Source of the DNA: a virus
Direction: 5' to 3' (one strand)
DNA length: 57,257 nucleotides
Virus record (IMG/VR): IMGVR_UViG_3300045988_170111
Location: 1 to 57,257 of that record
A program made the position numbers and the translations under genes. The notes beneath the pieces are model-generated. The model saw only the letters and a program-made list of their open reading frames with translations, did no database searches and had not been told where the DNA came from. Positions 1 to 57,257 of this stretch are shown here, in pieces (the first letter of the stretch is position 1; each line of letters starts with the position of its first letter).

Positions 1-91
1 CGGATGCTCTTGTTTGCTATACCAATTTTCACCACCTTAAAATTTCTCTCGAAAATTTTGTTTTGGGGCTTGACTTTTAATAGTTAGTCTT
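1..91. repeat. left inverted terminal repeat (ITR-L)
   Basis: Reverse complement of 57168-57257. Nt 1-74 pair perfectly with 57184-57257. One 1-nt indel follows (T4 at 75-78 vs A3 at 57181-57183), then 13 more matches. Contains an internal near-palindrome AAAATTTC-TCTC-GAAAATTTT (39-59). Confidence 0.9.
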
Positions 92-92
92 G

Positions 93-113
93 TGCGCCCC
101 ACAAGGGGGCGCA
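93..113 (-). other. GC-rich hairpin abutting ITR-L, just after the last structural gene
   Basis: TGCGCCCC-acaag-GGGGCGCA, an 8-bp stem 3 nt downstream of the fibre gene stop on the minus strand. No clear U-tract, so terminator function is uncertain. Confidence 0.35.
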
Positions 114-116
114 GAT

Positions 117-1019
117 TTAAGATATACAGAAAGCCGGGCGAACGCCACGAGAATGGGAAGCGCCGTAGCAGTCCGCAAGACCGTCGCGGTTGACAATGGC
201 GAAACTGGAAGCGGTAATAACGTCCCTCAACCACCAGTCGTTACGATTGCCAATACGGCTCGGCTCGTGCTGGAACAGCGGCAACTGGGATTTCTCGACA
301 CGATAGTTAGTCGGGACATTGCTACCGTCAGAAACAGGGGAGAAAATACCACTGCCGTAGACCATCTGCTCGCACATAAGGTCAACTTCGGAATCGCACC
401 ATGCGCCGCCGGAAGCACGACCATTCGCAACAGCGTTCGTCAGATAGATTCTGTGTTTCAGAACATGACCGCTGAACGCACTCTTGATAGTGGTCTTAGC
501 CTGTTCGAGATTGCTCTTGTACATATCCGAGCCGACATAGCCGCCAGCCGTAGTATTTGCCGCACCGCTTTCCCAACCGCCGGAGCTGGTGTTGTGCATT
601 TGTGCGTTGTACAGGCAAGTGTCCGGCACGATAACTACATGGTGGGTAGTACAGTTCGTATCACCACTGTTGAGGTAGTAATCGAACGCTGCAATACGGT
701 AGTTGACACCGCCGATAGTCCAGTAGTCACCGATGTATAAATCATCGAATGTACCAGCCTTGATAGCGGCATACTGGGCGGTAGTCACGGTGCTACCAAG
801 CGACTTACCACGGTAAATTGCATTGTGCGCCCCGGCGTTGTTAAAGAGCAGAGGAGCGATTTTCGCTTCTGTACCCTCAACCGCCTTGGCTCTGAAATTG
901 GCAAAGGTGATTTTCTTCAAGCCTGTGCCATCGTGAATCGGAATCAGACACGAATCGGTCGGTGTGGTGAACGCCGTGAGTTCCGTCACTTTCTTGGTTT
1001 CAATACTGATTGCACTCAT
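117..1019 (-). CDS. tail fibre / receptor-binding protein
   Basis: 300-aa ORF with an AGGAGG RBS; terminal gene of the tail module. C-terminal WWLRD...GVRPAF motif resembles Firmicutes phage fibre and surface-binding domains. Confidence 0.7.
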   Translation of the reverse strand: MSAISIETKKVTELTAFTTPTDSCLIPIHDGTGLKKITFANFRAKAVEGTEAKIAPLLFNNAGAHNAIYRGKSLGSTVTTAQYAAIKAGTFDDLYIGDYWTIGGVNYRIAAFDYYLNSGDTNCTTHHVVIVPDTCLYNAQMHNTSSGGWESGAANTTAGGYVGSDMYKSNLEQAKTTIKSAFSGHVLKHRIYLTNAVANGRASGGAWCDSEVDLMCEQMVYGSGIFSPVSDGSNVPTNYRVEKSQLPLFQHEPSRIGNRNDWWLRDVITASSFAIVNRDGLADCYGASHSRGVRPAFCIS

Positions 1020-1021
1020 TT

Positions 1022-1648
1022 TTATTCCTCCTTATATTTCCAATCTGCCACGATTGCATTACCCAAATCGTCAGCAAGAAGCGTAGTACCAGTGTTGTCA
1101 ATCGCAACAGGTACAGTGAAAAGGTTCTTCAAGGTCATGTGTTCCAGTGCCGCCAAACGCTCGTCCACTTCGGTAATCTGATTTTGCAGACTTCCGGCAA
1201 TGTCCTCGTTCAGCTTACCTTTGATACCAGCAAACCATGTGTTAAATGCCGCAGTCTGCTCGCCCTCATAGGCAGTCATGTGTTCCTCATAGGTCTTTTC
1301 GATTTGTGCCAAAGACAAATCGCCCTGTGCCTTGAGGTTGACGAAATACTGGGTCAGCTCTTGATAAGAACTATCACCCGAGCTTTTGAAAAGCTCCTTC
1401 TGCGTGGTGAAGTAGGTCTGAAACTCCTCATACAAGTTCGTGCCGTTTTCCAGCATAGACATGATGTAGTTCAGAGCTTCGTTCATACGGTTAGCGTCTT
1501 TTGCACCGAAGAAGGATTTCTCCTTATTGGTGTAGGTCGTAACATCGTTGAACGATACCGTACCATCGGAGTTATCGACCTGTGTGTATCTTTTCAGACC
1601 ACTCCAAACAGCGTCCGTATAATCAGTAGGAAGTAATTTCCACGCCAT
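1022..1648 (-). CDS. tail fibre-associated coiled-coil protein
   Basis: 208-aa ORF with a GGGAGGG RBS, tightly packed between tail genes. Heptad-like E/Q/L-rich centre. Confidence 0.6.
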   Translation of the reverse strand: MAWKLLPTDYTDAVWSGLKRYTQVDNSDGTVSFNDVTTYTNKEKSFFGAKDANRMNEALNYIMSMLENGTNLYEEFQTYFTTQKELFKSSGDSSYQELTQYFVNLKAQGDLSLAQIEKTYEEHMTAYEGEQTAAFNTWFAGIKGKLNEDIAGSLQNQITEVDERLAALEHMTLKNLFTVPVAIDNTGTTLLADDLGNAIVADWKYKEE

Positions 1649-2074
1649 TTATAGCCCTCCCTTCATACCAAAATTCCATGTGAATGTCCTCCTTCCCTCA
1701 CTCTCATTGGTGAGCCTGTCGTAAAGGTCAAGGATTGCTCCCTCCAAACGATTGAGTTCTTTGAAATCCATCGTATTACCATTGGCGGCATAGGTAGGAG
1801 CAGTGCCGTAAGACCTCTTGAGACTGTGGGTATTGATGGTAACGAGGTTCGCTTCCAGTGCATTGATTTCATCAGCATAGAAATAGTCCTTTACGGTCTT
1901 ATCGCTTCCGACAGACTGAATAGCGAACTCGTCATACATCTTGATAGCCAACTCACGGAGGTATTCGAGGTTGTTCTTAATTCGATTGAAGTCCACGGCG
2001 TTGAATCTGTCCCCGGTGTAAACACCATCGACAGTCTCACCGTTCCAATCGGTTTTCGGTGTAGACCACGACAT
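1649..2074 (-). CDS. tail fibre / upper baseplate-like protein
   Basis: ORF starts at the internal ATG (MSWSTPKTDWNGE...) behind a GGAGG RBS and abuts the next gene. Assignment is by position. Confidence 0.55.
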   Translation of the reverse strand: MSWSTPKTDWNGETVDGVYTGDRFNAVDFNRIKNNLEYLRELAIKMYDEFAIQSVGSDKTVKDYFYADEINALEANLVTINTHSLKRSYGTAPTYAANGNTMDFKELNRLEGAILDLYDRLTNESEGRRTFTWNFGMKGGL

Positions 2075-2075
2075 T

Positions 2076-4298
2076 TTAACCTCCAATCCTTCGGGCGGTT
2101 ACTCGACCCGAAAATGCTTGCTTGAAATTGACAGTGTGACGGTAGATATTTACCCTCATACCATCGTGGAACTCGTTTTCTTGATACACAATGTCGGTAG
2201 CGTCCAGCTCTGGATTTCCTCGAGTATCGTATTCGTACTCGATTCCGGCTGTGTAATAATCAGCCAGCCATGCGGCAAGCTCATTCGCCATCGTGGTATT
2301 ACTTATCAGAGGATTCTTCCACTTGACTGTCTTACCACGAGCGTTGAGAGACACCGTAGCGTACTTCTCAACGATTTTGTACCGATAACCCTGTACCTCG
2401 AGCTTAAACGAGCCAGTGACATTGAATTTTATGGTAACGAAGTAGTTACTCCATGCCACTACGGTTGCCTTACCTTCGATTTCATCGAGCTTCACCTTAT
2501 AGCCATAGGAAGGGTCTTGAATGTAATAAGTCTCGACCTCACCAGAGACTACATCTATGTCCTCGTAGACAAGGTTTTCTTCTCGATTATTCTCTTGGTA
2601 GGTGTAACATGGGACGATAACCTCTTTGATAAGCTCCTGTTTGATAGCTTTCGGGGAGGAGGTCATGTCCCGGCGATTCATGGTGAAATCCACAACATCG
2701 CTCAAACTGAAATAATTCAGCACGATACGGTTGTACGGTTCTGCGGTTTTAGTGAACTCAATCTTCATCACATCGAAATCATCGAAATCACGAAGAATAA
2801 TCGAAGTAGTGTTGATTTCGTCTTTTTCAACCGGGTATTCATTTACAGGCTCGCCACCCTTGTACGTTCTGATTGTGAACGCCGCCGGGAGAGCTGTACC
2901 GAAGACCAGCTTCAAACCGTAATAAGCTCGAATCGCTTCCATCGTGATAGTAACGACAGGATTCTTTGTGAATGTTCCGTTTGCCCCGGAGATTTCCTTC
3001 GAGACATACCCGGTTGTCAGAGCCGCCTTGCCGTTTCTCGGAAGGAAGAACATCGTCCCATCGGTAGGGGTGTAATTCCCGGCGAGGGTTGCGTATTCGA
3101 CCTTCGGTGTGTCCGTCAGCACATTTGCGGCATTGGAGTAGGTCTCTTCGCCGTTGGTTGCGATGGAAGCACTCGGCATGAAATTCGACTTGATTTGAAC
3201 CTTGCCGTCTCGAGACTGGGTGAGAACACATCGACAGGCATTTGCGATAATCTGCAATGCTTCTTTGTATTTCACTCTCGGAATAGGGTTGTTAGAGTAG
3301 AGCTTCTTCAAACGTGGGTCGATGTAATACTCGGAAATCCCAGCGTCCTTCAAAATCTCCTCTGCCAGTGCGTAGTAGCTTTTACCAGCGGCACTATACA
3401 GACCCTTCACATACTCGCCGTCCATATTACGGAAAATGTCTTGGCAACGGATTGTAGCTGTGTTATCGTCACTTTCCCATTCGGAACACCACAGGTGGTT
3501 TCCTTGAATCCACTCGATAGTGTCAGAACCCGGGGTCTGATAACCATACATAATATCCATTTCCTGTCCTGTCTCGAGGTAGTTGATAGCCGAGTTCGGG
3601 TTATCCACATTGAAGTAGTGGTCGTAGTTTTTCAGCGTTACAGAAAAATCGAACTGCGGAACATCAGCCCCGATAGGGGAAACATAACTGTCAAGAGAAG
3701 AACTCATAACAGAATCGTTGTAATACACAAGTCCGTAACCGAACATGATAGAGTAGATACGCAAACGGCTTTGAGGGTTCTTCATCTTGTAGAACACCAG
3801 CTTGATATAGGTTGTATTTTCCAATACTTCCTCGGTACTCCACTTTGATTTTGTATTCCCTCTAAACTCAATGGTCTGCCCGGTACTTCCGACAATATCG
3901 AAATCGACCGGGTAGTTCTCACCGAAGTTAATCGTGAGACCCTTGAAATCCGTTGCGATTGTGTTCAAGCTGATAACCACTTCACATCGAGCTTCGGAAA
4001 CCAGCTTGTCCGAGACAATCCCTGTATCATAGTATCTCCCTCCCTCGGTAGCCCGAGGGAGAAAGAACATAGAGCCATCTACTTTCGTGAACTCCTCCTC
4101 GAGAGTGGCATAGACCGTATCGTCAATATGCTCTCCGAAGATATTGTCCTTGTTCGAGTAGTAGGCATAACTGCCATTATCGACCGTAGCTTTCGCCTGT
4201 GCTTCTTGGTTCACAAGTCCGAAAGAAATCATAATGTATGCTCTCTCACGGAGAGAGGACTTCATGCTTTCTTTGTATGCTTTCGATACTTTCTGCAT
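2076..4298 (-). CDS. tail tip / tail-associated (Tal-like) protein
   Basis: 740-aa ORF two genes downstream of the tape measure, with an AAGGAGG RBS. Size and position are typical of siphovirus tail-tip proteins. Confidence 0.65.
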   Translation of the reverse strand: MQKVSKAYKESMKSSLRERAYIMISFGLVNQEAQAKATVDNGSYAYYSNKDNIFGEHIDDTVYATLEEEFTKVDGSMFFLPRATEGGRYYDTGIVSDKLVSEARCEVVISLNTIATDFKGLTINFGENYPVDFDIVGSTGQTIEFRGNTKSKWSTEEVLENTTYIKLVFYKMKNPQSRLRIYSIMFGYGLVYYNDSVMSSSLDSYVSPIGADVPQFDFSVTLKNYDHYFNVDNPNSAINYLETGQEMDIMYGYQTPGSDTIEWIQGNHLWCSEWESDDNTATIRCQDIFRNMDGEYVKGLYSAAGKSYYALAEEILKDAGISEYYIDPRLKKLYSNNPIPRVKYKEALQIIANACRCVLTQSRDGKVQIKSNFMPSASIATNGEETYSNAANVLTDTPKVEYATLAGNYTPTDGTMFFLPRNGKAALTTGYVSKEISGANGTFTKNPVVTITMEAIRAYYGLKLVFGTALPAAFTIRTYKGGEPVNEYPVEKDEINTTSIILRDFDDFDVMKIEFTKTAEPYNRIVLNYFSLSDVVDFTMNRRDMTSSPKAIKQELIKEVIVPCYTYQENNREENLVYEDIDVVSGEVETYYIQDPSYGYKVKLDEIEGKATVVAWSNYFVTIKFNVTGSFKLEVQGYRYKIVEKYATVSLNARGKTVKWKNPLISNTTMANELAAWLADYYTAGIEYEYDTRGNPELDATDIVYQENEFHDGMRVNIYRHTVNFKQAFSGRVTARRIGG

Positions 4299-4310
4299 AA
4301 AACCCCTCCT

Positions 4311-4682
4311 TTACTCGCCAGTGTCGATAAGATTTACCTTGCAATTCCGATAATGCGTTGGAGTACCGTCTTCTGTCACCCAGTAGGGTTCTCCTGTACG
4401 GTCTCCGCAGTACATTCTTACGGTTTTGCGTTTATTTGTTACAGGGTCATTAAATTCGACATAGACGAAGAAATTGCTCAAGATAGAGAGAATCCGTTCC
4501 CATTGAGCCGCAGTGAGCCACGCCCACTCAAGCCCATCTATCTTGTACTGGTCTCGTCCAACTCTTTGACCCACAACAGCACCGTTAGCGTCTCGTCCGC
4601 TGTCAACCACGGTGGTTACGACCACGCTCACACCTCGTTTACAAGGTGGTAGCTCATAACCATTTATCGCTAAATATGCCAT
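4311..4682 (-). CDS. distal tail (Dit-like) small protein
   Basis: 123-aa ORF directly after the tape measure. Assignment is by position only and the protein is shorter than a classical Dit. Confidence 0.45.
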   Translation of the reverse strand: MAYLAINGYELPPCKRGVSVVVTTVVDSGRDANGAVVGQRVGRDQYKIDGLEWAWLTAAQWERILSILSNFFVYVEFNDPVTNKRKTVRMYCGDRTGEPYWVTEDGTPTHYRNCKVNLIDTGE

Positions 4683-4697
4683 CGCTACACACCTCCT

Positions 4698-7600
4698 TTA
4701 CTCGGTGAAGCTGAAACCGTTCGCTTCCTTCTGCGTGGTAACAGCGTCATTGATTGTACGGTTGCCGACCTTTACGATGGTCTGTTCCTTCTTGTCTGCC
4801 TGTCTCTTGGTATCGGTAGCGATTTCCTTGAGAGTAGGCTCAACATACTCGTGGTAGAACTCACGCATATTGCGAGACCACGAATCATCGGAATATGCAC
4901 CGTCATAGGATTTCTTGGAATCTTCGTACACCGTCTGTGCCAGCGAGTTATAAGGGTCATAACCGCTTGCCGAAGCCAGCACGAGGTTTTCGTTGATTCC
5001 GGCGGTACTTACGACAACGGCATTGATAATACCGTTCGCACAAGTCACAATGTCTCGAGACATGGACTGCCAGTACCCGGAGAACTGTGCCATACCGCTC
5101 ACGATGGAGCTGTGCATGACAGAAGCAAGCTGGAATCGGTTCAGCACCTCGGTAGTGCCATTTACATGACCTACCAACTCTGCGCCGCTCTCACCAGCAA
5201 CGAACATAGAGCCATGCGCCCGGTTCGTGCCGCCAGCATATTTCGGCATTGCTTTCCACATATTCGGAGTGATGATACCTCCGGAAGCGAACATCTTCAC
5301 GCCGCCGTTTGCACCAACGATACCGCCGTTCGCCAGTCCGAAGAACTTCTTAATAGAAGTCCAGCCGGATTTGAAAAGCGAGATACCGACAGATACCGAA
5401 GTACCAACGAAGCTCGAGATAGAACTCCAACCGTTTTTCCATAGAGAGATACCGACACCTACGGTGTGACTACCAATCCAGTTCTTAATCGTTGTCCACC
5501 CGGACTTGAAAAGCGAAATACCTTGAGCGATAACAGGAAGACTACCAATCCAGTTCTTTACGGTAGACCAGCCGGATTTCAGCAACGAAATTCCTTGACT
5601 GACAACCTGGATATTGCCGACCCACTCTCTTACGGAGTTCCAGCCGGACTTCGCAAGACTTACTGCTTGCGATACTCCCGGGATATTGCCAATCCAACCC
5701 TTGACCGTCTGCCAGCCGCTCTTTGCGAGTGCGACAGCTTGGTCTACGGTAGGAATGTTTCCTATCCAGTTTTTCACGGTAGACCAGCCGGATTTCAGAA
5801 GCCCGACACCCTGTTTCACAGCCGGAATGTTACCAATCCAGTTCTTCACAGAAGACCAGCCATCTTTCACGAGCTTTACGCCAGTTTCAAGAGAGAGACC
5901 GTCTTTCGTCTTGTCAGACCACCACTCCTTCACGTTGTCCCACCATTCCGAAGCATTGTTTTTTACTTCGGCAAGGAATTGAACAGGCTTGCTGTTCTTA
6001 ACCTTCTTTTTGAATTTGTTCCACTCGTCAGATATGTTTCCGAGAGCTTCCTTAATTCCGCTCACCATCGAATCCCAGCTAACAGGTTTTCCAGTAGCGA
6101 AGTCTTTAACTCCATCGGCAATGAGAGCAAGACCGAGAGGAATACCAACACCTGTCAGACACAACATGAGACCGATAGCAAGTTTGCCGAGAGAACCAGC
6201 CATTGATTTAATCTTGGTAAAAACTCCCTTGATTTTTTCTTTGATGGTTTCCCAGTTAATAGCTACTGCTGTACCGAGAGCCGCCGCCCCCGATAATATC
6301 AATCCAACACCGAGAGGAATACCAACCCCGGTGAAGCACAGGATAATACCGATTGCAAGAGCCGCCGCCCCAGCGATAGCAAGTATTTTAGTAGTTACGC
6401 CCTTTAGCTTGTTTGTCAAAGTGTCCCAGTTAAGAGCCACAGCCGTACCGAGAGCCGCCGCACCAGCGAGGATAAGACCTACGCCGAGAGGAGTTGCAAC
6501 TCCTGTGAAAGCGAGAATCATACCTATGGCAATGGAAGCCGCCCCAGCAATGAGAAGAATTTTCGTAGTAACCTTTCTGATATTGTCCGGCATACTATTC
6601 CAATTCAAACCGACTGTTGCGGCAAGACCGACAGCACCAGCGGCAATCATCGCAATACCCAGCCCGGTTGCAACTCCTGTCAGAGCGAGGATTGCACCGA
6701 CACCGATTAAAGCACCGCTCACGATAGCCACAATGCTTAGTACGGATTCTTGAACATCACCTGTTAAGGAGTTCCAGTTCAAAGCTACTGCCGAAGCGAC
6801 AGAAACAGCACCAGCGGCAATCATCGCAACACCGAGAGGAACGTTTACACCAGTCAGAGCGATAATTGCACCGAATGTCAGTAATGCACTTCCGACAATG
6901 GTTTCGAGCATACCGATTGTCCTACGGAGAGGGTCGGACATCGAATCCCAGTTAAGACCGATTGCTGTAACCATGCCGACAGCACCAGCCGCCATCAATG
7001 CAATACCGAGAGGAACATCAACACCAGTAAAGGCGAACAATGCACCCATAGCCAGCAACGCACCGCTCACTATTGCCGTGAGAATGGACAGAGCGTTCGA
7101 CAGGTCTCCGTTGAGGAACTTCCAGTTAATTACAGCCGCAGTACCGAGAGCCGCCGCACCAGCCACCATGAGACCAGCACCGAGCGGTACATTGACACCC
7201 GAAAATACAAGGAAAGCACCGATAGCCAACAGGAAGCCGCCCAGTACCCCGGTAACGAGGGTAAGTACCTTCGCCAACCGTTCCGACATTCCGTTCCAGT
7301 TTGCCATTACCGAAGCCGCCAAACCGACAGCACCAACAGCCATAAGACCGAGACCGAGAGGAATGTTCGCACCTGTGACAACGAGGATAGTACCGATTGC
7401 CAGTAAGAATCCGCTGATAACAGCCGTGATTTCCCACATAGCGTCCTTAATCATCTGAACGATTTCGTCAACCTTGGAAGTGATTGCGTCACCGAGGAAA
7501 TCGTAGGTAGGAAGGTCAATGCCTAAATCCCCACCACCGATACCAGCACCAGAGCCGCTACCGCTTCCACTGGAACTATCGTCTTTAGACAGGACGTTCA

Positions 7601-9104
7601 GCTCGTCAATACCGAGCAGAGCATTTTTCAGCTTCTTAGCCGCTTTCCCGGCTTTACCCAGTCCATCGGAAGCGTCCCCAGCGTTGTCAGCCAAATCGCC
7701 AACCGCAGAAGCACCAGCAGAAATGCCGGAATAATCTACCTCCGGGAGTTTGAATCCGAACAGACTTGCGATAGAGTTTGCCAGCATACGGACAATCTTC
7801 GCCAAAGCGATTGCATACGGTAATACTGCGTTCAGAGCCGGGATAAAGATATTACCCAAAGCTCTTGCACACTGCGTAACCTGTGCCTGTAAAACACGAA
7901 GCTGGTTCGCCGGAGCGTTCAGAGTACGAGCCATATCACCTTGAGCGGTAGTTACCTGTGTCATAATTGCGTAGTAACGCAACTGCGACTTTTCAGCCTG
8001 TGTCATAGCAGAGACCTTTTTCTCGATACCGAGAGCAAGAGCTTCCTCTTGCAGTCTTGCAACAGACAGGTCGTAACCCAGTCTACGAAGCGGCTCAAGT
8101 TCACCCGAGATACCCGACTGTAACTTCTGCATTGCGTCCTCAAACGAAATGTTGAAGAACGAAGAAATGTCGTAGCCGAGCTGTGTGAGGTTCTTGGACA
8201 TGAGGTACGCTTTATCGCTCGCCACGCCGAAACCGCTAATGATGGTGTTGAACACACCTTGATTTCGCATGAACTCGCCCGGGTCGATACCGAGAGCTTC
8301 GCTGACTGCTTCTGCGTAATTCTGTGCTTCCTCTACGTATTTACCCATAGAAGCGGTAAACAGGTTCAAATCCTCAATGTACTGGTTGGACTGTGTTATC
8401 CACGAAGCGATTACTCTCGCACCAGTACGCACAACACCCATAGCCATTTTGATTTTGGCATACAGATTCATGTAACTATTTGCCGCCTTATTGTTCTCTT
8501 GCGAGATTCTGTTCGTGACGGTAATAGCTCTCTGAATGTTCGTAGGAAGACGATTGAACGCCGCAGTCACAGCATTGAGCTGATTTGTCAGCGGAGCAAG
8601 AGCCGTAGACAACTGCTGAATCTGACTGGTGAACTTAGTCATGTCCATGTTGTCGAGGGTGTCTGCCAGCTTCGGTAACTTATTGAGCGCATTGATAGTG
8701 GACTTTAGCCCGGAAGCGTTCAGATTGTTCAACGGTTGAAGTGCTGTACCCAGCTTCTCCATAGCACTGAAATCTACACCAGTGAGGGAAGCGGCGGCAC
8801 TACCGATATTTTGAAGCTGATTTCCGATGGAAGACGAAATCTTGAGACTGCCGAGACCTTTCAGTTTTTCCAAACTGGAAGCGAGCTTGTCAATCTTGTC
8901 TGCCCCGGAACTATCCATGCTTTTAAGGGCGGTATCGAGATTGCGTACTTGATTTGCAACGCTTGTTAATCCGACACCGCCCCTAACTGCATTTTTGAGT
9001 TTGGACAAAGAAGCGGAAAGAGCGTCTATACCAGCGACAGCCGAGGTGGAACTCGACTGAACTTCCAATTCGAGTTGTTCGATTGTAGTAGGCATAAAAC
9101 TCAC
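4698..9104 (-). CDS. tail tape measure protein
   Basis: 1468-aa ORF following the G/GT chaperone pair. It has a coiled-coil N-terminus, internal hydrophobic repeats and Trp repeats. Confidence 0.9.
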   Translation of the reverse strand: MSFMPTTIEQLELEVQSSSTSAVAGIDALSASLSKLKNAVRGGVGLTSVANQVRNLDTALKSMDSSGADKIDKLASSLEKLKGLGSLKISSSIGNQLQNIGSAAASLTGVDFSAMEKLGTALQPLNNLNASGLKSTINALNKLPKLADTLDNMDMTKFTSQIQQLSTALAPLTNQLNAVTAAFNRLPTNIQRAITVTNRISQENNKAANSYMNLYAKIKMAMGVVRTGARVIASWITQSNQYIEDLNLFTASMGKYVEEAQNYAEAVSEALGIDPGEFMRNQGVFNTIISGFGVASDKAYLMSKNLTQLGYDISSFFNISFEDAMQKLQSGISGELEPLRRLGYDLSVARLQEEALALGIEKKVSAMTQAEKSQLRYYAIMTQVTTAQGDMARTLNAPANQLRVLQAQVTQCARALGNIFIPALNAVLPYAIALAKIVRMLANSIASLFGFKLPEVDYSGISAGASAVGDLADNAGDASDGLGKAGKAAKKLKNALLGIDELNVLSKDDSSSGSGSGSGAGIGGGDLGIDLPTYDFLGDAITSKVDEIVQMIKDAMWEITAVISGFLLAIGTILVVTGANIPLGLGLMAVGAVGLAASVMANWNGMSERLAKVLTLVTGVLGGFLLAIGAFLVFSGVNVPLGAGLMVAGAAALGTAAVINWKFLNGDLSNALSILTAIVSGALLAMGALFAFTGVDVPLGIALMAAGAVGMVTAIGLNWDSMSDPLRRTIGMLETIVGSALLTFGAIIALTGVNVPLGVAMIAAGAVSVASAVALNWNSLTGDVQESVLSIVAIVSGALIGVGAILALTGVATGLGIAMIAAGAVGLAATVGLNWNSMPDNIRKVTTKILLIAGAASIAIGMILAFTGVATPLGVGLILAGAAALGTAVALNWDTLTNKLKGVTTKILAIAGAAALAIGIILCFTGVGIPLGVGLILSGAAALGTAVAINWETIKEKIKGVFTKIKSMAGSLGKLAIGLMLCLTGVGIPLGLALIADGVKDFATGKPVSWDSMVSGIKEALGNISDEWNKFKKKVKNSKPVQFLAEVKNNASEWWDNVKEWWSDKTKDGLSLETGVKLVKDGWSSVKNWIGNIPAVKQGVGLLKSGWSTVKNWIGNIPTVDQAVALAKSGWQTVKGWIGNIPGVSQAVSLAKSGWNSVREWVGNIQVVSQGISLLKSGWSTVKNWIGSLPVIAQGISLFKSGWTTIKNWIGSHTVGVGISLWKNGWSSISSFVGTSVSVGISLFKSGWTSIKKFFGLANGGIVGANGGVKMFASGGIITPNMWKAMPKYAGGTNRAHGSMFVAGESGAELVGHVNGTTEVLNRFQLASVMHSSIVSGMAQFSGYWQSMSRDIVTCANGIINAVVVSTAGINENLVLASASGYDPYNSLAQTVYEDSKKSYDGAYSDDSWSRNMREFYHEYVEPTLKEIATDTKRQADKKEQTIVKVGNRTINDAVTTQKEANGFSFTE
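5340..5885 (-). repeat. eight tandem 22-24-aa Trp repeats inside the tape measure gene
   Basis: G(V/I)xLxKSGWxxVKNWIGNIPxVxQ repeated 8 times, degenerating toward the C-terminus. Confidence 0.8.
6050..7430 (-). repeat. eight tandem ~174-nt (58-aa) repeats inside the tape measure gene
   Basis: Unit is like GALLAxGAIxAxTGVxxPLGxxLxAAGAxxLxTAVxLNWxxxxxxxx, repeated 8 times. Each unit carries two hydrophobic helix-like stretches. Confidence 0.8.
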
Positions 9105-9556
9105 TTCCTTTCTTGTAACTGCTTATTTGCCTGTACCATATACGCTTGCATATAGCGCAGACCCTTTTCAGACTTAGCCTTTTCCTTCTTGAGTTCTGCT
9201 TCCTCCACCGTCTTTTTATTGATGGGATATGCTTCCTCAACATAAGGTTGAGCTTTCGTTCCCTTTTTGGCGAAAGCACGAAGAATCGGAGACAGACGAG
9301 AAATAGCGTCATAGATGTACATACCCTGTAACCACATTTCTTGATTGACCCTCTCTTTGCGAAGCTCCTCCGCTTTGCGGTAGGACTTCACGAGAGTAGA
9401 ATCTCTATCCCAGTATTGTTCTTCCGTCATGCCTATTGATAAGTAATAGGGGAACTTTGCGAGAAAAATCTCCGAATAAGAAGGGGGAGCAGAGCGATTA
9501 TCACGCTCGCTCCCCTTGTTAGCGGATTCATCTGTCAACAGCGAATCACTTACCAA
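9101..9556 (-). CDS. tail assembly chaperone T-part (expressed as a G-T fusion by -1 frameshift)
   Basis: This reading frame is open from the slip site at 9580 to 9101 and overlaps the end of the upstream 109-aa ORF. It has no good RBS of its own. Confidence 0.65.
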   Translation of the reverse strand: MVSDSLLTDESANKGSERDNRSAPPSYSEIFLAKFPYYLSIGMTEEQYWDRDSTLVKSYRKAEELRKERVNQEMWLQGMYIYDAISRLSPILRAFAKKGTKAQPYVEEAYPINKKTVEEAELKKEKAKSEKGLRYMQAYMVQANKQLQERK

Positions 9557-9879
9557 CTCGCTGTCCAGCTTACGTTTCCCTCGGATTCCTCGGGTTCTTC
9601 GACCAGTGCCATAATCGGCTCGTTGTACATTTCTGCCAGCTTACCGATAAGCTCCTCCTTGTTCGTCATGTGGGAGAAGATTTCGTTGATAACTTCCTTC
9701 TTCTCGAAACGATGATGTGCGAGGAACGCACCTTCAAACAGTGCCGGAAGAGTGGACATGGGCTTGTTCTCGACCTCTGCCGCAACGAAGCCCTTCTTTT
9801 CCATTTCCGTAACCGTTCTGCGAGTGAACTCAAGGACATATTCTTTATCCTTGAAAGTGAATTTCAACTGCTTTGCCAT
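9550..9879 (-). CDS. tail assembly chaperone (G-like)
   Basis: 109-aa acidic ORF between the major tail and tape measure genes. Carries the slippery site near its 3' end. Confidence 0.75.
   Translation of the reverse strand: MAKQLKFTFKDKEYVLEFTRRTVTEMEKKGFVAAEVENKPMSTLPALFEGAFLAHHRFEKKEVINEIFSHMTNKEELIGKLAEMYNEPIMALVEEPEESEGNVSWTASW
9574..9580 (-). promoter_or_regulatory. -1 programmed ribosomal frameshift slippery heptamer G_GGA_AAC
   Basis: The 0-frame reads GAG GGA AAC, 8 codons before the stop of the G-like ORF. The -1 frame continues GGG AAA CGT AAG... without a stop into the T ORF. It matches the X_XXY_YYZ type used in phage G/GT genes. Confidence 0.6.
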
Positions 9880-9904
9880 GATGATTTATCCTCCTTATTT
9901 TTCC

Positions 9905-10330
9905 TTACTCTGCGTCCATGCTGATAACAGTAGACGGAGCGATAGTGATAGTCATTTCGACAACCTCATTCGTGCCGCCGCCGTTAGCATAAACAGACAG
10001 AGAGCCTTTGAACTTGAACTTACCGCTGTCACCAGTAGGAGTGACGGTATCGCCAGCTTCCGTACCACCGAACCAAACGGCGAACTCCTTCTCCGTACCT
10101 TCCAGTGCTTTCAGCTTCTTGTACTCATCGAGAGTGTAGTTCGCAGTGAACTCAAGAGAATCGAGGGACTGAATACCCGGAATGTAAGTCTGCATTTTGT
10201 CAGACAGAGTAGTAGTTTCCAGCATTTCCGGCGCACCGCCGAGGTCGGGAAACTCCTTAATGTCAATCAGCTTCTCCCATGTGGAAGTGTTCTTCTGCAT
10301 GAGAAAAATCTTGTAAGTGCTAATAGCCAT
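9905..10330 (-). CDS. major tail protein
   Basis: 141-aa ORF immediately upstream of the chaperone pair. Assignment is by position and size. Confidence 0.65.
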   Translation of the reverse strand: MAISTYKIFLMQKNTSTWEKLIDIKEFPDLGGAPEMLETTTLSDKMQTYIPGIQSLDSLEFTANYTLDEYKKLKALEGTEKEFAVWFGGTEAGDTVTPTGDSGKFKFKGSLSVYANGGGTNEVVEMTITIAPSTVISMDAE

Positions 10331-10336
10331 GCTTGT

Positions 10337-10741
10337 TTACCTCCTATAAATAGTTTTGTTTTTAGAGACGATAGCCCTGTATCGAGCCACCATTCTGTAA
10401 ACCGTTGCGTCTTCCTCGTTGGGAACAGGGTTCATAAGGGTTCGTGTGAAACCGAGTGCTTCCATCTTGGAATCAATGAGAGCGATGATTGCTTTACATT
10501 CAGTTTTCTTACCACTCGTTTTGTTAGAGTAGACATTCACCTCGTAAAGCACCTGTGCGTGGTTTTCGATACACCCGGAATCTCGAGTGTTTCGATAAAC
10601 TTGATTGTCTGTCTCAATGAGAGAGACACAAGGGAAGGAAGGTGGAGACTTGACATATTCGCCAGTCATATAGATTTTCGGGTATTTCTTTCGCACCTCT
10701 GCGGACACGATACTGAATACCTCTGTCTCAATGTCAATCAC
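10337..10741 (-). CDS. tail completion / neck protein
   Basis: 134-aa ORF overlapping the upstream gene by 4 nt. Positional assignment. Confidence 0.5.
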   Translation of the reverse strand: MIDIETEVFSIVSAEVRKKYPKIYMTGEYVKSPPSFPCVSLIETDNQVYRNTRDSGCIENHAQVLYEVNVYSNKTSGKKTECKAIIALIDSKMEALGFTRTLMNPVPNEEDATVYRMVARYRAIVSKNKTIYRR

Positions 10742-11271
10742 CCGAACACCTCCTTTGCGATAGACTGAATATCATTGCAAACGGTGGTGATTGCAAGAGC
10801 CATCGGCATACGAGCCGGAGTACCACGAGACAGCTTCAATTCGCCATTTTCGTAGAATCCCCAAACTTCTTTCTTGCCGTTACCCTTACCGAATCCACCG
10901 ATTGTCATTCCCAGTTCCGCACCGTGAGGGTGAGGGGACGAACCGGGAGAGCCATTATGATAGACACCAGCACCAAACTCAACCCACACAGCGTCTTCAC
11001 CACTTGCGACAACGACAGTGACCGACCCTCGATTGTCAACCGACACATCGACTTGTGCGTATCGTGGAGAAGTTTGCCCTCCTTTGAGAATCAGCTCGTC
11101 AACGATTGCACCGCTGAATCCGCTTTTCGCTTCATCAGCCAGCCGTTCGGCTACTTTCTCTCGGAGGAGTTCTGTTTTTCTAAGGATTTCTTGTTTGTAA
11201 TCAGCCAGCTCTTTCATAGCTCGGTTGATTTCACTCGTTGACAATCCGAATGAGATAACTTTTCTACCCAC
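10738..11271 (-). CDS. HK97 gp10-like head-tail joining protein
   Basis: 177-aa ORF. The N-terminus (GLSTSEINRAMKELADYKQE...) and gene order resemble the HK97 gp10 family. Confidence 0.55.
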   Translation of the reverse strand: MGRKVISFGLSTSEINRAMKELADYKQEILRKTELLREKVAERLADEAKSGFSGAIVDELILKGGQTSPRYAQVDVSVDNRGSVTVVVASGEDAVWVEFGAGVYHNGSPGSSPHPHGAELGMTIGGFGKGNGKKEVWGFYENGELKLSRGTPARMPMALAITTVCNDIQSIAKEVFG

Positions 11272-11671
11272 TGACAGTCACCTTGCTTATCGCAACCGAT
11301 ACGCTGTTCAAGCTCTTGGCTACCTTCTTGACGATATAATCGTGAGGAGTAATGACCTCACCATCATCGTTCGTAACCAAAGCCCCGGTTTCATCGACCT
11401 GTGGCGTTTTATCGACCCATAGCACTGTGTACTCGTCAATAGGGGGAGCGTCCGTCCCCATGACAATTACCTTGTCATAGCTCTCGCTTTCTCCAAACTG
11501 TCGGGTGCTTGTTTCACCCTTGGCGGCAGAGATATTAGCAGAGAACTCTACCGGGTTGTCTCGAATGATTTCATATTCCCCTGTAACATTTCCGTATTCG
11601 TCCGTCTTAGGGACTTTCTCTTTGTACAGAGCGTAGAAGAATTTGCTCTTGTTTCGTTCCATCATTCTCAT
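11264..11671 (-). CDS. head closure protein
   Basis: 135-aa ORF with overlapping start and stop codons relative to its neighbours. Positional assignment. Confidence 0.5.
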   Translation of the reverse strand: MRMMERNKSKFFYALYKEKVPKTDEYGNVTGEYEIIRDNPVEFSANISAAKGETSTRQFGESESYDKVIVMGTDAPPIDEYTVLWVDKTPQVDETGALVTNDDGEVITPHDYIVKKVAKSLNSVSVAISKVTVSG

Positions 11672-11994
11672 TTAATCACCCCCACATGAGGAGTAACCAC
11701 CTTGAGCATTGAGGAAGGAATATCAGCATTTTCATAGCTTCGGGAGATACCGTTCTCGGAATGAGAGGTCTGACCCTCCGCACCACGCTTGTTCAGCATA
11801 TAAGCGGCAATCTCGCATTGGAGAGTGTCATACTGTGCCGGAACTTCCGTTACGCTGGAATCATACGGATATGCTCGATTGATGATTTTACGACCAGCCA
11901 GTTTGAGATAGGTGGACAGCACTTCGTCACTGTCCGAACCACCGACCATCGCTTTGAGAGCAATCAGCTTTTCTTCCTCGGTCATGTTGTCCAC
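11668..11994 (-). CDS. head-tail connector (gp6-like)
   Basis: 108-aa ORF directly after the capsid gene. Positional assignment. Confidence 0.5.
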   Translation of the reverse strand: MDNMTEEEKLIALKAMVGGSDSDEVLSTYLKLAGRKIINRAYPYDSSVTEVPAQYDTLQCEIAAYMLNKRGAEGQTSHSENGISRSYENADIPSSMLKVVTPHVGVIK

Positions 11995-12003
11995 CTCCTT
12001 TAC

Positions 12004-12927
12004 TTAGGCAATCTCGTAGAAACCTTCGGTCTTCGGGTTGGTCTCGGGAGTACCGACGATGTAACCGCTGTCAGTCTTGGCGTAGTAAGTCTTCTCCTTG
12101 ACAGTAGTGTCCTCGGAGAGCTTTGCAGTACCCTTAATGACCTTAACCGCCTTAGTAGCGTCAGTCAGAGCCGCAAGATAATACTTACGAGACCAAATAG
12201 TGTTCTGACGAATATCGCCGTCACGGTCAGTCTCGACCTCGACACCCTTCTTGTTGAAGATGGTGACAGCCTTACGAGTAGCGACCACGATAGTACCCTT
12301 GAGAGCGTCCTTCTTGGTGTAAACATTCACACCAGCGACAGTACCGACATAGCCAGTACGAGCAAACGCTTCAACATACTTGAGGTCTTCTGCGAGGTTC
12401 TTACGAAGCTCGGCAGTATCGCTCGGGTTGATGAAAGCGAAGGTCTGCGGTGCAACAGTACCCGGGTCATTGTCAGTGCTTTCGATGTTCAGACTTGCCA
12501 CAGCGTCAGCGAAAGCGGCGAAATCATACTTGGATACAGGAACAACCAGCACAGCCTTCTTGAACTCCTCGTACACATCACCATTGACGGTATTGAACAT
12601 ATCAGTACCCATGTGGCGAGTGCCGACAGGAACAAGCATAGGGTCAGTCATTTCCTGTTCATCGAAATACTGGAACTTGTTCTGCGCCATCAGAATTTCG
12701 TACTCCTTCTGTGCGTAAGAAACTTCGATGGTCTTGGTGTTACCCTTACCCATTTTCAGCTTCTCCGTACCATTGGTAGCACTGTAAACATTGATTTTGC
12801 GCTTCATACCAGCAGTACCCACGAGAGAGTTATCAACAGTACAGAACTGCTGTAAATTGAGGTGGGAATTATACTGGTCTTCAATCTCATTAGAGAGATA
12901 GAAATTGTCATAAATCTTATGAGCCAT
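12004..12927 (-). CDS. major capsid protein
   Basis: 307-aa ORF following the scaffold gene with an ATG/stop overlap. Size and order are typical of an HK97-fold capsid. Confidence 0.8.
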   Translation of the reverse strand: MAHKIYDNFYLSNEIEDQYNSHLNLQQFCTVDNSLVGTAGMKRKINVYSATNGTEKLKMGKGNTKTIEVSYAQKEYEILMAQNKFQYFDEQEMTDPMLVPVGTRHMGTDMFNTVNGDVYEEFKKAVLVVPVSKYDFAAFADAVASLNIESTDNDPGTVAPQTFAFINPSDTAELRKNLAEDLKYVEAFARTGYVGTVAGVNVYTKKDALKGTIVVATRKAVTIFNKKGVEVETDRDGDIRQNTIWSRKYYLAALTDATKAVKVIKGTAKLSEDTTVKEKTYYAKTDSGYIVGTPETNPKTEGFYEIA

Positions 12928-13514
12928 TACTCATTACCTCCTGTTTCAGTAGTGTTGTAGAGGGCTTTATAGTCCTCGGGGTTCTTCACAGAATACTCAT
13001 AGCGTTCCTGTGGAGACATTTTGCGGAGCTTCTCAAGGGTCATTGCCTTGGAATCTCCGTCCGGGGTCGGTTTCGGTGTATCTTTAAGGGCTTCCGCACG
13101 AACCTTCTTCTCAACATTCTCAAGATGTTTCTTCTGATTAGCGAAGACCTTCTCAGTATCACCATCAGCCATAGCTTCTGCGGTAGCGTCAGCCAGCTTC
13201 TCCTCGTAACCCATACCAAGCAACTTAGCCTTGAACTTGGAGACCTCGCTTTCACGGAGCAACTTGTCGTACTTGGACTGCAACTCCTCACGTTCCTCCT
13301 GTTCCTTCTGCTTTTTCTGCTCGTCTTCGGTGAGCTTTTCGTTCAGCTCTTTCTTCTTAGCCGCCAGCTCGGAAGCAGTCTTATCGAAAACGTCCTTCTT
13401 TACATATCCGCTGTAATCGGGGTCTTCGGTCTCATACGCTTCAAGAGCGGCAATTTTCTGTTCCGGGGTCATGTCGGCGTAGCCGTCAATCTTGGAAATG
13501 TCAATCTTTGCCAT
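12927..13514 (-). CDS. scaffolding protein
   Basis: 195-aa E/K-rich coiled-coil ORF between the portal and capsid genes. Confidence 0.75.
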   Translation of the reverse strand: MAKIDISKIDGYADMTPEQKIAALEAYETEDPDYSGYVKKDVFDKTASELAAKKKELNEKLTEDEQKKQKEQEEREELQSKYDKLLRESEVSKFKAKLLGMGYEEKLADATAEAMADGDTEKVFANQKKHLENVEKKVRAEALKDTPKPTPDGDSKAMTLEKLRKMSPQERYEYSVKNPEDYKALYNTTETGGNE

Positions 13515-13528
13515 GTTGAAATCCTCCT

Positions 13529-13601
13529 GTCTTTTAATGTCTTCTGTGACAATGTTTGCGGTTTAAGTCTTCTCTGACTATTGCGATTTAAGGCTTCTCT
13601 G
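13529..13601 (-). repeat. three ~25-nt tandem repeats between the portal and scaffold genes
   Basis: Plus strand: TTGCGGTTTAAGTCTTCTCTG (13556-13576), TTGCGATTTAAGGCTTCTCTG (13581-13601) and a degenerate copy at 13529-13548. Confidence 0.7.
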
Positions 13602-13625
13602 CCTATATTCACAGCGGTAAACCGC

Positions 13626-15104
13626 TTAAATATCGTTATTGTCCGGGTCGTTATCATCGTCCCCGGAATCATCGGGAGCTGTCTTCTTAGTCAGTTCAGC
13701 GGCTTTCTGCTGTTGCTCCTCGTAATACTTCATGCTCATGGTGTAAGCAGATTCAGCGTCAGAGAACATTCCGCTGTGCTGGAACGCCAGCTGTGGGTGA
13801 ATCTTAGGCTCTTGGAGCATGGAGATAAGGACTTGAGACTTACTCTGAATAGCTTCATAGTTCCGGCGAGTGAACTTCATATCAATATCACTCAACTTGA
13901 GCGTGAGACCGCCGAGGTCTCGACAGATACGAAGAACCAGCTTGAGCATTTTCTTTTCTGCTCGCTTGAAGACATTCTCGCTGTCCTTTGCTCGAGCTTC
14001 TGCGTCAGACCAACCATCACGGAGCAACACGGCAGAACCAGTGTCACTCGTGGAAGAACCACCGTTACGGTTTGGCATACCGCAGATAGTGAGCATTGCG
14101 TTGTAGTAATCGTCTTTGAGGGTCTGCGATTGTGTCTGATTCAGCTCTGTGGTGACTACACCAACATCAGCGGCTTGTCCGTCCACGGACTTCACCTTGA
14201 TTGCGCCGAGCTGTAAGAACTCCTCGTATTCCTCCTTGGTAATGTCGCAGTTAATGAACTTAATAAAAGCCTGTACCAACTGCTCCATACCGTCCATACG
14301 GTTACTTTCCACATTGTTGATTGCGTCCAGTAGAGGAAGCACAATCTCAAAAGAACCGAGACGAGCATTGTTTCCCGGGTACTCGATAATCGGAATCATG
14401 TCGAGGGCATGAGGTTTGGATTCCACCAAAATGTCTCCGTCCACGAGGTAATAGCGATTCTCTGTGTAAATCGAGTAGTGGAAAATCTCGTTATCGTCCT
14501 TGCTGTACTTAACCGCCATCAGAGGCTTGTTACCGATTTCGTTTGAATACACAACGAAGGTGTCTCTCGGGTCGAGAGTGTAAAGCTCAAAAGGAGCTTC
14601 GTCTTCCTCACCCGGTTCATCGGGAAGGACAAGACGGAACGCTGTACCACAAATCATCTGCCACTCGACAAGCTCTTGGTCTTGAGCGGCTTTGTCCTCT
14701 GCGAACATATACTCGTTGAGGGTGTTAATCTGCTTTACGATTTCCTCGCCACCATTACGGCTGACGTACTGAATCGGTTCGCCACACAGATACCCAACCT
14801 TGAAGGACACGATTTCGTTTGCACGATTTTCGGTAATCTTATTGCAGATTTCAGGGCGAACGTCTTTGACACGGTTTCTGATTGGCTGGTCTCCACGGTA
14901 ATACTTCCACAGGTAGTCAATCTCACTGCGGTTCAAATCGTGAGTAGCAAGAGCCTTACGGAGAACATCGACCACGTTTTCGTCAGTGATTTCTGTTACG
15001 CTGGTCTTGATAATGCGCCGACCGCTCATAAATCGTGTCTGACTTAGATACTTCGGCTTGCTCTCGTCAATTTGATGTGCCACGTTCCTTCCTCCTTTCT
15101 GCAT
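13626..15104 (-). CDS. portal protein
   Basis: 492-aa ORF. A GTG at 15083 behind AAAGGAGG is the more likely start. Acidic C-terminal tail; lies downstream of TerL. Confidence 0.85.
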   Translation of the reverse strand: MQKGGRNVAHQIDESKPKYLSQTRFMSGRRIIKTSVTEITDENVVDVLRKALATHDLNRSEIDYLWKYYRGDQPIRNRVKDVRPEICNKITENRANEIVSFKVGYLCGEPIQYVSRNGGEEIVKQINTLNEYMFAEDKAAQDQELVEWQMICGTAFRLVLPDEPGEEDEAPFELYTLDPRDTFVVYSNEIGNKPLMAVKYSKDDNEIFHYSIYTENRYYLVDGDILVESKPHALDMIPIIEYPGNNARLGSFEIVLPLLDAINNVESNRMDGMEQLVQAFIKFINCDITKEEYEEFLQLGAIKVKSVDGQAADVGVVTTELNQTQSQTLKDDYYNAMLTICGMPNRNGGSSTSDTGSAVLLRDGWSDAEARAKDSENVFKRAEKKMLKLVLRICRDLGGLTLKLSDIDMKFTRRNYEAIQSKSQVLISMLQEPKIHPQLAFQHSGMFSDAESAYTMSMKYYEEQQQKAAELTKKTAPDDSGDDDNDPDNNDI

Positions 15105-15162
15105 ACAAAAAATGGGTGCATGACTGCTTGAGGTCTAAATTACCTCGTGCAATCATGCACCC
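15101..15162 (-). terminator. intrinsic terminator in the late-operon leader
   Basis: On the minus strand, GGGTGCATGA...TCATGCACCC forms a 10-bp outer stem with inner pairing. It is followed by ATTTTTTGT and lies about 20 nt before the portal RBS. Confidence 0.65.
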
Positions 15163-15189
15163 ATTCAAACTCGTTCTTTTTACCATATC

Positions 15190-15218
15190 ATAATACCACA
15201 ATATATAGTGGAAGTCAA
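15190..15218 (-). promoter_or_regulatory. candidate late promoter
   Basis: On the minus strand, TTGACT-17 nt-TATTAT with a TG at the extended -10 position. Lies between the TerL stop and the portal start. Confidence 0.6.
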
Positions 15219-15280
15219 TACGCTAACACACTATATGTTGATAATTATGTGGAAAGTGTGGATAACTCATACGACCTGTG

Positions 15281-16915
15281 TTACCACGGTCTCTGAAATA
15301 CCTCAACCTTTGCGCCGGACAGACTTTGTGCGAACTCTGCCAGCATAGCCATACCATCGGGAACATCATCGTGCTTGTTTTTACCAGCCACAGTGTAAGA
15401 GCCGAGCATATCCATCATACGACCGTAATCACTCTGACGTTTATACAGGCTATCGTCTTTGAACAGGCAGTGTTCCTTAACCCATGCACTGTTGACGATG
15501 ATTTTTGTCTCCTTATTGGCAGTAGTGAACTTGGTCGTAATGCGAGTGATACCTCCACGCTTCTTGACCTCATTCTGCACCTTTTCGGCAACACGACCAC
15601 CAGCGGAATTGCTCTCGAAACGGCACATTTTGACTTTACAGCGGAGCAGTATGTCAACCAATCGAGCGTCAACGATGTTCGGTAAGCTGTTATCACAGAC
15701 ACAATCGTCAATGTAGTAGTCATTACCGTACACATACGCCGCCGGGAGGAAAGCGTAGTCAGAACCCTTGTCCTTAGTATCGCAGATACCGATAATAGCG
15801 TCCGGGTCTTCTGCTGGAAGCTCAAAATATCGGCGCAGTTCGTCCACATCGTAGAGCAGACCCTCACGCTCGATAGGCTGATTCATAAACAAAGCCTTGA
15901 AAGACGCTTCATCAAGGTTGTTCCTCATATCCTCGAAATAGCGGCGGCTGAATCCGACACCGTAGGTGTAATTGAAATTACTCTCACCGTCTTCGTCCAG
16001 TGCCGGAAGGACAATGAACTTCGCTCGGGAATCACCACCGTACTGATTCTCCAATCGACCGATAACATCGTGGACAGACCATCGGGTAGCGATGTGGATT
16101 TCCTTTGCACCTTCCTTTTTTCGAGATTTAAGGTCATTGGTGTAGGCACTCCACAGCTTATCCAATCGCTCCTTACTCATAGCTTCCTCAATGCCGGAAC
16201 ACAAGTCATCGGCGTAGAGGATTTTGTCACATCGGGTAGCACCAGTAAGTGAAGCGTTGATTGCTCGACAGGTCAGAGTAGAGAAACGGTGCTTCTTGTG
16301 AAGGTCGATAGTTTCTTCCTTGGAGTTCGTTGCCGCCAACTTTACTCCCGGGAACACATCAGCCCACAGATACTCACTGTCAGTGATAATCTGATACACA
16401 CCATCGTAGAAGGAGCGTGTCAGCATACCCGAGTGAGCAGAAGCAAGGGACTGTGAATCCGGGAATCGACCCATGACCCACGACAGGAAGAAGATACCGA
16501 GGGTGGACTTACCAGTACCGGGCGGCATGGAAATCGTCAGTAAGTCCAGCCTATCGTCAATCAAATCTTGCATTGCCTGTACGACAGGGTGCATGACCTC
16601 ACGGCGAGGGACATAGAACTTCTTGTCCGGCTCACGTTCCCATTCGACATAGAGCAGATAGCTTTCAAAATCGAATGGGGCGGCGGCGAGCAGAACCTTC
16701 TTGTGAAGCATAAACAGGGAGCGAAGCTCCTTGTCTGTTTCAGACTGCGGAATCCGATTCTCGATAATGTCTGACAGCTTTTTCAGATACTCCACGGATA
16801 GGGGAATATCTGTCTTCTGTGTCTCAAGACAGATATGGTATAAATCCTCATAGGCTCTTACCCCGGAGGGTGTCTTTTTGATTTGCCCGAGAATTTTTTC
16901 AAGTAACTCTTTCAT
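15281..16915 (-). CDS. terL: terminase large subunit
   Basis: Starts MKELLEK behind a GGAGG RBS. Walker A-like PPGTGKST and a C-terminal nuclease-like region; upstream of the portal gene. Confidence 0.9.
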   Translation of the reverse strand: MKELLEKILGQIKKTPSGVRAYEDLYHICLETQKTDIPLSVEYLKKLSDIIENRIPQSETDKELRSLFMLHKKVLLAAAPFDFESYLLYVEWEREPDKKFYVPRREVMHPVVQAMQDLIDDRLDLLTISMPPGTGKSTLGIFFLSWVMGRFPDSQSLASAHSGMLTRSFYDGVYQIITDSEYLWADVFPGVKLAATNSKEETIDLHKKHRFSTLTCRAINASLTGATRCDKILYADDLCSGIEEAMSKERLDKLWSAYTNDLKSRKKEGAKEIHIATRWSVHDVIGRLENQYGGDSRAKFIVLPALDEDGESNFNYTYGVGFSRRYFEDMRNNLDEASFKALFMNQPIEREGLLYDVDELRRYFELPAEDPDAIIGICDTKDKGSDYAFLPAAYVYGNDYYIDDCVCDNSLPNIVDARLVDILLRCKVKMCRFESNSAGGRVAEKVQNEVKKRGGITRITTKFTTANKETKIIVNSAWVKEHCLFKDDSLYKRQSDYGRMMDMLGSYTVAGKNKHDDVPDGMAMLAEFAQSLSGAKVEVFQRPW

Positions 16916-16990
16916 AAATACCTCCAAACAAAAAGAGAGTACGTCACCGTTCAGAGAATTAAATCTCTGTGCGATAACGCACCCTCGTCA

Positions 16991-17101
16991 TTAAAATCTT
17001 TTTCTTCGTTTTCGTTTCCCTCGGTGGTGAGACTGCTCATTCATTTTCACAATCTCATAGAGTACCGCAAAGGGAAATATCAATATTGCCAGCACCCACA
17101 T
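16991..17101 (-). CDS. 36-aa single-pass membrane peptide with basic tail
   Basis: MWVLAILIFPFAVLYEIVKMNEQSHHRGKRKRRKRF, with a GAGGAA RBS 7 nt upstream. Starts 5 nt after the lipoprotein stop. Below the ORF-track size cutoff. Confidence 0.35.
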   Translation of the reverse strand: MWVLAILIFPFAVLYEIVKMNEQSHHRGKRKRRKRF

Positions 17102-17105
17102 AGGC

Positions 17106-17507
17106 TCATTCCTCTGTCAATGGGATTTCGACCTTCTTGCCGCCGGACAGCTCCACCGATACGGTAGAATCATCGTCAAGCTCGAACAACCACACCACAT
17201 CAGCGGTCGTGCCGCTCTGCACATTGGAATCACACTGCACATAGCCGTTGGTTCTGTCACCTGTCGGTACAAGCGGTGACAATTCGACACCGTTCTGAAA
17301 TGCCTTGACGGTCACTTCATCAGCCGGGACAGCAGTTTCGGAGCTGTCGTTAGTGTACTGCGTATAGACAGCCACACAATCGTACTGCTCGAGAACAGTG
17401 AGCTTTTCTCCGCTGACATACGAGACCTTGTGTTGTGGTTCAGCTCCACACCCGGAGACCGCCAGCATAAGCACTCCGGCAAGCATAATAGATAGCATTT
17501 TCTTCAT
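17106..17507 (-). CDS. secreted lipoprotein (possible superinfection exclusion)
   Basis: 133-aa ORF with signal peptide plus lipobox (LAVSGC) and a beta-rich mature domain. Start overlaps the recombinase stop region. Confidence 0.75.
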   Translation of the reverse strand: MKKMLSIMLAGVLMLAVSGCGAEPQHKVSYVSGEKLTVLEQYDCVAVYTQYTNDSSETAVPADEVTVKAFQNGVELSPLVPTGDRTNGYVQCDSNVQSGTTADVVWLFELDDDSTVSVELSGGKKVEIPLTEE

Positions 17508-17509
17508 TT

Positions 17510-18265
17510 CTACACCTCCAATGGGAGAATCGGGGAGTGTACGCCTTGCACCCAGCCCATGTCTCCATATTTGTACTTACCCTCATAGAAGGGGCGGTTA
17601 GATAGGATTCCTCGAATGGTGGACGGCTGAAATCTCTTGCCTTTTCGGGTTCGATACCCACCATCGTACAGAATCTCGCAAATGTCCAGCAAAGAGGTGT
17701 GATTCTCGTCATGCTCTCGGAATATCGTCTCCACGATAGGGCGTTCCTCCGGGTTCTGCATGAGCATACCGTCCACGCAGTAGTAACCATACGGCTTATT
17801 GCCGCCGGAATACCCACCGCACTGTGCCTTGATAGACCGCCCACGCCCGGTACGCAGAGCGATGTTCTTTCGCTCCTGTTCCGCAACGAACATCAGCAGA
17901 GAGCGGTAGATGTTGGCGAAATCGTCACCCTCCGAAAAATGCTCCTCGGTAGATAACAGCTTCACGTTCCGCTTCTCGAGCGTGTAGAAGTAATAGAAAT
18001 ACAATTTTGTGTCACGAGCAACACGGTCATTCTTGAACACAATCACAGCTTCATGTGCCGGGAGCTGGTCTGCATTGTAGAGAATTTTGTCCAGTTCCGG
18101 GCGGTTGTCCTTCGCACCGCTGATTGTATCGGTCAGCCAGCACACGATTTCAAAATCATTCCTGTTGGCGTAATCAGAAATCGCCTGTTTCTGTACCTCG
18201 ATACCGTATTTATCGTCCGCAGACTGTTCCTCCGTAGATACACGGATATAACCAATCGCTTTCAC
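17510..18265 (-). CDS. serine recombinase, short form (resolvase catalytic domain plus partial recombinase domain)
   Basis: GYIRVSTEEQ catalytic-serine motif and VFKNDRVARD. The C-terminal ~100 aa resemble the recombinase domain of large serine recombinases, but there is no zinc-ribbon or coiled-coil part. GTG start behind GAGGAGG. Confidence 0.85.
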   Translation of the reverse strand: MKAIGYIRVSTEEQSADDKYGIEVQKQAISDYANRNDFEIVCWLTDTISGAKDNRPELDKILYNADQLPAHEAVIVFKNDRVARDTKLYFYYFYTLEKRNVKLLSTEEHFSEGDDFANIYRSLLMFVAEQERKNIALRTGRGRSIKAQCGGYSGGNKPYGYYCVDGMLMQNPEERPIVETIFREHDENHTSLLDICEILYDGGYRTRKGKRFQPSTIRGILSNRPFYEGKYKYGDMGWVQGVHSPILPLEV

Positions 18266-18391
18266 GAGATATTCACCTCCTCAAGTAGTAAAAGTAGTAG
18301 AAAATCAAAAATTGCGGTAACTTTTGCTATATATGCGTGTACTAAGAGGAAGTTACACGCAAAATGCTGTTTTTCAACTACTTTAACTACT

Positions 18392-18601
18392 TCAATCCTT
18401 CTTTTCGTAGGTGAGAACGATGTTATAGCCGAGAGCGTCCATCATTTTCACGAAGGTATCGTTCACGATTCCACCATTCTTCTTGAGAACTCGGTTGATG
18501 TACTGTCCAGTAGTGCCGATTTCTTCACCCAACTGCTGTTGTGTCTTCCCAGCTTCGAGGAGCTTCACCTTTACATCAACTTCAATGTTATTCTTAACCA
18601 T
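18392..18601 (-). CDS. XRE-family HTH transcriptional regulator
   Basis: 69 aa from MVKNN behind a GGAGG RBS. HTH KTQQQLGEEIGTTGQYINRVLK. Confidence 0.8.
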   Translation of the reverse strand: MVKNNIEVDVKVKLLEAGKTQQQLGEEIGTTGQYINRVLKKNGGIVNDTFVKMMDALGYNIVLTYEKKD

Positions 18602-18633
18602 GTTTTGACCTCCTATATGTTGTTTGTGATACG

Positions 18634-18662
18634 AGTATAGCACGAGAAAGGGAGATTGTCAA
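18634..18662 (-). promoter_or_regulatory. promoter of the XRE regulator gene
   Basis: On the minus strand, TTGACA-17 nt-TATACT, about 30 nt upstream of the RBS. Confidence 0.65.
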
Positions 18663-18679
18663 CACTGATAGGATAATAA

Positions 18680-19228
18680 ATTATCTTTTATAGGGTCTTT
18701 TTATTTTTTGAGAATATTCAGCGTACTCCCTCGCCCGGTTTTGCCCCTTGTCAATCCCCCTCCGGGGGTGTACCCACAAGCCCCGAAAACGCCGCCACAA
18801 GCCCGGGAAACGGTAAACCCATATTTATCAATGGATACAGCGGTGGCGGTGGTACAGTAAGGATTATTTCCTATGTTGAGCCGAATTCCGTAGACCGGAA
18901 AAACGCTCTTCGGTTGACTTCTATGCGTGCTGATGGCGGTACTCCTACCGCAGAAGCGCTTGCATATATGCTGAACCGGTTGGAAAAGCGCTCTGAGCCT
19001 TCGAAGATTTTGTTTGTTGTTACTGATGGAAACAGCAACAATAAAGCATATCTTCCGATGCTTCTGGCCGAAGCTAAACGAAATCATATCATGGTTATTG
19101 CTGCAGGTATTGGTGCTTGTCGCCAAAGAATTCATTCGGAGTTTCCTGAAAACTTCTTGGATATTAGCGATATGAACAGCATGCCTCGCAACATCTGCAA
19201 TATCATCAAACGTAAGCTTGTCAATTAA
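18680..19228 (+). pseudogene. 5'-truncated von Willebrand factor A (vWA) domain gene
   Basis: The frame is open from 18680. The C-terminal part reads GGTPTAEAL...ILFVVTDGNSN...VIAAGIG (vWA-like). No DxSxS MIDAS segment, RBS or ATG is present upstream. Confidence 0.55.
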
Positions 19229-19243
19229 AGGAGGACGATAGTT

Positions 19244-19531
19244 ATGTTGTACGGGCTGATGCAGTCCGATGGGAAAATCATCCGCAAAGAGGCTGAACTC
19301 TATAAGCTTCTTATCACAGCAACCGACAAGGATGGCAAGCGTTTCAACAAAAAGACTTCTGCGACCGTAAAGGTTGGAGATACCGTCTATCGTGAACGCT
19401 ATGTATCCGCCATTTTTGAGTGTACATGCGACACGTCCGATGGGCAGTCTGCACGCACTCATCTTGGTCATACTTATAAGAAAACCGGAATGATTCGCGC
19501 CCCGTTTAAGGTGGTTGCTATCGATACCTAA
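19244..19531 (+). CDS. hypothetical protein
   Basis: 95-aa ORF with an AAAGGAGG RBS, followed by a strong terminator. Confidence 0.7.
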   Translation: MLYGLMQSDGKIIRKEAELYKLLITATDKDGKRFNKKTSATVKVGDTVYRERYVSAIFECTCDTSDGQSARTHLGHTYKKTGMIRAPFKVVAIDT

Positions 19532-19539
19532 AAAATATG

Positions 19540-19570
19540 CCGCTGTCTCGAAAGAGATAGCGGTTTTTTC
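19540..19570 (+). terminator. intrinsic terminator
   Basis: CCGCTGTCTC-gaaa-GAGATAGCGG followed by TTTTTT. Confidence 0.8.
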
Positions 19571-19708
19571 TTATGTATGCTGTTTTTTTGTGCCCCTTAT
19601 TTCGCTAAATTCTTATTTAGCGAAGTTATGCCACGCTTGTTTTTATGTGGGAATTTACTCCCCTCGCTTTCGTTACTTGCATTTTTTAACGCAAATTTGC
19701 AGGACTTA

Positions 19709-19930
19709 ATGCAAGATGCAGCTTTTAGTTTTGCAAATATTGCCCAGCGTCTGCATAAGAGCGATTCTACAATCTCCCGCGAAATCATCCGCAACCGTTA
19801 TCAAGTTAAAACCAGCGCCAACCACACAGTGCTCTGTGCCCGTGCAAATGTCTGCACAATGGCAAACCTTTGCAGCACCGATTGTAACCGTACAAGCTGC
19901 GCTGATTGCGCCGAGGTCTGTCATGTGACC
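19709..19930 (+). pseudogene. N-terminal fragment of an IS30-like transposase
   Basis: FANIAQRLHKSDSTISREIIRNR is an HTH typical of the IS30 family. It is followed by a Cys-rich segment, after which the ORF runs into AT-rich junk. No DDE domain is present. Confidence 0.5.
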
Positions 19931-20120
19931 ACCGCCAAACTACCGGCTACGCCATTGCGCATATCATTCTTGCAAAATCTATCGATGACTGTTACGATTT
20001 TCCTAAAACATATTTATCTTTTCGTCTTATTATATTATATTTATAGTATAGTTGTCATCGCAAAAGAAGATATAAGCTCTGAGTTTATCGCTCATGTAAA
20101 TACATATTGTGTAATGAATA

Positions 20121-20129
20121 TGGTATAAT
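20121..20129 (+). promoter_or_regulatory. extended -10 promoter element
   Basis: TGGTATAAT lies 38 nt upstream of the GTG start at 20167. No good -35 element. Confidence 0.4.
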
Positions 20130-20166
20130 CCGATTTGTATAACACAAACCAAAGGAGAAAAATTAA

Positions 20167-20496
20167 GTGGAGAAAGCATCGTACAGTCTTAGCGCTATCA
20201 GGCATTGCAAGCAATTAGTACAAAACACTTCTTGGAGTACACGGTTAAAATCAGAACACTATACGAGAAGTTCGGAGATAAATAGCTTGTTTGCTTCGTG
20301 CCAAGAACTCCTGCACAGCATACTGTTTTGTCCAGACCTCTCCCCTGCTTATGATTATCAGCAAATGGTCATTTCCAAAAAGTATACAAAAACCCAGCTC
20401 GATAACCAGCTGCGCGTTTGTCGTTCTTTTGCTAATGCTCAAATTTCGCTTATCGAAGATGCAATAAAAGACGGTTCTGTGGATTGCCTGCCTTAA
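20167..20496 (+). CDS. hypothetical protein (moron-like)
   Basis: 109-aa ORF with a GTG start behind AAAGGAG and its own extended -10. It competes with an antisense 176-aa ORF that has poor protein-like composition. Confidence 0.5.
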   Translation: MEKASYSLSAIRHCKQLVQNTSWSTRLKSEHYTRSSEINSLFASCQELLHSILFCPDLSPAYDYQQMVISKKYTKTQLDNQLRVCRSFANAQISLIEDAIKDGSVDCLP

Positions 20497-20763
20497 TTGC
20501 TTCTCATATAAGGAAGTTCGCCAAGCCGGAGGCTGCCAACAAGTCGAAAGCCAAGCACTTAGAATTGACACACTTCTGTCCATTGCAGAGTGGACTTGCC
20601 CGACGTAGGAATTGCAAAACATATAACTCTCCCCCTTCCCTATTGCGATGACAGCCACCAAATGTAGCAAACCTGTTTGTGTTAGTCTTTCGGTCAGAAA
20701 CAGAGTCCTTCCTTGTGCTGTGGCGTGACAGCTTTCTACATAGATTAACTCTGAGAGATTTTT

Positions 20764-20779
20764 TGTTTCTGTTGCTCCC
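20764..20779 (-). repeat. distal inverted copy of the par-region repeat GGGAGCAACAGAAACA
   Basis: Plus strand TGTTTCTGTTGCTCCC is the exact reverse complement of the 16-mer at 26598-26613. Confidence 0.8.
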
Positions 20780-20858
20780 ACAAAATTTCCTCTACATAAT
20801 TTGGCAAAGTTCGGGGCGCAACTATAGCCTCACAAACCAGTTCTTGGCTGCAATATCG

Positions 20859-20889
20859 AATTCTAAAAAAACTCACCCCGCATCGAGGT
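20859..20889 (-). terminator. intrinsic terminator for minus-strand transcripts
   Basis: On the minus strand, ACTCACC-loop-GGTGAGT followed by TTTTTTT. Confidence 0.6.
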
Positions 20890-21190
20890 GAGTGGTATGA
20901 AAAAAAGATATTCTTTTATGCGGTTTTCTCCGGCATATACGATAGAATCGTATATAGTGGCAAAAATCTGACAAATTCGGGTGCAAGGTGTCTGCGCACT
21001 TCTGCAAATACACACCATTTTATCGACATCTCAGACAAACTGTTCGAGTCAGAAGCGCTTTTCGGTAGTGTTGGCAGTGCTTGCTGTCTCTCAGAGTTAC
21101 ATCGCCCACAATACCAGCGCCGCGACCACAGCAACAGCTACAAGCTGCCGTTACCAAAATAGCCATAATCGTTTGCCATAGCACACTACC

Positions 21191-21569
21191 TCATTCGCTA
21201 TATTTGTCCTTGTTCCCTGTGAGAATATCTTCGCAGACAGACGCATACTCCGGCAGCATCTCCAAGAACGGCGTCCAGCGCAGACGCACTTCCTTGGTTT
21301 CCATCTCATCCAGATTACTGCTGTCATTCCAGCTTTCCGTTTCCAAAACGACATCGGTCACAATTTCGCTGAATAGACGGTACGCTAAGCTGTGCGCGGT
21401 GTGGAAGCTGCAATATTCTTCGCCCCGCCGCTTATCGGGATTTATGGTCATTAGGACATACCCGATTTTCTCGGACCAGACAAGGTCTAAGTTGGAATGC
21501 CGGTGGATGTACCCGGAGAAAGCATCGGCAATACGGTCCATTTCTGGGCTTTTCTGAATGTAGTTAGGC
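21191..21569 (-). CDS. hypothetical protein
   Basis: 126 aa from MPNYIQKSPEMD behind a GGAGG RBS. Last gene of a 4-gene minus-strand operon. Confidence 0.65.
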
Positions 21570-21800
21570 ATTATGATGTTGGTCCTCCAAAATTGATATT
21601 TTTTGAATTTCGCTGGCACCAAGTACCGGGATATAGCGTCCCGGCTCGATGACGGCGAGATATGCGTCCTCGGCACCGTTTTGCGGGTAGAACTCATCCA
21701 CCACGCCGCGATGCATATTGTTGTCTTGGTTTTGAGTCCATCGAATACGGGTGCCGCATACACAGCGGCTCATGGTTGCGATGATTTCAGTATTGGTCAT
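21564..21800 (-). CDS. hypothetical protein
   Basis: 78-aa ORF with an AAAGGAG RBS. Overlaps the next gene by 6 nt. Confidence 0.65.
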   Translation of the reverse strand: MTNTEIIATMSRCVCGTRIRWTQNQDNNMHRGVVDEFYPQNGAEDAYLAVIEPGRYIPVLGASEIQKISILEDQHHNA

Positions 21801-21818
21801 GTCTATATTTGACTCCTT

Positions 21819-22055
21819 TCATTCTGCGTAAAAAGGAAGACGTCTGCTGAGTCTTTCGATGAGCGTCTGTGTAGATGCCTTTTTAGCACCCATCTCGATG
21901 CGCTCAATGCTGTTCGGTTTTGCCGTCTCGAACTTTTTAGCCAGATTATCCTCGTACAGGTGCAGAGCCTCGAGGATGGTTTCGACATCGAATTGTCTTG
22001 TAGGGCCGAGGTCATAGTAGTTGTTGCGTCCTGTAGGAATTTGAGGGATGTTCAT
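21819..22055 (-). CDS. hypothetical protein
   Basis: 78-aa ORF with a TAAGGAG RBS. Confidence 0.65.
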   Translation of the reverse strand: MNIPQIPTGRNNYYDLGPTRQFDVETILEALHLYEDNLAKKFETAKPNSIERIEMGAKKASTQTLIERLSRRLPFYAE

Positions 22056-22070
22056 AGCCGCACTCCTTAT

Positions 22071-22487
22071 TTAGTTGCTCTCTTCGGATTCTTCTACCTT
22101 ATATGGCTCGATGTAACGACAGTCAGGGAAGTTCTTGCAGCCATAGAATTGACTGCCCGGCTTCGGACCAAACTTTGCAACGCGGAGCACCAGAGCGCCG
22201 CCGCACAATGGGCAGACCTTCTCGGATTCTTTCTTTTTCTTTTCTAATACGCTCTTCGGAATAGAACCTGTCTCAATCCACTTACGGAATTGCTCGACCG
22301 ACATACTATACTTAGCACCGTCTTTGTCTTTCAGGTCGATTCTGTTTGCGCTGTCAATATAATTTGTCAGCATATATTTTTTCTGCTTTTCGGTGAGCGG
22401 AGTCCACGAATAGGTGTGCTCTGAAAAGCAGATGATGCAGCTATTGTGGACAAGCCGGTGGCGTGGATAGTTTGAGTAATTAGTCAT
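22071..22487 (-). CDS. protein with a C-terminal topoisomerase-type C4 zinc finger
   Basis: Starts MTNYSNY behind a GAGGT RBS. C-terminus CPLCGGALVLRVAKFGPKPGSQFYGCKNFPDCRY matches the topo I-type zinc-ribbon pattern. Confidence 0.7.
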   Translation of the reverse strand: MTNYSNYPRHRLVHNSCIICFSEHTYSWTPLTEKQKKYMLTNYIDSANRIDLKDKDGAKYSMSVEQFRKWIETGSIPKSVLEKKKKESEKVCPLCGGALVLRVAKFGPKPGSQFYGCKNFPDCRYIEPYKVEESEESN

Positions 22488-22578
22488 ATCTGATACCTCG
22501 AATGCAGTGAATTTGGCTGCCATAGTCAGTGATATACACTCCAACTGTGTAGTTGGGGTGTTTTTCTCTCTTTACCAA

Positions 22579-22587
22579 AATTATATC
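22579..22587 (-). promoter_or_regulatory. extended -10 promoter for the 22487-21191 operon
   Basis: On the minus strand, TGATATAAT. No clear -35 element. Confidence 0.4.
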
Positions 22588-23022
22588 AAACTGCGCATCC
22601 TATAATTTGGACTTCCAGCAAGAATACATCATCTTCGGGATAATGTACAAAAACTACAATCCATTTTTGTCATGCAATACCTAAAACGGATTGTATTTGT
22701 TTTGCTTTTCGAGAGCATTCCATTCTTGCTGTCTTGTTCTCGGCGCATCCGACAGCCGACGAGATTCTTAACGAGGTAATTGCCAATTCCTTTTTTTTGT
22801 TTTTGATTTTTTGTTTTCAGAAGACACATATTACTTCGTACCGTGGAGAACTGTGCTGTCTATAACAACTGTAATTTCTTAGTATGTTCGATGTCCTATT
22901 CCGCGCAATCTGACCAAAGAGAGATTTTTACACTTCAAAACCGTAAAAAACTACGTTTAGATATGCTGAGAACCCATTCGCTGCTCTCCCCTTCCCTGTT
23001 TCTAATCAAACCTCCTTGTTTA

Positions 23023-24853
23023 TAAAAGGAGTTTTTTTGTTGCCCTTTTTTAAAAAATGCACTTCAAATAGCACGCAGACGAATACTATCTGTTAAACTA
23101 TTGCAGATAAATACAATATGTAATGTTGTAATTCTCTGTTTTGTTAGTTTTTTGCTCGTCACTATTGTTATTTAGAACACATTTTCCAAATTATTTGAGG
23201 TACTATTGCAGATTTTGAAAAAAGAAACTCCTTTTATCAAAGCAAAGTCTATTTTACTTTTGCTCTGAGGACTCTCTGGTATAGCAGAGAAATAAGCGAA
23301 GCATCACAAGATTTCTCGTAATTTTTAAAAAAACTTCTCCCTTTCTGATTTAGAAAGCCATTAAAAAACGAGCATTTTATTTCGATACTTCGTTGTATTT
23401 ACTTTTTCTGTTTTTTAAAAAATAAAACTCCTTTTATTGTGTAAAGCTCTTTCCTTTACACGCTTATCCTCGTCCGTTCTCCTTCCCTGTTACTTGTCTT
23501 GAAGGGAATTCTTTCCGCCAAGAACAAGTTTTTGCCGGAATTTAATATTTTGAAAAAACAAAACTCCCTTTATCAAAATGCAAAAAAGTAACTCCCCTTA
23601 TCAAATCTAAAAAACAAAACTCCTTTTATCGAAATTTATCGCGCAATCTGAAAAAAGAAACTCCGTTTGGTTCAACAAAACTGCTTCGTCATATCTTATG
23701 TAGTCTTTTGTTCCACATATAGGATAATATATGGTTCAAATCATAACACTTCACCTGTATTTTACGATGCAACGATATAACGCAAGCCATTTTTTAAAAA
23801 ATAAAACTCCTTTTATTCTTCATTCCACTCCCCTACCGTCCATACCAGACGTAGCTTTCCATTGCAAAATCCAATTTTTGAAACAATAAAACTCCTTTTC
23901 TTAAAATTTAAAAAAAGAAACTCCTTTTATGAAGGGCTCAACTGTCGCGTTTAACAAGGAAAAATAATGGTAATGCTGCAATCATGTTCGTTTTGCGCAG
24001 GAGTAGTACGAGATACAAACATTCTGCGTCCAGAGCTCATTTTTTTTAAAAAAATCTCTCCCCTTTATCTTGTGAGCAGTGTTTCAAAAGCACACAATTT
24101 ATAACGGTATATCGATGATATATACTGTCCTATTTTTAAAAAAACAAACCTCCTTTTATGGCTGACGCCATCGCTATAAGCCCTTTCACCTCTCCCCTTC
24201 CACACCAGTGATGCAAAAAGTATCACGACAGACATGGAATTCTCTCCGACTGTCCATGATTTTTGCAACAAAAGACTCCTTTTCTCAAATTTTGGAAAAC
24301 AAACCTCCCTTTCTCAAATTTTGAAAAAAGAAACTCCCTTTGTCGGCACTCCCCTACCCTTCTCCTTTGCAGCGATAAAGACAACTGATGTCTGACGCCG
24401 CGTATGGATGAAGTGAAGTATTTTCTCGGCCTTTGTTTTACGGTGGGGTCTTTCTTTGAAATTTTAAAAAGCAAAACTCCTTTTATCGTATCCGCTGGTG
24501 CTCCCCTCTTCCTTGACAGCGTACAGAAAATACCGTTCAGTCAGGTGCAAATCATCTAATACGACAAGTTATTCTGCCATATGAATGCTATTTGTCAGTC
24601 ATGCTCTATCTCAAAAGGAGTTTTGTTGATTACAATATTATCAAAAATTCTCCCTTTGACCCATCAATTCGACTCCCTCCGAAAGTGAAAAAAACTCCTT
24701 TTTAGCATCAACAAAACTCCCACCCTACATATATATAATAAATAGAAATAAAGAGATAAAAAATAAAATTATTATTTTTAAAAATAACGACAGACAATAA
24801 AACTCCCTTTATCACAAAAGGGAAAATCTTATTGACAACTTCCCCTTTATGGT
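23023..24853 (+). repeat. iteron field (more than 20 copies)
   Basis: Consensus is TTTTGAAAAAAnAAAACTCC(C/T)TTTATC. ACTCC cores lie at 23227, 23427, 23563, 23591, 23619, 23660, 23806, 23891, 23920, 24275, 24333, 24476, 24694, 24812 and elsewhere. CCTCC/TCTCC variants and two inverted copies (23023-23040, 24612-24625) are also present. Confidence 0.85.
24721..24790. other. AT-rich DNA-unwinding element of the plasmid origin
   Basis: About 70 nt of nearly pure A/T (CATATATATAATAAATAGAAATAAAGAGATAAAAAATAAAATTATTATTTTTAAAAATAA) between iterons and just upstream of rep. Confidence 0.6.
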
Positions 24854-24860
24854 GTAGTAT
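24832..24860 (+). promoter_or_regulatory. rep promoter with an iteron-like site in the spacer
   Basis: TTGACA-17 nt-TAGTAT. The spacer contains ACTTCCCCTTTAT, a degenerate iteron core. Confidence 0.55.
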
Positions 24861-24944
24861 GTACTTACGAAAAAAGGCCGAGAAAGCTTATAACGGGCGT
24901 TGTAGGATGTCGGGCTTCATCTAATAGAAAGCCGGTTACTATTT

Positions 24945-26432
24945 ATGGCAAAGGAAAAGAAAACTGTTATCGAGGGCGAGGTTCTGGATAGTCAGAACCA
25001 TCACTCCCCTGCTCGGAACAAACTATCCGTTACGAGTATGACGGTAGTGACCAAAAGTAATGAGCTGATACAAAAGACTCGTTACTCTCTTCCAAAAACA
25101 CAGCAGAAGTTGCTCCTTGCAATGATTGCGCAAATCAACCCCAAGGAAGATACTGACCCGAATAAGGTCTATACGATGTCTTTTAGTAATTTCTCCCGTC
25201 TGACAGGTGCAGACACTCGCAGCTCGTCTTACAGGACTTATCTTAAAAATACCATCAAAAAACTGGCCGACTCGAGTTTCTGGGTGGATGATGGTGCAAA
25301 ATCCAGTGATTTGTATCGCTGGATTAGCGGCGGAACGAATATCGATTTCGAGAATAAGACCATCAATATGCGATTCTCTCCGGAGATATTCCCCTATTTA
25401 ACGCAGCTCAAATCCAACTATACAAGCTTCGATGTAGAATATTTGCTTAAAATGAACAGCACATATTCTATGCGTATTTATGAGATTATCCTCTCTTATG
25501 ATAACGGCGAGGCAGATTACGGATACACCAATGGCATCGTATTTCAGCCTGCAACGGATGAATTTCTGAGAGCCAAGTTTCCCAAAAGCGCAAAGCGTCT
25601 TCATGGATTCAAGTATAAAGTTTTCAATATACAAGAATTAAAGCTTCAGCTCTCCCCTGCCCCGGATGACGGCAAGGGCGGAAAACAGGATAAGCCCTTA
25701 ACGGAGAAATATGCGAGCTACAAAGATTTTGATAAAAATGTTCTTACCAAAGCAAAAGAAGAGATAAATGCTGTTTCCAATCTCTGGTTTGATTATATCC
25801 CTGCACGAATTGCCGGAGAAGGCCGTAAGGGATACCAGCTGCTCTATTTGTTCATTCGTTATAAAACAGCTGAAGAACTTGAAGAAATCAGAGAGAATAG
25901 TGTAGTATCCATCTATGATGATATTATCGTAGAAGACCGCAAAAACAGAAAACATAAAGATTCTGTTGCTGCTCCTGAAATTAGCAGAGGCTTGATATCT
26001 GCTGACATTTGTAAGTTGTCGGTGACAAGGGCAACCAGAGAGCTTGAAAAACTTGCAGACTATGAATCTATCCATGATAAATTGGGAAATGATTTTGAGT
26101 CTATGATATCGGGTGTTCTTGTTTATGTGGCTAGAACATTAACAAATAAAAATCCGAAAAAGGCAGACCTTGCAAAAGAAACCTTAGATGCTTTAAATCG
26201 TGTTTTGGAGCATAATGAAAACCTTAAATATTGGGTTGTTGGCATGGCTCAAATGATGATTGAAAAAAGAGATGCTGGCAAGTTGAAGTCAGCGCAATAC
26301 AATGCCGCAATCGTAGTTAATGCGATTGAAGATGTTAAAATTATTGAGGATGGAAAACAGAAACTTAAAGCGATAGAGAGCGGACAGGCTGATAAGTTTA
26401 ATCAGCGTTGGATGAGTCAGTTCGATGAATAA
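24945..26432 (+). CDS. rep: Rep_3/RepB-like iteron-binding replication initiator
   Basis: 495-aa ORF. KSNELIQKTRYSLPKTQQKLLLAMIAQI is a typical initiator winged-helix motif. The gene is adjacent to the iterons and the DUE. Confidence 0.8.
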   Translation: MAKEKKTVIEGEVLDSQNHHSPARNKLSVTSMTVVTKSNELIQKTRYSLPKTQQKLLLAMIAQINPKEDTDPNKVYTMSFSNFSRLTGADTRSSSYRTYLKNTIKKLADSSFWVDDGAKSSDLYRWISGGTNIDFENKTINMRFSPEIFPYLTQLKSNYTSFDVEYLLKMNSTYSMRIYEIILSYDNGEADYGYTNGIVFQPATDEFLRAKFPKSAKRLHGFKYKVFNIQELKLQLSPAPDDGKGGKQDKPLTEKYASYKDFDKNVLTKAKEEINAVSNLWFDYIPARIAGEGRKGYQLLYLFIRYKTAEELEEIRENSVVSIYDDIIVEDRKNRKHKDSVAAPEISRGLISADICKLSVTRATRELEKLADYESIHDKLGNDFESMISGVLVYVARTLTNKNPKKADLAKETLDALNRVLEHNENLKYWVVGMAQMMIEKRDAGKLKSAQYNAAIVVNAIEDVKIIEDGKQKLKAIESGQADKFNQRWMSQFDE

Positions 26433-26476
26433 AACACCTGCCCCCTATTCTATTTGCTAATTCACAATAACAGCAA

Positions 26477-26516
26477 AACACTCCCGCAGCCAGACGGCAC
26501 GGGAGTGTTTTTTTGT
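26477..26516 (+). terminator. intrinsic terminator after rep
   Basis: AACACTCCCG-loop-CGGGAGTGTT followed by TTTTTTG. Confidence 0.8.
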
Positions 26517-26526
26517 GCAAAATTTA

Positions 26527-26721
26527 GGAGCAACAGAAACTATTGATTCTTGCGTTTTTACTTTTTGTATAAGGGTGTTGAGAAAATCTACAAATATGGG
26601 AGCAACAGAAACATTTGAAACAAGAGTTTTCACTGATAGAAACGGGCGACATTTATCCCCTATATATTGTTGACATTGCCTTCTAACATGATATAATTAT
26701 AGAATAAACAGCAACAGAAGC
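26527..26721 (+). repeat. three direct copies of (G)GGAGCAACAGAAAC flanking the parA promoter (candidate centromere/operator)
   Basis: Copies are GGAGCAACAGAAAC at 26527-26540, GGGAGCAACAGAAACA at 26598-26613 and CAGCAACAGAAGC at 26709-26721. Confidence 0.7.
26670..26697 (+). promoter_or_regulatory. parAB promoter (near-consensus)
   Basis: TTGACA-16 nt-TATAAT preceded by TGa (extended -10). Confidence 0.7.
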
Positions 26722-26764
26722 TTTATACTTACAGATTTTACTTGTGAATTGAACGGAGATAAAA

Positions 26765-27613
26765 ATGAGCGCTAAAATCATAACTATAGCTATTGAAAAA
26801 GGCGGCTCTGGAAAAACGGTGACCGCTTCTAATCTTGCATACCTGATGGGTGATGAAGGCAAAAAGGTGCTGTGTGTGGATACAGACCCGCAGGGCAATT
26901 TGACATTTGCTCTTTCTGGCGGCAACAGTATTACGAGCGGCATTTATCATGGCAAAGCGTTGTATGATTTGTTTGACGGATTCAGATATACCCATACGCG
27001 TGACTATATCGTAGAAACAGAATATGAGAATGTTGATATGATACCTGCAAGCAGCCAAACACCTCGTATCAACAAGCGTCTGCAAGACTTATATGAAGAT
27101 GCACAGCAATTTAAAGATGGAGACCCCAAAAAGCTATCGAGCATGGGTGACTTCCTTCTCTATTTCTTGAATCAGGTGCGCGATGATTACGACTATATCA
27201 TCATCGACACGCAGCCCACTCGCGACAGCCAAATACTTTCCAATGCCATCGCAGCGGCGGATTATGTGCTGATTCCGATGCAGTGTGATGCTTTTTCCGA
27301 AGATTCTGCTTTTCGCACCTATTCGATTTGCAATAAGTTGAGCAAGGACCCGGCGTCAAGACTCAAAGGTATTGGTGTAGTTCTTACGATGGTAGATAAA
27401 GGCGCGGCAACGCGTGAGACGCGGGAGGAGTGCAAGTCAGAACTTGGCTCCGCACTCTTTGAAGCGGAAATTCCGATGGCTTTGGCGGTCAAAAGCTCTG
27501 TAAGAAAATGCGTACCGGTTTGCTATTCGGCGAGAACGCAGCCAGTAGGTAGAAGCTATGCCGCTCTTTACGAGGAATTGAAAGAACGCCTTGATAAGCT
27601 GGAGGAGAACTGA
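26765..27613 (+). CDS. parA: ParA-family partition ATPase
   Basis: 282-aa ORF with deviant Walker A KGGSGKT and DTDPQGN. GGAG RBS. Confidence 0.9.
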   Translation: MSAKIITIAIEKGGSGKTVTASNLAYLMGDEGKKVLCVDTDPQGNLTFALSGGNSITSGIYHGKALYDLFDGFRYTHTRDYIVETEYENVDMIPASSQTPRINKRLQDLYEDAQQFKDGDPKKLSSMGDFLLYFLNQVRDDYDYIIIDTQPTRDSQILSNAIAAADYVLIPMQCDAFSEDSAFRTYSICNKLSKDPASRLKGIGVVLTMVDKGAATRETREECKSELGSALFEAEIPMALAVKSSVRKCVPVCYSARTQPVGRSYAALYEELKERLDKLEEN

Positions 27614-27614
27614 A

Positions 27615-28913
27615 ATGGGTATGAAGACTAAGCCGTCGAAGGCCAGCGCAAAGAAAGTTGTCATGCCGAGCAAGGAAGCAATCATGGATTGCAATAATAA
27701 TGAAGCAGGAGAACTCTTGCTCAGTAAACTCGTGAACGATAAAACTATCGAGTACGCCAGCAGAGATATCATGCTCTCTGATATAAGACTCAATCCAGAT
27801 AATGAGGTCTTCCGGCAGGATGATAACGATGAGGATATCAAAACTCTTGCGGAAGATATTGAAAGGAATGGACTGATGCACAACCTTGTCGTACTGCCGC
27901 AGCAGGAAGGCAAGAATACGGTGTACATGTTGATTTCCGGTGAGCGTCGCTATCGTGCTCTTAAATATCTGGAAGAAAAAGATGCGAGCTGGAATACGGT
28001 AAAGCATTGCAATGTTATCACAAGCGATTTAACAGATAACGAAAAAAAGGTTTTGCTTTACAGTGCCAACCTTCAGGTTCGCGGCGGATTTGGTAATGAA
28101 AAGATTCGTCGGAAGGCAATGGTCAGCTTTATTGAGTGTCTGCAAAAAAGCCCATACAATCTGACCGAGGCGCAAGCAAAGAAAACAATCAAGAGCCTGA
28201 GTCCGGAAAATACCAAAACGCTGGACAGGGACATCAGAACAGAAAGAAACCTTTGCGCAGAACTTAAAGTGTTACTGGACGGAGGGTATGTTAGCAGAAG
28301 CGAAGCGGATGTCTATTTGCATTTCCCCAATGACAAGCAGGTGATGATTGCTGAAAAGCTGCAAGGACTATTCGCTGTAGATTGCTATTCTGACGCAGAA
28401 AGGCCAGACGAGCGTAACAGCGTTGAAGTACGACGTGATAACCTGCACATCACATTCCGTGAGGCGTTGTTTGCTGCAACCAAGGCTGGAACTTTTGAAG
28501 AGCTCGATGCAATGTTCGCAAAAGCTTTGGAAGATTATGAAACAGGATTGAAAACACTCAATGACAAAGCTGCTGAGTATGCTGCTGCGAAAGCAAATAA
28601 TAGCGAAAAGCAGATGGAAGAGTTTGAGTACGATAATAAGAATCAGGCCGCAAAGGAAAAGAACGATAAGAAAAAAACGGTAAGGGCAGAGGTATCTAAG
28701 AACGCTGCGGAGACCGTCGTTCAGAAAAAAGCACCGGGAATCAAAAATCAGCTCGATGCAATTATCAACCGTAAAAACTATGTAAAATCCCTCAGAAAAC
28801 AATCCCCGGAAGTTCTTGAACAGGATATTCGTGCGTTGAATGAAGTTATTGCAACAGCAACAGTTCTAAAGGAAATGATTGAAAAGGCACAAAGACAGGA
28901 CGAAGAGCAATGA
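27615..28913 (+). CDS. parB: ParB-family partition protein
   Basis: ATG behind GGAGGAG, 1 nt after the parA stop. ParB N-terminal motif ISGERRYRA and a long K/E-rich C-terminus. Confidence 0.85.
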   Translation: MGMKTKPSKASAKKVVMPSKEAIMDCNNNEAGELLLSKLVNDKTIEYASRDIMLSDIRLNPDNEVFRQDDNDEDIKTLAEDIERNGLMHNLVVLPQQEGKNTVYMLISGERRYRALKYLEEKDASWNTVKHCNVITSDLTDNEKKVLLYSANLQVRGGFGNEKIRRKAMVSFIECLQKSPYNLTEAQAKKTIKSLSPENTKTLDRDIRTERNLCAELKVLLDGGYVSRSEADVYLHFPNDKQVMIAEKLQGLFAVDCYSDAERPDERNSVEVRRDNLHITFREALFAATKAGTFEELDAMFAKALEDYETGLKTLNDKAAEYAAAKANNSEKQMEEFEYDNKNQAAKEKNDKKKTVRAEVSKNAAETVVQKKAPGIKNQLDAIINRKNYVKSLRKQSPEVLEQDIRALNEVIATATVLKEMIEKAQRQDEEQ

Positions 28914-29389
28914 ATTTGAGCGCGGAAAAACCAAATCGAAGGCCCATTCGGTTATGCTCTGCAGTTTATGATGCGATTGACAGCGAGGCTGCGTACCGTG
29001 GCGAGAAGGCGGGCACTATAGCCAATCGGATACTTGCTGATGAGCTAGATAAGGTCGCAAAGATAGGAATCAAACATTGCGTTGTATATGGTTCAAACAA
29101 ATACAGAAGCATGACGGGGACCGACAGGGAAGGGGAGGAATGGTATATACTTCCCGCAAAGGAAGAAATAGAAAAACACCTTCCATCTAAAAGTGTAGGA
29201 GGTAAATCAAAGCAGGTCAGCTTTTACTTGTCGGACAAACACCTCGCCCTGTTGGAAGAAATTGTGCGTTTGCAGAACATAATTAAAACGGTAGACTTAG
29301 ATGGCAAGATTCATACATTACGATTCGCGGTCGTTGGATTATTGCTTAATAATAAGCTGATTCGCGAAACAGGCGATTATGAGTGTTGA
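28910..29389 (+). CDS. hypothetical protein (possible ribbon-helix-helix N-terminus)
   Basis: 159-aa ORF with an ATGA overlap with parB. Confidence 0.6.
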   Translation: MNLSAEKPNRRPIRLCSAVYDAIDSEAAYRGEKAGTIANRILADELDKVAKIGIKHCVVYGSNKYRSMTGTDREGEEWYILPAKEEIEKHLPSKSVGGKSKQVSFYLSDKHLALLEEIVRLQNIIKTVDLDGKIHTLRFAVVGLLLNNKLIRETGDYEC

Positions 29390-29413
29390 ACTTTGCTGCA
29401 AAGTCTATATAAT
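29386..29413 (+). promoter_or_regulatory. early promoter cassette PE1
   Basis: TTGAAC-TTTGCTGCAAAGTCTA-TATAAT. Overlaps the upstream stop codon. Confidence 0.7.
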
Positions 29414-29492
29414 GGAATCATTAAGATAAGTCATAATGTCACGAACTACAGAGCGAGTGAAACGATGGGTTTTCTTAATACAATAGTTTACA

Positions 29493-29528
29493 AACGGTCT
29501 TCCTTAGCGGCAGACCGTTTTCTGTTGT
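29493..29528 (+). terminator. leader terminator after PE1
   Basis: AACGGTCT-11 nt-AGACCGTT followed by TTCTGTTG. Lies 10 nt before the RBS of the next gene. Confidence 0.6.
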
Positions 29529-29545
29529 GAGAGGAGCGTGAATAT

Positions 29546-30193
29546 TTGAAAATTACCAAAAAGGAAAATCAAAAAAAGGTCGTTTATAATTTCGCTATTA
29601 TTTCTTATCAAAAAGAAGACGAGAAAAGGGTGATTTTGAAGCGACTAACGATTCCGTTGGCGTGTACACCAATCGAGAGCTACGAGGAGTTTTGTGCTGT
29701 TGTAGAGTCGATTGAAAAACAGTACAACCAGAAATATGGAGATGCAACAGTTCTAATTGCTTTGCCGATGGATTTTTTCCGCTTTATTCAGAGATGTGAT
29801 TGGCTTAAACAGACAGCTGAAAATGAGAAGCGTCACATTGTAGTTTCCATTACAGTAAAAAATAAGGCAGACACATCTTTTGTATGGCAAATTTTCAATA
29901 CCGGCTATGGCAGTAGGGAAGTAGAAGCAAGCATTAAGGATTTTTGGCAAAGCGCCAATGGGCTAAAGAAAGTAAAAGACGAAATGAGGAACAGGGGGTA
30001 TCAGGACAGCGACAATCTTTATGTGGATAATGTAAGAATTTTTGATTCCACCGGAAACGAAGGTTGGGATGACACCAATGTTCTCCTGTTTGAGAAGGAA
30101 CAGGAATTTCTTAATAAGGATACTTATATGAATTTCTATCAGGAAATTCCGAAGTCTGTTTTCAACAGCGGACCTGTCGCAGACAAAAAATAG
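29546..30193 (+). CDS. hypothetical protein
   Basis: 215-aa ORF with a TTG start behind GAGGAG. Confidence 0.65.
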   Translation: MKITKKENQKKVVYNFAIISYQKEDEKRVILKRLTIPLACTPIESYEEFCAVVESIEKQYNQKYGDATVLIALPMDFFRFIQRCDWLKQTAENEKRHIVVSITVKNKADTSFVWQIFNTGYGSREVEASIKDFWQSANGLKKVKDEMRNRGYQDSDNLYVDNVRIFDSTGNEGWDDTNVLLFEKEQEFLNKDTYMNFYQEIPKSVFNSGPVADKK

Positions 30194-30203
30194 TATGCCT
30201 ATA

Positions 30204-30238
30204 ACGCCGACCCTCCTTGTTTGGGCCGGTGTTTTTTG
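30204..30238 (+). terminator. intra-operon terminator
   Basis: Imperfect GC-rich stem (CGCCGACCC...GGGCCGGTG) followed by TTTTTTG. No promoter lies before the next RBS. Confidence 0.5.
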
Positions 30239-30255
30239 TTGAAATGTAAGGAGAA

Positions 30256-30780
30256 ATGAAATACATGAAACTCAAAGATTATTTAGAGGATAACGGTGTT
30301 GTTCTCTGGCAAGAAAATTCAGTAAATGGGCCCCAGCAAACAAAGTCTCTTGCTATGTACGATTATGTGGAAGGATTGGACCGCATTCTTGGAAAAATGG
30401 TTTGGATTTGCGATTACCGTGCAAACGAAGACCCCAAGAAAAAACCAATTCGAAATATCGAGCCGACCCCGGTCGTCGTAACAGATGCCAAGGAAACGAG
30501 CAAGGATATTTATTATTCGCCCGTTTATTTCCGACCTGTAAAAAACGGAAAGGTCTCATCCAAAGTCATAGCCCCGATGGACAATACGGGATTTCGGTGC
30601 CATACAGGAGAGTCGGTAAACATTTTCTACACCGTTGAGGATTGTGTAAAGTGTTACCGCGAACAGGTGCGGCAAGCGAAGGCGGTTTACGAAGAAGAGC
30701 TTGCACGTATCACGAAGCTGTTTGATGAAAGAATTAAGAAGCTGGATGCATCACTTGTTCCGTTCGAGGACTACAACTGA
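30256..30780 (+). CDS. hypothetical protein
   Basis: 174-aa ORF with an AAGGAG RBS. An alternative ATG is at 30265. Confidence 0.7.
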   Translation: MKYMKLKDYLEDNGVVLWQENSVNGPQQTKSLAMYDYVEGLDRILGKMVWICDYRANEDPKKKPIRNIEPTPVVVTDAKETSKDIYYSPVYFRPVKNGKVSSKVIAPMDNTGFRCHTGESVNIFYTVEDCVKCYREQVRQAKAVYEEELARITKLFDERIKKLDASLVPFEDYN

Positions 30781-30836
30781 TAAATTTACAAAAAGCATAA
30801 TAATTGTGCGATAGTTATTATCTGCACTTCTAAAAA

Positions 30837-30868
30837 CGGATTTCTCAAACAGAGAAATCCGCTTTTTT
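30837..30868 (+). terminator. intra-operon terminator
   Basis: CGGATTTCTC-aaaca-GAGAAATCCG followed by CTTTTTT. Lies 15 nt before the next RBS. Confidence 0.8.
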
Positions 30869-30882
30869 CACAAAAAAGGAGA

Positions 30883-31185
30883 ATGAAAATGAAAGTAGCT
30901 TTTCTGAAATGTTGGCAAGAAAATTATCCGGAAGAAGGACCGGAGCTCACATGCGCTTTTCTCGACGACATAGAACGCATAAAGAGAGTTTACAATCGCA
31001 GAACTTTAAACGATGCTTCGGTGGATTGCTATGTCCACAATGAGCAGCATGTGAATGCGTCTTACGGGTATCTAAAGGCAGGCGTTCCTGCAACGGTCGA
31101 GGAGTATACGCCGCTGCTCAAAGAACTGTACGCTGTCGGTTACGACAAAAACAGCATCGAAATATGCCAGGATTTCAAATTCTGA
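30883..31185 (+). CDS. hypothetical protein
   Basis: 100-aa ORF with an AAAGGAG RBS. Confidence 0.7.
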   Translation: MKMKVAFLKCWQENYPEEGPELTCAFLDDIERIKRVYNRRTLNDASVDCYVHNEQHVNASYGYLKAGVPATVEEYTPLLKELYAVGYDKNSIEICQDFKF

Positions 31186-31215
31186 TGTAAAAAACGCATA
31201 GAAAGGAAATAAAAC

Positions 31216-31623
31216 ATGGATAGTAGTTGGAAGAATCTTCAGATTCGCATGGAGGCTGCTTGGAATATGCGCACAACCCCTAAAACCAAGCGTCCTAAAA
31301 CCGGTGATATCATCAGCAGCGCACATTCCCTCGATTGGAATAAGAAGAAGGTGCGGCAGCTTCAGCAGCAATGGAACGATGAAGTAACCAAACTTGTGGC
31401 TGACCGCAACAAAGCTATTTCGGATGTCATGGTTGATATCCTCACGCTCATCCGAATGGATATAAAAAGTGCATCTTCTGTCTTTATCAGTCATGATGCA
31501 GCGAAAATGCTTTGGGAAAAGGCGTATGAGTATGGTCATGCAAATGGCTTTACCGATGTCTATTGTGCCATTGAGAACTACGAAGAAGTTGTCATCGAAG
31601 CTTTGAAAGGGAAAGAAAAGTAA
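31216..31623 (+). CDS. hypothetical protein
   Basis: 135-aa ORF with a GAAAGGAA RBS. Confidence 0.65.
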   Translation: MDSSWKNLQIRMEAAWNMRTTPKTKRPKTGDIISSAHSLDWNKKKVRQLQQQWNDEVTKLVADRNKAISDVMVDILTLIRMDIKSASSVFISHDAAKMLWEKAYEYGHANGFTDVYCAIENYEEVVIEALKGKEK

Positions 31624-31648
31624 CTTTGTAAAGGAATGAGAAAAATTT

Positions 31649-32044
31649 ATGGATTTATACGAAGTTGAAAGTAAAATCAAAGAGTTGGAAGCATCCTACA
31701 ATAAAGAGGCAGACAATCTTATGCAGGAGCTCAATGCCTACAAAAAGAAGAACCCGATTCTTCCTATGTATGGAGATGACCCGAATGTCGACAAGATGAT
31801 TGCGAATAAAAATCGAATCATCCGCAGTCAGTACACTCGTCGCGAAAACAAAATCCACAAACTGTGGGAAAAGTTCTACGATGATGTCACGGACATTGTC
31901 ACAGCAGAATATAATCTTCCCACAGATGTAGCCAAACTCGTTGTACAACAAGTGCGTGACCGGGATATAGGGCGCAGCGAACTCGCTTCTTATCTGGACC
32001 ATTATGCAATCTTTGCCGAAACGGTTCTGGACGCTGTGTTTTGA
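31649..32044 (+). CDS. hypothetical protein
   Basis: 131-aa ORF with an AAAGGAA RBS. Confidence 0.65.
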   Translation: MDLYEVESKIKELEASYNKEADNLMQELNAYKKKNPILPMYGDDPNVDKMIANKNRIIRSQYTRRENKIHKLWEKFYDDVTDIVTAEYNLPTDVAKLVVQQVRDRDIGRSELASYLDHYAIFAETVLDAVF

Positions 32045-32098
32045 CGTACTCCCACCCCTTACGCAATGGGCTTCCTTGGCGCCGATTCTGTGAACCTC

Positions 32099-32126
32099 TT
32101 GCGAATCTGTGCGAAGTGGCTAAAAT
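32099..32126 (+). promoter_or_regulatory. early promoter cassette PE2 (degenerate)
   Basis: TTGCGA-ATCTGTGCGAAGTGGC-TAAAAT. Geometry matches the other cassettes and the core is 7/9 conserved. Confidence 0.5.
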
Positions 32127-32156
32127 TATAAATAACAAATAAAAATCAACGTGCAA

Positions 32157-34337
<2,181 letters not shown>

Positions 34338-34346
34338 GGGGGCACT

Positions 34347-34592
34347 ATGTACGACACTAATCGGTTTATCCATGCCGCTGAGCCTTGCGCGTACCATGAA
34401 GCATTTGCCGAGGATATGAGACGCTGCGACAATGCACTTGGTATGGGCGGACTCATGAGCATCAACGCAGAATGCTGGCTCGAAGTATTGAACAGCATGA
34501 CAGATGCTCAGATTGCCGAGTATGTCAACACAAAGTATAAGCCCGGTATTCTGAATCCGTTCATGGACACCTCGCTTTACATCAAGCACTAA
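34347..34592 (+). CDS. hypothetical protein
   Basis: 81-aa ORF with a GAGGGGG RBS. Confidence 0.65.
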   Translation: MYDTNRFIHAAEPCAYHEAFAEDMRRCDNALGMGGLMSINAECWLEVLNSMTDAQIAEYVNTKYKPGILNPFMDTSLYIKH

Positions 34593-34600
34593 TTATATCC

Positions 34601-34640
34601 GCCGTTCCACCTTTCAAGGTGGGGCGGCTTTTGTTTTTCA
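34601..34640 (+). terminator. intrinsic terminator
   Basis: GCCGTTCCACC-tttcaa-GGTGGGGCGGC followed by TTTTGTTTTT. Confidence 0.75.
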
Positions 34641-34694
34641 AACAAACCTGTGGTGAATGTATCGATAAGATTTGCGAACAAGGTAGATTTTTTC

Positions 34695-34722
34695 TTGCGT
34701 TTTGCTGCAAAGTGAGTAAGAT
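34695..34722 (+). promoter_or_regulatory. early promoter cassette PE3
   Basis: TTGCGT-TTTGCTGCAAAGTGAG-TAAGAT. Confidence 0.7.
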
Positions 34723-34802
34723 GAATTATATAAGATAAATCATAGTACCCATATGTAAATGCAGCAAAATGGCTTATCTTATATTCAAAATCTGACAGAG
34801 AA

Positions 34803-34841
34803 AGCAGCCAGTTCGTATGAATTGGTTGCTTTTTTGTTTTT
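34803..34841 (+). terminator. leader terminator after PE3
   Basis: AGCAGCCAGT-8 nt-ATTGGTTGCT (2 G-U pairs) followed by TTTTTGTTTTT. Confidence 0.7.
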
Positions 34842-34861
34842 AAAAAGCGAGGTGAAAATTG

Positions 34862-35392
34862 ATGAATGGTAAAAAAAACAGACTATTTGTAGATATGGAC
34901 GGTACATTAGCAGAATGGCAGGAGGGAACACCTCTTGAAGAAGTATGCGCTCCGGGTTATTTTGCACAATTACCTCCCAACGAAAACATGGCAAAGGCAA
35001 TGATTCGATTCTGGGAATACAGCAGAAAGAACAACATCGAAGTCTTTATTCTTTCGGCTGTGTTCGATGATGGACATTCCATCCGTGATAAAAACGCGTG
35101 GCTTGACCAGTATATTCCGTTTATTGATGCCGAGCACAGGATTTTCGTTTCCTGTGAAGAACCGAAAACAGCATACATCAACGAACATCTTGGCGGCATG
35201 AGCGAAAGCGATATTCTTATCGATGACTACTCCAAGAATATCAAGGAGTGGATTGCTGGCGGCGGCAAAGCAATCAAGATGTTTAATCGTGTAAACGGGC
35301 GCAGCGGGGCTTACTTTGGCCCATATACCTGTTCGTGGCTGCACCCAGATATGATTGTGGAAGATATTAAGCGTCACATCAACGATGCTTGA
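34862..35392 (+). CDS. 5'(3')-deoxyribonucleotidase-like HAD phosphatase
   Basis: FVDMDGTLAEW carries the DxDxT motif. Size of about 176 aa. GAGGTGA RBS. Confidence 0.7.
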   Translation: MNGKKNRLFVDMDGTLAEWQEGTPLEEVCAPGYFAQLPPNENMAKAMIRFWEYSRKNNIEVFILSAVFDDGHSIRDKNAWLDQYIPFIDAEHRIFVSCEEPKTAYINEHLGGMSESDILIDDYSKNIKEWIAGGGKAIKMFNRVNGRSGAYFGPYTCSWLHPDMIVEDIKRHINDA

Positions 35393-35435
35393 TAATTTGC
35401 TCATATAACAAACTCATAGATAGGAGGAAGAAACT

Positions 35436-35678
35436 ATGTTTCTGACAAAGCAGGATTTCCAGAAAAATGTATCGCGGCATGATGGGAAAAGCAAGATTGT
35501 CGTAAAGTTTCACGGCGTGCCCATTTATACATTTTGTCAGGATATCTCCTTTAGGGAGAGCATGATGCTTGCCGAAACCATTGTGTCAGAGATTCTTGAT
35601 GGCAAAAACAAGACAGCCCTCATGAGAATCAATGACATTCTGGAAAAGGAAACAAAGACAGAAAAGGAGGGCGCATGA
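35436..35678 (+). CDS. hypothetical protein
   Basis: 80-aa ORF with a TAGGAGG RBS. Confidence 0.7.
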   Translation: MFLTKQDFQKNVSRHDGKSKIVVKFHGVPIYTFCQDISFRESMMLAETIVSEILDGKNKTALMRINDILEKETKTEKEGA

Positions 35679-36136
35679 GCGAATATCACGATGAAGATGG
35701 GTTTACATGCCACGCTTTGGTCGGAGGCACTGTTCCCATGCGAATCGATACACGATATCATGCTTTGCTTGCCTTAAAAAGAAGAACCAAACAGGATATA
35801 AGTAACGAAGAATGTATGGCAGAATTAAAATCGTTTTTCGAAAAGCCTGTAATGACCGGAGTTTTGGAAAGAACACCGATTACACACTTTGCGGCAATTT
35901 ACGATGAAGAAAGCCATCTTTGCTACTTTACGCGCATCAATAAAAAGAGTATTTTTGTCGGCACTGTTTTGAAAAAACGAGAAGACAAGATACTTGTCCA
36001 TCCAGACGATGAACGCTTTATAATCCGAAAAAATGGCTCGCTGGCTCATGTTAAAAGCGAAACAAATGATTGGTTTATCTCGAAAACCAAATGGAAAAAG
36101 GATTGCAAGGCAGCTCATATCAAAAAGTTCGCATAA
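35675..36136 (+). CDS. hypothetical protein
   Basis: 153-aa ORF with an ATGA overlap. GGAGG lies upstream. Confidence 0.7.
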   Translation: MSEYHDEDGFTCHALVGGTVPMRIDTRYHALLALKRRTKQDISNEECMAELKSFFEKPVMTGVLERTPITHFAAIYDEESHLCYFTRINKKSIFVGTVLKKREDKILVHPDDERFIIRKNGSLAHVKSETNDWFISKTKWKKDCKAAHIKKFA

Positions 36137-36145
36137 ATCACAATG

Positions 36146-36178
36146 GCCTCGTGCATTTTGCACGGGGCTTTTTGTTTT
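36146..36178 (+). terminator. intra-operon terminator
   Basis: GCCTCGTGC-atttt-GCACGGGGC followed by TTTTTGTTTT. It runs directly into the RBS of the lipoprotein gene. Confidence 0.75.
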
Positions 36179-36188
36179 AGGAGGTTCT

Positions 36189-37424
36189 ATGAAAAAACAT
36201 ATCGTATTTCCGCTCATTCTTTGTATGTGCATGTTCTTGACGAGCTGCGGTGTAAAGATGACCGGAGTAAAAATCCAGAATGTCGGAGAACTGACAACAG
36301 GGGACAGGCAAAGTCTTGTACTTGATTACGAGTTCAATCACGACGGCAGCGACAAAGAAAAGGAAAAAGTTATTGATAAGACACAACTGATTTTTTCCTC
36401 GGACAACATGAGCGTTGCAAATATCGTAGGAGACGGAAAAACAATTTTGGCCGGAACGGGCGGAACGGCAACTATCACAGTAAGGAGTTTGGACGGTACT
36501 ATCCATGATAGTATAAATGTTACGGTTTTGGCTCGACCGAAGGAATTTTCTATTCCTCACGAACTCACATTGACACTTGGTAGTGAAGAAGTTAGCACTA
36601 TCACCCCGACTGTCCAGCCGGAAGATTTTGATTATAGCAGTTGCGAATATTCTTCAAGCAACGAAGGTGTAGTAACGGTTGACCAAGATGGAAACCTTAC
36701 ACCCGTTTCGGCTGGAACCGCCTCGGTATATGCAAAGCTCCCCAAATTAAATATCGAACGAGAGTGCAAGGTAACCGTAATTGCTCCTATTGAGAAAATC
36801 ACTCTCAGCAAAAGTGACGCAAGCATCAATGCTGGCGAAATGGTAAAGTTGAGCTGTACTACCTATCCGGAAACACCCGACACCTCTATCCTGCAATGGT
36901 CTACAAGTGACAGTTCCATAGCGACCGTTGATGCAAGCGGGACCGTTACCGGAGTAGGGAAGGGGATAGCCTTTATCAAAGTAAGTTACAAAGATGTATA
37001 TGCCGTATGTGCAGTAAGCGTGAACAAAAAAGAATCCGAAACAAAAACAGATGGTTCACTGCCGCAGGGAAGCGGAGCACATAATGATTGGTATCGCCAT
37101 GGTGACAGTTCTACATTTGATGCACTGTTGAAGGCAGTAAACAAGTATCGGCAGGATAATGGTATTCCTGCCTTACAAAAAGCAAGCAGTCTTACTGCCG
37201 TAGCCAATCAGCGTGCAGACAGCATGGTAGATGGCTCTAATGCCGCTTCCGGGTACAAAGAACTCCTTGCTCAAAACGGAAGGGCAGCAATCGATGTAGC
37301 ACAGGCATGGTATAATACTGATTATTACAGAAGCCTGATGCTTGATAGCAGTGTTACTACTTGCGGTATTGCAGTTGATTATGATGGCGATGGATGTTCG
37401 ATGTGGGTTATGATACTCTCGTGA
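36189..37424 (+). CDS. surface lipoprotein with Big_2-like Ig repeats and a C-terminal CAP/SCP domain
   Basis: Starts MKKHIVFPLILCMCMFLTSCG (lipobox). Repeated Ig-like segments (e.g. SSNEGVVTVDQDGNLTPVSAGTASVYA and WSTSDSSIATVDASGTVTGVGKGIAFI). C-terminus LKAVNKYRQDNGIPAL...RADSM is CAP-like. Confidence 0.75.
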   Translation: MKKHIVFPLILCMCMFLTSCGVKMTGVKIQNVGELTTGDRQSLVLDYEFNHDGSDKEKEKVIDKTQLIFSSDNMSVANIVGDGKTILAGTGGTATITVRSLDGTIHDSINVTVLARPKEFSIPHELTLTLGSEEVSTITPTVQPEDFDYSSCEYSSSNEGVVTVDQDGNLTPVSAGTASVYAKLPKLNIERECKVTVIAPIEKITLSKSDASINAGEMVKLSCTTYPETPDTSILQWSTSDSSIATVDASGTVTGVGKGIAFIKVSYKDVYAVCAVSVNKKESETKTDGSLPQGSGAHNDWYRHGDSSTFDALLKAVNKYRQDNGIPALQKASSLTAVANQRADSMVDGSNAASGYKELLAQNGRAAIDVAQAWYNTDYYRSLMLDSSVTTCGIAVDYDGDGCSMWVMILS

Positions 37425-37435
37425 CGGAGGAAGCC

Positions 37436-37855
37436 ATGACAAGAAAAACAGCAATGACAGCAAAGGCTAAAAGCACAACAGGCGCGACATCGCAGACTGC
37501 AAAAACAACAAAGGCAACTGCACCAAAGGAAAAAGCAAAAAAGCCGATTCCTCCAAAAGACTCCGTTAATTCACCGGACAAGAAACCATCAGCAGACAAA
37601 AATGCCGATACCAAGTTTCCGGGCTTTCAAAAAAGAAATGTTGCCGGAGAAAATGTATCAGTGAAGAAAATCGGCGAGTTCGGCATGATAGTGATTCACT
37701 ATCCGACCACAAAAATCAGCGACATTTTATTGTCGGTATGGAACGATAGGGGAGAGACTGTGTTTTACAAGAAGGCAGTAAAAGCAGCGCGTATTGCCGG
37801 AGTGCAGGAACAAATCGCCGAGGCTGAGAAACTCTTGCAAACTGCTGCAAAGTAG
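37436..37855 (+). CDS. hypothetical basic protein (K/T/A-rich N-terminus)
   Basis: Starts MTRKTAMTAKAK behind GGAGGAAG. The low-complexity basic N-terminal half suggests nucleic-acid binding. Confidence 0.6.
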   Translation: MTRKTAMTAKAKSTTGATSQTAKTTKATAPKEKAKKPIPPKDSVNSPDKKPSADKNADTKFPGFQKRNVAGENVSVKKIGEFGMIVIHYPTTKISDILLSVWNDRGETVFYKKAVKAARIAGVQEQIAEAEKLLQTAAK

Positions 37856-37862
37856 ATATACT
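37835..37862 (+). promoter_or_regulatory. early promoter cassette PE4
   Basis: TTGCAA-ACTGCTGCAAAGTAGA-TATACT. Overlaps the 3' end and stop of the preceding CDS. Confidence 0.65.
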
Positions 37863-37909
37863 AAAGACATCCAAAAAATAAAACACACAGACAAATATTC
37901 AAAATCGAT

Positions 37910-37947
37910 ATACCGTTATCTCACACGAGATGGCGGTATTTTTGTTT
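37910..37947 (+). terminator. leader terminator after PE4
   Basis: ATACCGTTATCTC-acac-GAGATGGCGGTAT followed by TTTTGTTTG. Confidence 0.7.
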
Positions 37948-38020
37948 GTGTAAGTGTTTTGGATGAAAAGACATTTTTATCCGTGAGTAAATCACACACA
38001 TTCAGCAAAGGAGATTTCAA

Positions 38021-39088
38021 ATGGAAAACAAGATTTGGAACGCAGTCGAAGGCTTTGACCCGAACGATTCTTTGATTTGCTATCGCAAAACTGAGAAGAA
38101 CGCAGATGGTACGGCCCGCCTGATGGATACGCTTTATATGCCGCTCCGCGCTATGCACGAATGGTTTTTGCGTTGCCATCCTGATGGTTCTGTTCTGATT
38201 GACAAGGAGTTTACGAAAGACAACGGCATTCACGCTGTCGTTCGTGCTGTTGTCTCTTATGACGGCCGAGAAGTGTCTGATGGCATCTGTGACGGCTGGA
38301 AGGAAAGTCGTGACGCCAATGGTGTTACGGTTCTTGATAAGAACTATTTGAGCAAGGCAGCCCGTCTCGCTAAACGTTATGCATTGTCCGTTGCCGGTTT
38401 CGGTATGCCGGGTGATGCGAAAGTGACCGATAGAACGCCTATCATCGAAGTTACGTCCGGTGTCAATATGCCCGATGAAAGCATGGGAATTACGATGGAA
38501 GTTCCGATTCCTCCGATTCCCGGTGTTACGATTTCAGCACCCGCTCCGGTTGCCGCGCCTGTACCCGTTCCGGCACCTGCGATTGCATCCAGCAATCCCA
38601 TTACAGACGCTAATGCCAATCTGGCAGCAGCACCTAAGAAACGCGGTCGCAAGCCTAAGGCTATGGTTCCGCCTATCGATGTGCCTACGCCTATTGTTCC
38701 TCCGATGTCCGTTATGGTGGAGGACGAGGACGCCAGTAAACCCGCAGATGTTCCGGCAGTTCAGGAAACTACAGCGGCTCCGGAAGTTCCGGCAGAAACT
38801 AATGAGAATCCTGAACCCCTTGATGGAAATGCGCAGGCGGAACTGCTGGCAAGCGCACAGCCTGAGCCCAGCATGACCTATGAACAGGCGTTGCAGTGTA
38901 CGATTCCTACCGGCAAGTACAGGGATATGACGATTGATGCGGCGCGTCGACTGGACGGCAACAACAAGGTCATTCCTACGTTCTTGAAGGGATGGTACAA
39001 GAACATGCCGATTCAGAAGGCGGCAGCAATTATCGCACGACATGAAGGGCTCGATTATAAAGAGCTCGAAACCATCACAATCGAGTAA
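38021..39088 (+). CDS. possible Rad52/Sak-like single-strand annealing protein
   Basis: 355-aa ORF with an AAAGGAG RBS. The N-terminal domain ends in ...KAARLAKRYALSVAGFG, reminiscent of Rad52-family SSAPs. A Pro/Ala-rich linker and small C-terminal domain follow. Tentative. Confidence 0.4.
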   Translation: MENKIWNAVEGFDPNDSLICYRKTEKNADGTARLMDTLYMPLRAMHEWFLRCHPDGSVLIDKEFTKDNGIHAVVRAVVSYDGREVSDGICDGWKESRDANGVTVLDKNYLSKAARLAKRYALSVAGFGMPGDAKVTDRTPIIEVTSGVNMPDESMGITMEVPIPPIPGVTISAPAPVAAPVPVPAPAIASSNPITDANANLAAAPKKRGRKPKAMVPPIDVPTPIVPPMSVMVEDEDASKPADVPAVQETTAAPEVPAETNENPEPLDGNAQAELLASAQPEPSMTYEQALQCTIPTGKYRDMTIDAARRLDGNNKVIPTFLKGWYKNMPIQKAAAIIARHEGLDYKELETITIE

Positions 39089-39125
39089 GCCGGACAATAG
39101 TCCTCGCTTCTCATAAGGAGGATAT

Positions 39126-40349
39126 ATGTTCGATTATTCTATTTTGGAGGTAGTCCGTCTTTGCGGGTTGGAGACTGTGGGGTCTCCTTCCCGAAAAGGC
39201 GAACAGAAAGTAAAATGCCCGTTCGTAAGCGGAAAAACATTTGATGTAAACGTCACGACTTCTACCTATAAGTGCTGGCACGATTGCACAGGCTGTCCGG
39301 GTAACGGAAAAGGCGGAGTTTTGGCATTGTATCGAATGTTTCACTCGGAATGCGAAACCAATAAGGATGCCGCAAAGCAAATTCATTCAGCTCTTTACGG
39401 TGACCTGAAAACCGGCAGTAAGGATTACGAGGCGCGTAAAGCACAAATTATCAAGCCGCAGAAGGAAGTGCAGAAAACCAAATATGCAAGTCCCGATGAG
39501 ATTGATGGTGTATATCGCGTATTGCTTTCCTTGCTTCCTTTAAAAGAAAAGCATAAAAGCAACCTGTTATCCAGAGGTATGTCGGCAAAGGGTATCGAAG
39601 ATGGTCTGTATCGCAGCATTCCCGAAAACAAAGAGGAAATGTATGCATTGATGCAGAAACTCAATGATATGAACATCAAACTTGATGGCGTTCCCGGTTT
39701 CTACAAGAAAGGCAACAGTTATCGAATCTCCTTGCCGGGATTGTACGATAAAAATACCAAAACATTCTTTTACGGTTCCGGTTTTTTTGTTCCTTCGTTT
39801 GGACGAAACGGAAAGATTTTCTCTATGCAGATTCGTATGGATGATACTTATCTTTCTCGTTTCCCGGCAAAGCAGGCAAAACGCAGACGTTATATTTGGT
39901 TTACGTCTTCCGGTTACGATTCCGGGTGTCAGGCAATCAACCGCGCCACATACGGCGTTGTAGATGGAACGCCACGGAACACCGGTAATGTCGTCTATGT
40001 GACGGAAGGAGCATTGAAGGCACAGGTAGCACATGATATTGACCATAAACATCGTCAGTTCTGTGCTATTTCCGGTATTGCAAACAGTGAAGCGTTTCGC
40101 AAATTCGTAAGAACACAGAAAAAAGCAGGCTGCAAGATTCTTGTTGATGCTTTTGATATGGACCGAAACGAAAAAGATACTGTCAAGAATGCCATTGATA
40201 AGCTTTATGCCATCGCAGAAGAGGAAGGACTTCCGCTTCAACCGTTTGCTTGGGATGAAAGATTCAAAGGCATTGATGATTATCTGCTTCATTGTCGTGA
40301 TGAACGTATCCAGCAACAAATCATTATGGAAATCTGCAAAACAGCGTAA
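39126..40349 (+). CDS. DNA primase (zinc finger plus Toprim)
   Basis: N-terminal Cys/His cluster CPFVSGK...CWHDCTGC. Toprim-like YVTEGALKA and DAFDMDRNEKD. TAAGGAGG RBS. Confidence 0.75.
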   Translation: MFDYSILEVVRLCGLETVGSPSRKGEQKVKCPFVSGKTFDVNVTTSTYKCWHDCTGCPGNGKGGVLALYRMFHSECETNKDAAKQIHSALYGDLKTGSKDYEARKAQIIKPQKEVQKTKYASPDEIDGVYRVLLSLLPLKEKHKSNLLSRGMSAKGIEDGLYRSIPENKEEMYALMQKLNDMNIKLDGVPGFYKKGNSYRISLPGLYDKNTKTFFYGSGFFVPSFGRNGKIFSMQIRMDDTYLSRFPAKQAKRRRYIWFTSSGYDSGCQAINRATYGVVDGTPRNTGNVVYVTEGALKAQVAHDIDHKHRQFCAISGIANSEAFRKFVRTQKKAGCKILVDAFDMDRNEKDTVKNAIDKLYAIAEEEGLPLQPFAWDERFKGIDDYLLHCRDERIQQQIIMEICKTA

Positions 40350-40364
40350 AACAAGGGCGTGTAT

Positions 40365-40400
40365 CTTCGGATACATGCCCTTTTTCTTTTGCTTTTCGCT
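40365..40400 (+). terminator. intrinsic terminator after the primase gene
   Basis: GGGCGTGTATC-ttcg-GATACATGCCC followed by TTTTTCTTTT. Confidence 0.8.
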
Positions 40401-40416
40401 GCAAAGTTCCTACAAT
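40389..40416 (+). promoter_or_regulatory. early promoter cassette PE5 (no leader terminator)
   Basis: TTGCTT-TTCGCTGCAAAGTTCC-TACAAT. Short leader AAAAGTATAAGAACC runs straight into the RBS. Confidence 0.65.
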
Positions 40417-40450
40417 AAAAGTATAAGAACCGATTCTGGAGGAAACTTCA

Positions 40451-41608
40451 TTGATACACTTAACTTTAACCCAAAAAATCAAGGAAAAACTAAAAGAAGC
40501 ACAGTCGTTTATCGCAAAGGCAGAACGCGGTACGTTTTCTAATGGAACTTGTATTTCCGATTACATCAAATTGGATATTTTAGATAACTGCATCAATGTG
40601 ACTGTTACGAATGGAGCAACACAATTTTTTGAATCTACGATTGAGTGCGGTGAGGCTGCCGGAAGCGGAGAAGTAATTGTAGAGAGCCGGATGCTGTTTT
40701 CCATCATTGGCAAGCGAGGAGATATTATCCTTGAACGCAAAGATAATAATAGCCCGCTTACATTTATTTCAAAAAATTCAATTATTGAAATCGAAAACGC
40801 CAATATAACCTTTCCAATGATTCCTGATTTTGATAATGATGCGAAAGTCGCGACATTGCCGATAGGGAAACTCGCCGAAGGATTTGCCAAAGTCAACTAT
40901 GCGGTGTATAAGGGTGATAATCCATCACTTTTGCTGTATTCCGGCGTAAAAGTTACATCCAAGGATGGTGTGATGACATTCATTGCCACAGATGGTTCGC
41001 GTATCGTGTGCGCTAATGTTCCGGCAGATACAACAAAGAAAAATAGCGAAATAGTGATTCCGCAATGGTTATCTGGATTTATCTGTTCAAATCCATGGGA
41101 TAACCCTGAATCGCAGGCGCTTATTACTTATGACCAAAACCATATCTCTGTTACAGTTGGAGCATTAAGCATCGTGTCGTGCCGTTATCTCGGTCAATTC
41201 AGTGACATGACACAGGTAATATCAGAAAAGCGTTGGTGGATATCAGTTTCTGCGGACGATTTGAAAGAAGTCATTCAAGAGATTCTTACACTGCTTCCAT
41301 CAAGAATATCACAGGCAAAAAAGACAATTTTTGAGCTGGAAGAAAACGCTTTATGCATTAGAACAACACAGAATATTGGTACAATAAGGGCAAGAGTCCC
41401 ATGTACATTCAAAGATGAAGATATCCCGGAAGAATATATCAACGCTTATAATCCCGCATTCCTGCTTGAATCCATCAATGCACTTCCCAAAACAACCAAC
41501 AAATTGATTCTTGGATTCAGTGAACGTGGAAAGCCAATGGCTATCATGTCTTACGATGACCCAGACTGTCTTTGCCTGATTGCAGCTGTCCGATTCCGTG
41601 ATTGCTAA
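40451..41608 (+). CDS. dnaN: DNA polymerase III beta sliding clamp homologue
   Basis: 385-aa ORF with a TTG start behind GGAGG. IATDGSRIV resembles the clamp ATDGHRL motif, and length fits a three-domain clamp. Confidence 0.7.
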   Translation: MIHLTLTQKIKEKLKEAQSFIAKAERGTFSNGTCISDYIKLDILDNCINVTVTNGATQFFESTIECGEAAGSGEVIVESRMLFSIIGKRGDIILERKDNNSPLTFISKNSIIEIENANITFPMIPDFDNDAKVATLPIGKLAEGFAKVNYAVYKGDNPSLLLYSGVKVTSKDGVMTFIATDGSRIVCANVPADTTKKNSEIVIPQWLSGFICSNPWDNPESQALITYDQNHISVTVGALSIVSCRYLGQFSDMTQVISEKRWWISVSADDLKEVIQEILTLLPSRISQAKKTIFELEENALCIRTTQNIGTIRARVPCTFKDEDIPEEYINAYNPAFLLESINALPKTTNKLILGFSERGKPMAIMSYDDPDCLCLIAAVRFRDC

Positions 41609-41615
41609 CTACATA

Positions 41616-41643
41616 TTGCATTTTGCTGCAAAGTAGATAAAAT
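41616..41643 (+). promoter_or_regulatory. early promoter cassette PE6
   Basis: TTGCAT-TTTGCTGCAAAGTAGA-TAAAAT. Confidence 0.7.
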
Positions 41644-41687
41644 CGAAGTATAACAGAAATAAAAAACGAATAACCGATTCGCAATGT

Positions 41688-41745
41688 CAGCAGAGTATTC
41701 TGTCTTTGAAAATAAATCAAAGATAGGTACTCTGCTGTTTTATTT
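41688..41745 (+). terminator. leader terminator after PE6
   Basis: CAGCAGAGTA...TACTCTGCTG, a 10-bp outer stem with inner TCTTTG/CAAAGA pairing, followed by TTTTATTTC. Confidence 0.65.
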
Positions 41746-41772
41746 CTGTCAAACAAAAAAAGGAGAAATTTT

Positions 41773-42786
41773 ATGGCAAAGGATATGAAAGTTAAAGATT
41801 ATGTTGCTCAAATGCAGAGTGGACGCAGTTTTGTAAAGGCAAAGATGGACAGCGCCGGAATCGGTAAGGTTCATCTGAGTTTCGTTGAACACAGTGGCCG
41901 ACCGAAATGCGAACAGGTAGCTGCCATTGAGGGTTATCTGAATTTCGAAGGCGCAGGCAGCGTTTCTCAGCTTTATTATCTCGTGATGTCTCGCGACATC
42001 CGAAAGAAGTATGCAAACAGCGTAAAGACTGCTCGCGAGACTGGTTCCAAGTATCCCAATGCTATTTGGGATAGCAATGGTGGCAGTTCCGAGAAACGCG
42101 ACGCCAATGGAAACGTCATCAAACCGTGCCGTTATTACGCTGTTCAGGTTTCTCCCGGCAGCAAGAGCGATATCGTTCTTCAGGTCATGGAGGGCGAAGG
42201 CGAGGTTACGGAGACTGGCGGTTATATGCTGAAAAAAGGTGCAACTGTAAAGCGCATCAATGTCCCGTTCACATTCCTTGATTTCTGCGCTTTCGTCGTG
42301 GATATCCATGACGCAGTAGCCGCATACAAGAGTGTGCATGCTCAGCTTGGCTATACGGGTTCCGAAATCAATGAGTTCACTCCGTATAAGCCGCGCAATG
42401 TTGTGCAGCAGGAACCGATGAATGCCACCGCAACTATGCCTCAGGCTATGCCGCAGACATCCGTTCCTGCACCTGTTGCCACGCAGCAGAATGCTGAAAA
42501 GCTGTCCGTTGTCTTCGTTATGTACGACAGTCTCGGCAAAACGATGCAGGTCACGGATTCCGCACAGAATGTCATGACGATGTTTGGTAAGATGCGCAAG
42601 GCACTGTATAAGAATACGCCTGAGCATTACGCGCTCGTCAATGACAAGTATACCCTTGAAGCAGTTCAGAGCGCTCTTTATTCCGGCGCACCGACTATTC
42701 CTACCTGTCGTTTCCTCTCTGAAAAGCAGGACAAGGAATGCTATGTCTGCGTTCGCCGCGTGGAGGTAACTCGTTATGAGTCCTAA
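41773..42786 (+). CDS. hypothetical protein
   Basis: 337-aa ORF with an AAAGGAG RBS, between the clamp and RNase H genes. Confidence 0.7.
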   Translation: MAKDMKVKDYVAQMQSGRSFVKAKMDSAGIGKVHLSFVEHSGRPKCEQVAAIEGYLNFEGAGSVSQLYYLVMSRDIRKKYANSVKTARETGSKYPNAIWDSNGGSSEKRDANGNVIKPCRYYAVQVSPGSKSDIVLQVMEGEGEVTETGGYMLKKGATVKRINVPFTFLDFCAFVVDIHDAVAAYKSVHAQLGYTGSEINEFTPYKPRNVVQQEPMNATATMPQAMPQTSVPAPVATQQNAEKLSVVFVMYDSLGKTMQVTDSAQNVMTMFGKMRKALYKNTPEHYALVNDKYTLEAVQSALYSGAPTIPTCRFLSEKQDKECYVCVRRVEVTRYES

Positions 42787-43243
42787 CCTGCAGCGTAACG
42801 ATTATGTCATCTATACGGATGCAAGTTATCGAAATGATAAGAGCGGAAGTAATGCTGGCATTGCTTTCCTTATCTATAATTTTGAGATGAAGCTCGTAGA
42901 TGCTCAGTGTAAGCATGTATCTGTATCCTGTGTTCAGGAAGCAGAAGCGAAAGCAGTTGAGTTTGCACTTCAAAATCTTCCAGCAGACGCCAAACGAGTA
43001 AAGGTCCTGAATGACAACGGTCCCGTTGTTGATGGAATTACCGGGTATAGCGCAATTCCTGACGGCGCGTATGGAACAGTTTACTCTATTCGCAAATTCA
43101 TTGACCGTCTTGCCTGCAAGATTGCAACGATTCAGATTCCGCGTGAATCCAATATCCTTGCTGATTCTCTCTCGAATTATGCTTTGGATTGGCCGAACGA
43201 TACCGGAATTAGCTGCATTGAACATCTAAACACGACCACTTAA
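42776..43243 (+). CDS. rnhA: RNase H-like nuclease
   Basis: VIYTDASY, EAEAKAVEFAL and SNILADSLSNYA place D-E-D-D-type residues in RNase HI order. 155 aa. Confidence 0.7.
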   Translation: MSPNLQRNDYVIYTDASYRNDKSGSNAGIAFLIYNFEMKLVDAQCKHVSVSCVQEAEAKAVEFALQNLPADAKRVKVLNDNGPVVDGITGYSAIPDGAYGTVYSIRKFIDRLACKIATIQIPRESNILADSLSNYALDWPNDTGISCIEHLNTTT

Positions 43244-43247
43244 ATTT

Positions 43248-43279
43248 ATGGCCGCTCCTCGTGAGCGGTCATTTTTTCT
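43248..43279 (+). terminator. intrinsic terminator
   Basis: ATGGCCGCTC-ctcgt-GAGCGGTCAT followed by TTTTTCTT. Confidence 0.75.
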
Positions 43280-43306
43280 TGCATTTTGCTGCAAAGTTAA
43301 TAGAAT
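43279..43306 (+). promoter_or_regulatory. early promoter cassette PE7
   Basis: TTGCAT-TTTGCTGCAAAGTTAA-TAGAAT. Confidence 0.7.
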
Positions 43307-43323
43307 ATGCTTATATGATAAAT

Positions 43324-43382
43324 AAATGCGCTTGTCGGAATCTGTGTTTTTGAATGGATACCCTCAGGCGCATTTGTTTTTT
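43324..43382 (+). terminator. leader terminator after PE7 (large loop)
   Basis: AAATGCGC...GCGCATTT, an 8-bp stem with a 36-nt loop, followed by GTTTTTTAT. Weaker than the other leader terminators. Confidence 0.4.
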
Positions 43383-43402
43383 ATGAAAAGGGGGTGAAAG
43401 TT

Positions 43403-43702
43403 ATGGATTTGTCCAGTATCGGCACATCTATCGGCCAGTATATTCGTCAGGGCATTGATTTTATTCTGAATGTCAATAATCTGCCCATCACTATCGGTAT
43501 GGTCCTTATCTTCTGTATCGTTATGTTCGTTATGAAGGGTACGAAGCATATTGTTGATTCTGCGTTTTTCTTGGTGTTGGCATTCTTTGTGATTTCCTGT
43601 CTGTGCGGAGAATTTGGCATAGAGTTGGATGTCGCAAGCGTTATCCATCAGTTTATCCAGTTTATCCTGAATGTTTTCGGCGGCATTGATTTGCTGCACT
43701 AA
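43403..43702 (+). CDS. small multi-pass membrane protein
   Basis: About 100 aa from MDLSSIG behind AAGGGGGTGA. Two to three hydrophobic helices. Confidence 0.65.
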   Translation: MDLSSIGTSIGQYIRQGIDFILNVNNLPITIGMVLIFCIVMFVMKGTKHIVDSAFFLVLAFFVISCLCGEFGIELDVASVIHQFIQFILNVFGGIDLLH

Positions 43703-43711
43703 AAGAGAGAT

Positions 43712-43740
43712 AGCCCCCTCGTAAAGAGGGGGCTTTTTTG
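43712..43740 (+). terminator. intra-operon terminator
   Basis: AGCCCCCTC-gtaaa-GAGGGGGCT followed by TTTTTG. Lies 8 nt before the signal peptidase ATG. Confidence 0.8.
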
Positions 43741-43748
43741 GTGTTATT

Positions 43749-44309
43749 ATGAGAAAAATATTTGACAAATTTGAAAGAATTGACCCATTCATCAAGATGG
43801 CGATGGAGTGTCTTGCTATCTTTATCGCACTTTGCGTTCTTATGCAAGTAGTGCTTTATGAGGCAATCATTCCTTCTGGTTCTATGTACCCGACAATAGC
43901 TTACCCATCGCTTAATTTCGGATATCGATTAGCATATAAAATCAGTGAACCGCAAAGAGGGGATATTGTTTACTTCAAAAGAGACACAGACAATGTAGCC
44001 GAACAACAAGTCTACATTAAACGAATCATTGGCGTTCCCGGTGATGTTGTTGAAGAAAAAGACGGAGTGTTTTATTTAAACGGAGAAGTATTGAAAGAAG
44101 ATTATTTGAACGAAGAACCAGAAAAGTTAAACTTTGGACCGTTCAATGTGCCTGATGGGTGTTATTTCATGATGGGTGACAACAGAAATCATTCCTATGA
44201 TTCGAGATATTGGGATGAACATTATGTTCCTATCGAAAATATTATTGCCAAACATATTATTTGCTTGGGGTCTGCAGAACTGCAAGAATCGCTCGATAAG
44301 TCATCTTGA
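43749..44309 (+). CDS. lepB: type I signal peptidase (S26)
   Basis: IPSGSMYPTI (Ser box), YIKRIIGVPGD (Lys box) and GDNRNHSYDSRYW. N-terminal TM helix. Confidence 0.9.
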   Translation: MRKIFDKFERIDPFIKMAMECLAIFIALCVLMQVVLYEAIIPSGSMYPTIAYPSLNFGYRLAYKISEPQRGDIVYFKRDTDNVAEQQVYIKRIIGVPGDVVEEKDGVFYLNGEVLKEDYLNEEPEKLNFGPFNVPDGCYFMMGDNRNHSYDSRYWDEHYVPIENIIAKHIICLGSAELQESLDKSS

Positions 44310-44334
44310 CCATTGCTGCAAAGTGTTTATACTG
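44307..44334 (+). promoter_or_regulatory. early promoter cassette PE8
   Basis: TTGACC-ATTGCTGCAAAGTGTT-TATACT. The -35 overlaps the lepB stop. Confidence 0.7.
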
Positions 44335-44380
44335 AAAGCATAAGAAAAATCACAACAACAAATCAATCATAATGCTTTTA

Positions 44381-44420
44381 TCGCCTATCCCTATCGAAAA
44401 GGGATAGGCGATTTTTTGTT
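44381..44420 (+). terminator. leader terminator after PE8
   Basis: ATCGCCTATCCCT-atcgaaa-AGGGATAGGCGAT, a 13-bp stem followed by TTTTTTGTT. Confidence 0.85.
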
Positions 44421-44441
44421 GCCTATAAGGAGGAAAATAAA

Positions 44442-44657
44442 ATGTACAAATGTCCGTATTGTGGCTCAAAGCGTGTTTTTCGATATATCCATGATTGTGA
44501 TTGGGGTGGGGGAGAAAATTACTATCCCTTAAACCCCGTAGAAGGCACAAATATTTACAACAAATCCGACTTGGATGACCCTACACCGCCCGACATTGAT
44601 ATCTGTCATTGCCGGTATTGCGATATGTTTTTCGAGCCAACCAAAGCGGAAATGTGA
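44442..44657 (+). CDS. zinc-ribbon protein
   Basis: 71-aa ORF with CPYCGS...CHCRYC. TAAGGAGG RBS. Confidence 0.7.
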   Translation: MYKCPYCGSKRVFRYIHDCDWGGGENYYPLNPVEGTNIYNKSDLDDPTPPDIDICHCRYCDMFFEPTKAEM

Positions 44658-44670
44658 AAGGAGAAATAAT

Positions 44671-44973
44671 ATGGCAAAGTGTCAGTGTGGCCGCGAAATG
44701 CTCAAGGCAAATGGCTGCAGATTCAAACGCATTGTTGTTCATGGCAAAAACACAAAGTCTTATGACCGCATCAAGGTTGGCGACCCCGGTGACTGGTACG
44801 AAGAGTATGTAGGGACTCCGGAGGAAAAGAATATCCGCTGCGGCGATTGCGGAGCAAAAATCGGCTTCTATCATCACGCGAATTGCGATAACGAGAGATG
44901 TCCGATTTGTGGCGGCCAGCTTTTAAGCTGCAGCTGTTTTGATGTTTCTGAGTCCGTCGAGTGGAGCGTTTAA
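44671..44973 (+). CDS. Cys-rich zinc-binding protein
   Basis: 100 aa from MAKCQCGREM behind AAAGGAG. Carries CGDCG and CPICGG...CSC motifs. Confidence 0.7.
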   Translation: MAKCQCGREMLKANGCRFKRIVVHGKNTKSYDRIKVGDPGDWYEEYVGTPEEKNIRCGDCGAKIGFYHHANCDNERCPICGGQLLSCSCFDVSESVEWSV

Positions 44974-45006
44974 TGCAAATCAAAAAATAACGAGGAGGTG
45001 TTGATT

Positions 45007-45588
45007 ATGATGCAAAAAGAGTTCGAGGAGCTCACCGGTGTCATCGTCAGCAACAGCGAATATGCTTCGATAGAAAAGGAGTATATGAGCTGCGAAGACG
45101 AAAAAAGAATCTTCTGTAAAAAGTGGGTTAAGAACGGTGGTGCTGCCATGCTTGCAAAGAATCGGCTCGCAGAAATCGAAAGATTGAACGCGCAGGTTCT
45201 TGCGTTGAAAAATGAAGCGTCCGCCCTTCGAGAAAAACTCGACAAAGCACAGAAATGGAATCTTGTGGTCGATAGCAAAAAAAACCAAACAGAGTACGAA
45301 GAAATTGAACGGGATGCATCATCCGGCATCGGTCGTTTTCTTACGGACAAAGAAGCCATTCAGGTAATTGCTGATGAAACAGGCTTTGATAAAGACAAGG
45401 TTATCATTCGCCATAGCGTTTCTGCGTATGAGGTGAGTAATTCCGGAGAGACGAGGAATACGAAACAGATTCCCAGAGAACCCATTTATGTTTCCAGCGA
45501 CTATATGTACATCCGATTCGCCGTAAAGTGCGGTGCATGGTTGGACGAGTATGAGTACATCGATGATGACTTTTCTCGTATCGACTAA
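45007..45588 (+). CDS. hypothetical protein
   Basis: ATG 8 nt after GGAGG. Coiled-coil centre. Confidence 0.7.
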   Translation: MMQKEFEELTGVIVSNSEYASIEKEYMSCEDEKRIFCKKWVKNGGAAMLAKNRLAEIERLNAQVLALKNEASALREKLDKAQKWNLVVDSKKNQTEYEEIERDASSGIGRFLTDKEAIQVIADETGFDKDKVIIRHSVSAYEVSNSGETRNTKQIPREPIYVSSDYMYIRFAVKCGAWLDEYEYIDDDFSRID

Positions 45589-45622
45589 ACAAAAAACAAT
45601 TTATTATACAAAGGAGTAAAAA

Positions 45623-46354
45623 ATGATTAACAAGTATATTGTTGTATGTCCGAATTGTGGTACAAAGCTGATTACGGTATGTTCCAATGCAGCTTCCGAC
45701 ACCTATTGCCCGCAGTGCTATCGGCAGTTACCTCCAGAGCTTTACACGAAAGAACGAAACAATGATGAGGCTCTGGAAATCATTGCAAACAACGAAGGTC
45801 TCAGTGAGGGCTTTGCTGAAACCGTTGTAAACCAGATGGCAAACGACGATGAAGCCCCGCACAATGCCGGTTCTCAGCTCGCGAGAGCTATCAGCGGCAA
45901 CGATGTGAACGATGCGCTGTTGGCATTGACTGGATGGTCTGTTGACAGTCTTCTCGATATGGTTTCGCCTGTTGTGATGGATTGCCCTGATGGTTTCGTG
46001 AACTTTACGGGTATGACATCGCTGATTCCTGAATACGCTTCCGCTATCGTGGAGGTGTTTGAGAACTACCTCGATTCGCTCAACGTTCGTATTCCTTGCA
46101 AAAGTCCTGATGAAGAAAAGGAAAGGGGATACGGAGACAACGACGCGGCGCTGTACGGCAGCGAATACTGGGAGATTGTCGATAACATCGAAGCATGGTT
46201 GAACCAAAACGAAGATGAAGCCTGCAATCTTTCGGATTACTTTATCGAGACAATCAACGAGTTCCTTGATAACAAGGGGTTCGGAAAGTACAAACCGGAT
46301 GCAGAACAGTGCGGCAAGATTAAGGAGAAGGTCGATGCCATCCTGAAAGCCTGA
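45623..46354 (+). CDS. acidic protein with N-terminal zinc ribbon
   Basis: 243-aa ORF with CPNCG...CPQC. The remainder is strongly D/E-rich. Confidence 0.7.
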   Translation: MINKYIVVCPNCGTKLITVCSNAASDTYCPQCYRQLPPELYTKERNNDEALEIIANNEGLSEGFAETVVNQMANDDEAPHNAGSQLARAISGNDVNDALLALTGWSVDSLLDMVSPVVMDCPDGFVNFTGMTSLIPEYASAIVEVFENYLDSLNVRIPCKSPDEEKERGYGDNDAALYGSEYWEIVDNIEAWLNQNEDEACNLSDYFIETINEFLDNKGFGKYKPDAEQCGKIKEKVDAILKA

Positions 46355-46363
46355 TATCGGGTC

Positions 46364-46391
46364 TTGCGTTTTGCTGCAAAGTGAATACAAT
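46364..46391 (+). promoter_or_regulatory. early promoter cassette PE9
   Basis: TTGCGT-TTTGCTGCAAAGTGAA-TACAAT. Confidence 0.7.
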
Positions 46392-46458
46392 GAAAACACT
46401 AAGATAAGTCAAAGTATCATCCGATAGATTTATTTTAGTTCGTAATCTGACAAAGAAG

Positions 46459-46494
46459 CAGCCATCTCCTTCGAGAGGTGGCTGTTTTTATTTT
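46459..46494 (+). terminator. leader terminator after PE9
   Basis: CAGCCATCTC-cttcga-GAGGTGGCTG followed by TTTTTATTTT. Confidence 0.75.
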
Positions 46495-46511
46495 ATGAAA
46501 AGGAGTCTGCT

Positions 46512-47270
46512 ATGCTTGTAAAATTGCTTACCTATACCCCCGAACCCGATAAACTTGTAGCTGCTGCTGCAAAACTATGTTATTCCGATGCCCATATTGA
46601 AACCATTATGGACGGTTTGACCCCTGAAAAAACCGATGCGTTTTTGAAAAAGCTGAGTTCCATGGGACATCAGAGTCCTACTGAACACGCTTATTTCACC
46701 TTCGGTATTGAAGGCGTTTCACGAACGCTCCTCGCTCAAATCACGCGGCATCGAATTGCCAGTTTCAGCGTTCAGAGTCAGAGATATGTTCGCCTCGATG
46801 ATTTTCGGTATGTGATTCCTCCTGTCATTGAAAATGACCCGGAGGCAAAAGCAACATTTATCGAAGCGATGAATCGAGATGCCGAAAACTATCTTAAGGA
46901 AGTTGAGCGTCTTGAAGTTATCCACACAAAAGTGCTTATGGAAAATGGTGCTTCCGAAAAGGATGCTAAAAGAATGGCTTCTAAGTTTGCAAACGAAGAT
47001 GCACGATTCCTTTTGCCCAACGCCTGCGAAACCAAAATGGTTGTAACGATGAACGCAAGAAGTTTGCATAACTTCTTTGCTATGCGTTGCTGCAATCGAG
47101 CGCAATGGGAAATCCATGAACTTGCGGACAGAATGCTGGTTGAGTGCAAAAAAGTCGCTCCGAACCTATTTTTGGATGCAGGACCGAAATGTATGTTCTC
47201 TTCGTGTCAGGAAGGCCCCATGTCGTGCGGAAAAGCAAAAGAAGTAAGAGAAAAGTACAAGGCACTGTAA
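46512..47270 (+). CDS. thyX: FAD-dependent thymidylate synthase
   Basis: ThyX signature RHRIASFSVQSQRY. 252 aa with an AAAGGAG RBS. Confidence 0.9.
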   Translation: MLVKLLTYTPEPDKLVAAAAKLCYSDAHIETIMDGLTPEKTDAFLKKLSSMGHQSPTEHAYFTFGIEGVSRTLLAQITRHRIASFSVQSQRYVRLDDFRYVIPPVIENDPEAKATFIEAMNRDAENYLKEVERLEVIHTKVLMENGASEKDAKRMASKFANEDARFLLPNACETKMVVTMNARSLHNFFAMRCCNRAQWEIHELADRMLVECKKVAPNLFLDAGPKCMFSSCQEGPMSCGKAKEVREKYKAL

Positions 47271-47285
47271 TACGGAGGTGCATCT

Positions 47286-47522
47286 ATGCTTATCAAAAGT
47301 ATCATGTGGGATACGAACAATGACAACGAGGCTCTTGCTTCTTTGCCGGATGAAATCGAAACCCCGAACTTTTTACATCAGGAAGACTACAAGACGATGG
47401 ATGACTTCTTTGCGGCCGTCGCTGAATGGCTGATTTACGAATTTGGCTGGTGTCATTTCGGATTTCAGGCTATTGTAAACGATAACACCTATGATGTCTC
47501 CTATTCCTATACCCCTGATTAA
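47286..47522 (+). CDS. hypothetical protein
   Basis: 78-aa acidic ORF with a CGGAGG RBS. Confidence 0.65.
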   Translation: MLIKSIMWDTNNDNEALASLPDEIETPNFLHQEDYKTMDDFFAAVAEWLIYEFGWCHFGFQAIVNDNTYDVSYSYTPD

Positions 47523-47552
47523 ATACTCTATAACAAGAAAGGAAATTAAATT

Positions 47553-48125
47553 ATGGGACATACGATTCAACACTATGATTATCCCGGAAATGCAGATACG
47601 AAAAAAGTGGAACAGGAGTTGGCGAACTATGTTGCCAAGAGATGCTTCCAAGAGGGAGGTCATCTCAGCAAAATCCGTTGGATTGATTCTGAACCATGTG
47701 CCAATGAAGATGAAGCACGCATAAAAATCGAGCACTTAGATAAGGGATGGTATGATTGCATCGCAGTAAAATACTATGACGCTTACAATATACCCGAAAC
47801 GGAGAAAATTAAGGCGCTGCGAGCAGCCAACACACAAGCCTATTGCAAGTACAACGAACTTGCGTCTGCATTCCATTTTACAAATGCAAAAGCGGAATAT
47901 ATCGGCTGCAAAAATTGCGGCTCCAAGATTGCGCGAAAGTACCTGCGAAGAAATTTTTGCCCTGTTTGCAATGCCGATTTGCGCCCAGAAACAACGCTCA
48001 ACCGCATTGCTGCTCTTAAAGCAAAGGCAGATAAGAGTTCGGATACTCTTAAGGCAGAACTGACAAAGCAGGCAATGAAAGCAAAAAATGTGCGCTGGTT
48101 GGTTAAAATCGAATTTCACGAATAA
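47553..48125 (+). CDS. hypothetical protein with internal zinc ribbon
   Basis: 190-aa ORF with CKNCGS...CPVC. Confidence 0.65.
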   Translation: MGHTIQHYDYPGNADTKKVEQELANYVAKRCFQEGGHLSKIRWIDSEPCANEDEARIKIEHLDKGWYDCIAVKYYDAYNIPETEKIKALRAANTQAYCKYNELASAFHFTNAKAEYIGCKNCGSKIARKYLRRNFCPVCNADLRPETTLNRIAALKAKADKSSDTLKAELTKQAMKAKNVRWLVKIEFHE

Positions 48126-48157
48126 ATAATAAATAGAATGAATGAGAGGAATTAAAT

Positions 48158-48823
48158 ATGAGTGGTACGAGAATTAAAGTCCTTTTTCCTATTGATGAAA
48201 ATGTTCCAATGAACAAGTGCTATGAAGCAACATCAAACGAGTCGATGTACAATGCCTCTACGCTCGATGTCCTCGAAGACGAAGCCGAGAAAGGGCATAC
48301 CTTACGGGATTGCCTGCACAGCGGTAATGAGTGCTTGAAAAACAAGGTACTCGAATATATCTACGACACCATCGTGAATATGTTCAACTGTACTTTCGAG
48401 AATACGAATGACGGCATTACTGGTACGGACGGTTTGTATGCTGTGAGTGAAACATTCGACAAAAGCCTTTGCAACATCTTGGGCGAGGATGTGCCTGACA
48501 GCATTCTGCAGATTGCATTGGATATGCAAACTGACAACTTGACTGCTGTCGAAAACAAGCTCGAAAAGATGCAAGTTCTCGGAAAAACTGTGAACCAGAA
48601 ACTGATTTCCAGTTTAGCAAGAACGCTGGAAGAGAATAATAATGGCTATCTCATTGCAGAAGCTGCGTTCATTATTTCTGGCGGCGTTACTGCCGACTGT
48701 TACAGCGCGTTCCTTGCTCCGAACAGTTACAAGCTGAGAGCGTGGCCGAATCAGAAACAGATGAAAGATATCATCAATCATCCTGAAAAGTACGCTGTGT
48801 TTTCTATTCAGTTCAGCTATTGA
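48158..48823 (+). CDS. hypothetical acidic protein
   Basis: 221-aa ORF with a GAGAGGAA RBS. Confidence 0.65.
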   Translation: MSGTRIKVLFPIDENVPMNKCYEATSNESMYNASTLDVLEDEAEKGHTLRDCLHSGNECLKNKVLEYIYDTIVNMFNCTFENTNDGITGTDGLYAVSETFDKSLCNILGEDVPDSILQIALDMQTDNLTAVENKLEKMQVLGKTVNQKLISSLARTLEENNNGYLIAEAAFIISGGVTADCYSAFLAPNSYKLRAWPNQKQMKDIINHPEKYAVFSIQFSY

Positions 48824-48836
48824 TTGGGAGGTTTAC

Positions 48837-49586
48837 ATGGATAATACAATCGTTTCTCCTGCCGAATACTTCGAACAGGTAAAAAGTCGAAAGCAGACGA
48901 TGACGGCTGCCGGACTTTCTCAGTTATATGAGAACTGCCTTGCTCTTCTCGAAGAGTATCAGCGTTCCGGACAAATTGCTGCACAGAAGAAGCTGCTTTT
49001 CCACATCGACAATATCACACGAGAAAAGAAGCTGCTTGACCTCGGCATTGATACCTTTGTCTACAAGAGTGATGTGGACGATTTCATCCACATGGTAGAT
49101 AACAAGGTTGTTAAAATCGTGGAGCTGGAAAATTACCAGCGGCGGATTCCGGAAGAAATCATTCAGAGAATCGAACGCTGCAAGGGTATTTTCGATAAGA
49201 TGTATGTAGTCTTTACGGATTACACAAAACGCGAAGAGCGAAGAGTCGAGGCCATCAAAAGAGAAAAAGACCCCATTCTTTTTGGAACTTTCCAAGATAC
49301 CGCAACAAGAACCGTGGTAGAACGCTTTTATTTCATCGGCGATTGGACGGATGAATATTGCGATTTAACATTGGATAAAATGGTTGCTGTTGTCAAAGAA
49401 AAGGCCGACAGGGACATCGTAAAGAAGTTCTCTACGCCGGAAAGCATCCGCGAGTTGAGCGACCAGCTTAACAATCTGGATGAGTCCATGAATGGGTTGT
49501 ACCGCCAGCGCGAAAAGGCTCCTGCGCCCAAGAAAGGGTTCTTCGACCGAGTACGCACAGCGTTTCGTTCTCTGAAAGGAGAATGA
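48837..49586 (+). CDS. hypothetical protein
   Basis: 249-aa ORF with a GGGAGG RBS. Confidence 0.7.
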   Translation: MDNTIVSPAEYFEQVKSRKQTMTAAGLSQLYENCLALLEEYQRSGQIAAQKKLLFHIDNITREKKLLDLGIDTFVYKSDVDDFIHMVDNKVVKIVELENYQRRIPEEIIQRIERCKGIFDKMYVVFTDYTKREERRVEAIKREKDPILFGTFQDTATRTVVERFYFIGDWTDEYCDLTLDKMVAVVKEKADRDIVKKFSTPESIRELSDQLNNLDESMNGLYRQREKAPAPKKGFFDRVRTAFRSLKGE

Positions 49587-49587
49587 A

Positions 49588-50007
49588 ATGGCAAAAGTGG
49601 ATTTGACCGAGGATGAAGTCTATTCGCGGCTTCGCTCTGTTTCTAATTCAAAAGGAAACGGCATTTACGATGCTTTACGTTCTGCCGATATTCCTTGGGA
49701 CTTTTCTTCTCCTTTTACTTTGCTTCGTGTCGTTCGCACAGAAGCAGAATTGACACCGCTGGTTTTTACTGGTGATGCAGAGACTGTCAACTTTATGAAA
49801 GAGGTTGCGGAGGTAGAAGAAGGGAAAAGATGCGATTGCTGCGGTCAACTTATCACAACACCCTTATGGGATATGCCCTATGGTTCATTGTGCGATGAAT
49901 GCAGCAAGCGCCTTGACGAGCAGGTTCACGGCAAATATGAAACGCCTTGGCAAAAAGTAGAACAGGGAATGGAAGAGCGTTCCGTTCCTTGGTGGTTTGA
50001 CCTTTGA
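49588..50007 (+). CDS. hypothetical protein with CxxC pairs
   Basis: 139-aa ORF with CDCCG...CDEC. Starts 1 nt after the upstream stop. Confidence 0.65.
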   Translation: MAKVDLTEDEVYSRLRSVSNSKGNGIYDALRSADIPWDFSSPFTLLRVVRTEAELTPLVFTGDAETVNFMKEVAEVEEGKRCDCCGQLITTPLWDMPYGSLCDECSKRLDEQVHGKYETPWQKVEQGMEERSVPWWFDL

Positions 50008-50024
50008 TGTCAGAGAGGAAATAA

Positions 50025-50489
50025 ATGAGTAGATGGAATGTTTTTTGTAACGAAAACGCTCCTTATCGTATTTATTATCGCCAAATTGAGATTGATGGAT
50101 ATGAGATGTATGTCATGTTTCCATTGCCAATGACTGGCATGGAATGTGGCTGGGCAGTATCGCATGGTGCAACTACGGCAGCTACCATTCAGGAAGCTGT
50201 TCAAAAGTTTTATCCCTTTATGGTAGAGTATATCTGTGATAAAGAGGATTCCGACAACGATACACAGCAATACATTCTCAAAAACCTCAACTCTCTTGGC
50301 AACTCAGTGGATTTTTGGGGCAGAAAAAATGACCGTCAGCATGTCATTGATGGCATGAGCGCAGCGCAGAAATCGCAGCTTTTGTGCTACATTCTGCGAA
50401 ACCATGAAGCCTTTGGCAAGATGACTTGTCGTGACTGGCAGAATTGGCTGCTGGATGACGCTGAACCTCAGTTTGGCATCTGGTTCTGA
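50025..50489 (+). CDS. hypothetical protein
   Basis: 154-aa ORF with an AGAGAGGAA RBS. Confidence 0.65.
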   Translation: MSRWNVFCNENAPYRIYYRQIEIDGYEMYVMFPLPMTGMECGWAVSHGATTAATIQEAVQKFYPFMVEYICDKEDSDNDTQQYILKNLNSLGNSVDFWGRKNDRQHVIDGMSAAQKSQLLCYILRNHEAFGKMTCRDWQNWLLDDAEPQFGIWF

Positions 50490-50548
50490 TAACAAAAAAC
50501 GACAGACAACATTCTGACCCAGAACAGAAAGAAAAGGAAAATTATTAT

Positions 50549-51214
50549 ATGAGTTACGGTTTTAGTATGGGCTTCGCGCATGCAGACAGTTTGCAGGAAG
50601 CCATGAAGATTGCGCTGGAATATACGCAGTCTCAGATGACAGAAAAGAATGTCAAAAAGACCATCAAGGACAATCGGTATTATATTCCATCGGTTCGTAC
50701 CGGATACATTGCGGATGCAGAAAGCAAAACACGCAGGGCTGATGTGCTTGCAGATACTGCCGACAGATATTGGCTCGAAGCGCTGTTTACCTTTCGCTTT
50801 CTGTATTGGGAAGAGCACAAGCTGCTCGGTATCGTTATGATGCCGTCTGAAAGTGTAAGCGAAAAATGGCCGCTCAGTGTGTATTTTCAGAACTCCTGCG
50901 ACCATGATTATCCGTTTTCCGAATGGAAGGAAGGCAATATCCCGTTCTTTATGAACGCCGCTGCAAAAGCTGAAAACTATACGGCAGAAGAAATCCGTGA
51001 AAAGGTTGACTACGAAATCGAAGATGATGACATCGAATATTTTCGGCGCAGCACCTGCTATGATGATATTTTCGAGACCCTCGCCTTCGATTCGTGGCTT
51101 TATAACCATGATACGGATGTGCCGTTTGTGACCTTTGCTCTACAGGGAATCCGGAATGAAGCAGAGCGATACCGGTATCTGCAATGGTTGAAAGATGATA
51201 TCATGAAAATTTAA
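50549..51214 (+). CDS. hypothetical protein
   Basis: 221-aa ORF with an AAAAGGAA RBS. Confidence 0.65.
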   Translation: MSYGFSMGFAHADSLQEAMKIALEYTQSQMTEKNVKKTIKDNRYYIPSVRTGYIADAESKTRRADVLADTADRYWLEALFTFRFLYWEEHKLLGIVMMPSESVSEKWPLSVYFQNSCDHDYPFSEWKEGNIPFFMNAAAKAENYTAEEIREKVDYEIEDDDIEYFRRSTCYDDIFETLAFDSWLYNHDTDVPFVTFALQGIRNEAERYRYLQWLKDDIMKI

Positions 51215-51223
51215 TGTATATGG

Positions 51224-51252
51224 GGCCGCTTCGTTTTGAAGCGGCCTTTTTC
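51224..51252 (+). terminator. intrinsic terminator
   Basis: GGCCGCTTC-gtttt-GAAGCGGCC followed by TTTTTC. Confidence 0.8.
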
Positions 51253-51271
51253 AGTCATCTCGAAAATGATG

Positions 51272-51299
51272 TTGCGGTTTGCTGCAAAGTTACTATAAT
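51272..51299 (+). promoter_or_regulatory. early promoter cassette PE10
   Basis: TTGCGG-TTTGCTGCAAAGTTAC-TATAAT. Confidence 0.7.
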
Positions 51300-51371
51300 T
51301 TAGATAAATGATAAGTAAAAGTACACGGGTCAAACCGCGTATACCATAAAATCTAAATACGTCATGGGAAG

Positions 51372-51405
51372 CGTCTATCTCGATTCGAGATAGGCGTTTT
51401 TTATT
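51372..51405 (+). terminator. first leader terminator after PE10
   Basis: CGTCTATCTC-gattc-GAGATAGGCG followed by TTTTTTATTT. Confidence 0.75.
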
Positions 51406-51418
51406 TATCGTTAATCGG

Positions 51419-51448
51419 GAGTGTTCTTAGCAGAACGCTCTTTTTTTG
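51419..51448 (+). terminator. second leader terminator after PE10
   Basis: GAGTGTTC-ttagca-GAACGCTC followed by TTTTTTTG. Confidence 0.65.
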
Positions 51449-51466
51449 TTAAAAAAGGAGATAAAA

Positions 51467-52651
51467 ATGACCAACAACAACATTCTGACCCCGAACAGCG
51501 AATATTGGAAGGACAACGCAATCGAAACCTTTAAGGGCAACAGCGACCTCTTCGTTGACTTCTTGCAGGAGCGTGACCGTCATTCGGCATGGATTGAAAC
51601 GCAGATTACTGATGTTCAGTTCGAAGCTATGTTTGCGGAGCCGATGTACATTGCAGATGATGCAAAGAAGTACAGTATTCCCGCAGAAATCGTGCAGGAA
51701 GCCGCCAATAACAGTAAGCTGTACGGTGTCGTTCGCGGCAAACATATTCCTGTTGGACTTGCCGCCACGGAAAGTCTGATTGGATATTCCAAGCTTATCC
51801 GTGAAGGATACAGCTGGATGCGCCGCGTCAATCCCGTTAATCTTGCGAAGGCAATCAATAACGGCATTGACACGATTCGGTACGATGACCGCCGCTCCAC
51901 CAAATGCCTTGTAAAGGTTGGTGATGAGATGGTTCGTTCTGTCGTTTCCGCTCGTTACGCGCCGATGCCGTCTGGCGACCTGTTCAACTACATCAATATG
52001 GATTATCTGCCTGAGAACTGGGAGAAGGCCCAGTTTATGTCTGGATATTGGACGCATGAACGCGTTCGCGGTATGTGGACTTTGGCTGAGTATCGTGACA
52101 CTTTCATGAAAACCATCGGCATGAATGAGCTTCTGGCGGGTTTTTTCCCGGCATTGTCTGTGGAGAACTCCGACACGACTGCTTCTTCCATCAAGATGCG
52201 TCCGATGTTCATTCGTGATGATGGCTATGAGTTCCCGTTGCTGAACAAGACTCGTACCATGCATATCGGTGCCGAGACAATCCATGAGCGTTTGGAATCC
52301 GACCTGCGAATGGTCTTTGCCAACTTCAAGGATTCGGAAAATATGCTGTTCGAGCTTGCAGCTACACCTATCACGTACGGCTACAATACCCTGACGCACT
52401 GCCTGAAGCAGTCTAAGGTGAACATGCCTGTTGAACAGGCGCGAGAGGCAGCTCAGGTATTCTTTACGGATAAGGGCAACGGTCCTTGCACGGCAATGGA
52501 TGTCTACATGGCAGTCTGCGATGCATACAACTATGTTGTCCGCGACTATCCCGAAGATAAGTTGAAGATTACGCGTGCTTGTGATGCAGCCGTAAGTGCA
52601 ATGCAGAGCCCGTGGCAGCTCCTCGACAAGGACACCCCGGCTAACCTGTAA
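51467..52651 (+). CDS. hypothetical protein (possibly DUF932-like)
   Basis: 394 aa from MTNNNIL behind AAAGGAG. The family guess comes from general sequence flavour only. Confidence 0.6.
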   Translation: MTNNNILTPNSEYWKDNAIETFKGNSDLFVDFLQERDRHSAWIETQITDVQFEAMFAEPMYIADDAKKYSIPAEIVQEAANNSKLYGVVRGKHIPVGLAATESLIGYSKLIREGYSWMRRVNPVNLAKAINNGIDTIRYDDRRSTKCLVKVGDEMVRSVVSARYAPMPSGDLFNYINMDYLPENWEKAQFMSGYWTHERVRGMWTLAEYRDTFMKTIGMNELLAGFFPALSVENSDTTASSIKMRPMFIRDDGYEFPLLNKTRTMHIGAETIHERLESDLRMVFANFKDSENMLFELAATPITYGYNTLTHCLKQSKVNMPVEQAREAAQVFFTDKGNGPCTAMDVYMAVCDAYNYVVRDYPEDKLKITRACDAAVSAMQSPWQLLDKDTPANL

Positions 52652-52671
52652 ACAAACAAATAGTCAATTTA

Positions 52672-52707
52672 CCCCGTTCAATAAGAACAGTTGAACGGGG
52701 TTTTTTA
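52672..52707 (+). terminator. intra-operon terminator
   Basis: CCCCGTTCAA-9 nt-TTGAACGGGG followed by TTTTTTATT. The RBS of the next gene lies 5 nt downstream. Confidence 0.85.
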
Positions 52708-52726
52708 TTGAAAGGAGAAAATCACA

Positions 52727-53968
52727 ATGGGTTTTGACGGAACCAGTAAAAGCAGTCGCGCACATGGTCAGAGCATTCGGTATTGGGAAGCTACTTCTCC
52801 GTATCTGGATGCGCTGAAAGCCAAGGTCATCGATGCCGCATCTAAGCGTGCAGTTGATTTTCTTGACCCGCTGAACTATCCCGGCCCCGATGTTCTTGTG
52901 GACGCCGCATCGTTTGTGGACGATGAAGTGTCTACGGCAGAGGAAAAGTGGCTGGCTCATCGCCGTCTTTATGTCGGCGGTTCGGATTGCAGCGCGGTGC
53001 TTGGTAAAAACCATTACAAGTCCAATCTGGATTTGTATTATGACAAAATCGGAGCCAACCCCATCCCGAAAGAGGAGACGGACGGTGAGGATATCAACCT
53101 CATTACCGCATGGGGGCATATGGCCGAGGAGTATGTCGGGCTGTGGTATCATGTACAGCATCCCGATGAGGAAGTCATCACCGATACGAATATGTATACG
53201 ATGGCAGGTCACCCTTACATCGGCGGTGATGTTGACGGCATTATTAAGATGCCTGACGGTCACTATGCTCTGCTCGAAATTAAGACCACAAGTTTCTTTA
53301 ATAGAGAAGCATGGGCAAACAACGCCATTCCTGTTCCTTACGAGATTCAGCTTCGCCACTATATGGCTATCATGGGTCTATGGGAGGCAGTTATCGTATG
53401 TATGGTTGACCGCGATACATTCTATGTTCGTCATTTGGTTCGTGACCTTGATGCGGAATACGCGCTCGTGAAAGCTGTTGATTCCTTCTGGAAAGACAAT
53501 GTCGAGAAGCATCACGAACCGAAGCCTTGCGGTACGCCGGAATCCATCATTAAGGCGCTTCGCAAATACAAGCTCGGCAACGGTATCGATAAAAAGATTC
53601 CCAATATCAAGCTCGGCGATGAGTTTTATACGAAATGCGTTGAGTATGATACGGTGGATGAACGGTACCGCGAAGTCAAGGCGGAAGCCGACCGTTTGGA
53701 TAACTTGCGCAAGGAGATGACGATTCCGCTGATTCAGGCGATGGGTCAGGCTCCTGATGCGTATACCACAAGTCCTGACGGACAGACGATGTTTGTGCTG
53801 AAACAGACAGTCAGAAAGACTACTTCTTCCGACAGGAAGTACGCGGAAGCAAATCTGCCTGAGGATGTTTACAACAGAATCTTTACGACGAAAGTCAGCG
53901 CACCGTCGCTCTCTATCAAGAAGAGCAGCTGTGCTGGCAAGGTAGGTATTCCGCAGATGAATCCGTAA
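52727..53968 (+). CDS. YqaJ/lambda-Exo-like (PD-(D/E)XK) recombination exonuclease with N- and C-terminal extensions
   Basis: GGSDCSAVLG...GDVDGII...ALLEIKT motifs occur in YqaJ order. The 413-aa ORF is longer than a typical exonuclease of about 200-320 aa. Confidence 0.7.
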   Translation: MGFDGTSKSSRAHGQSIRYWEATSPYLDALKAKVIDAASKRAVDFLDPLNYPGPDVLVDAASFVDDEVSTAEEKWLAHRRLYVGGSDCSAVLGKNHYKSNLDLYYDKIGANPIPKEETDGEDINLITAWGHMAEEYVGLWYHVQHPDEEVITDTNMYTMAGHPYIGGDVDGIIKMPDGHYALLEIKTTSFFNREAWANNAIPVPYEIQLRHYMAIMGLWEAVIVCMVDRDTFYVRHLVRDLDAEYALVKAVDSFWKDNVEKHHEPKPCGTPESIIKALRKYKLGNGIDKKIPNIKLGDEFYTKCVEYDTVDERYREVKAEADRLDNLRKEMTIPLIQAMGQAPDAYTTSPDGQTMFVLKQTVRKTTSSDRKYAEANLPEDVYNRIFTTKVSAPSLSIKKSSCAGKVGIPQMNP

Positions 53969-53992
53969 AGATATTACGAAAAGAGGAAATGA

Positions 53993-54160
53993 ATGTATAA
54001 AACCTATGAAGTCATTTCTGCGTATATCAAAGAAAAAGAAATCAAAGCTTACGAGGATGGAAGACGCGTTGCTGATATCGTAGTTTCCGATTGCGATGTC
54101 GATGGTGCGTGCAAAATTCTGGAAGCACTCGGCTATCAGCAGTTATACCGAGCGCGTTAA
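53993..54160 (+). CDS. hypothetical small protein
   Basis: 55 aa (MYKTYEVISAYIKEKE...) with an AAGAGGAA RBS. Below the ORF-track size cutoff. Confidence 0.45.
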   Translation: MYKTYEVISAYIKEKEIKAYEDGRRVADIVVSDCDVDGACKILEALGYQQLYRAR

Positions 54161-54176
54161 TGAAAGGAGAATAAAA

Positions 54177-54572
54177 GTGGCAAAACAGAAGACGAAGACC
54201 AAGGCAAAACGCCACGTCAACATCTTCTGCATTGCTCCGAACAGTGACGCTTCTCAGCGGGAAAAGTTTGGCATCGGTCTGGCACTTAAAGGCATTCGGG
54301 CCAAGTGTTTTACAGAAGACGATGCCAGACTCGCTGGAGCGGATTACATTATCCGAACCTCGATTATCGAGGGGATTATCCGTGCCGCCGATATCGTCAC
54401 CGTTGACGGTGATGAGGTGACTCCCGCTATGCTGAATCAGATTCAGAAAGCGGTTGAGATGAATAAACCTATCTGGTGCGCAGAAAGCGTGAAAGCAGCT
54501 GTTCGAGACAGCAATGTGAAATGTTATCCCGGCAAACTCGATGAGTTGTGCTGGTTTATTATAGATAACTGA
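54177..54572 (+). CDS. hypothetical protein
   Basis: 131 aa from a GTG behind AAAGGAG. Rossmann-like alternation, but no family assigned. Confidence 0.55.
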   Translation: MAKQKTKTKAKRHVNIFCIAPNSDASQREKFGIGLALKGIRAKCFTEDDARLAGADYIIRTSIIEGIIRAADIVTVDGDEVTPAMLNQIQKAVEMNKPIWCAESVKAAVRDSNVKCYPGKLDELCWFIIDN

Positions 54573-54582
54573 GGAGAGAGAA

Positions 54583-56880
54583 GTGGCAAACATTGGAGAT
54601 ACGGTTAGTTTTACCGCGAGTAAATATAAAAATCTATTTGTGAGCGACGATAAGCGTTATACGATTGCCTATTTTACCGTCAATGCACGCGATGCGAGAT
54701 TATATCTCCCGCAAGACGCAAAGACAAAACAATACGGCACAACGCATATGTTTATCGTAAAGGGTTTTATCCCGGATGGAATTGATAATATTGCGTATGA
54801 ACTGACTGGCTGCTGGAGTATCGATAAAAATCGGAACCAGCCGTACCTTGATGTTCAGAAAGCCAATATTTCAATTCCCACTCGCAAGAAAAGCGTTGTT
54901 GCTTTCCTTCGCTCCAACTGTAAGGGCATTGGAAATGTAAAAGCAACAGCTATCGCCAATGCGTTTGGCGAAAACACTTTATCTGTTTGCGCAAACGAGC
55001 CTGAAAAGCTGAAAAAGAAGGTTCCAAGTCTTACAGACAAGGACCTTAAGGCTTTAAAGCACGGGTGCCAAGCATTGACATATAAATACGATATTCGGTG
55101 TTTTCTTGATGACAAAAACGTTGTCCTTCCGGATTACCAAATCGATGCGATTGCAGACGAGTACGGCGCGGAGGCACTTAATGTCATTAAAGAGAAAACG
55201 TATAAGCTGATTACGCTTCTGCCTTTTCAAACCTGTGACAAAATTGGACTTGCAATGGGAGTCAGTCCCAATGCTCGTAGACGATATGTTGCAGCACTCG
55301 TAGAGGCTCAGAAGCAGTTATGTCGGCAAAACAATACTGTTTGCGTTCGTGAAGATTTGCTGGTTGCGGAAGCTTATAAGCTGCTGAACCATCACAACGA
55401 CGAACTGATGAAAATGTCGGTCAAGTTGTTGGTCGATAACTATCGGTTCATTCGATTTGGTTCTTCTAAAAGCGGAAATTGGATTTATTCCAAAGACGAT
55501 TATACGGTTGAACGGAATCTCGTACGCAAACTTGCCGCGTTCATCAAAAGGGGACCCAGCAAGCAAAAGGAAATCGATGCGGCTCTTGCAAAATGGAAGA
55601 AAAACTCTCCCATTCAACTTTCCGAAAAACAGGAAGAAGCAGTACGCAATCTTGCTTATCCCATCTCCATCGTAACAGGTGGTCCGGGTACTGGTAAGAG
55701 TACAACGCTTCGCGCTTGTTTGGAAGTGTACAAAGAAGCATTCAAGAAAAACGCAACGATTCTTTGTATGGCTCCGACCGGACGCGCATCTAAGCGTATG
55801 GCTGAATGTACGGGTCTGCCCGCACAGACTATCCATAGCGCCTGTGCGCTTGTTCCTTCTAAGGCTGCTGGCGGTTTTACCGCTCAGGACGATTGCAAAA
55901 TCAGCGAAAATCTGATTGCTATCGATGAAATGTCTATGGTCGGTATCCACCTTTTTGATTTCGTTATGAACGCAATCGAAAATGAACCCAACAAGAAAAT
56001 CATCCTGCTCGGCGATGTGGACCAGCTCCCTTCGGTAACACCCGGCAATGTACTCTTCGATTTGATTAAATGCAATCAAATCAAGTATACGGTTCTGGAT
56101 AGAAACTACCGTCAGGGCTCCAATTCCACTATTGCGGATGCAGCATACGCTATCAATAATGGGATGTCCAATCTTCCGACTGATGAAACATTTCAGTTTA
56201 TCGATTGCCATAATCCCGATAGCGAAAAGGAAACGGAAGATATCTCGAATATCATTATTCAGAAGTATCAGGAGGGAGTAAAAAAGTATGGCCGCGATGG
56301 ATGTATCGTCCTTAGCCCTACTCATTACTACAAGAGCAGCAATAGCTCTCCTCTGTGTACGGATATTATGAATAAGAAAATTCAGGATATCGTAAATGAA
56401 GCTGAGAAAGGAAAACCGGAATGGCGAGCCAAATCCACCAAGTCCAAGAACGGTGTGGATGTAAGCCGCGTATTCAGAAAGGGCGACCGCGTAGTCCAAA
56501 TTAAGAATACGCCCGAAATCATGAACGGCGACCTTGGCACTATCGATGAAATCATTGATGATGATGGTGTTTACACGTTCAAAATCACATTCGATGACAA
56601 ACAAGTCGAGTACGATGTCAAGGATATGCAGAATGTGGAACTTGGTTACTGCATTACGGTTCATAAAACGCAGGGTTCTGAATTTCCCTGCTGTATCATG
56701 CCCGCAAGTATGACTCAGAAAGCAATGCTGCAGCGCCAGTTGTTTTATACCGGCGTTACTCGTGCAAAGAAAGAGTTTATCTTCGTGGGTGACAAGAAAG
56801 CACTGGATTTAGCAGTTCGGACTAAGACCGAGGAACGTCGGTCGATGCTCCCGGCGCGAATCTGTAAGGAATGTGTTTGA
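54583..56880 (+). CDS. recD2: RecD2-like SF1 DNA helicase
   Basis: 765-aa ORF with a GTG start behind GAGGAG. Walker A GGPGTGKST, Walker B IDEMSMV, LLGDVDQLPSV, ITVHKTQGSEF and LFYTGVTRAKK. N-terminal OB/HhH-like region as in RecD2. Confidence 0.85.
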   Translation: MANIGDTVSFTASKYKNLFVSDDKRYTIAYFTVNARDARLYLPQDAKTKQYGTTHMFIVKGFIPDGIDNIAYELTGCWSIDKNRNQPYLDVQKANISIPTRKKSVVAFLRSNCKGIGNVKATAIANAFGENTLSVCANEPEKLKKKVPSLTDKDLKALKHGCQALTYKYDIRCFLDDKNVVLPDYQIDAIADEYGAEALNVIKEKTYKLITLLPFQTCDKIGLAMGVSPNARRRYVAALVEAQKQLCRQNNTVCVREDLLVAEAYKLLNHHNDELMKMSVKLLVDNYRFIRFGSSKSGNWIYSKDDYTVERNLVRKLAAFIKRGPSKQKEIDAALAKWKKNSPIQLSEKQEEAVRNLAYPISIVTGGPGTGKSTTLRACLEVYKEAFKKNATILCMAPTGRASKRMAECTGLPAQTIHSACALVPSKAAGGFTAQDDCKISENLIAIDEMSMVGIHLFDFVMNAIENEPNKKIILLGDVDQLPSVTPGNVLFDLIKCNQIKYTVLDRNYRQGSNSTIADAAYAINNGMSNLPTDETFQFIDCHNPDSEKETEDISNIIIQKYQEGVKKYGRDGCIVLSPTHYYKSSNSSPLCTDIMNKKIQDIVNEAEKGKPEWRAKSTKSKNGVDVSRVFRKGDRVVQIKNTPEIMNGDLGTIDEIIDDDGVYTFKITFDDKQVEYDVKDMQNVELGYCITVHKTQGSEFPCCIMPASMTQKAMLQRQLFYTGVTRAKKEFIFVGDKKALDLAVRTKTEERRSMLPARICKECV

Positions 56881-56882
56881 AG

Positions 56883-56930
56883 AGTGGGTGGCTGCAGCAA
56901 TAGCTGTGGCTGCCCACTTTTTTTTGTTTT
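56883..56930 (+). terminator. intrinsic terminator ending the right arm
   Basis: Long imperfect stem AGTGGGTGGCTGCAGC-aata-GCTGTGGCTGCCCACT followed by TTTTTTTTG. Confidence 0.75.
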
Positions 56931-57167
56931 CGGTGGGGGAGGGGAGAGCGCATAAAAAATTCGTTTTGTGTAAAGAACAAATGCGTTTTGCTTAAAGAAA
57001 TCCGTATTGAAATTATCCAAAAATAAAGTATCCTAAATATAAGGAAATATTATGTGATTTCCTTAGTTACACAAGCTGACACCTCTATGTGGTGTGTAAT
57101 AGGCAACGCGACATATAACGTGTATGTTGTGGCAAAGGGTCAGCAGAATGTGATGATTTTTGACGAA

Positions 57168-57257
57168 AGACTAACTATTAAAAGTCAAGCCCCAAAACAA
57201 AATTTTCGAGAGAAATTTTAAGGTGGTGAAAATTGGTATAGCAAACAAGAGCATCCG
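57168..57257. repeat. right inverted terminal repeat (ITR-R)
   Basis: Reverse complement of 1-91 with a single homopolymer indel. Similarity stops at 57167 (A where C is expected). Confidence 0.9.

Follow-up and report, generated by a model that had tools for sequence, protein, structure and literature searches.

A promoter-leader-terminator cassette with an invariant spacer element recurs along a putative Hodor-type megaplasmid

The window analysed here is the whole 57,257-nt record IMGVR_UViG_3300045988_170111. By its sequence it appears to be a Hodor-type conjugative megaplasmid of human-gut Bacillota, matching the described features of that type. Positions 1-18824 are an inserted prophage that holds the window's phage genes and an XRE gene (18392-18643) and is separate from the megaplasmid backbone. 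The window also carries ten copies of a module of about 80-160 bases, made up of a promoter, a leader RNA and a built-in terminator, with a ribosome binding site (RBS) and a gene in the same direction 29-153 nt downstream (Table 1). The promoter reads, in order, TTGC at -35, TTTGCTGCAAAGT at -28 to -16, TAtAcT at -10 and A at +1.

Table 1. Coordinates of the cassette parts and of a related hairpin in the window
Feature	Positions	Strand	Description
GCTGCAAAGT starts	29395, 34704, 37844, 40398, 41625, 43288, 44315, 46373, 51281	+	exact matches
Cassette 1 promoter	29386..29413	+	TTGAAC-ttt-GCTGCAAAGT-cta-TATAAT; predicted +1 = A at 29420
Cassette 1 leader	29420..29527	+	5' hairpin from +1 (AUUAAGA...UCUUAAU); terminator hairpin 29493-29519, T-run; gene at 29546
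Cassette 2 promoter (degenerate, before ligA)	32099..32126	+	TTGCGA-atc-TGTGCGAAGT-ggc-TAAAAT
Cassette 2 leader	32133..32196	+	terminator hairpin 32157-32188, then TTTTC
Cassette 3 promoter	34695..34722	+	TTGCGT-ttt-GCTGCAAAGT-gag-TAAGAT
Cassette 3 leader	34729..34843	+	5' hairpin; TTCAAAATC 34784-34792; terminator hairpin 34798-34835, T-run; gene at 34859
Cassette 4 promoter	37835..37862	+	TTGCAA-act-GCTGCAAAGT-aga-TATACT; overlaps 3' end of upstream ORF
Cassette 4 leader (type II)	37869..37947	+	AUCCAAAAAAUAAAA; TTCAAAATC 37898-37906; terminator hairpin 37910-37939 (ACCGUUAUCUC/GAGAUGGCGGU), T-run
Cassette 5 promoter	40389..40416	+	TTGCTT-ttc-GCTGCAAAGT-tcc-TACAAT; RBS and gene start at 40451
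Cassette 6 promoter	41616..41643	+	TTGCAT-ttt-GCTGCAAAGT-aga-TAAAAT
Cassette 6 leader	41650..41745	+	long terminator hairpin 41688-41737, then TTTTATTT
Cassette 7 promoter	43279..43306	+	TTGCAT-ttt-GCTGCAAAGT-taa-TAGAAT
Cassette 7 leader	43313..43386	+	A-rich 5' box = left arm of terminator hairpin 43321-43378; T-run
Cassette 8 promoter	44306..44333	+	TTGACC-att-GCTGCAAAGT-gtt-TATACT; overlaps signal-peptidase stop codon
Cassette 8 leader	44340..44420	+	terminator hairpin 44380-44412 (CGCCUAUCCC/GGGAUAGGCG), T-run
Cassette 9 promoter (before thyX)	46364..46391	+	TTGCGT-ttt-GCTGCAAAGT-gaa-TACAAT
Cassette 9 leader	46398..46496	+	5' hairpin from +1 (ACUAAGAUAAGUC/GAUUUAUUUUAGU); AAUCUGACA linker; terminator hairpin 46455-46488 (GCAGCCAUCUC/GAGGUGGCUG), T-run
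Cassette 10 promoter	51272..51299	+	TTGCGG-ttt-GCTGCAAAGT-tac-TATAAT
Cassette 10 leader	51306..51412	+	terminator hairpin 51364-51404 (CGUCUAUCUC/GAGAUAGGCG), T-run
Orphan hairpin, same family	19540..19572	+	GCCGCUGUCUC-GAAA-GAGAUAGCGGU then TTTTTT; no cassette promoter upstream

The core GCTGCAAAGT occurs exactly nine times in the window, always on the plus strand, against 0.12 copies expected; none of 100 shuffles reached nine. All nine are embedded in TTGCnT-N3-core-N3-TAnAAT with at most three mismatches, where no matches were expected. A position-weight matrix scan of both strands at 12 bits or more added only the degenerate copy before ligA (TTGCGAatcTGTGCGAAGTggcTAAAAT). The ten cassettes of the original prediction are thus real and nine of its start coordinates are correct, cassette 8 beginning at 44306 rather than 44307. 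Its description of the element also holds: all copies have a 16-nt spacer, the core lies at -25 to -16 (-28 to -16 with the preceding T-rich triplet), and in six copies a TTT before the core creates the palindrome TTTGC-T-GCAAA. As it had also stated, the rep, parA, XRE and late promoters lack the element, and the window search found none among the minus-strand structural genes. Within the window every occurrence of the element lies in a promoter, and the search showed no additional autoregulatory or titration sites.

Conservation was assessed in 39 non-redundant copies, for whose collection T-12, A-11 and T-7 of the -10 were required. Positions -28 to -16, the invariant 13-bp element with the palindrome as its core, were identical in 34-39 of the 39; the spacer block reached 37-39, and the flanks at -30/-29 and -15 to -13 were near-random (<0.3 bit). 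Invariant positions interleaved with near-random ones indicate selection, not recent copying, and the spacer block appears to be under position-specific purifying selection. Given this pattern, a shared protein-recognition site, as originally proposed, is a reasonable inference. The cassettes also look like sigma-A-type promoters, as had been predicted, with TTGC at -35, a 16-nt spacer, TAnnnT, an A 7 nt after the -10 (A at +1 in 37/39) and an RBS and gene beyond. Across the 39 copies the -35 keeps only TTG, followed by a non-consensus C (C at -31 in 30/39), and there is neither a TG extension nor an A+T-rich UP region. The promoter is not obviously strong, because of these features and the 16-nt spacer.

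Conservation extends beyond the promoter into the transcribed leader and terminator, which the original prediction had missed in treating the unit as a promoter only. The predicted transcript starts at the conserved A. A leader of 40-100 nt follows, which opens with an A-rich stretch or a 5' hairpin, carries a UUCAAAAUC box (TTCAAAATC) and ends in an intrinsic terminator shortly ahead of the first gene's RBS. No indels occur up to +16, so the initial transcribed region is conserved at fixed spacing from the promoter. In type I leaders the predicted +1 is precisely the first position of the 5' hairpin, which shows compensatory changes between copies. The outer stem of the terminator covaries between copies, while its apical 6 bp are conserved in sequence (YAUCUC/GAGRUG) with G.U wobbles. 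Leader terminators were found in 9 of 10 window copies and in 48 of 58 non-redundant copies; eight of the ten window copies pass a strict threshold, the background being about 19% per 170 nt. Promoter and hairpin are tightly coupled, 24 of 26 hairpins having a promoter upstream, as did all seven copies newly found via the hairpin alone. On this evidence the leader terminator belongs to the module; start and stop points of transcription are predicted positions. No Rfam family gave a covariance or sequence match. Among the window copies, only cassette 5 lacks a leader terminator; a terminator (40353-40382) lies just upstream of its promoter. The cassette 6 leader carries a 5' ACAGAAAUAAAA complementary to its U-tract region, and gene callers place the ligA start in relatives about 90 nt past 32184.

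The cassettes are not confined to the roughly 27 kb that had been taken for a phage early regulon. One 346-kb relative contig holds at least 36 co-oriented copies over 250 kb (23 to 276 kb), and relatives carry many more copies outside the region homologous to the window. Cassette-driven genes include replication, nucleotide metabolism, CRISPR-Cas, restriction, conjugation-related and surface protein genes. With the window megaplasmid-like and its phage genes in a separate inserted prophage, the cassette appears to be the megaplasmid's general start module and not a phage early programme. Dozens of uses per element point to one undescribed plasmid-wide switch. Thus the sigma-A-like promoter and the shared site of the original interpretation stand, whilst its phage regulon and XRE regulator do not. 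The XRE candidate was rejected because the gene is prophage-borne and relatives without the prophage keep their cassettes. The other protein that had been put forward, the 159-aa product encoded downstream of parB, is by inference an unlikely regulator, being conserved in relatives that lack the cassette in the neighbourhoods examined.

The cassette is restricted to its lineage. Among representative genomes of 185,579 species none had more than one match, and the total was near the estimated chance level. It is missing from relatives whose rep-parAB is 86-88% identical in nucleotides or whose ParB is 48-75% identical in amino acids; these use canonical TTGACA promoters with unrelated spacers. 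Recognition therefore seems specific to the element rather than generic to the host. The identical 28-mer was found at a mobile nrtR-pncB-pncA locus of Lactobacillaceae with no Hodor genes nearby. As it is the only obvious promoter of that locus, the promoter may work with sigma-A alone.

We tentatively favour, as a possible explanation, sigma-A promoters bearing a site for one element-encoded factor, leaning towards a repressor that occludes the spacer, combined with attenuation in the leader. The 13-bp element would be the factor's DNA recognition site and would couple all of the at least 36 units into one regulon. The binding is putative, as is its sign; repression would work in the manner of KorA/KorB of RK2 or C1 of P1. 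The leader terminator would form a second layer, attenuating whatever initiates and insulating each unit from the one upstream. In favour of this reading, no dedicated transcription machinery was seen: a search of 5876 ORFs (706 kb of related loci), and Pfam scans, gave no sigma-70-family or NusG/RfaH homologue. Scattered operators shared between promoters are known in both RK2 and P1. In RK2/RP4 (IncP-1), as here, one short palindrome is repeated in many operon promoters of a large conjugative plasmid, forming one circuit, and the palindrome there (TTTAGC-S-GCTAAA) resembles TTTGC-T-GCAAA in size and style. The megaplasmid also has a ParB-family paralogue, an orphan 360-aa protein in relative L024. 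However, the KorA operators (OA) overlap the -10 and the KorB operators (OB, TTTAGCSGCTAAA) are placed upstream of the -35 or at a distance; the present element sits inside the spacer. RK2 has 7-12 sites against at least 36 here, and its promoters lack leader terminators. The par-operon repeats of the megaplasmid (AGCAACAGAAAC) differ in sequence from the cassette element, and here no regulator is linked to the cassette site. P1, likewise extrachromosomal and replicating as a plasmid, has about 17-20 asymmetric 17-bp C1 operators scattered over its genome, and thus shares many dispersed, partly asymmetric single operators that each overlap a promoter. Its operators control phage lytic functions and its units carry no leader or terminator, whereas the cassettes serve a conjugative megaplasmid backbone in which the prophage is a separate insert.

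Several observations count against the repressor. The approximately 30% of a full element that was read yielded no regulator, and the window lacks autoregulatory or titration sites apart from the promoters. Activator-dependent promoters would match the basal promoter profile no less well, and carried-state expression would be expected for many of the driven genes (CRISPR-Cas, restriction, signal peptidase, surface proteins). Simple occlusion neither needs nor explains a transcribed box at fixed spacing, a near-universal terminator or a conserved apical stem.

The transcribed box and the terminator would be accounted for by distributed antitermination resembling that of lambda Q, which we nevertheless consider unlikely. 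Here the promoters would be constitutive and the spacer element a loading site, like the Q-binding element of PR'. An element-encoded factor would board RNA polymerase in early elongation over the conserved +1 to +16, making it resist the leader terminator and later ones; without the factor, each unit would give only a 60-110-nt leader RNA. One factor would cover the invariant promoter element, the conserved initial region, the terminator 40-100 nt downstream and their strict coupling, and read-through would be harmless with all copies co-oriented over 250 kb. The lambdoid PR'-qut-tR' arrangement likewise has a DNA element between -35 and -10, a conserved initial transcribed region and a leader terminator that yields a short RNA unless overridden. 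Yet qut occurs once per phage in Proteobacteria, and Q systems are not known outside the lambdoid phages of that phylum, one per genome, whereas the Bacillota megaplasmid has at least 36 cassettes. A convincing sigma-dependent pause hexamer is absent: T at +7 (-7-equivalent) occurs in only 9/39 copies, and on inspection -10-like hexamers within +1 to +12 are inconsistent. Nor does a Q mechanism require sequence conservation of the apical stem. The portions of the element that were read showed no homologue of Q, NusG or RfaH, although this coverage was partial and the Q families are diverse. Terminators and processive antitermination are common in Gram-positive conjugative elements (PMC8191782, PMC11658703). 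In such elements, of which conAn (pLS20) and canT (Tn916) are examples of the antitermination, terminators inside or ahead of operons curb spurious transcription and are overridden by an element-encoded mechanism, but conAn2 and canT each consist of one large, structured RNA that acts in cis at the start of a single long operon (PMC8191782, PMC11658703). The leaders described here are short, often unstructured, present at every unit and tied to a promoter DNA element.

It is similarly improbable that TTGC-N2-TTTGCTGCAAAGT is the site of an element-encoded activator or divergent sigma-like factor, as with lambda cII at TTGC repeats or T4 MotA at -30, such that weak promoters fire only when the megaplasmid's own factor is present. 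The C at -31, the unselected -30/-29, the 16-nt spacers and the missing TG extension and UP element all agree with this, as do the lineage specificity of the element, the megaplasmid's canonical rep promoter (TTGACA-17-TAGTAT) and the direct-direct-inverted arrangement of three TTGC/GCAA units across -34 to -19. However, the parts read gave no sigma-70-family protein, and the element lies wholly within the spacer, a position from which most known binders occlude RNA polymerase; MerR-type regulators, the exception, need spacers of 19-20 nt rather than 16. The MotA box replaces the -35, whereas TTG is kept here at -34 to -32. The Lactobacillaceae 28-mer, moreover, apparently serves the pncB operon without Hodor genes nearby.

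The last alternative, to which we give a low probability, dispenses with a dedicated trans factor: the cassette would be a portable recombination or insulator module that spreads by recombination, like the promoter-early stem-loop (PeSL) cassettes of T4-type phages. It would persist as a standard 5' end with stabilising 5' structure and insulation, and its shared sequences would also offer the homology by which modules are shuffled. PeSLs provide a documented precedent: each is a short unit that combines a sigma-70-type promoter with a terminator stem-loop whose stem is partly conserved, and many copies occur in a large mobile genome, in association with module boundaries (PMC2839356, PMC4122927). 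In line with this, loci with nothing else in common show 80-85% identity over whole units of about 105-120 nt, such as cassette 4. The rep-par homology with relatives L225 and L229 stops exactly at the edge of cassette 1 (29378-29387), where L223 has an IS605/TnpB insertion (29380/29381). Homology breakpoints between relatives fell in cassette intervals in 20 of 111 cases against 6.4% expected from coverage, a modest enrichment of non-independent counts, whereas mini-circles and recombination have been demonstrated for PeSLs. Recent spread, however, cannot yield 13 invariant positions interleaved with near-random ones, or a covarying outer stem beside an invariant apical stem, and cassette pairs did not flank the two indels examined between close relatives. 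A PeSL begins with its stem-loop and an AT-rich UP region, the latter absent here; its promoter follows, matches the host consensus and has no invariant spacer element. In the cassettes the promoter precedes the terminator, and the unit would therefore attenuate its own transcripts. Portability can coexist with any of the regulatory readings, including the spacer-occluding repressor that we prefer, but does not replace them.

The orphan hairpin of the same family (Table 1) probably serves the 95-aa gene at 19244-19531 as an ordinary 3' terminator.

The repeated element at the centre of the original prediction proved real. The window contains nine copies of GCTGCAAAGT, all on the plus strand, against 0.12 expected, and nine copies were reached in none of 100 dinucleotide shuffles. 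The proposed promoter frame held as well, every copy lying within TTGCnT-N3-GCTGCAAAGT-N3-TAnAAT with at most three mismatches (0 expected). A search for weaker copies had been suggested; scanning both strands of the window with a position-weight matrix built from 39 non-redundant copies gave exactly one more site, the degenerate cassette at 32099-32126 before ligA. Relaxed searches of the window for the 13-mer outside a promoter context found no convincing copy. The count of palindromic copies, the 16-nt spacer and the position of the element all agreed with the earlier description, in which a single coordinate was off by one. Its interpretation survived in part: a shared regulatory site in sigma-A-type promoters stood, whereas the genomic context, the extent of the regulon and the candidate regulator did not, and the unit had been taken as a promoter only, overlooking its leader-terminator half. 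A literature string search with the motif matched only primers, and megablast of window positions 29-47 kb against phage and plasmid collections gave no match.

Amongst the 39 copies, TTG at -34 to -32 was kept in 38-39 and the spacer measured 16 nt in all. T-12, A-11 and T-7 were present in 39/39, having been selection requirements when these copies were collected; all ten window copies fit independently. The upstream part of the logo reads tc-TTGC at -36 to -31, followed by two free positions. Next comes TTTGCTGCAAAGT at -28 to -16, identical in 34-39 of the 39 copies, then three free positions and the -10 (TAtAcT at -12 to -7). A pyrimidine at -1 precedes A at the predicted +1 (37/39), and an A-rich box follows at +6 to +15 with fixed spacing and no indels. 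Upstream of -36 the sequence is uninformative and shows no A+T richness. With a -35-like hexamer, a spacer within the 16-18-nt range and a TAnnnT -10, the cassettes are predicted to be promoters of the sigma-70/sigma-A type. Invariant positions are interleaved with positions of background composition, and the same contrast separates the apical from the outer half of the leader hairpin stem. Such interleaving goes beyond what recent copying alone can yield, indicating positions held by selection. In ordinary sigma-70/sigma-A promoters polymerase does not read -28 to -16 base-specifically; something else must therefore recognise that stretch.

Downstream of the promoter the order is a variable insert, the box TTCAAAATC, a 5-14-nt linker, a hairpin, a T-run and the RBS, with 40-100 nt from promoter to hairpin and the promoter first. 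The box by itself was not enriched in the window. Hairpin and T-run were found in nine of the ten window copies (stability -12.8 to -28.5 kcal/mol) and, at a stricter threshold, in eight, giving a binomial P of ~5e-5, given that background terminators occur about once every 820 nt, or in roughly 19% of 170-nt windows. Of the 58 distinct copies remaining after near-duplicate removal, 48 had a leader terminator. The hairpins have a G+C-containing stem and a U-tract directly after it on the transcribed strand, and are thus predicted to be intrinsic (Rho-independent) terminators. An alignment of 23 hairpins shows covariation in the outer stem, 6/13 pairs having compensatory changes. The apical six pairs hold YAUCUC/GAGRUG, and their only variation is U.G wobbles, which pair on the plus strand alone. 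Promoter and hairpin belong together: 24 of 26 distinct hairpins of the family have a promoter at most 220 nt upstream, an independent hairpin-anchored scan matched only contigs already known, and each of the seven new hairpins from the hairpin-only scan had a promoter 77-81 nt upstream.

Leaders are of two types, type II having an A-rich, unstructured 5' region. In type I the 5'-most 10-14 nt form base pairs with a stretch that follows 20-45 nt later, and this 5' hairpin begins at the predicted +1 in 7/9 copies, with compensatory changes between copies (e.g. ACU.../...AGU, AUC.../...GAU, AUU.../...AAU). The structure comes from individual folds; RNAalifold on the mixed alignment did not recover it. 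Its position lends indirect support to the predicted RNA start. Neither leader type matched Rfam 15 and the window had no match at the gathering threshold; at E values up to 5, the 29.3-51.6 kb region gave chance-level matches only. No tRNAs were found. An origin of the leader hairpin from an integron attC site or an IS200/605 end was rejected, as neither flanking features nor an integrase are present and hairpin and promoter go together. A GAGGUG that resembles an SD sequence in the hairpin's right arm, and a mini-ORF after the hairpin, were judged coincidental.

Two further observations concern terminators. Four cassettes have an extra ordinary terminator just upstream of the -35, giving a terminator-promoter-terminator layout at unit boundaries. 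At window 19540-19572 a hairpin of the cassette family stands without a promoter, apparently as an ordinary terminator after a 95-aa gene. An overlapping 183-aa ORF (19577-20128) gave a borderline HTH_38 match, which may be spurious since in relatives the gene callers favour a 72-aa ORF on the minus strand.

The window is not a phage-plasmid with early and late regulons; its features match instead those of Hodor conjugative megaplasmids. Its exact ParA protein occurs on at least 1000 metagenomic contigs, the longest of 397 kb. Neighbourhoods there have Rep_3, ParA, ParB and the 159-aa gene in common, and the genes that come next are again those of the window. Other products encoded on pieces of these large contigs include a T4SS coupling protein, TraX, Cas proteins of type I-C (Csd1, Cas7), NrdD, a topoisomerase and GmrSD. 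Over most of 22.8-24.9 kb there is no ORF of 60 aa or more and GC is 0.37-0.40. Iteron-like repeats (AAAAAAnAAAACTCCTTTTAT), 11 or more in number, are spread over 23000-24820, upstream of Rep_3. This ~2-kb low-GC non-coding region is probably oriV, and the rep promoter just downstream of it is a canonical TTGACA-17-TAGTAT. Hodor elements are conjugative megaplasmids of human-gut Bacillota, 211-389 kb in size, with Rep_3 preceded by over 2 kb of AT-rich non-coding DNA, ParA/ParB, a T4SS, type I-C CRISPR-Cas and occasional intact integrated prophages (PMC12934698). The window element fits this description in its replication/partition block, size above 200 kb, T4SS, type I-C CRISPR-Cas and prophage. 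Hodor has been described only in a 2026 preprint, its hosts are uncultured, and related reads are reported from over 9,000 metagenomes of human gut or wastewater (PMC12934698). The words promoter, terminator, intergenic, regulat- and sigma are absent from that preprint (PMC12934698).

Relatives lacking the prophage align with the window only from 18825 rightwards, which identifies 1-18824 as an inserted prophage. It splits an 894-aa VWA-domain gene of the megaplasmid, and its TerL is 50% identical to that of the Clostridium innocuum phage Maintenon.

Coordinates of features in the window and of loci sharing the cassette promoter
Feature	Position	Remark
Prophage structural genes	within 1-18824	minus strand
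Serine recombinase	17510-18265	in prophage
XRE gene	18392-18643	in prophage
Rep3_N/C	24945-26432	
ParA	26765	
ParB	27591	
Extra upstream terminator	34601-34628	just upstream of a cassette -35
Extra upstream terminator	40353-40382	just upstream of a cassette -35
Extra upstream terminator	43248-43272	just upstream of a cassette -35
Extra upstream terminator	~51215-51247	just upstream of a cassette -35
nrtR-pncB-pncA loci	e.g. L037 2888-2915, minus strand	L035, L037, L040, L041, L044, L053, L065, L076, L092, L093, L099, L103, L107

The regulon is not limited to ~27 kb, as had been supposed. An IMG/VR motif scan recovered near-identical relatives of the window and many further copies elsewhere on the same large contigs, in parts otherwise unrelated to it. 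One 346-kb contig, of which 95 kb was read, carries at least 36 copies at 23-276 kb, all on one strand. Amongst 185,579 species representatives, a genome-collection scan gave 81 single matches against ~70 estimated by chance, and never more than one per genome. The cassette is thus not a host chromosomal promoter type, and it is unlikely that a generic host feature recognises the spacer element. More distant relatives (ParB 48-75% identical), probably including the other Hodor group, have canonical TTGACA promoters with unrelated spacers, and the ~20 kb read from each of three relatives (L230-L232) revealed no alternative stereotyped cassette.

The same promoter also heads the nrtR-pncB-pncA locus of several Lactobacillaceae genera, often on short contigs. 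These loci are ~96% identical on average over seven aligned promoter regions, and their promoter, TTGCAT-TTTGCTGCAAAGT-ATT-TATACT, is the same 28-mer as in the cassette. It is followed by a AAATAAAAGT-N7-ACTTTTATTT palindrome, likely the NrtR operator. The shared 28-mer may reflect coincidence or common origin.

We propose that each unit consists of a sigma-A promoter, a spacer with the predicted recognition site of one element-encoded factor, and a leader terminator. The same factor would recognise the spacer element at every unit, and the terminator would attenuate and insulate each one. Our preferred, if tentative, reading of the spacer element is a repressor-type operator. This preference follows from a site that fills the spacer, from the common design of plasmid global regulons and from the 28-mer being a seemingly ordinary Lactobacillaceae promoter. 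Against repression, the basal promoter is modest (only TTG at the -35, a 16-nt spacer, no TG extension and no UP element), and the leader features are left unexplained.

Promoter-loaded, Q-like antitermination would account for the most features with one factor, the element being the loading site of a protein that overrides the leader terminator. We nevertheless consider it improbable, as there is neither a clear pause element nor a candidate protein. A check for a pause hexamer found T at +2 in 29/39 copies, A at +6 in 29/39 and T at +7, the equivalent of -7, in only 9/39; other registers were inconsistent between leader types. No antiterminator or Q family appeared among the Pfam families listed for ~190 proteins (the top 25 per batch) or among PHROG matches, with ~30% of an element covered, and phmmer searches of 706 kb of related loci (5876 ORFs) with sigma-70-family, NusG and RfaH queries found no homologue. 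At ~30% coverage, missing regulator homologues are weak evidence. An extension with similarly low odds is a distributed switch, in which at least 36 constitutive promoters of a ~350-kb megaplasmid would each have a factor-loading site and a leader-end terminator. A single element-encoded factor would license expression throughout the co-oriented replicon, for instance once it has entered by conjugation, and without the factor only short leader RNAs would be made. The conserved apical stem of the terminator could be a second, RNA-level recognition point.

Activation or sigma appropriation would suit the weak-promoter features, but the position of the site does not fit and we regard this reading as doubtful. 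A portable module that needs no factor is likewise unlikely. It may describe how units spread: whole units are 80-85% identical between otherwise unrelated loci, and homology breakpoints fall in cassette intervals in 20/111 cases against 6.4% coverage, a ~2.8-fold enrichment over events that are not independent. As sole explanation it is contradicted by the selection pattern. Two homology junctions lie exactly at the edge of cassette 1, the first in the window, and two other indels are not cassette-bounded. In two IMG/VR contigs of 90-97 kb, L225 and L229, the rep-parAB-159aa block is 86-88% nucleotide-identical to the window and homology ends exactly at the upstream edge of cassette 1 (~7788-7800, window 29378-29387), with a tRNA-like gene downstream of the break. 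Neither contig carries cassettes, and both are absent from the complete IMG/VR motif scan. The lineage with shared rep-parAB but no cassettes includes IMGVR 3300045988_183103 and 3300029668_000156. This break shows modular exchange of the replication/partition block.

The remaining promoter classes were rejected. A T7-like or N4-like phage RNA polymerase promoter conflicts with a -35, -10 and spacing that fit sigma-A and with the 3-nt variable gap, and the GG at -24 of a sigma-54 promoter is absent. MerR-type activation uses a dyad operator in an over-long spacer of 19-20 nt, against 16 nt in every copy here. In MotA/AsiA middle promoters of T4 a MotA box centred at -30 replaces the -35, 11-13 nt from the -10, whereas the conserved block here has its midpoint near -22/-23 and stops 3 nt short of the -10, with TTG at -34 to -32 kept.

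As to the factor itself, the XRE protein, earlier named as the only obvious DNA-binding regulator in the window, is excluded because its gene lies in the inserted prophage, which is missing from relatives that keep the cassettes. The 159-aa protein encoded downstream of ParB, also put forward for testing, is an unlikely regulator, being conserved in cassette-less relatives. ParB is unlikely for the same reason, relatives with a 95% identical ParB having no cassette, and the par repeats are of different sequence. These repeats, three copies of AGCAACAGAAAC upstream of parA (26529-26724), recur in or just after promoters of diverged relatives (L231 near 4464 on the minus and 8460 on the plus strand; L225 near 5080 on the plus strand), those promoters including, in L231, that of a T4SS coupling-protein operon. 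AGCAACAGAAAC looks like a par-operon or ParB-type site that may double as an operator. A variant cassette without leader terminator, GCTGCATAGT, drives an orphan 360-aa ParB-family protein in the motif-bearing locus L024 (minus strand, reverse-complement position 9517; contig 3300023499_000220 near 239.5 kb). This protein has a ParB_N match, a GERRxRA motif and likeness to Spo0J/Noc, making it a possible KorB-like regulator.

The module is none of the known systems we compared. RK2 KorA/KorB has a similar logic of scattered operators but a different site position, and the cassette element is unlike the par-operon repeats that would mark a KorB/ParB-type regulon. The scattered operators of P1 C1 are similar in logic, as are lambdoid qut sites and conAn/canT antitermination of Gram-positive conjugative elements, although no Q or conAn-like match was found here. 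PeSL cassettes of T4-type phages are also alike in logic. They begin with a stem-loop/terminator, continue with AT-rich sequence and end in a consensus early promoter (PMC2839356); here the parts are reversed, with the promoter before the hairpin, and there is no UP element. We therefore class it as a stereotyped, regulatory transcription-start unit carried by a large mobile element, one whose megaplasmid family is very prevalent and has only recently been described.

Heading most backbone operons, the 13-bp element and leader-terminator form the first visible piece of the Hodor control circuit. They offer bait for regulator pull-down, predict precisely which 5' and 3' ends should map in existing paired metatranscriptomes, and supply a compact signature by which related elements could be recognised. 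The module is also a test case of how expression of ~350 kb of cargo is standardised and held in check on a giant plasmid whose host range is probably broad. Were the antitermination reading true, promoter-loaded antitermination would extend beyond lambdoid phages; a distributed switch would represent Q-like logic in Bacillota, multiplied genome-wide.

Two features in relatives of the window are recorded separately. In the related contig L223, an IS605-family TnpB element (12617-13982) lies between window 29380 and 29381, exactly at the upstream edge of cassette 1, and has its own cassette-like variant, TGGACG-ttt-GCTGCAATGT-gaa-TACAAT, without leader terminator. In the diverged relative L231, nine tandem 21-bp repeats (TATAGTGTACAGTAAACCGTG) at 13004-13200 may represent oriT or be iteron-like; a relaxase gene follows ~1.8 kb downstream of them, beyond two other genes.
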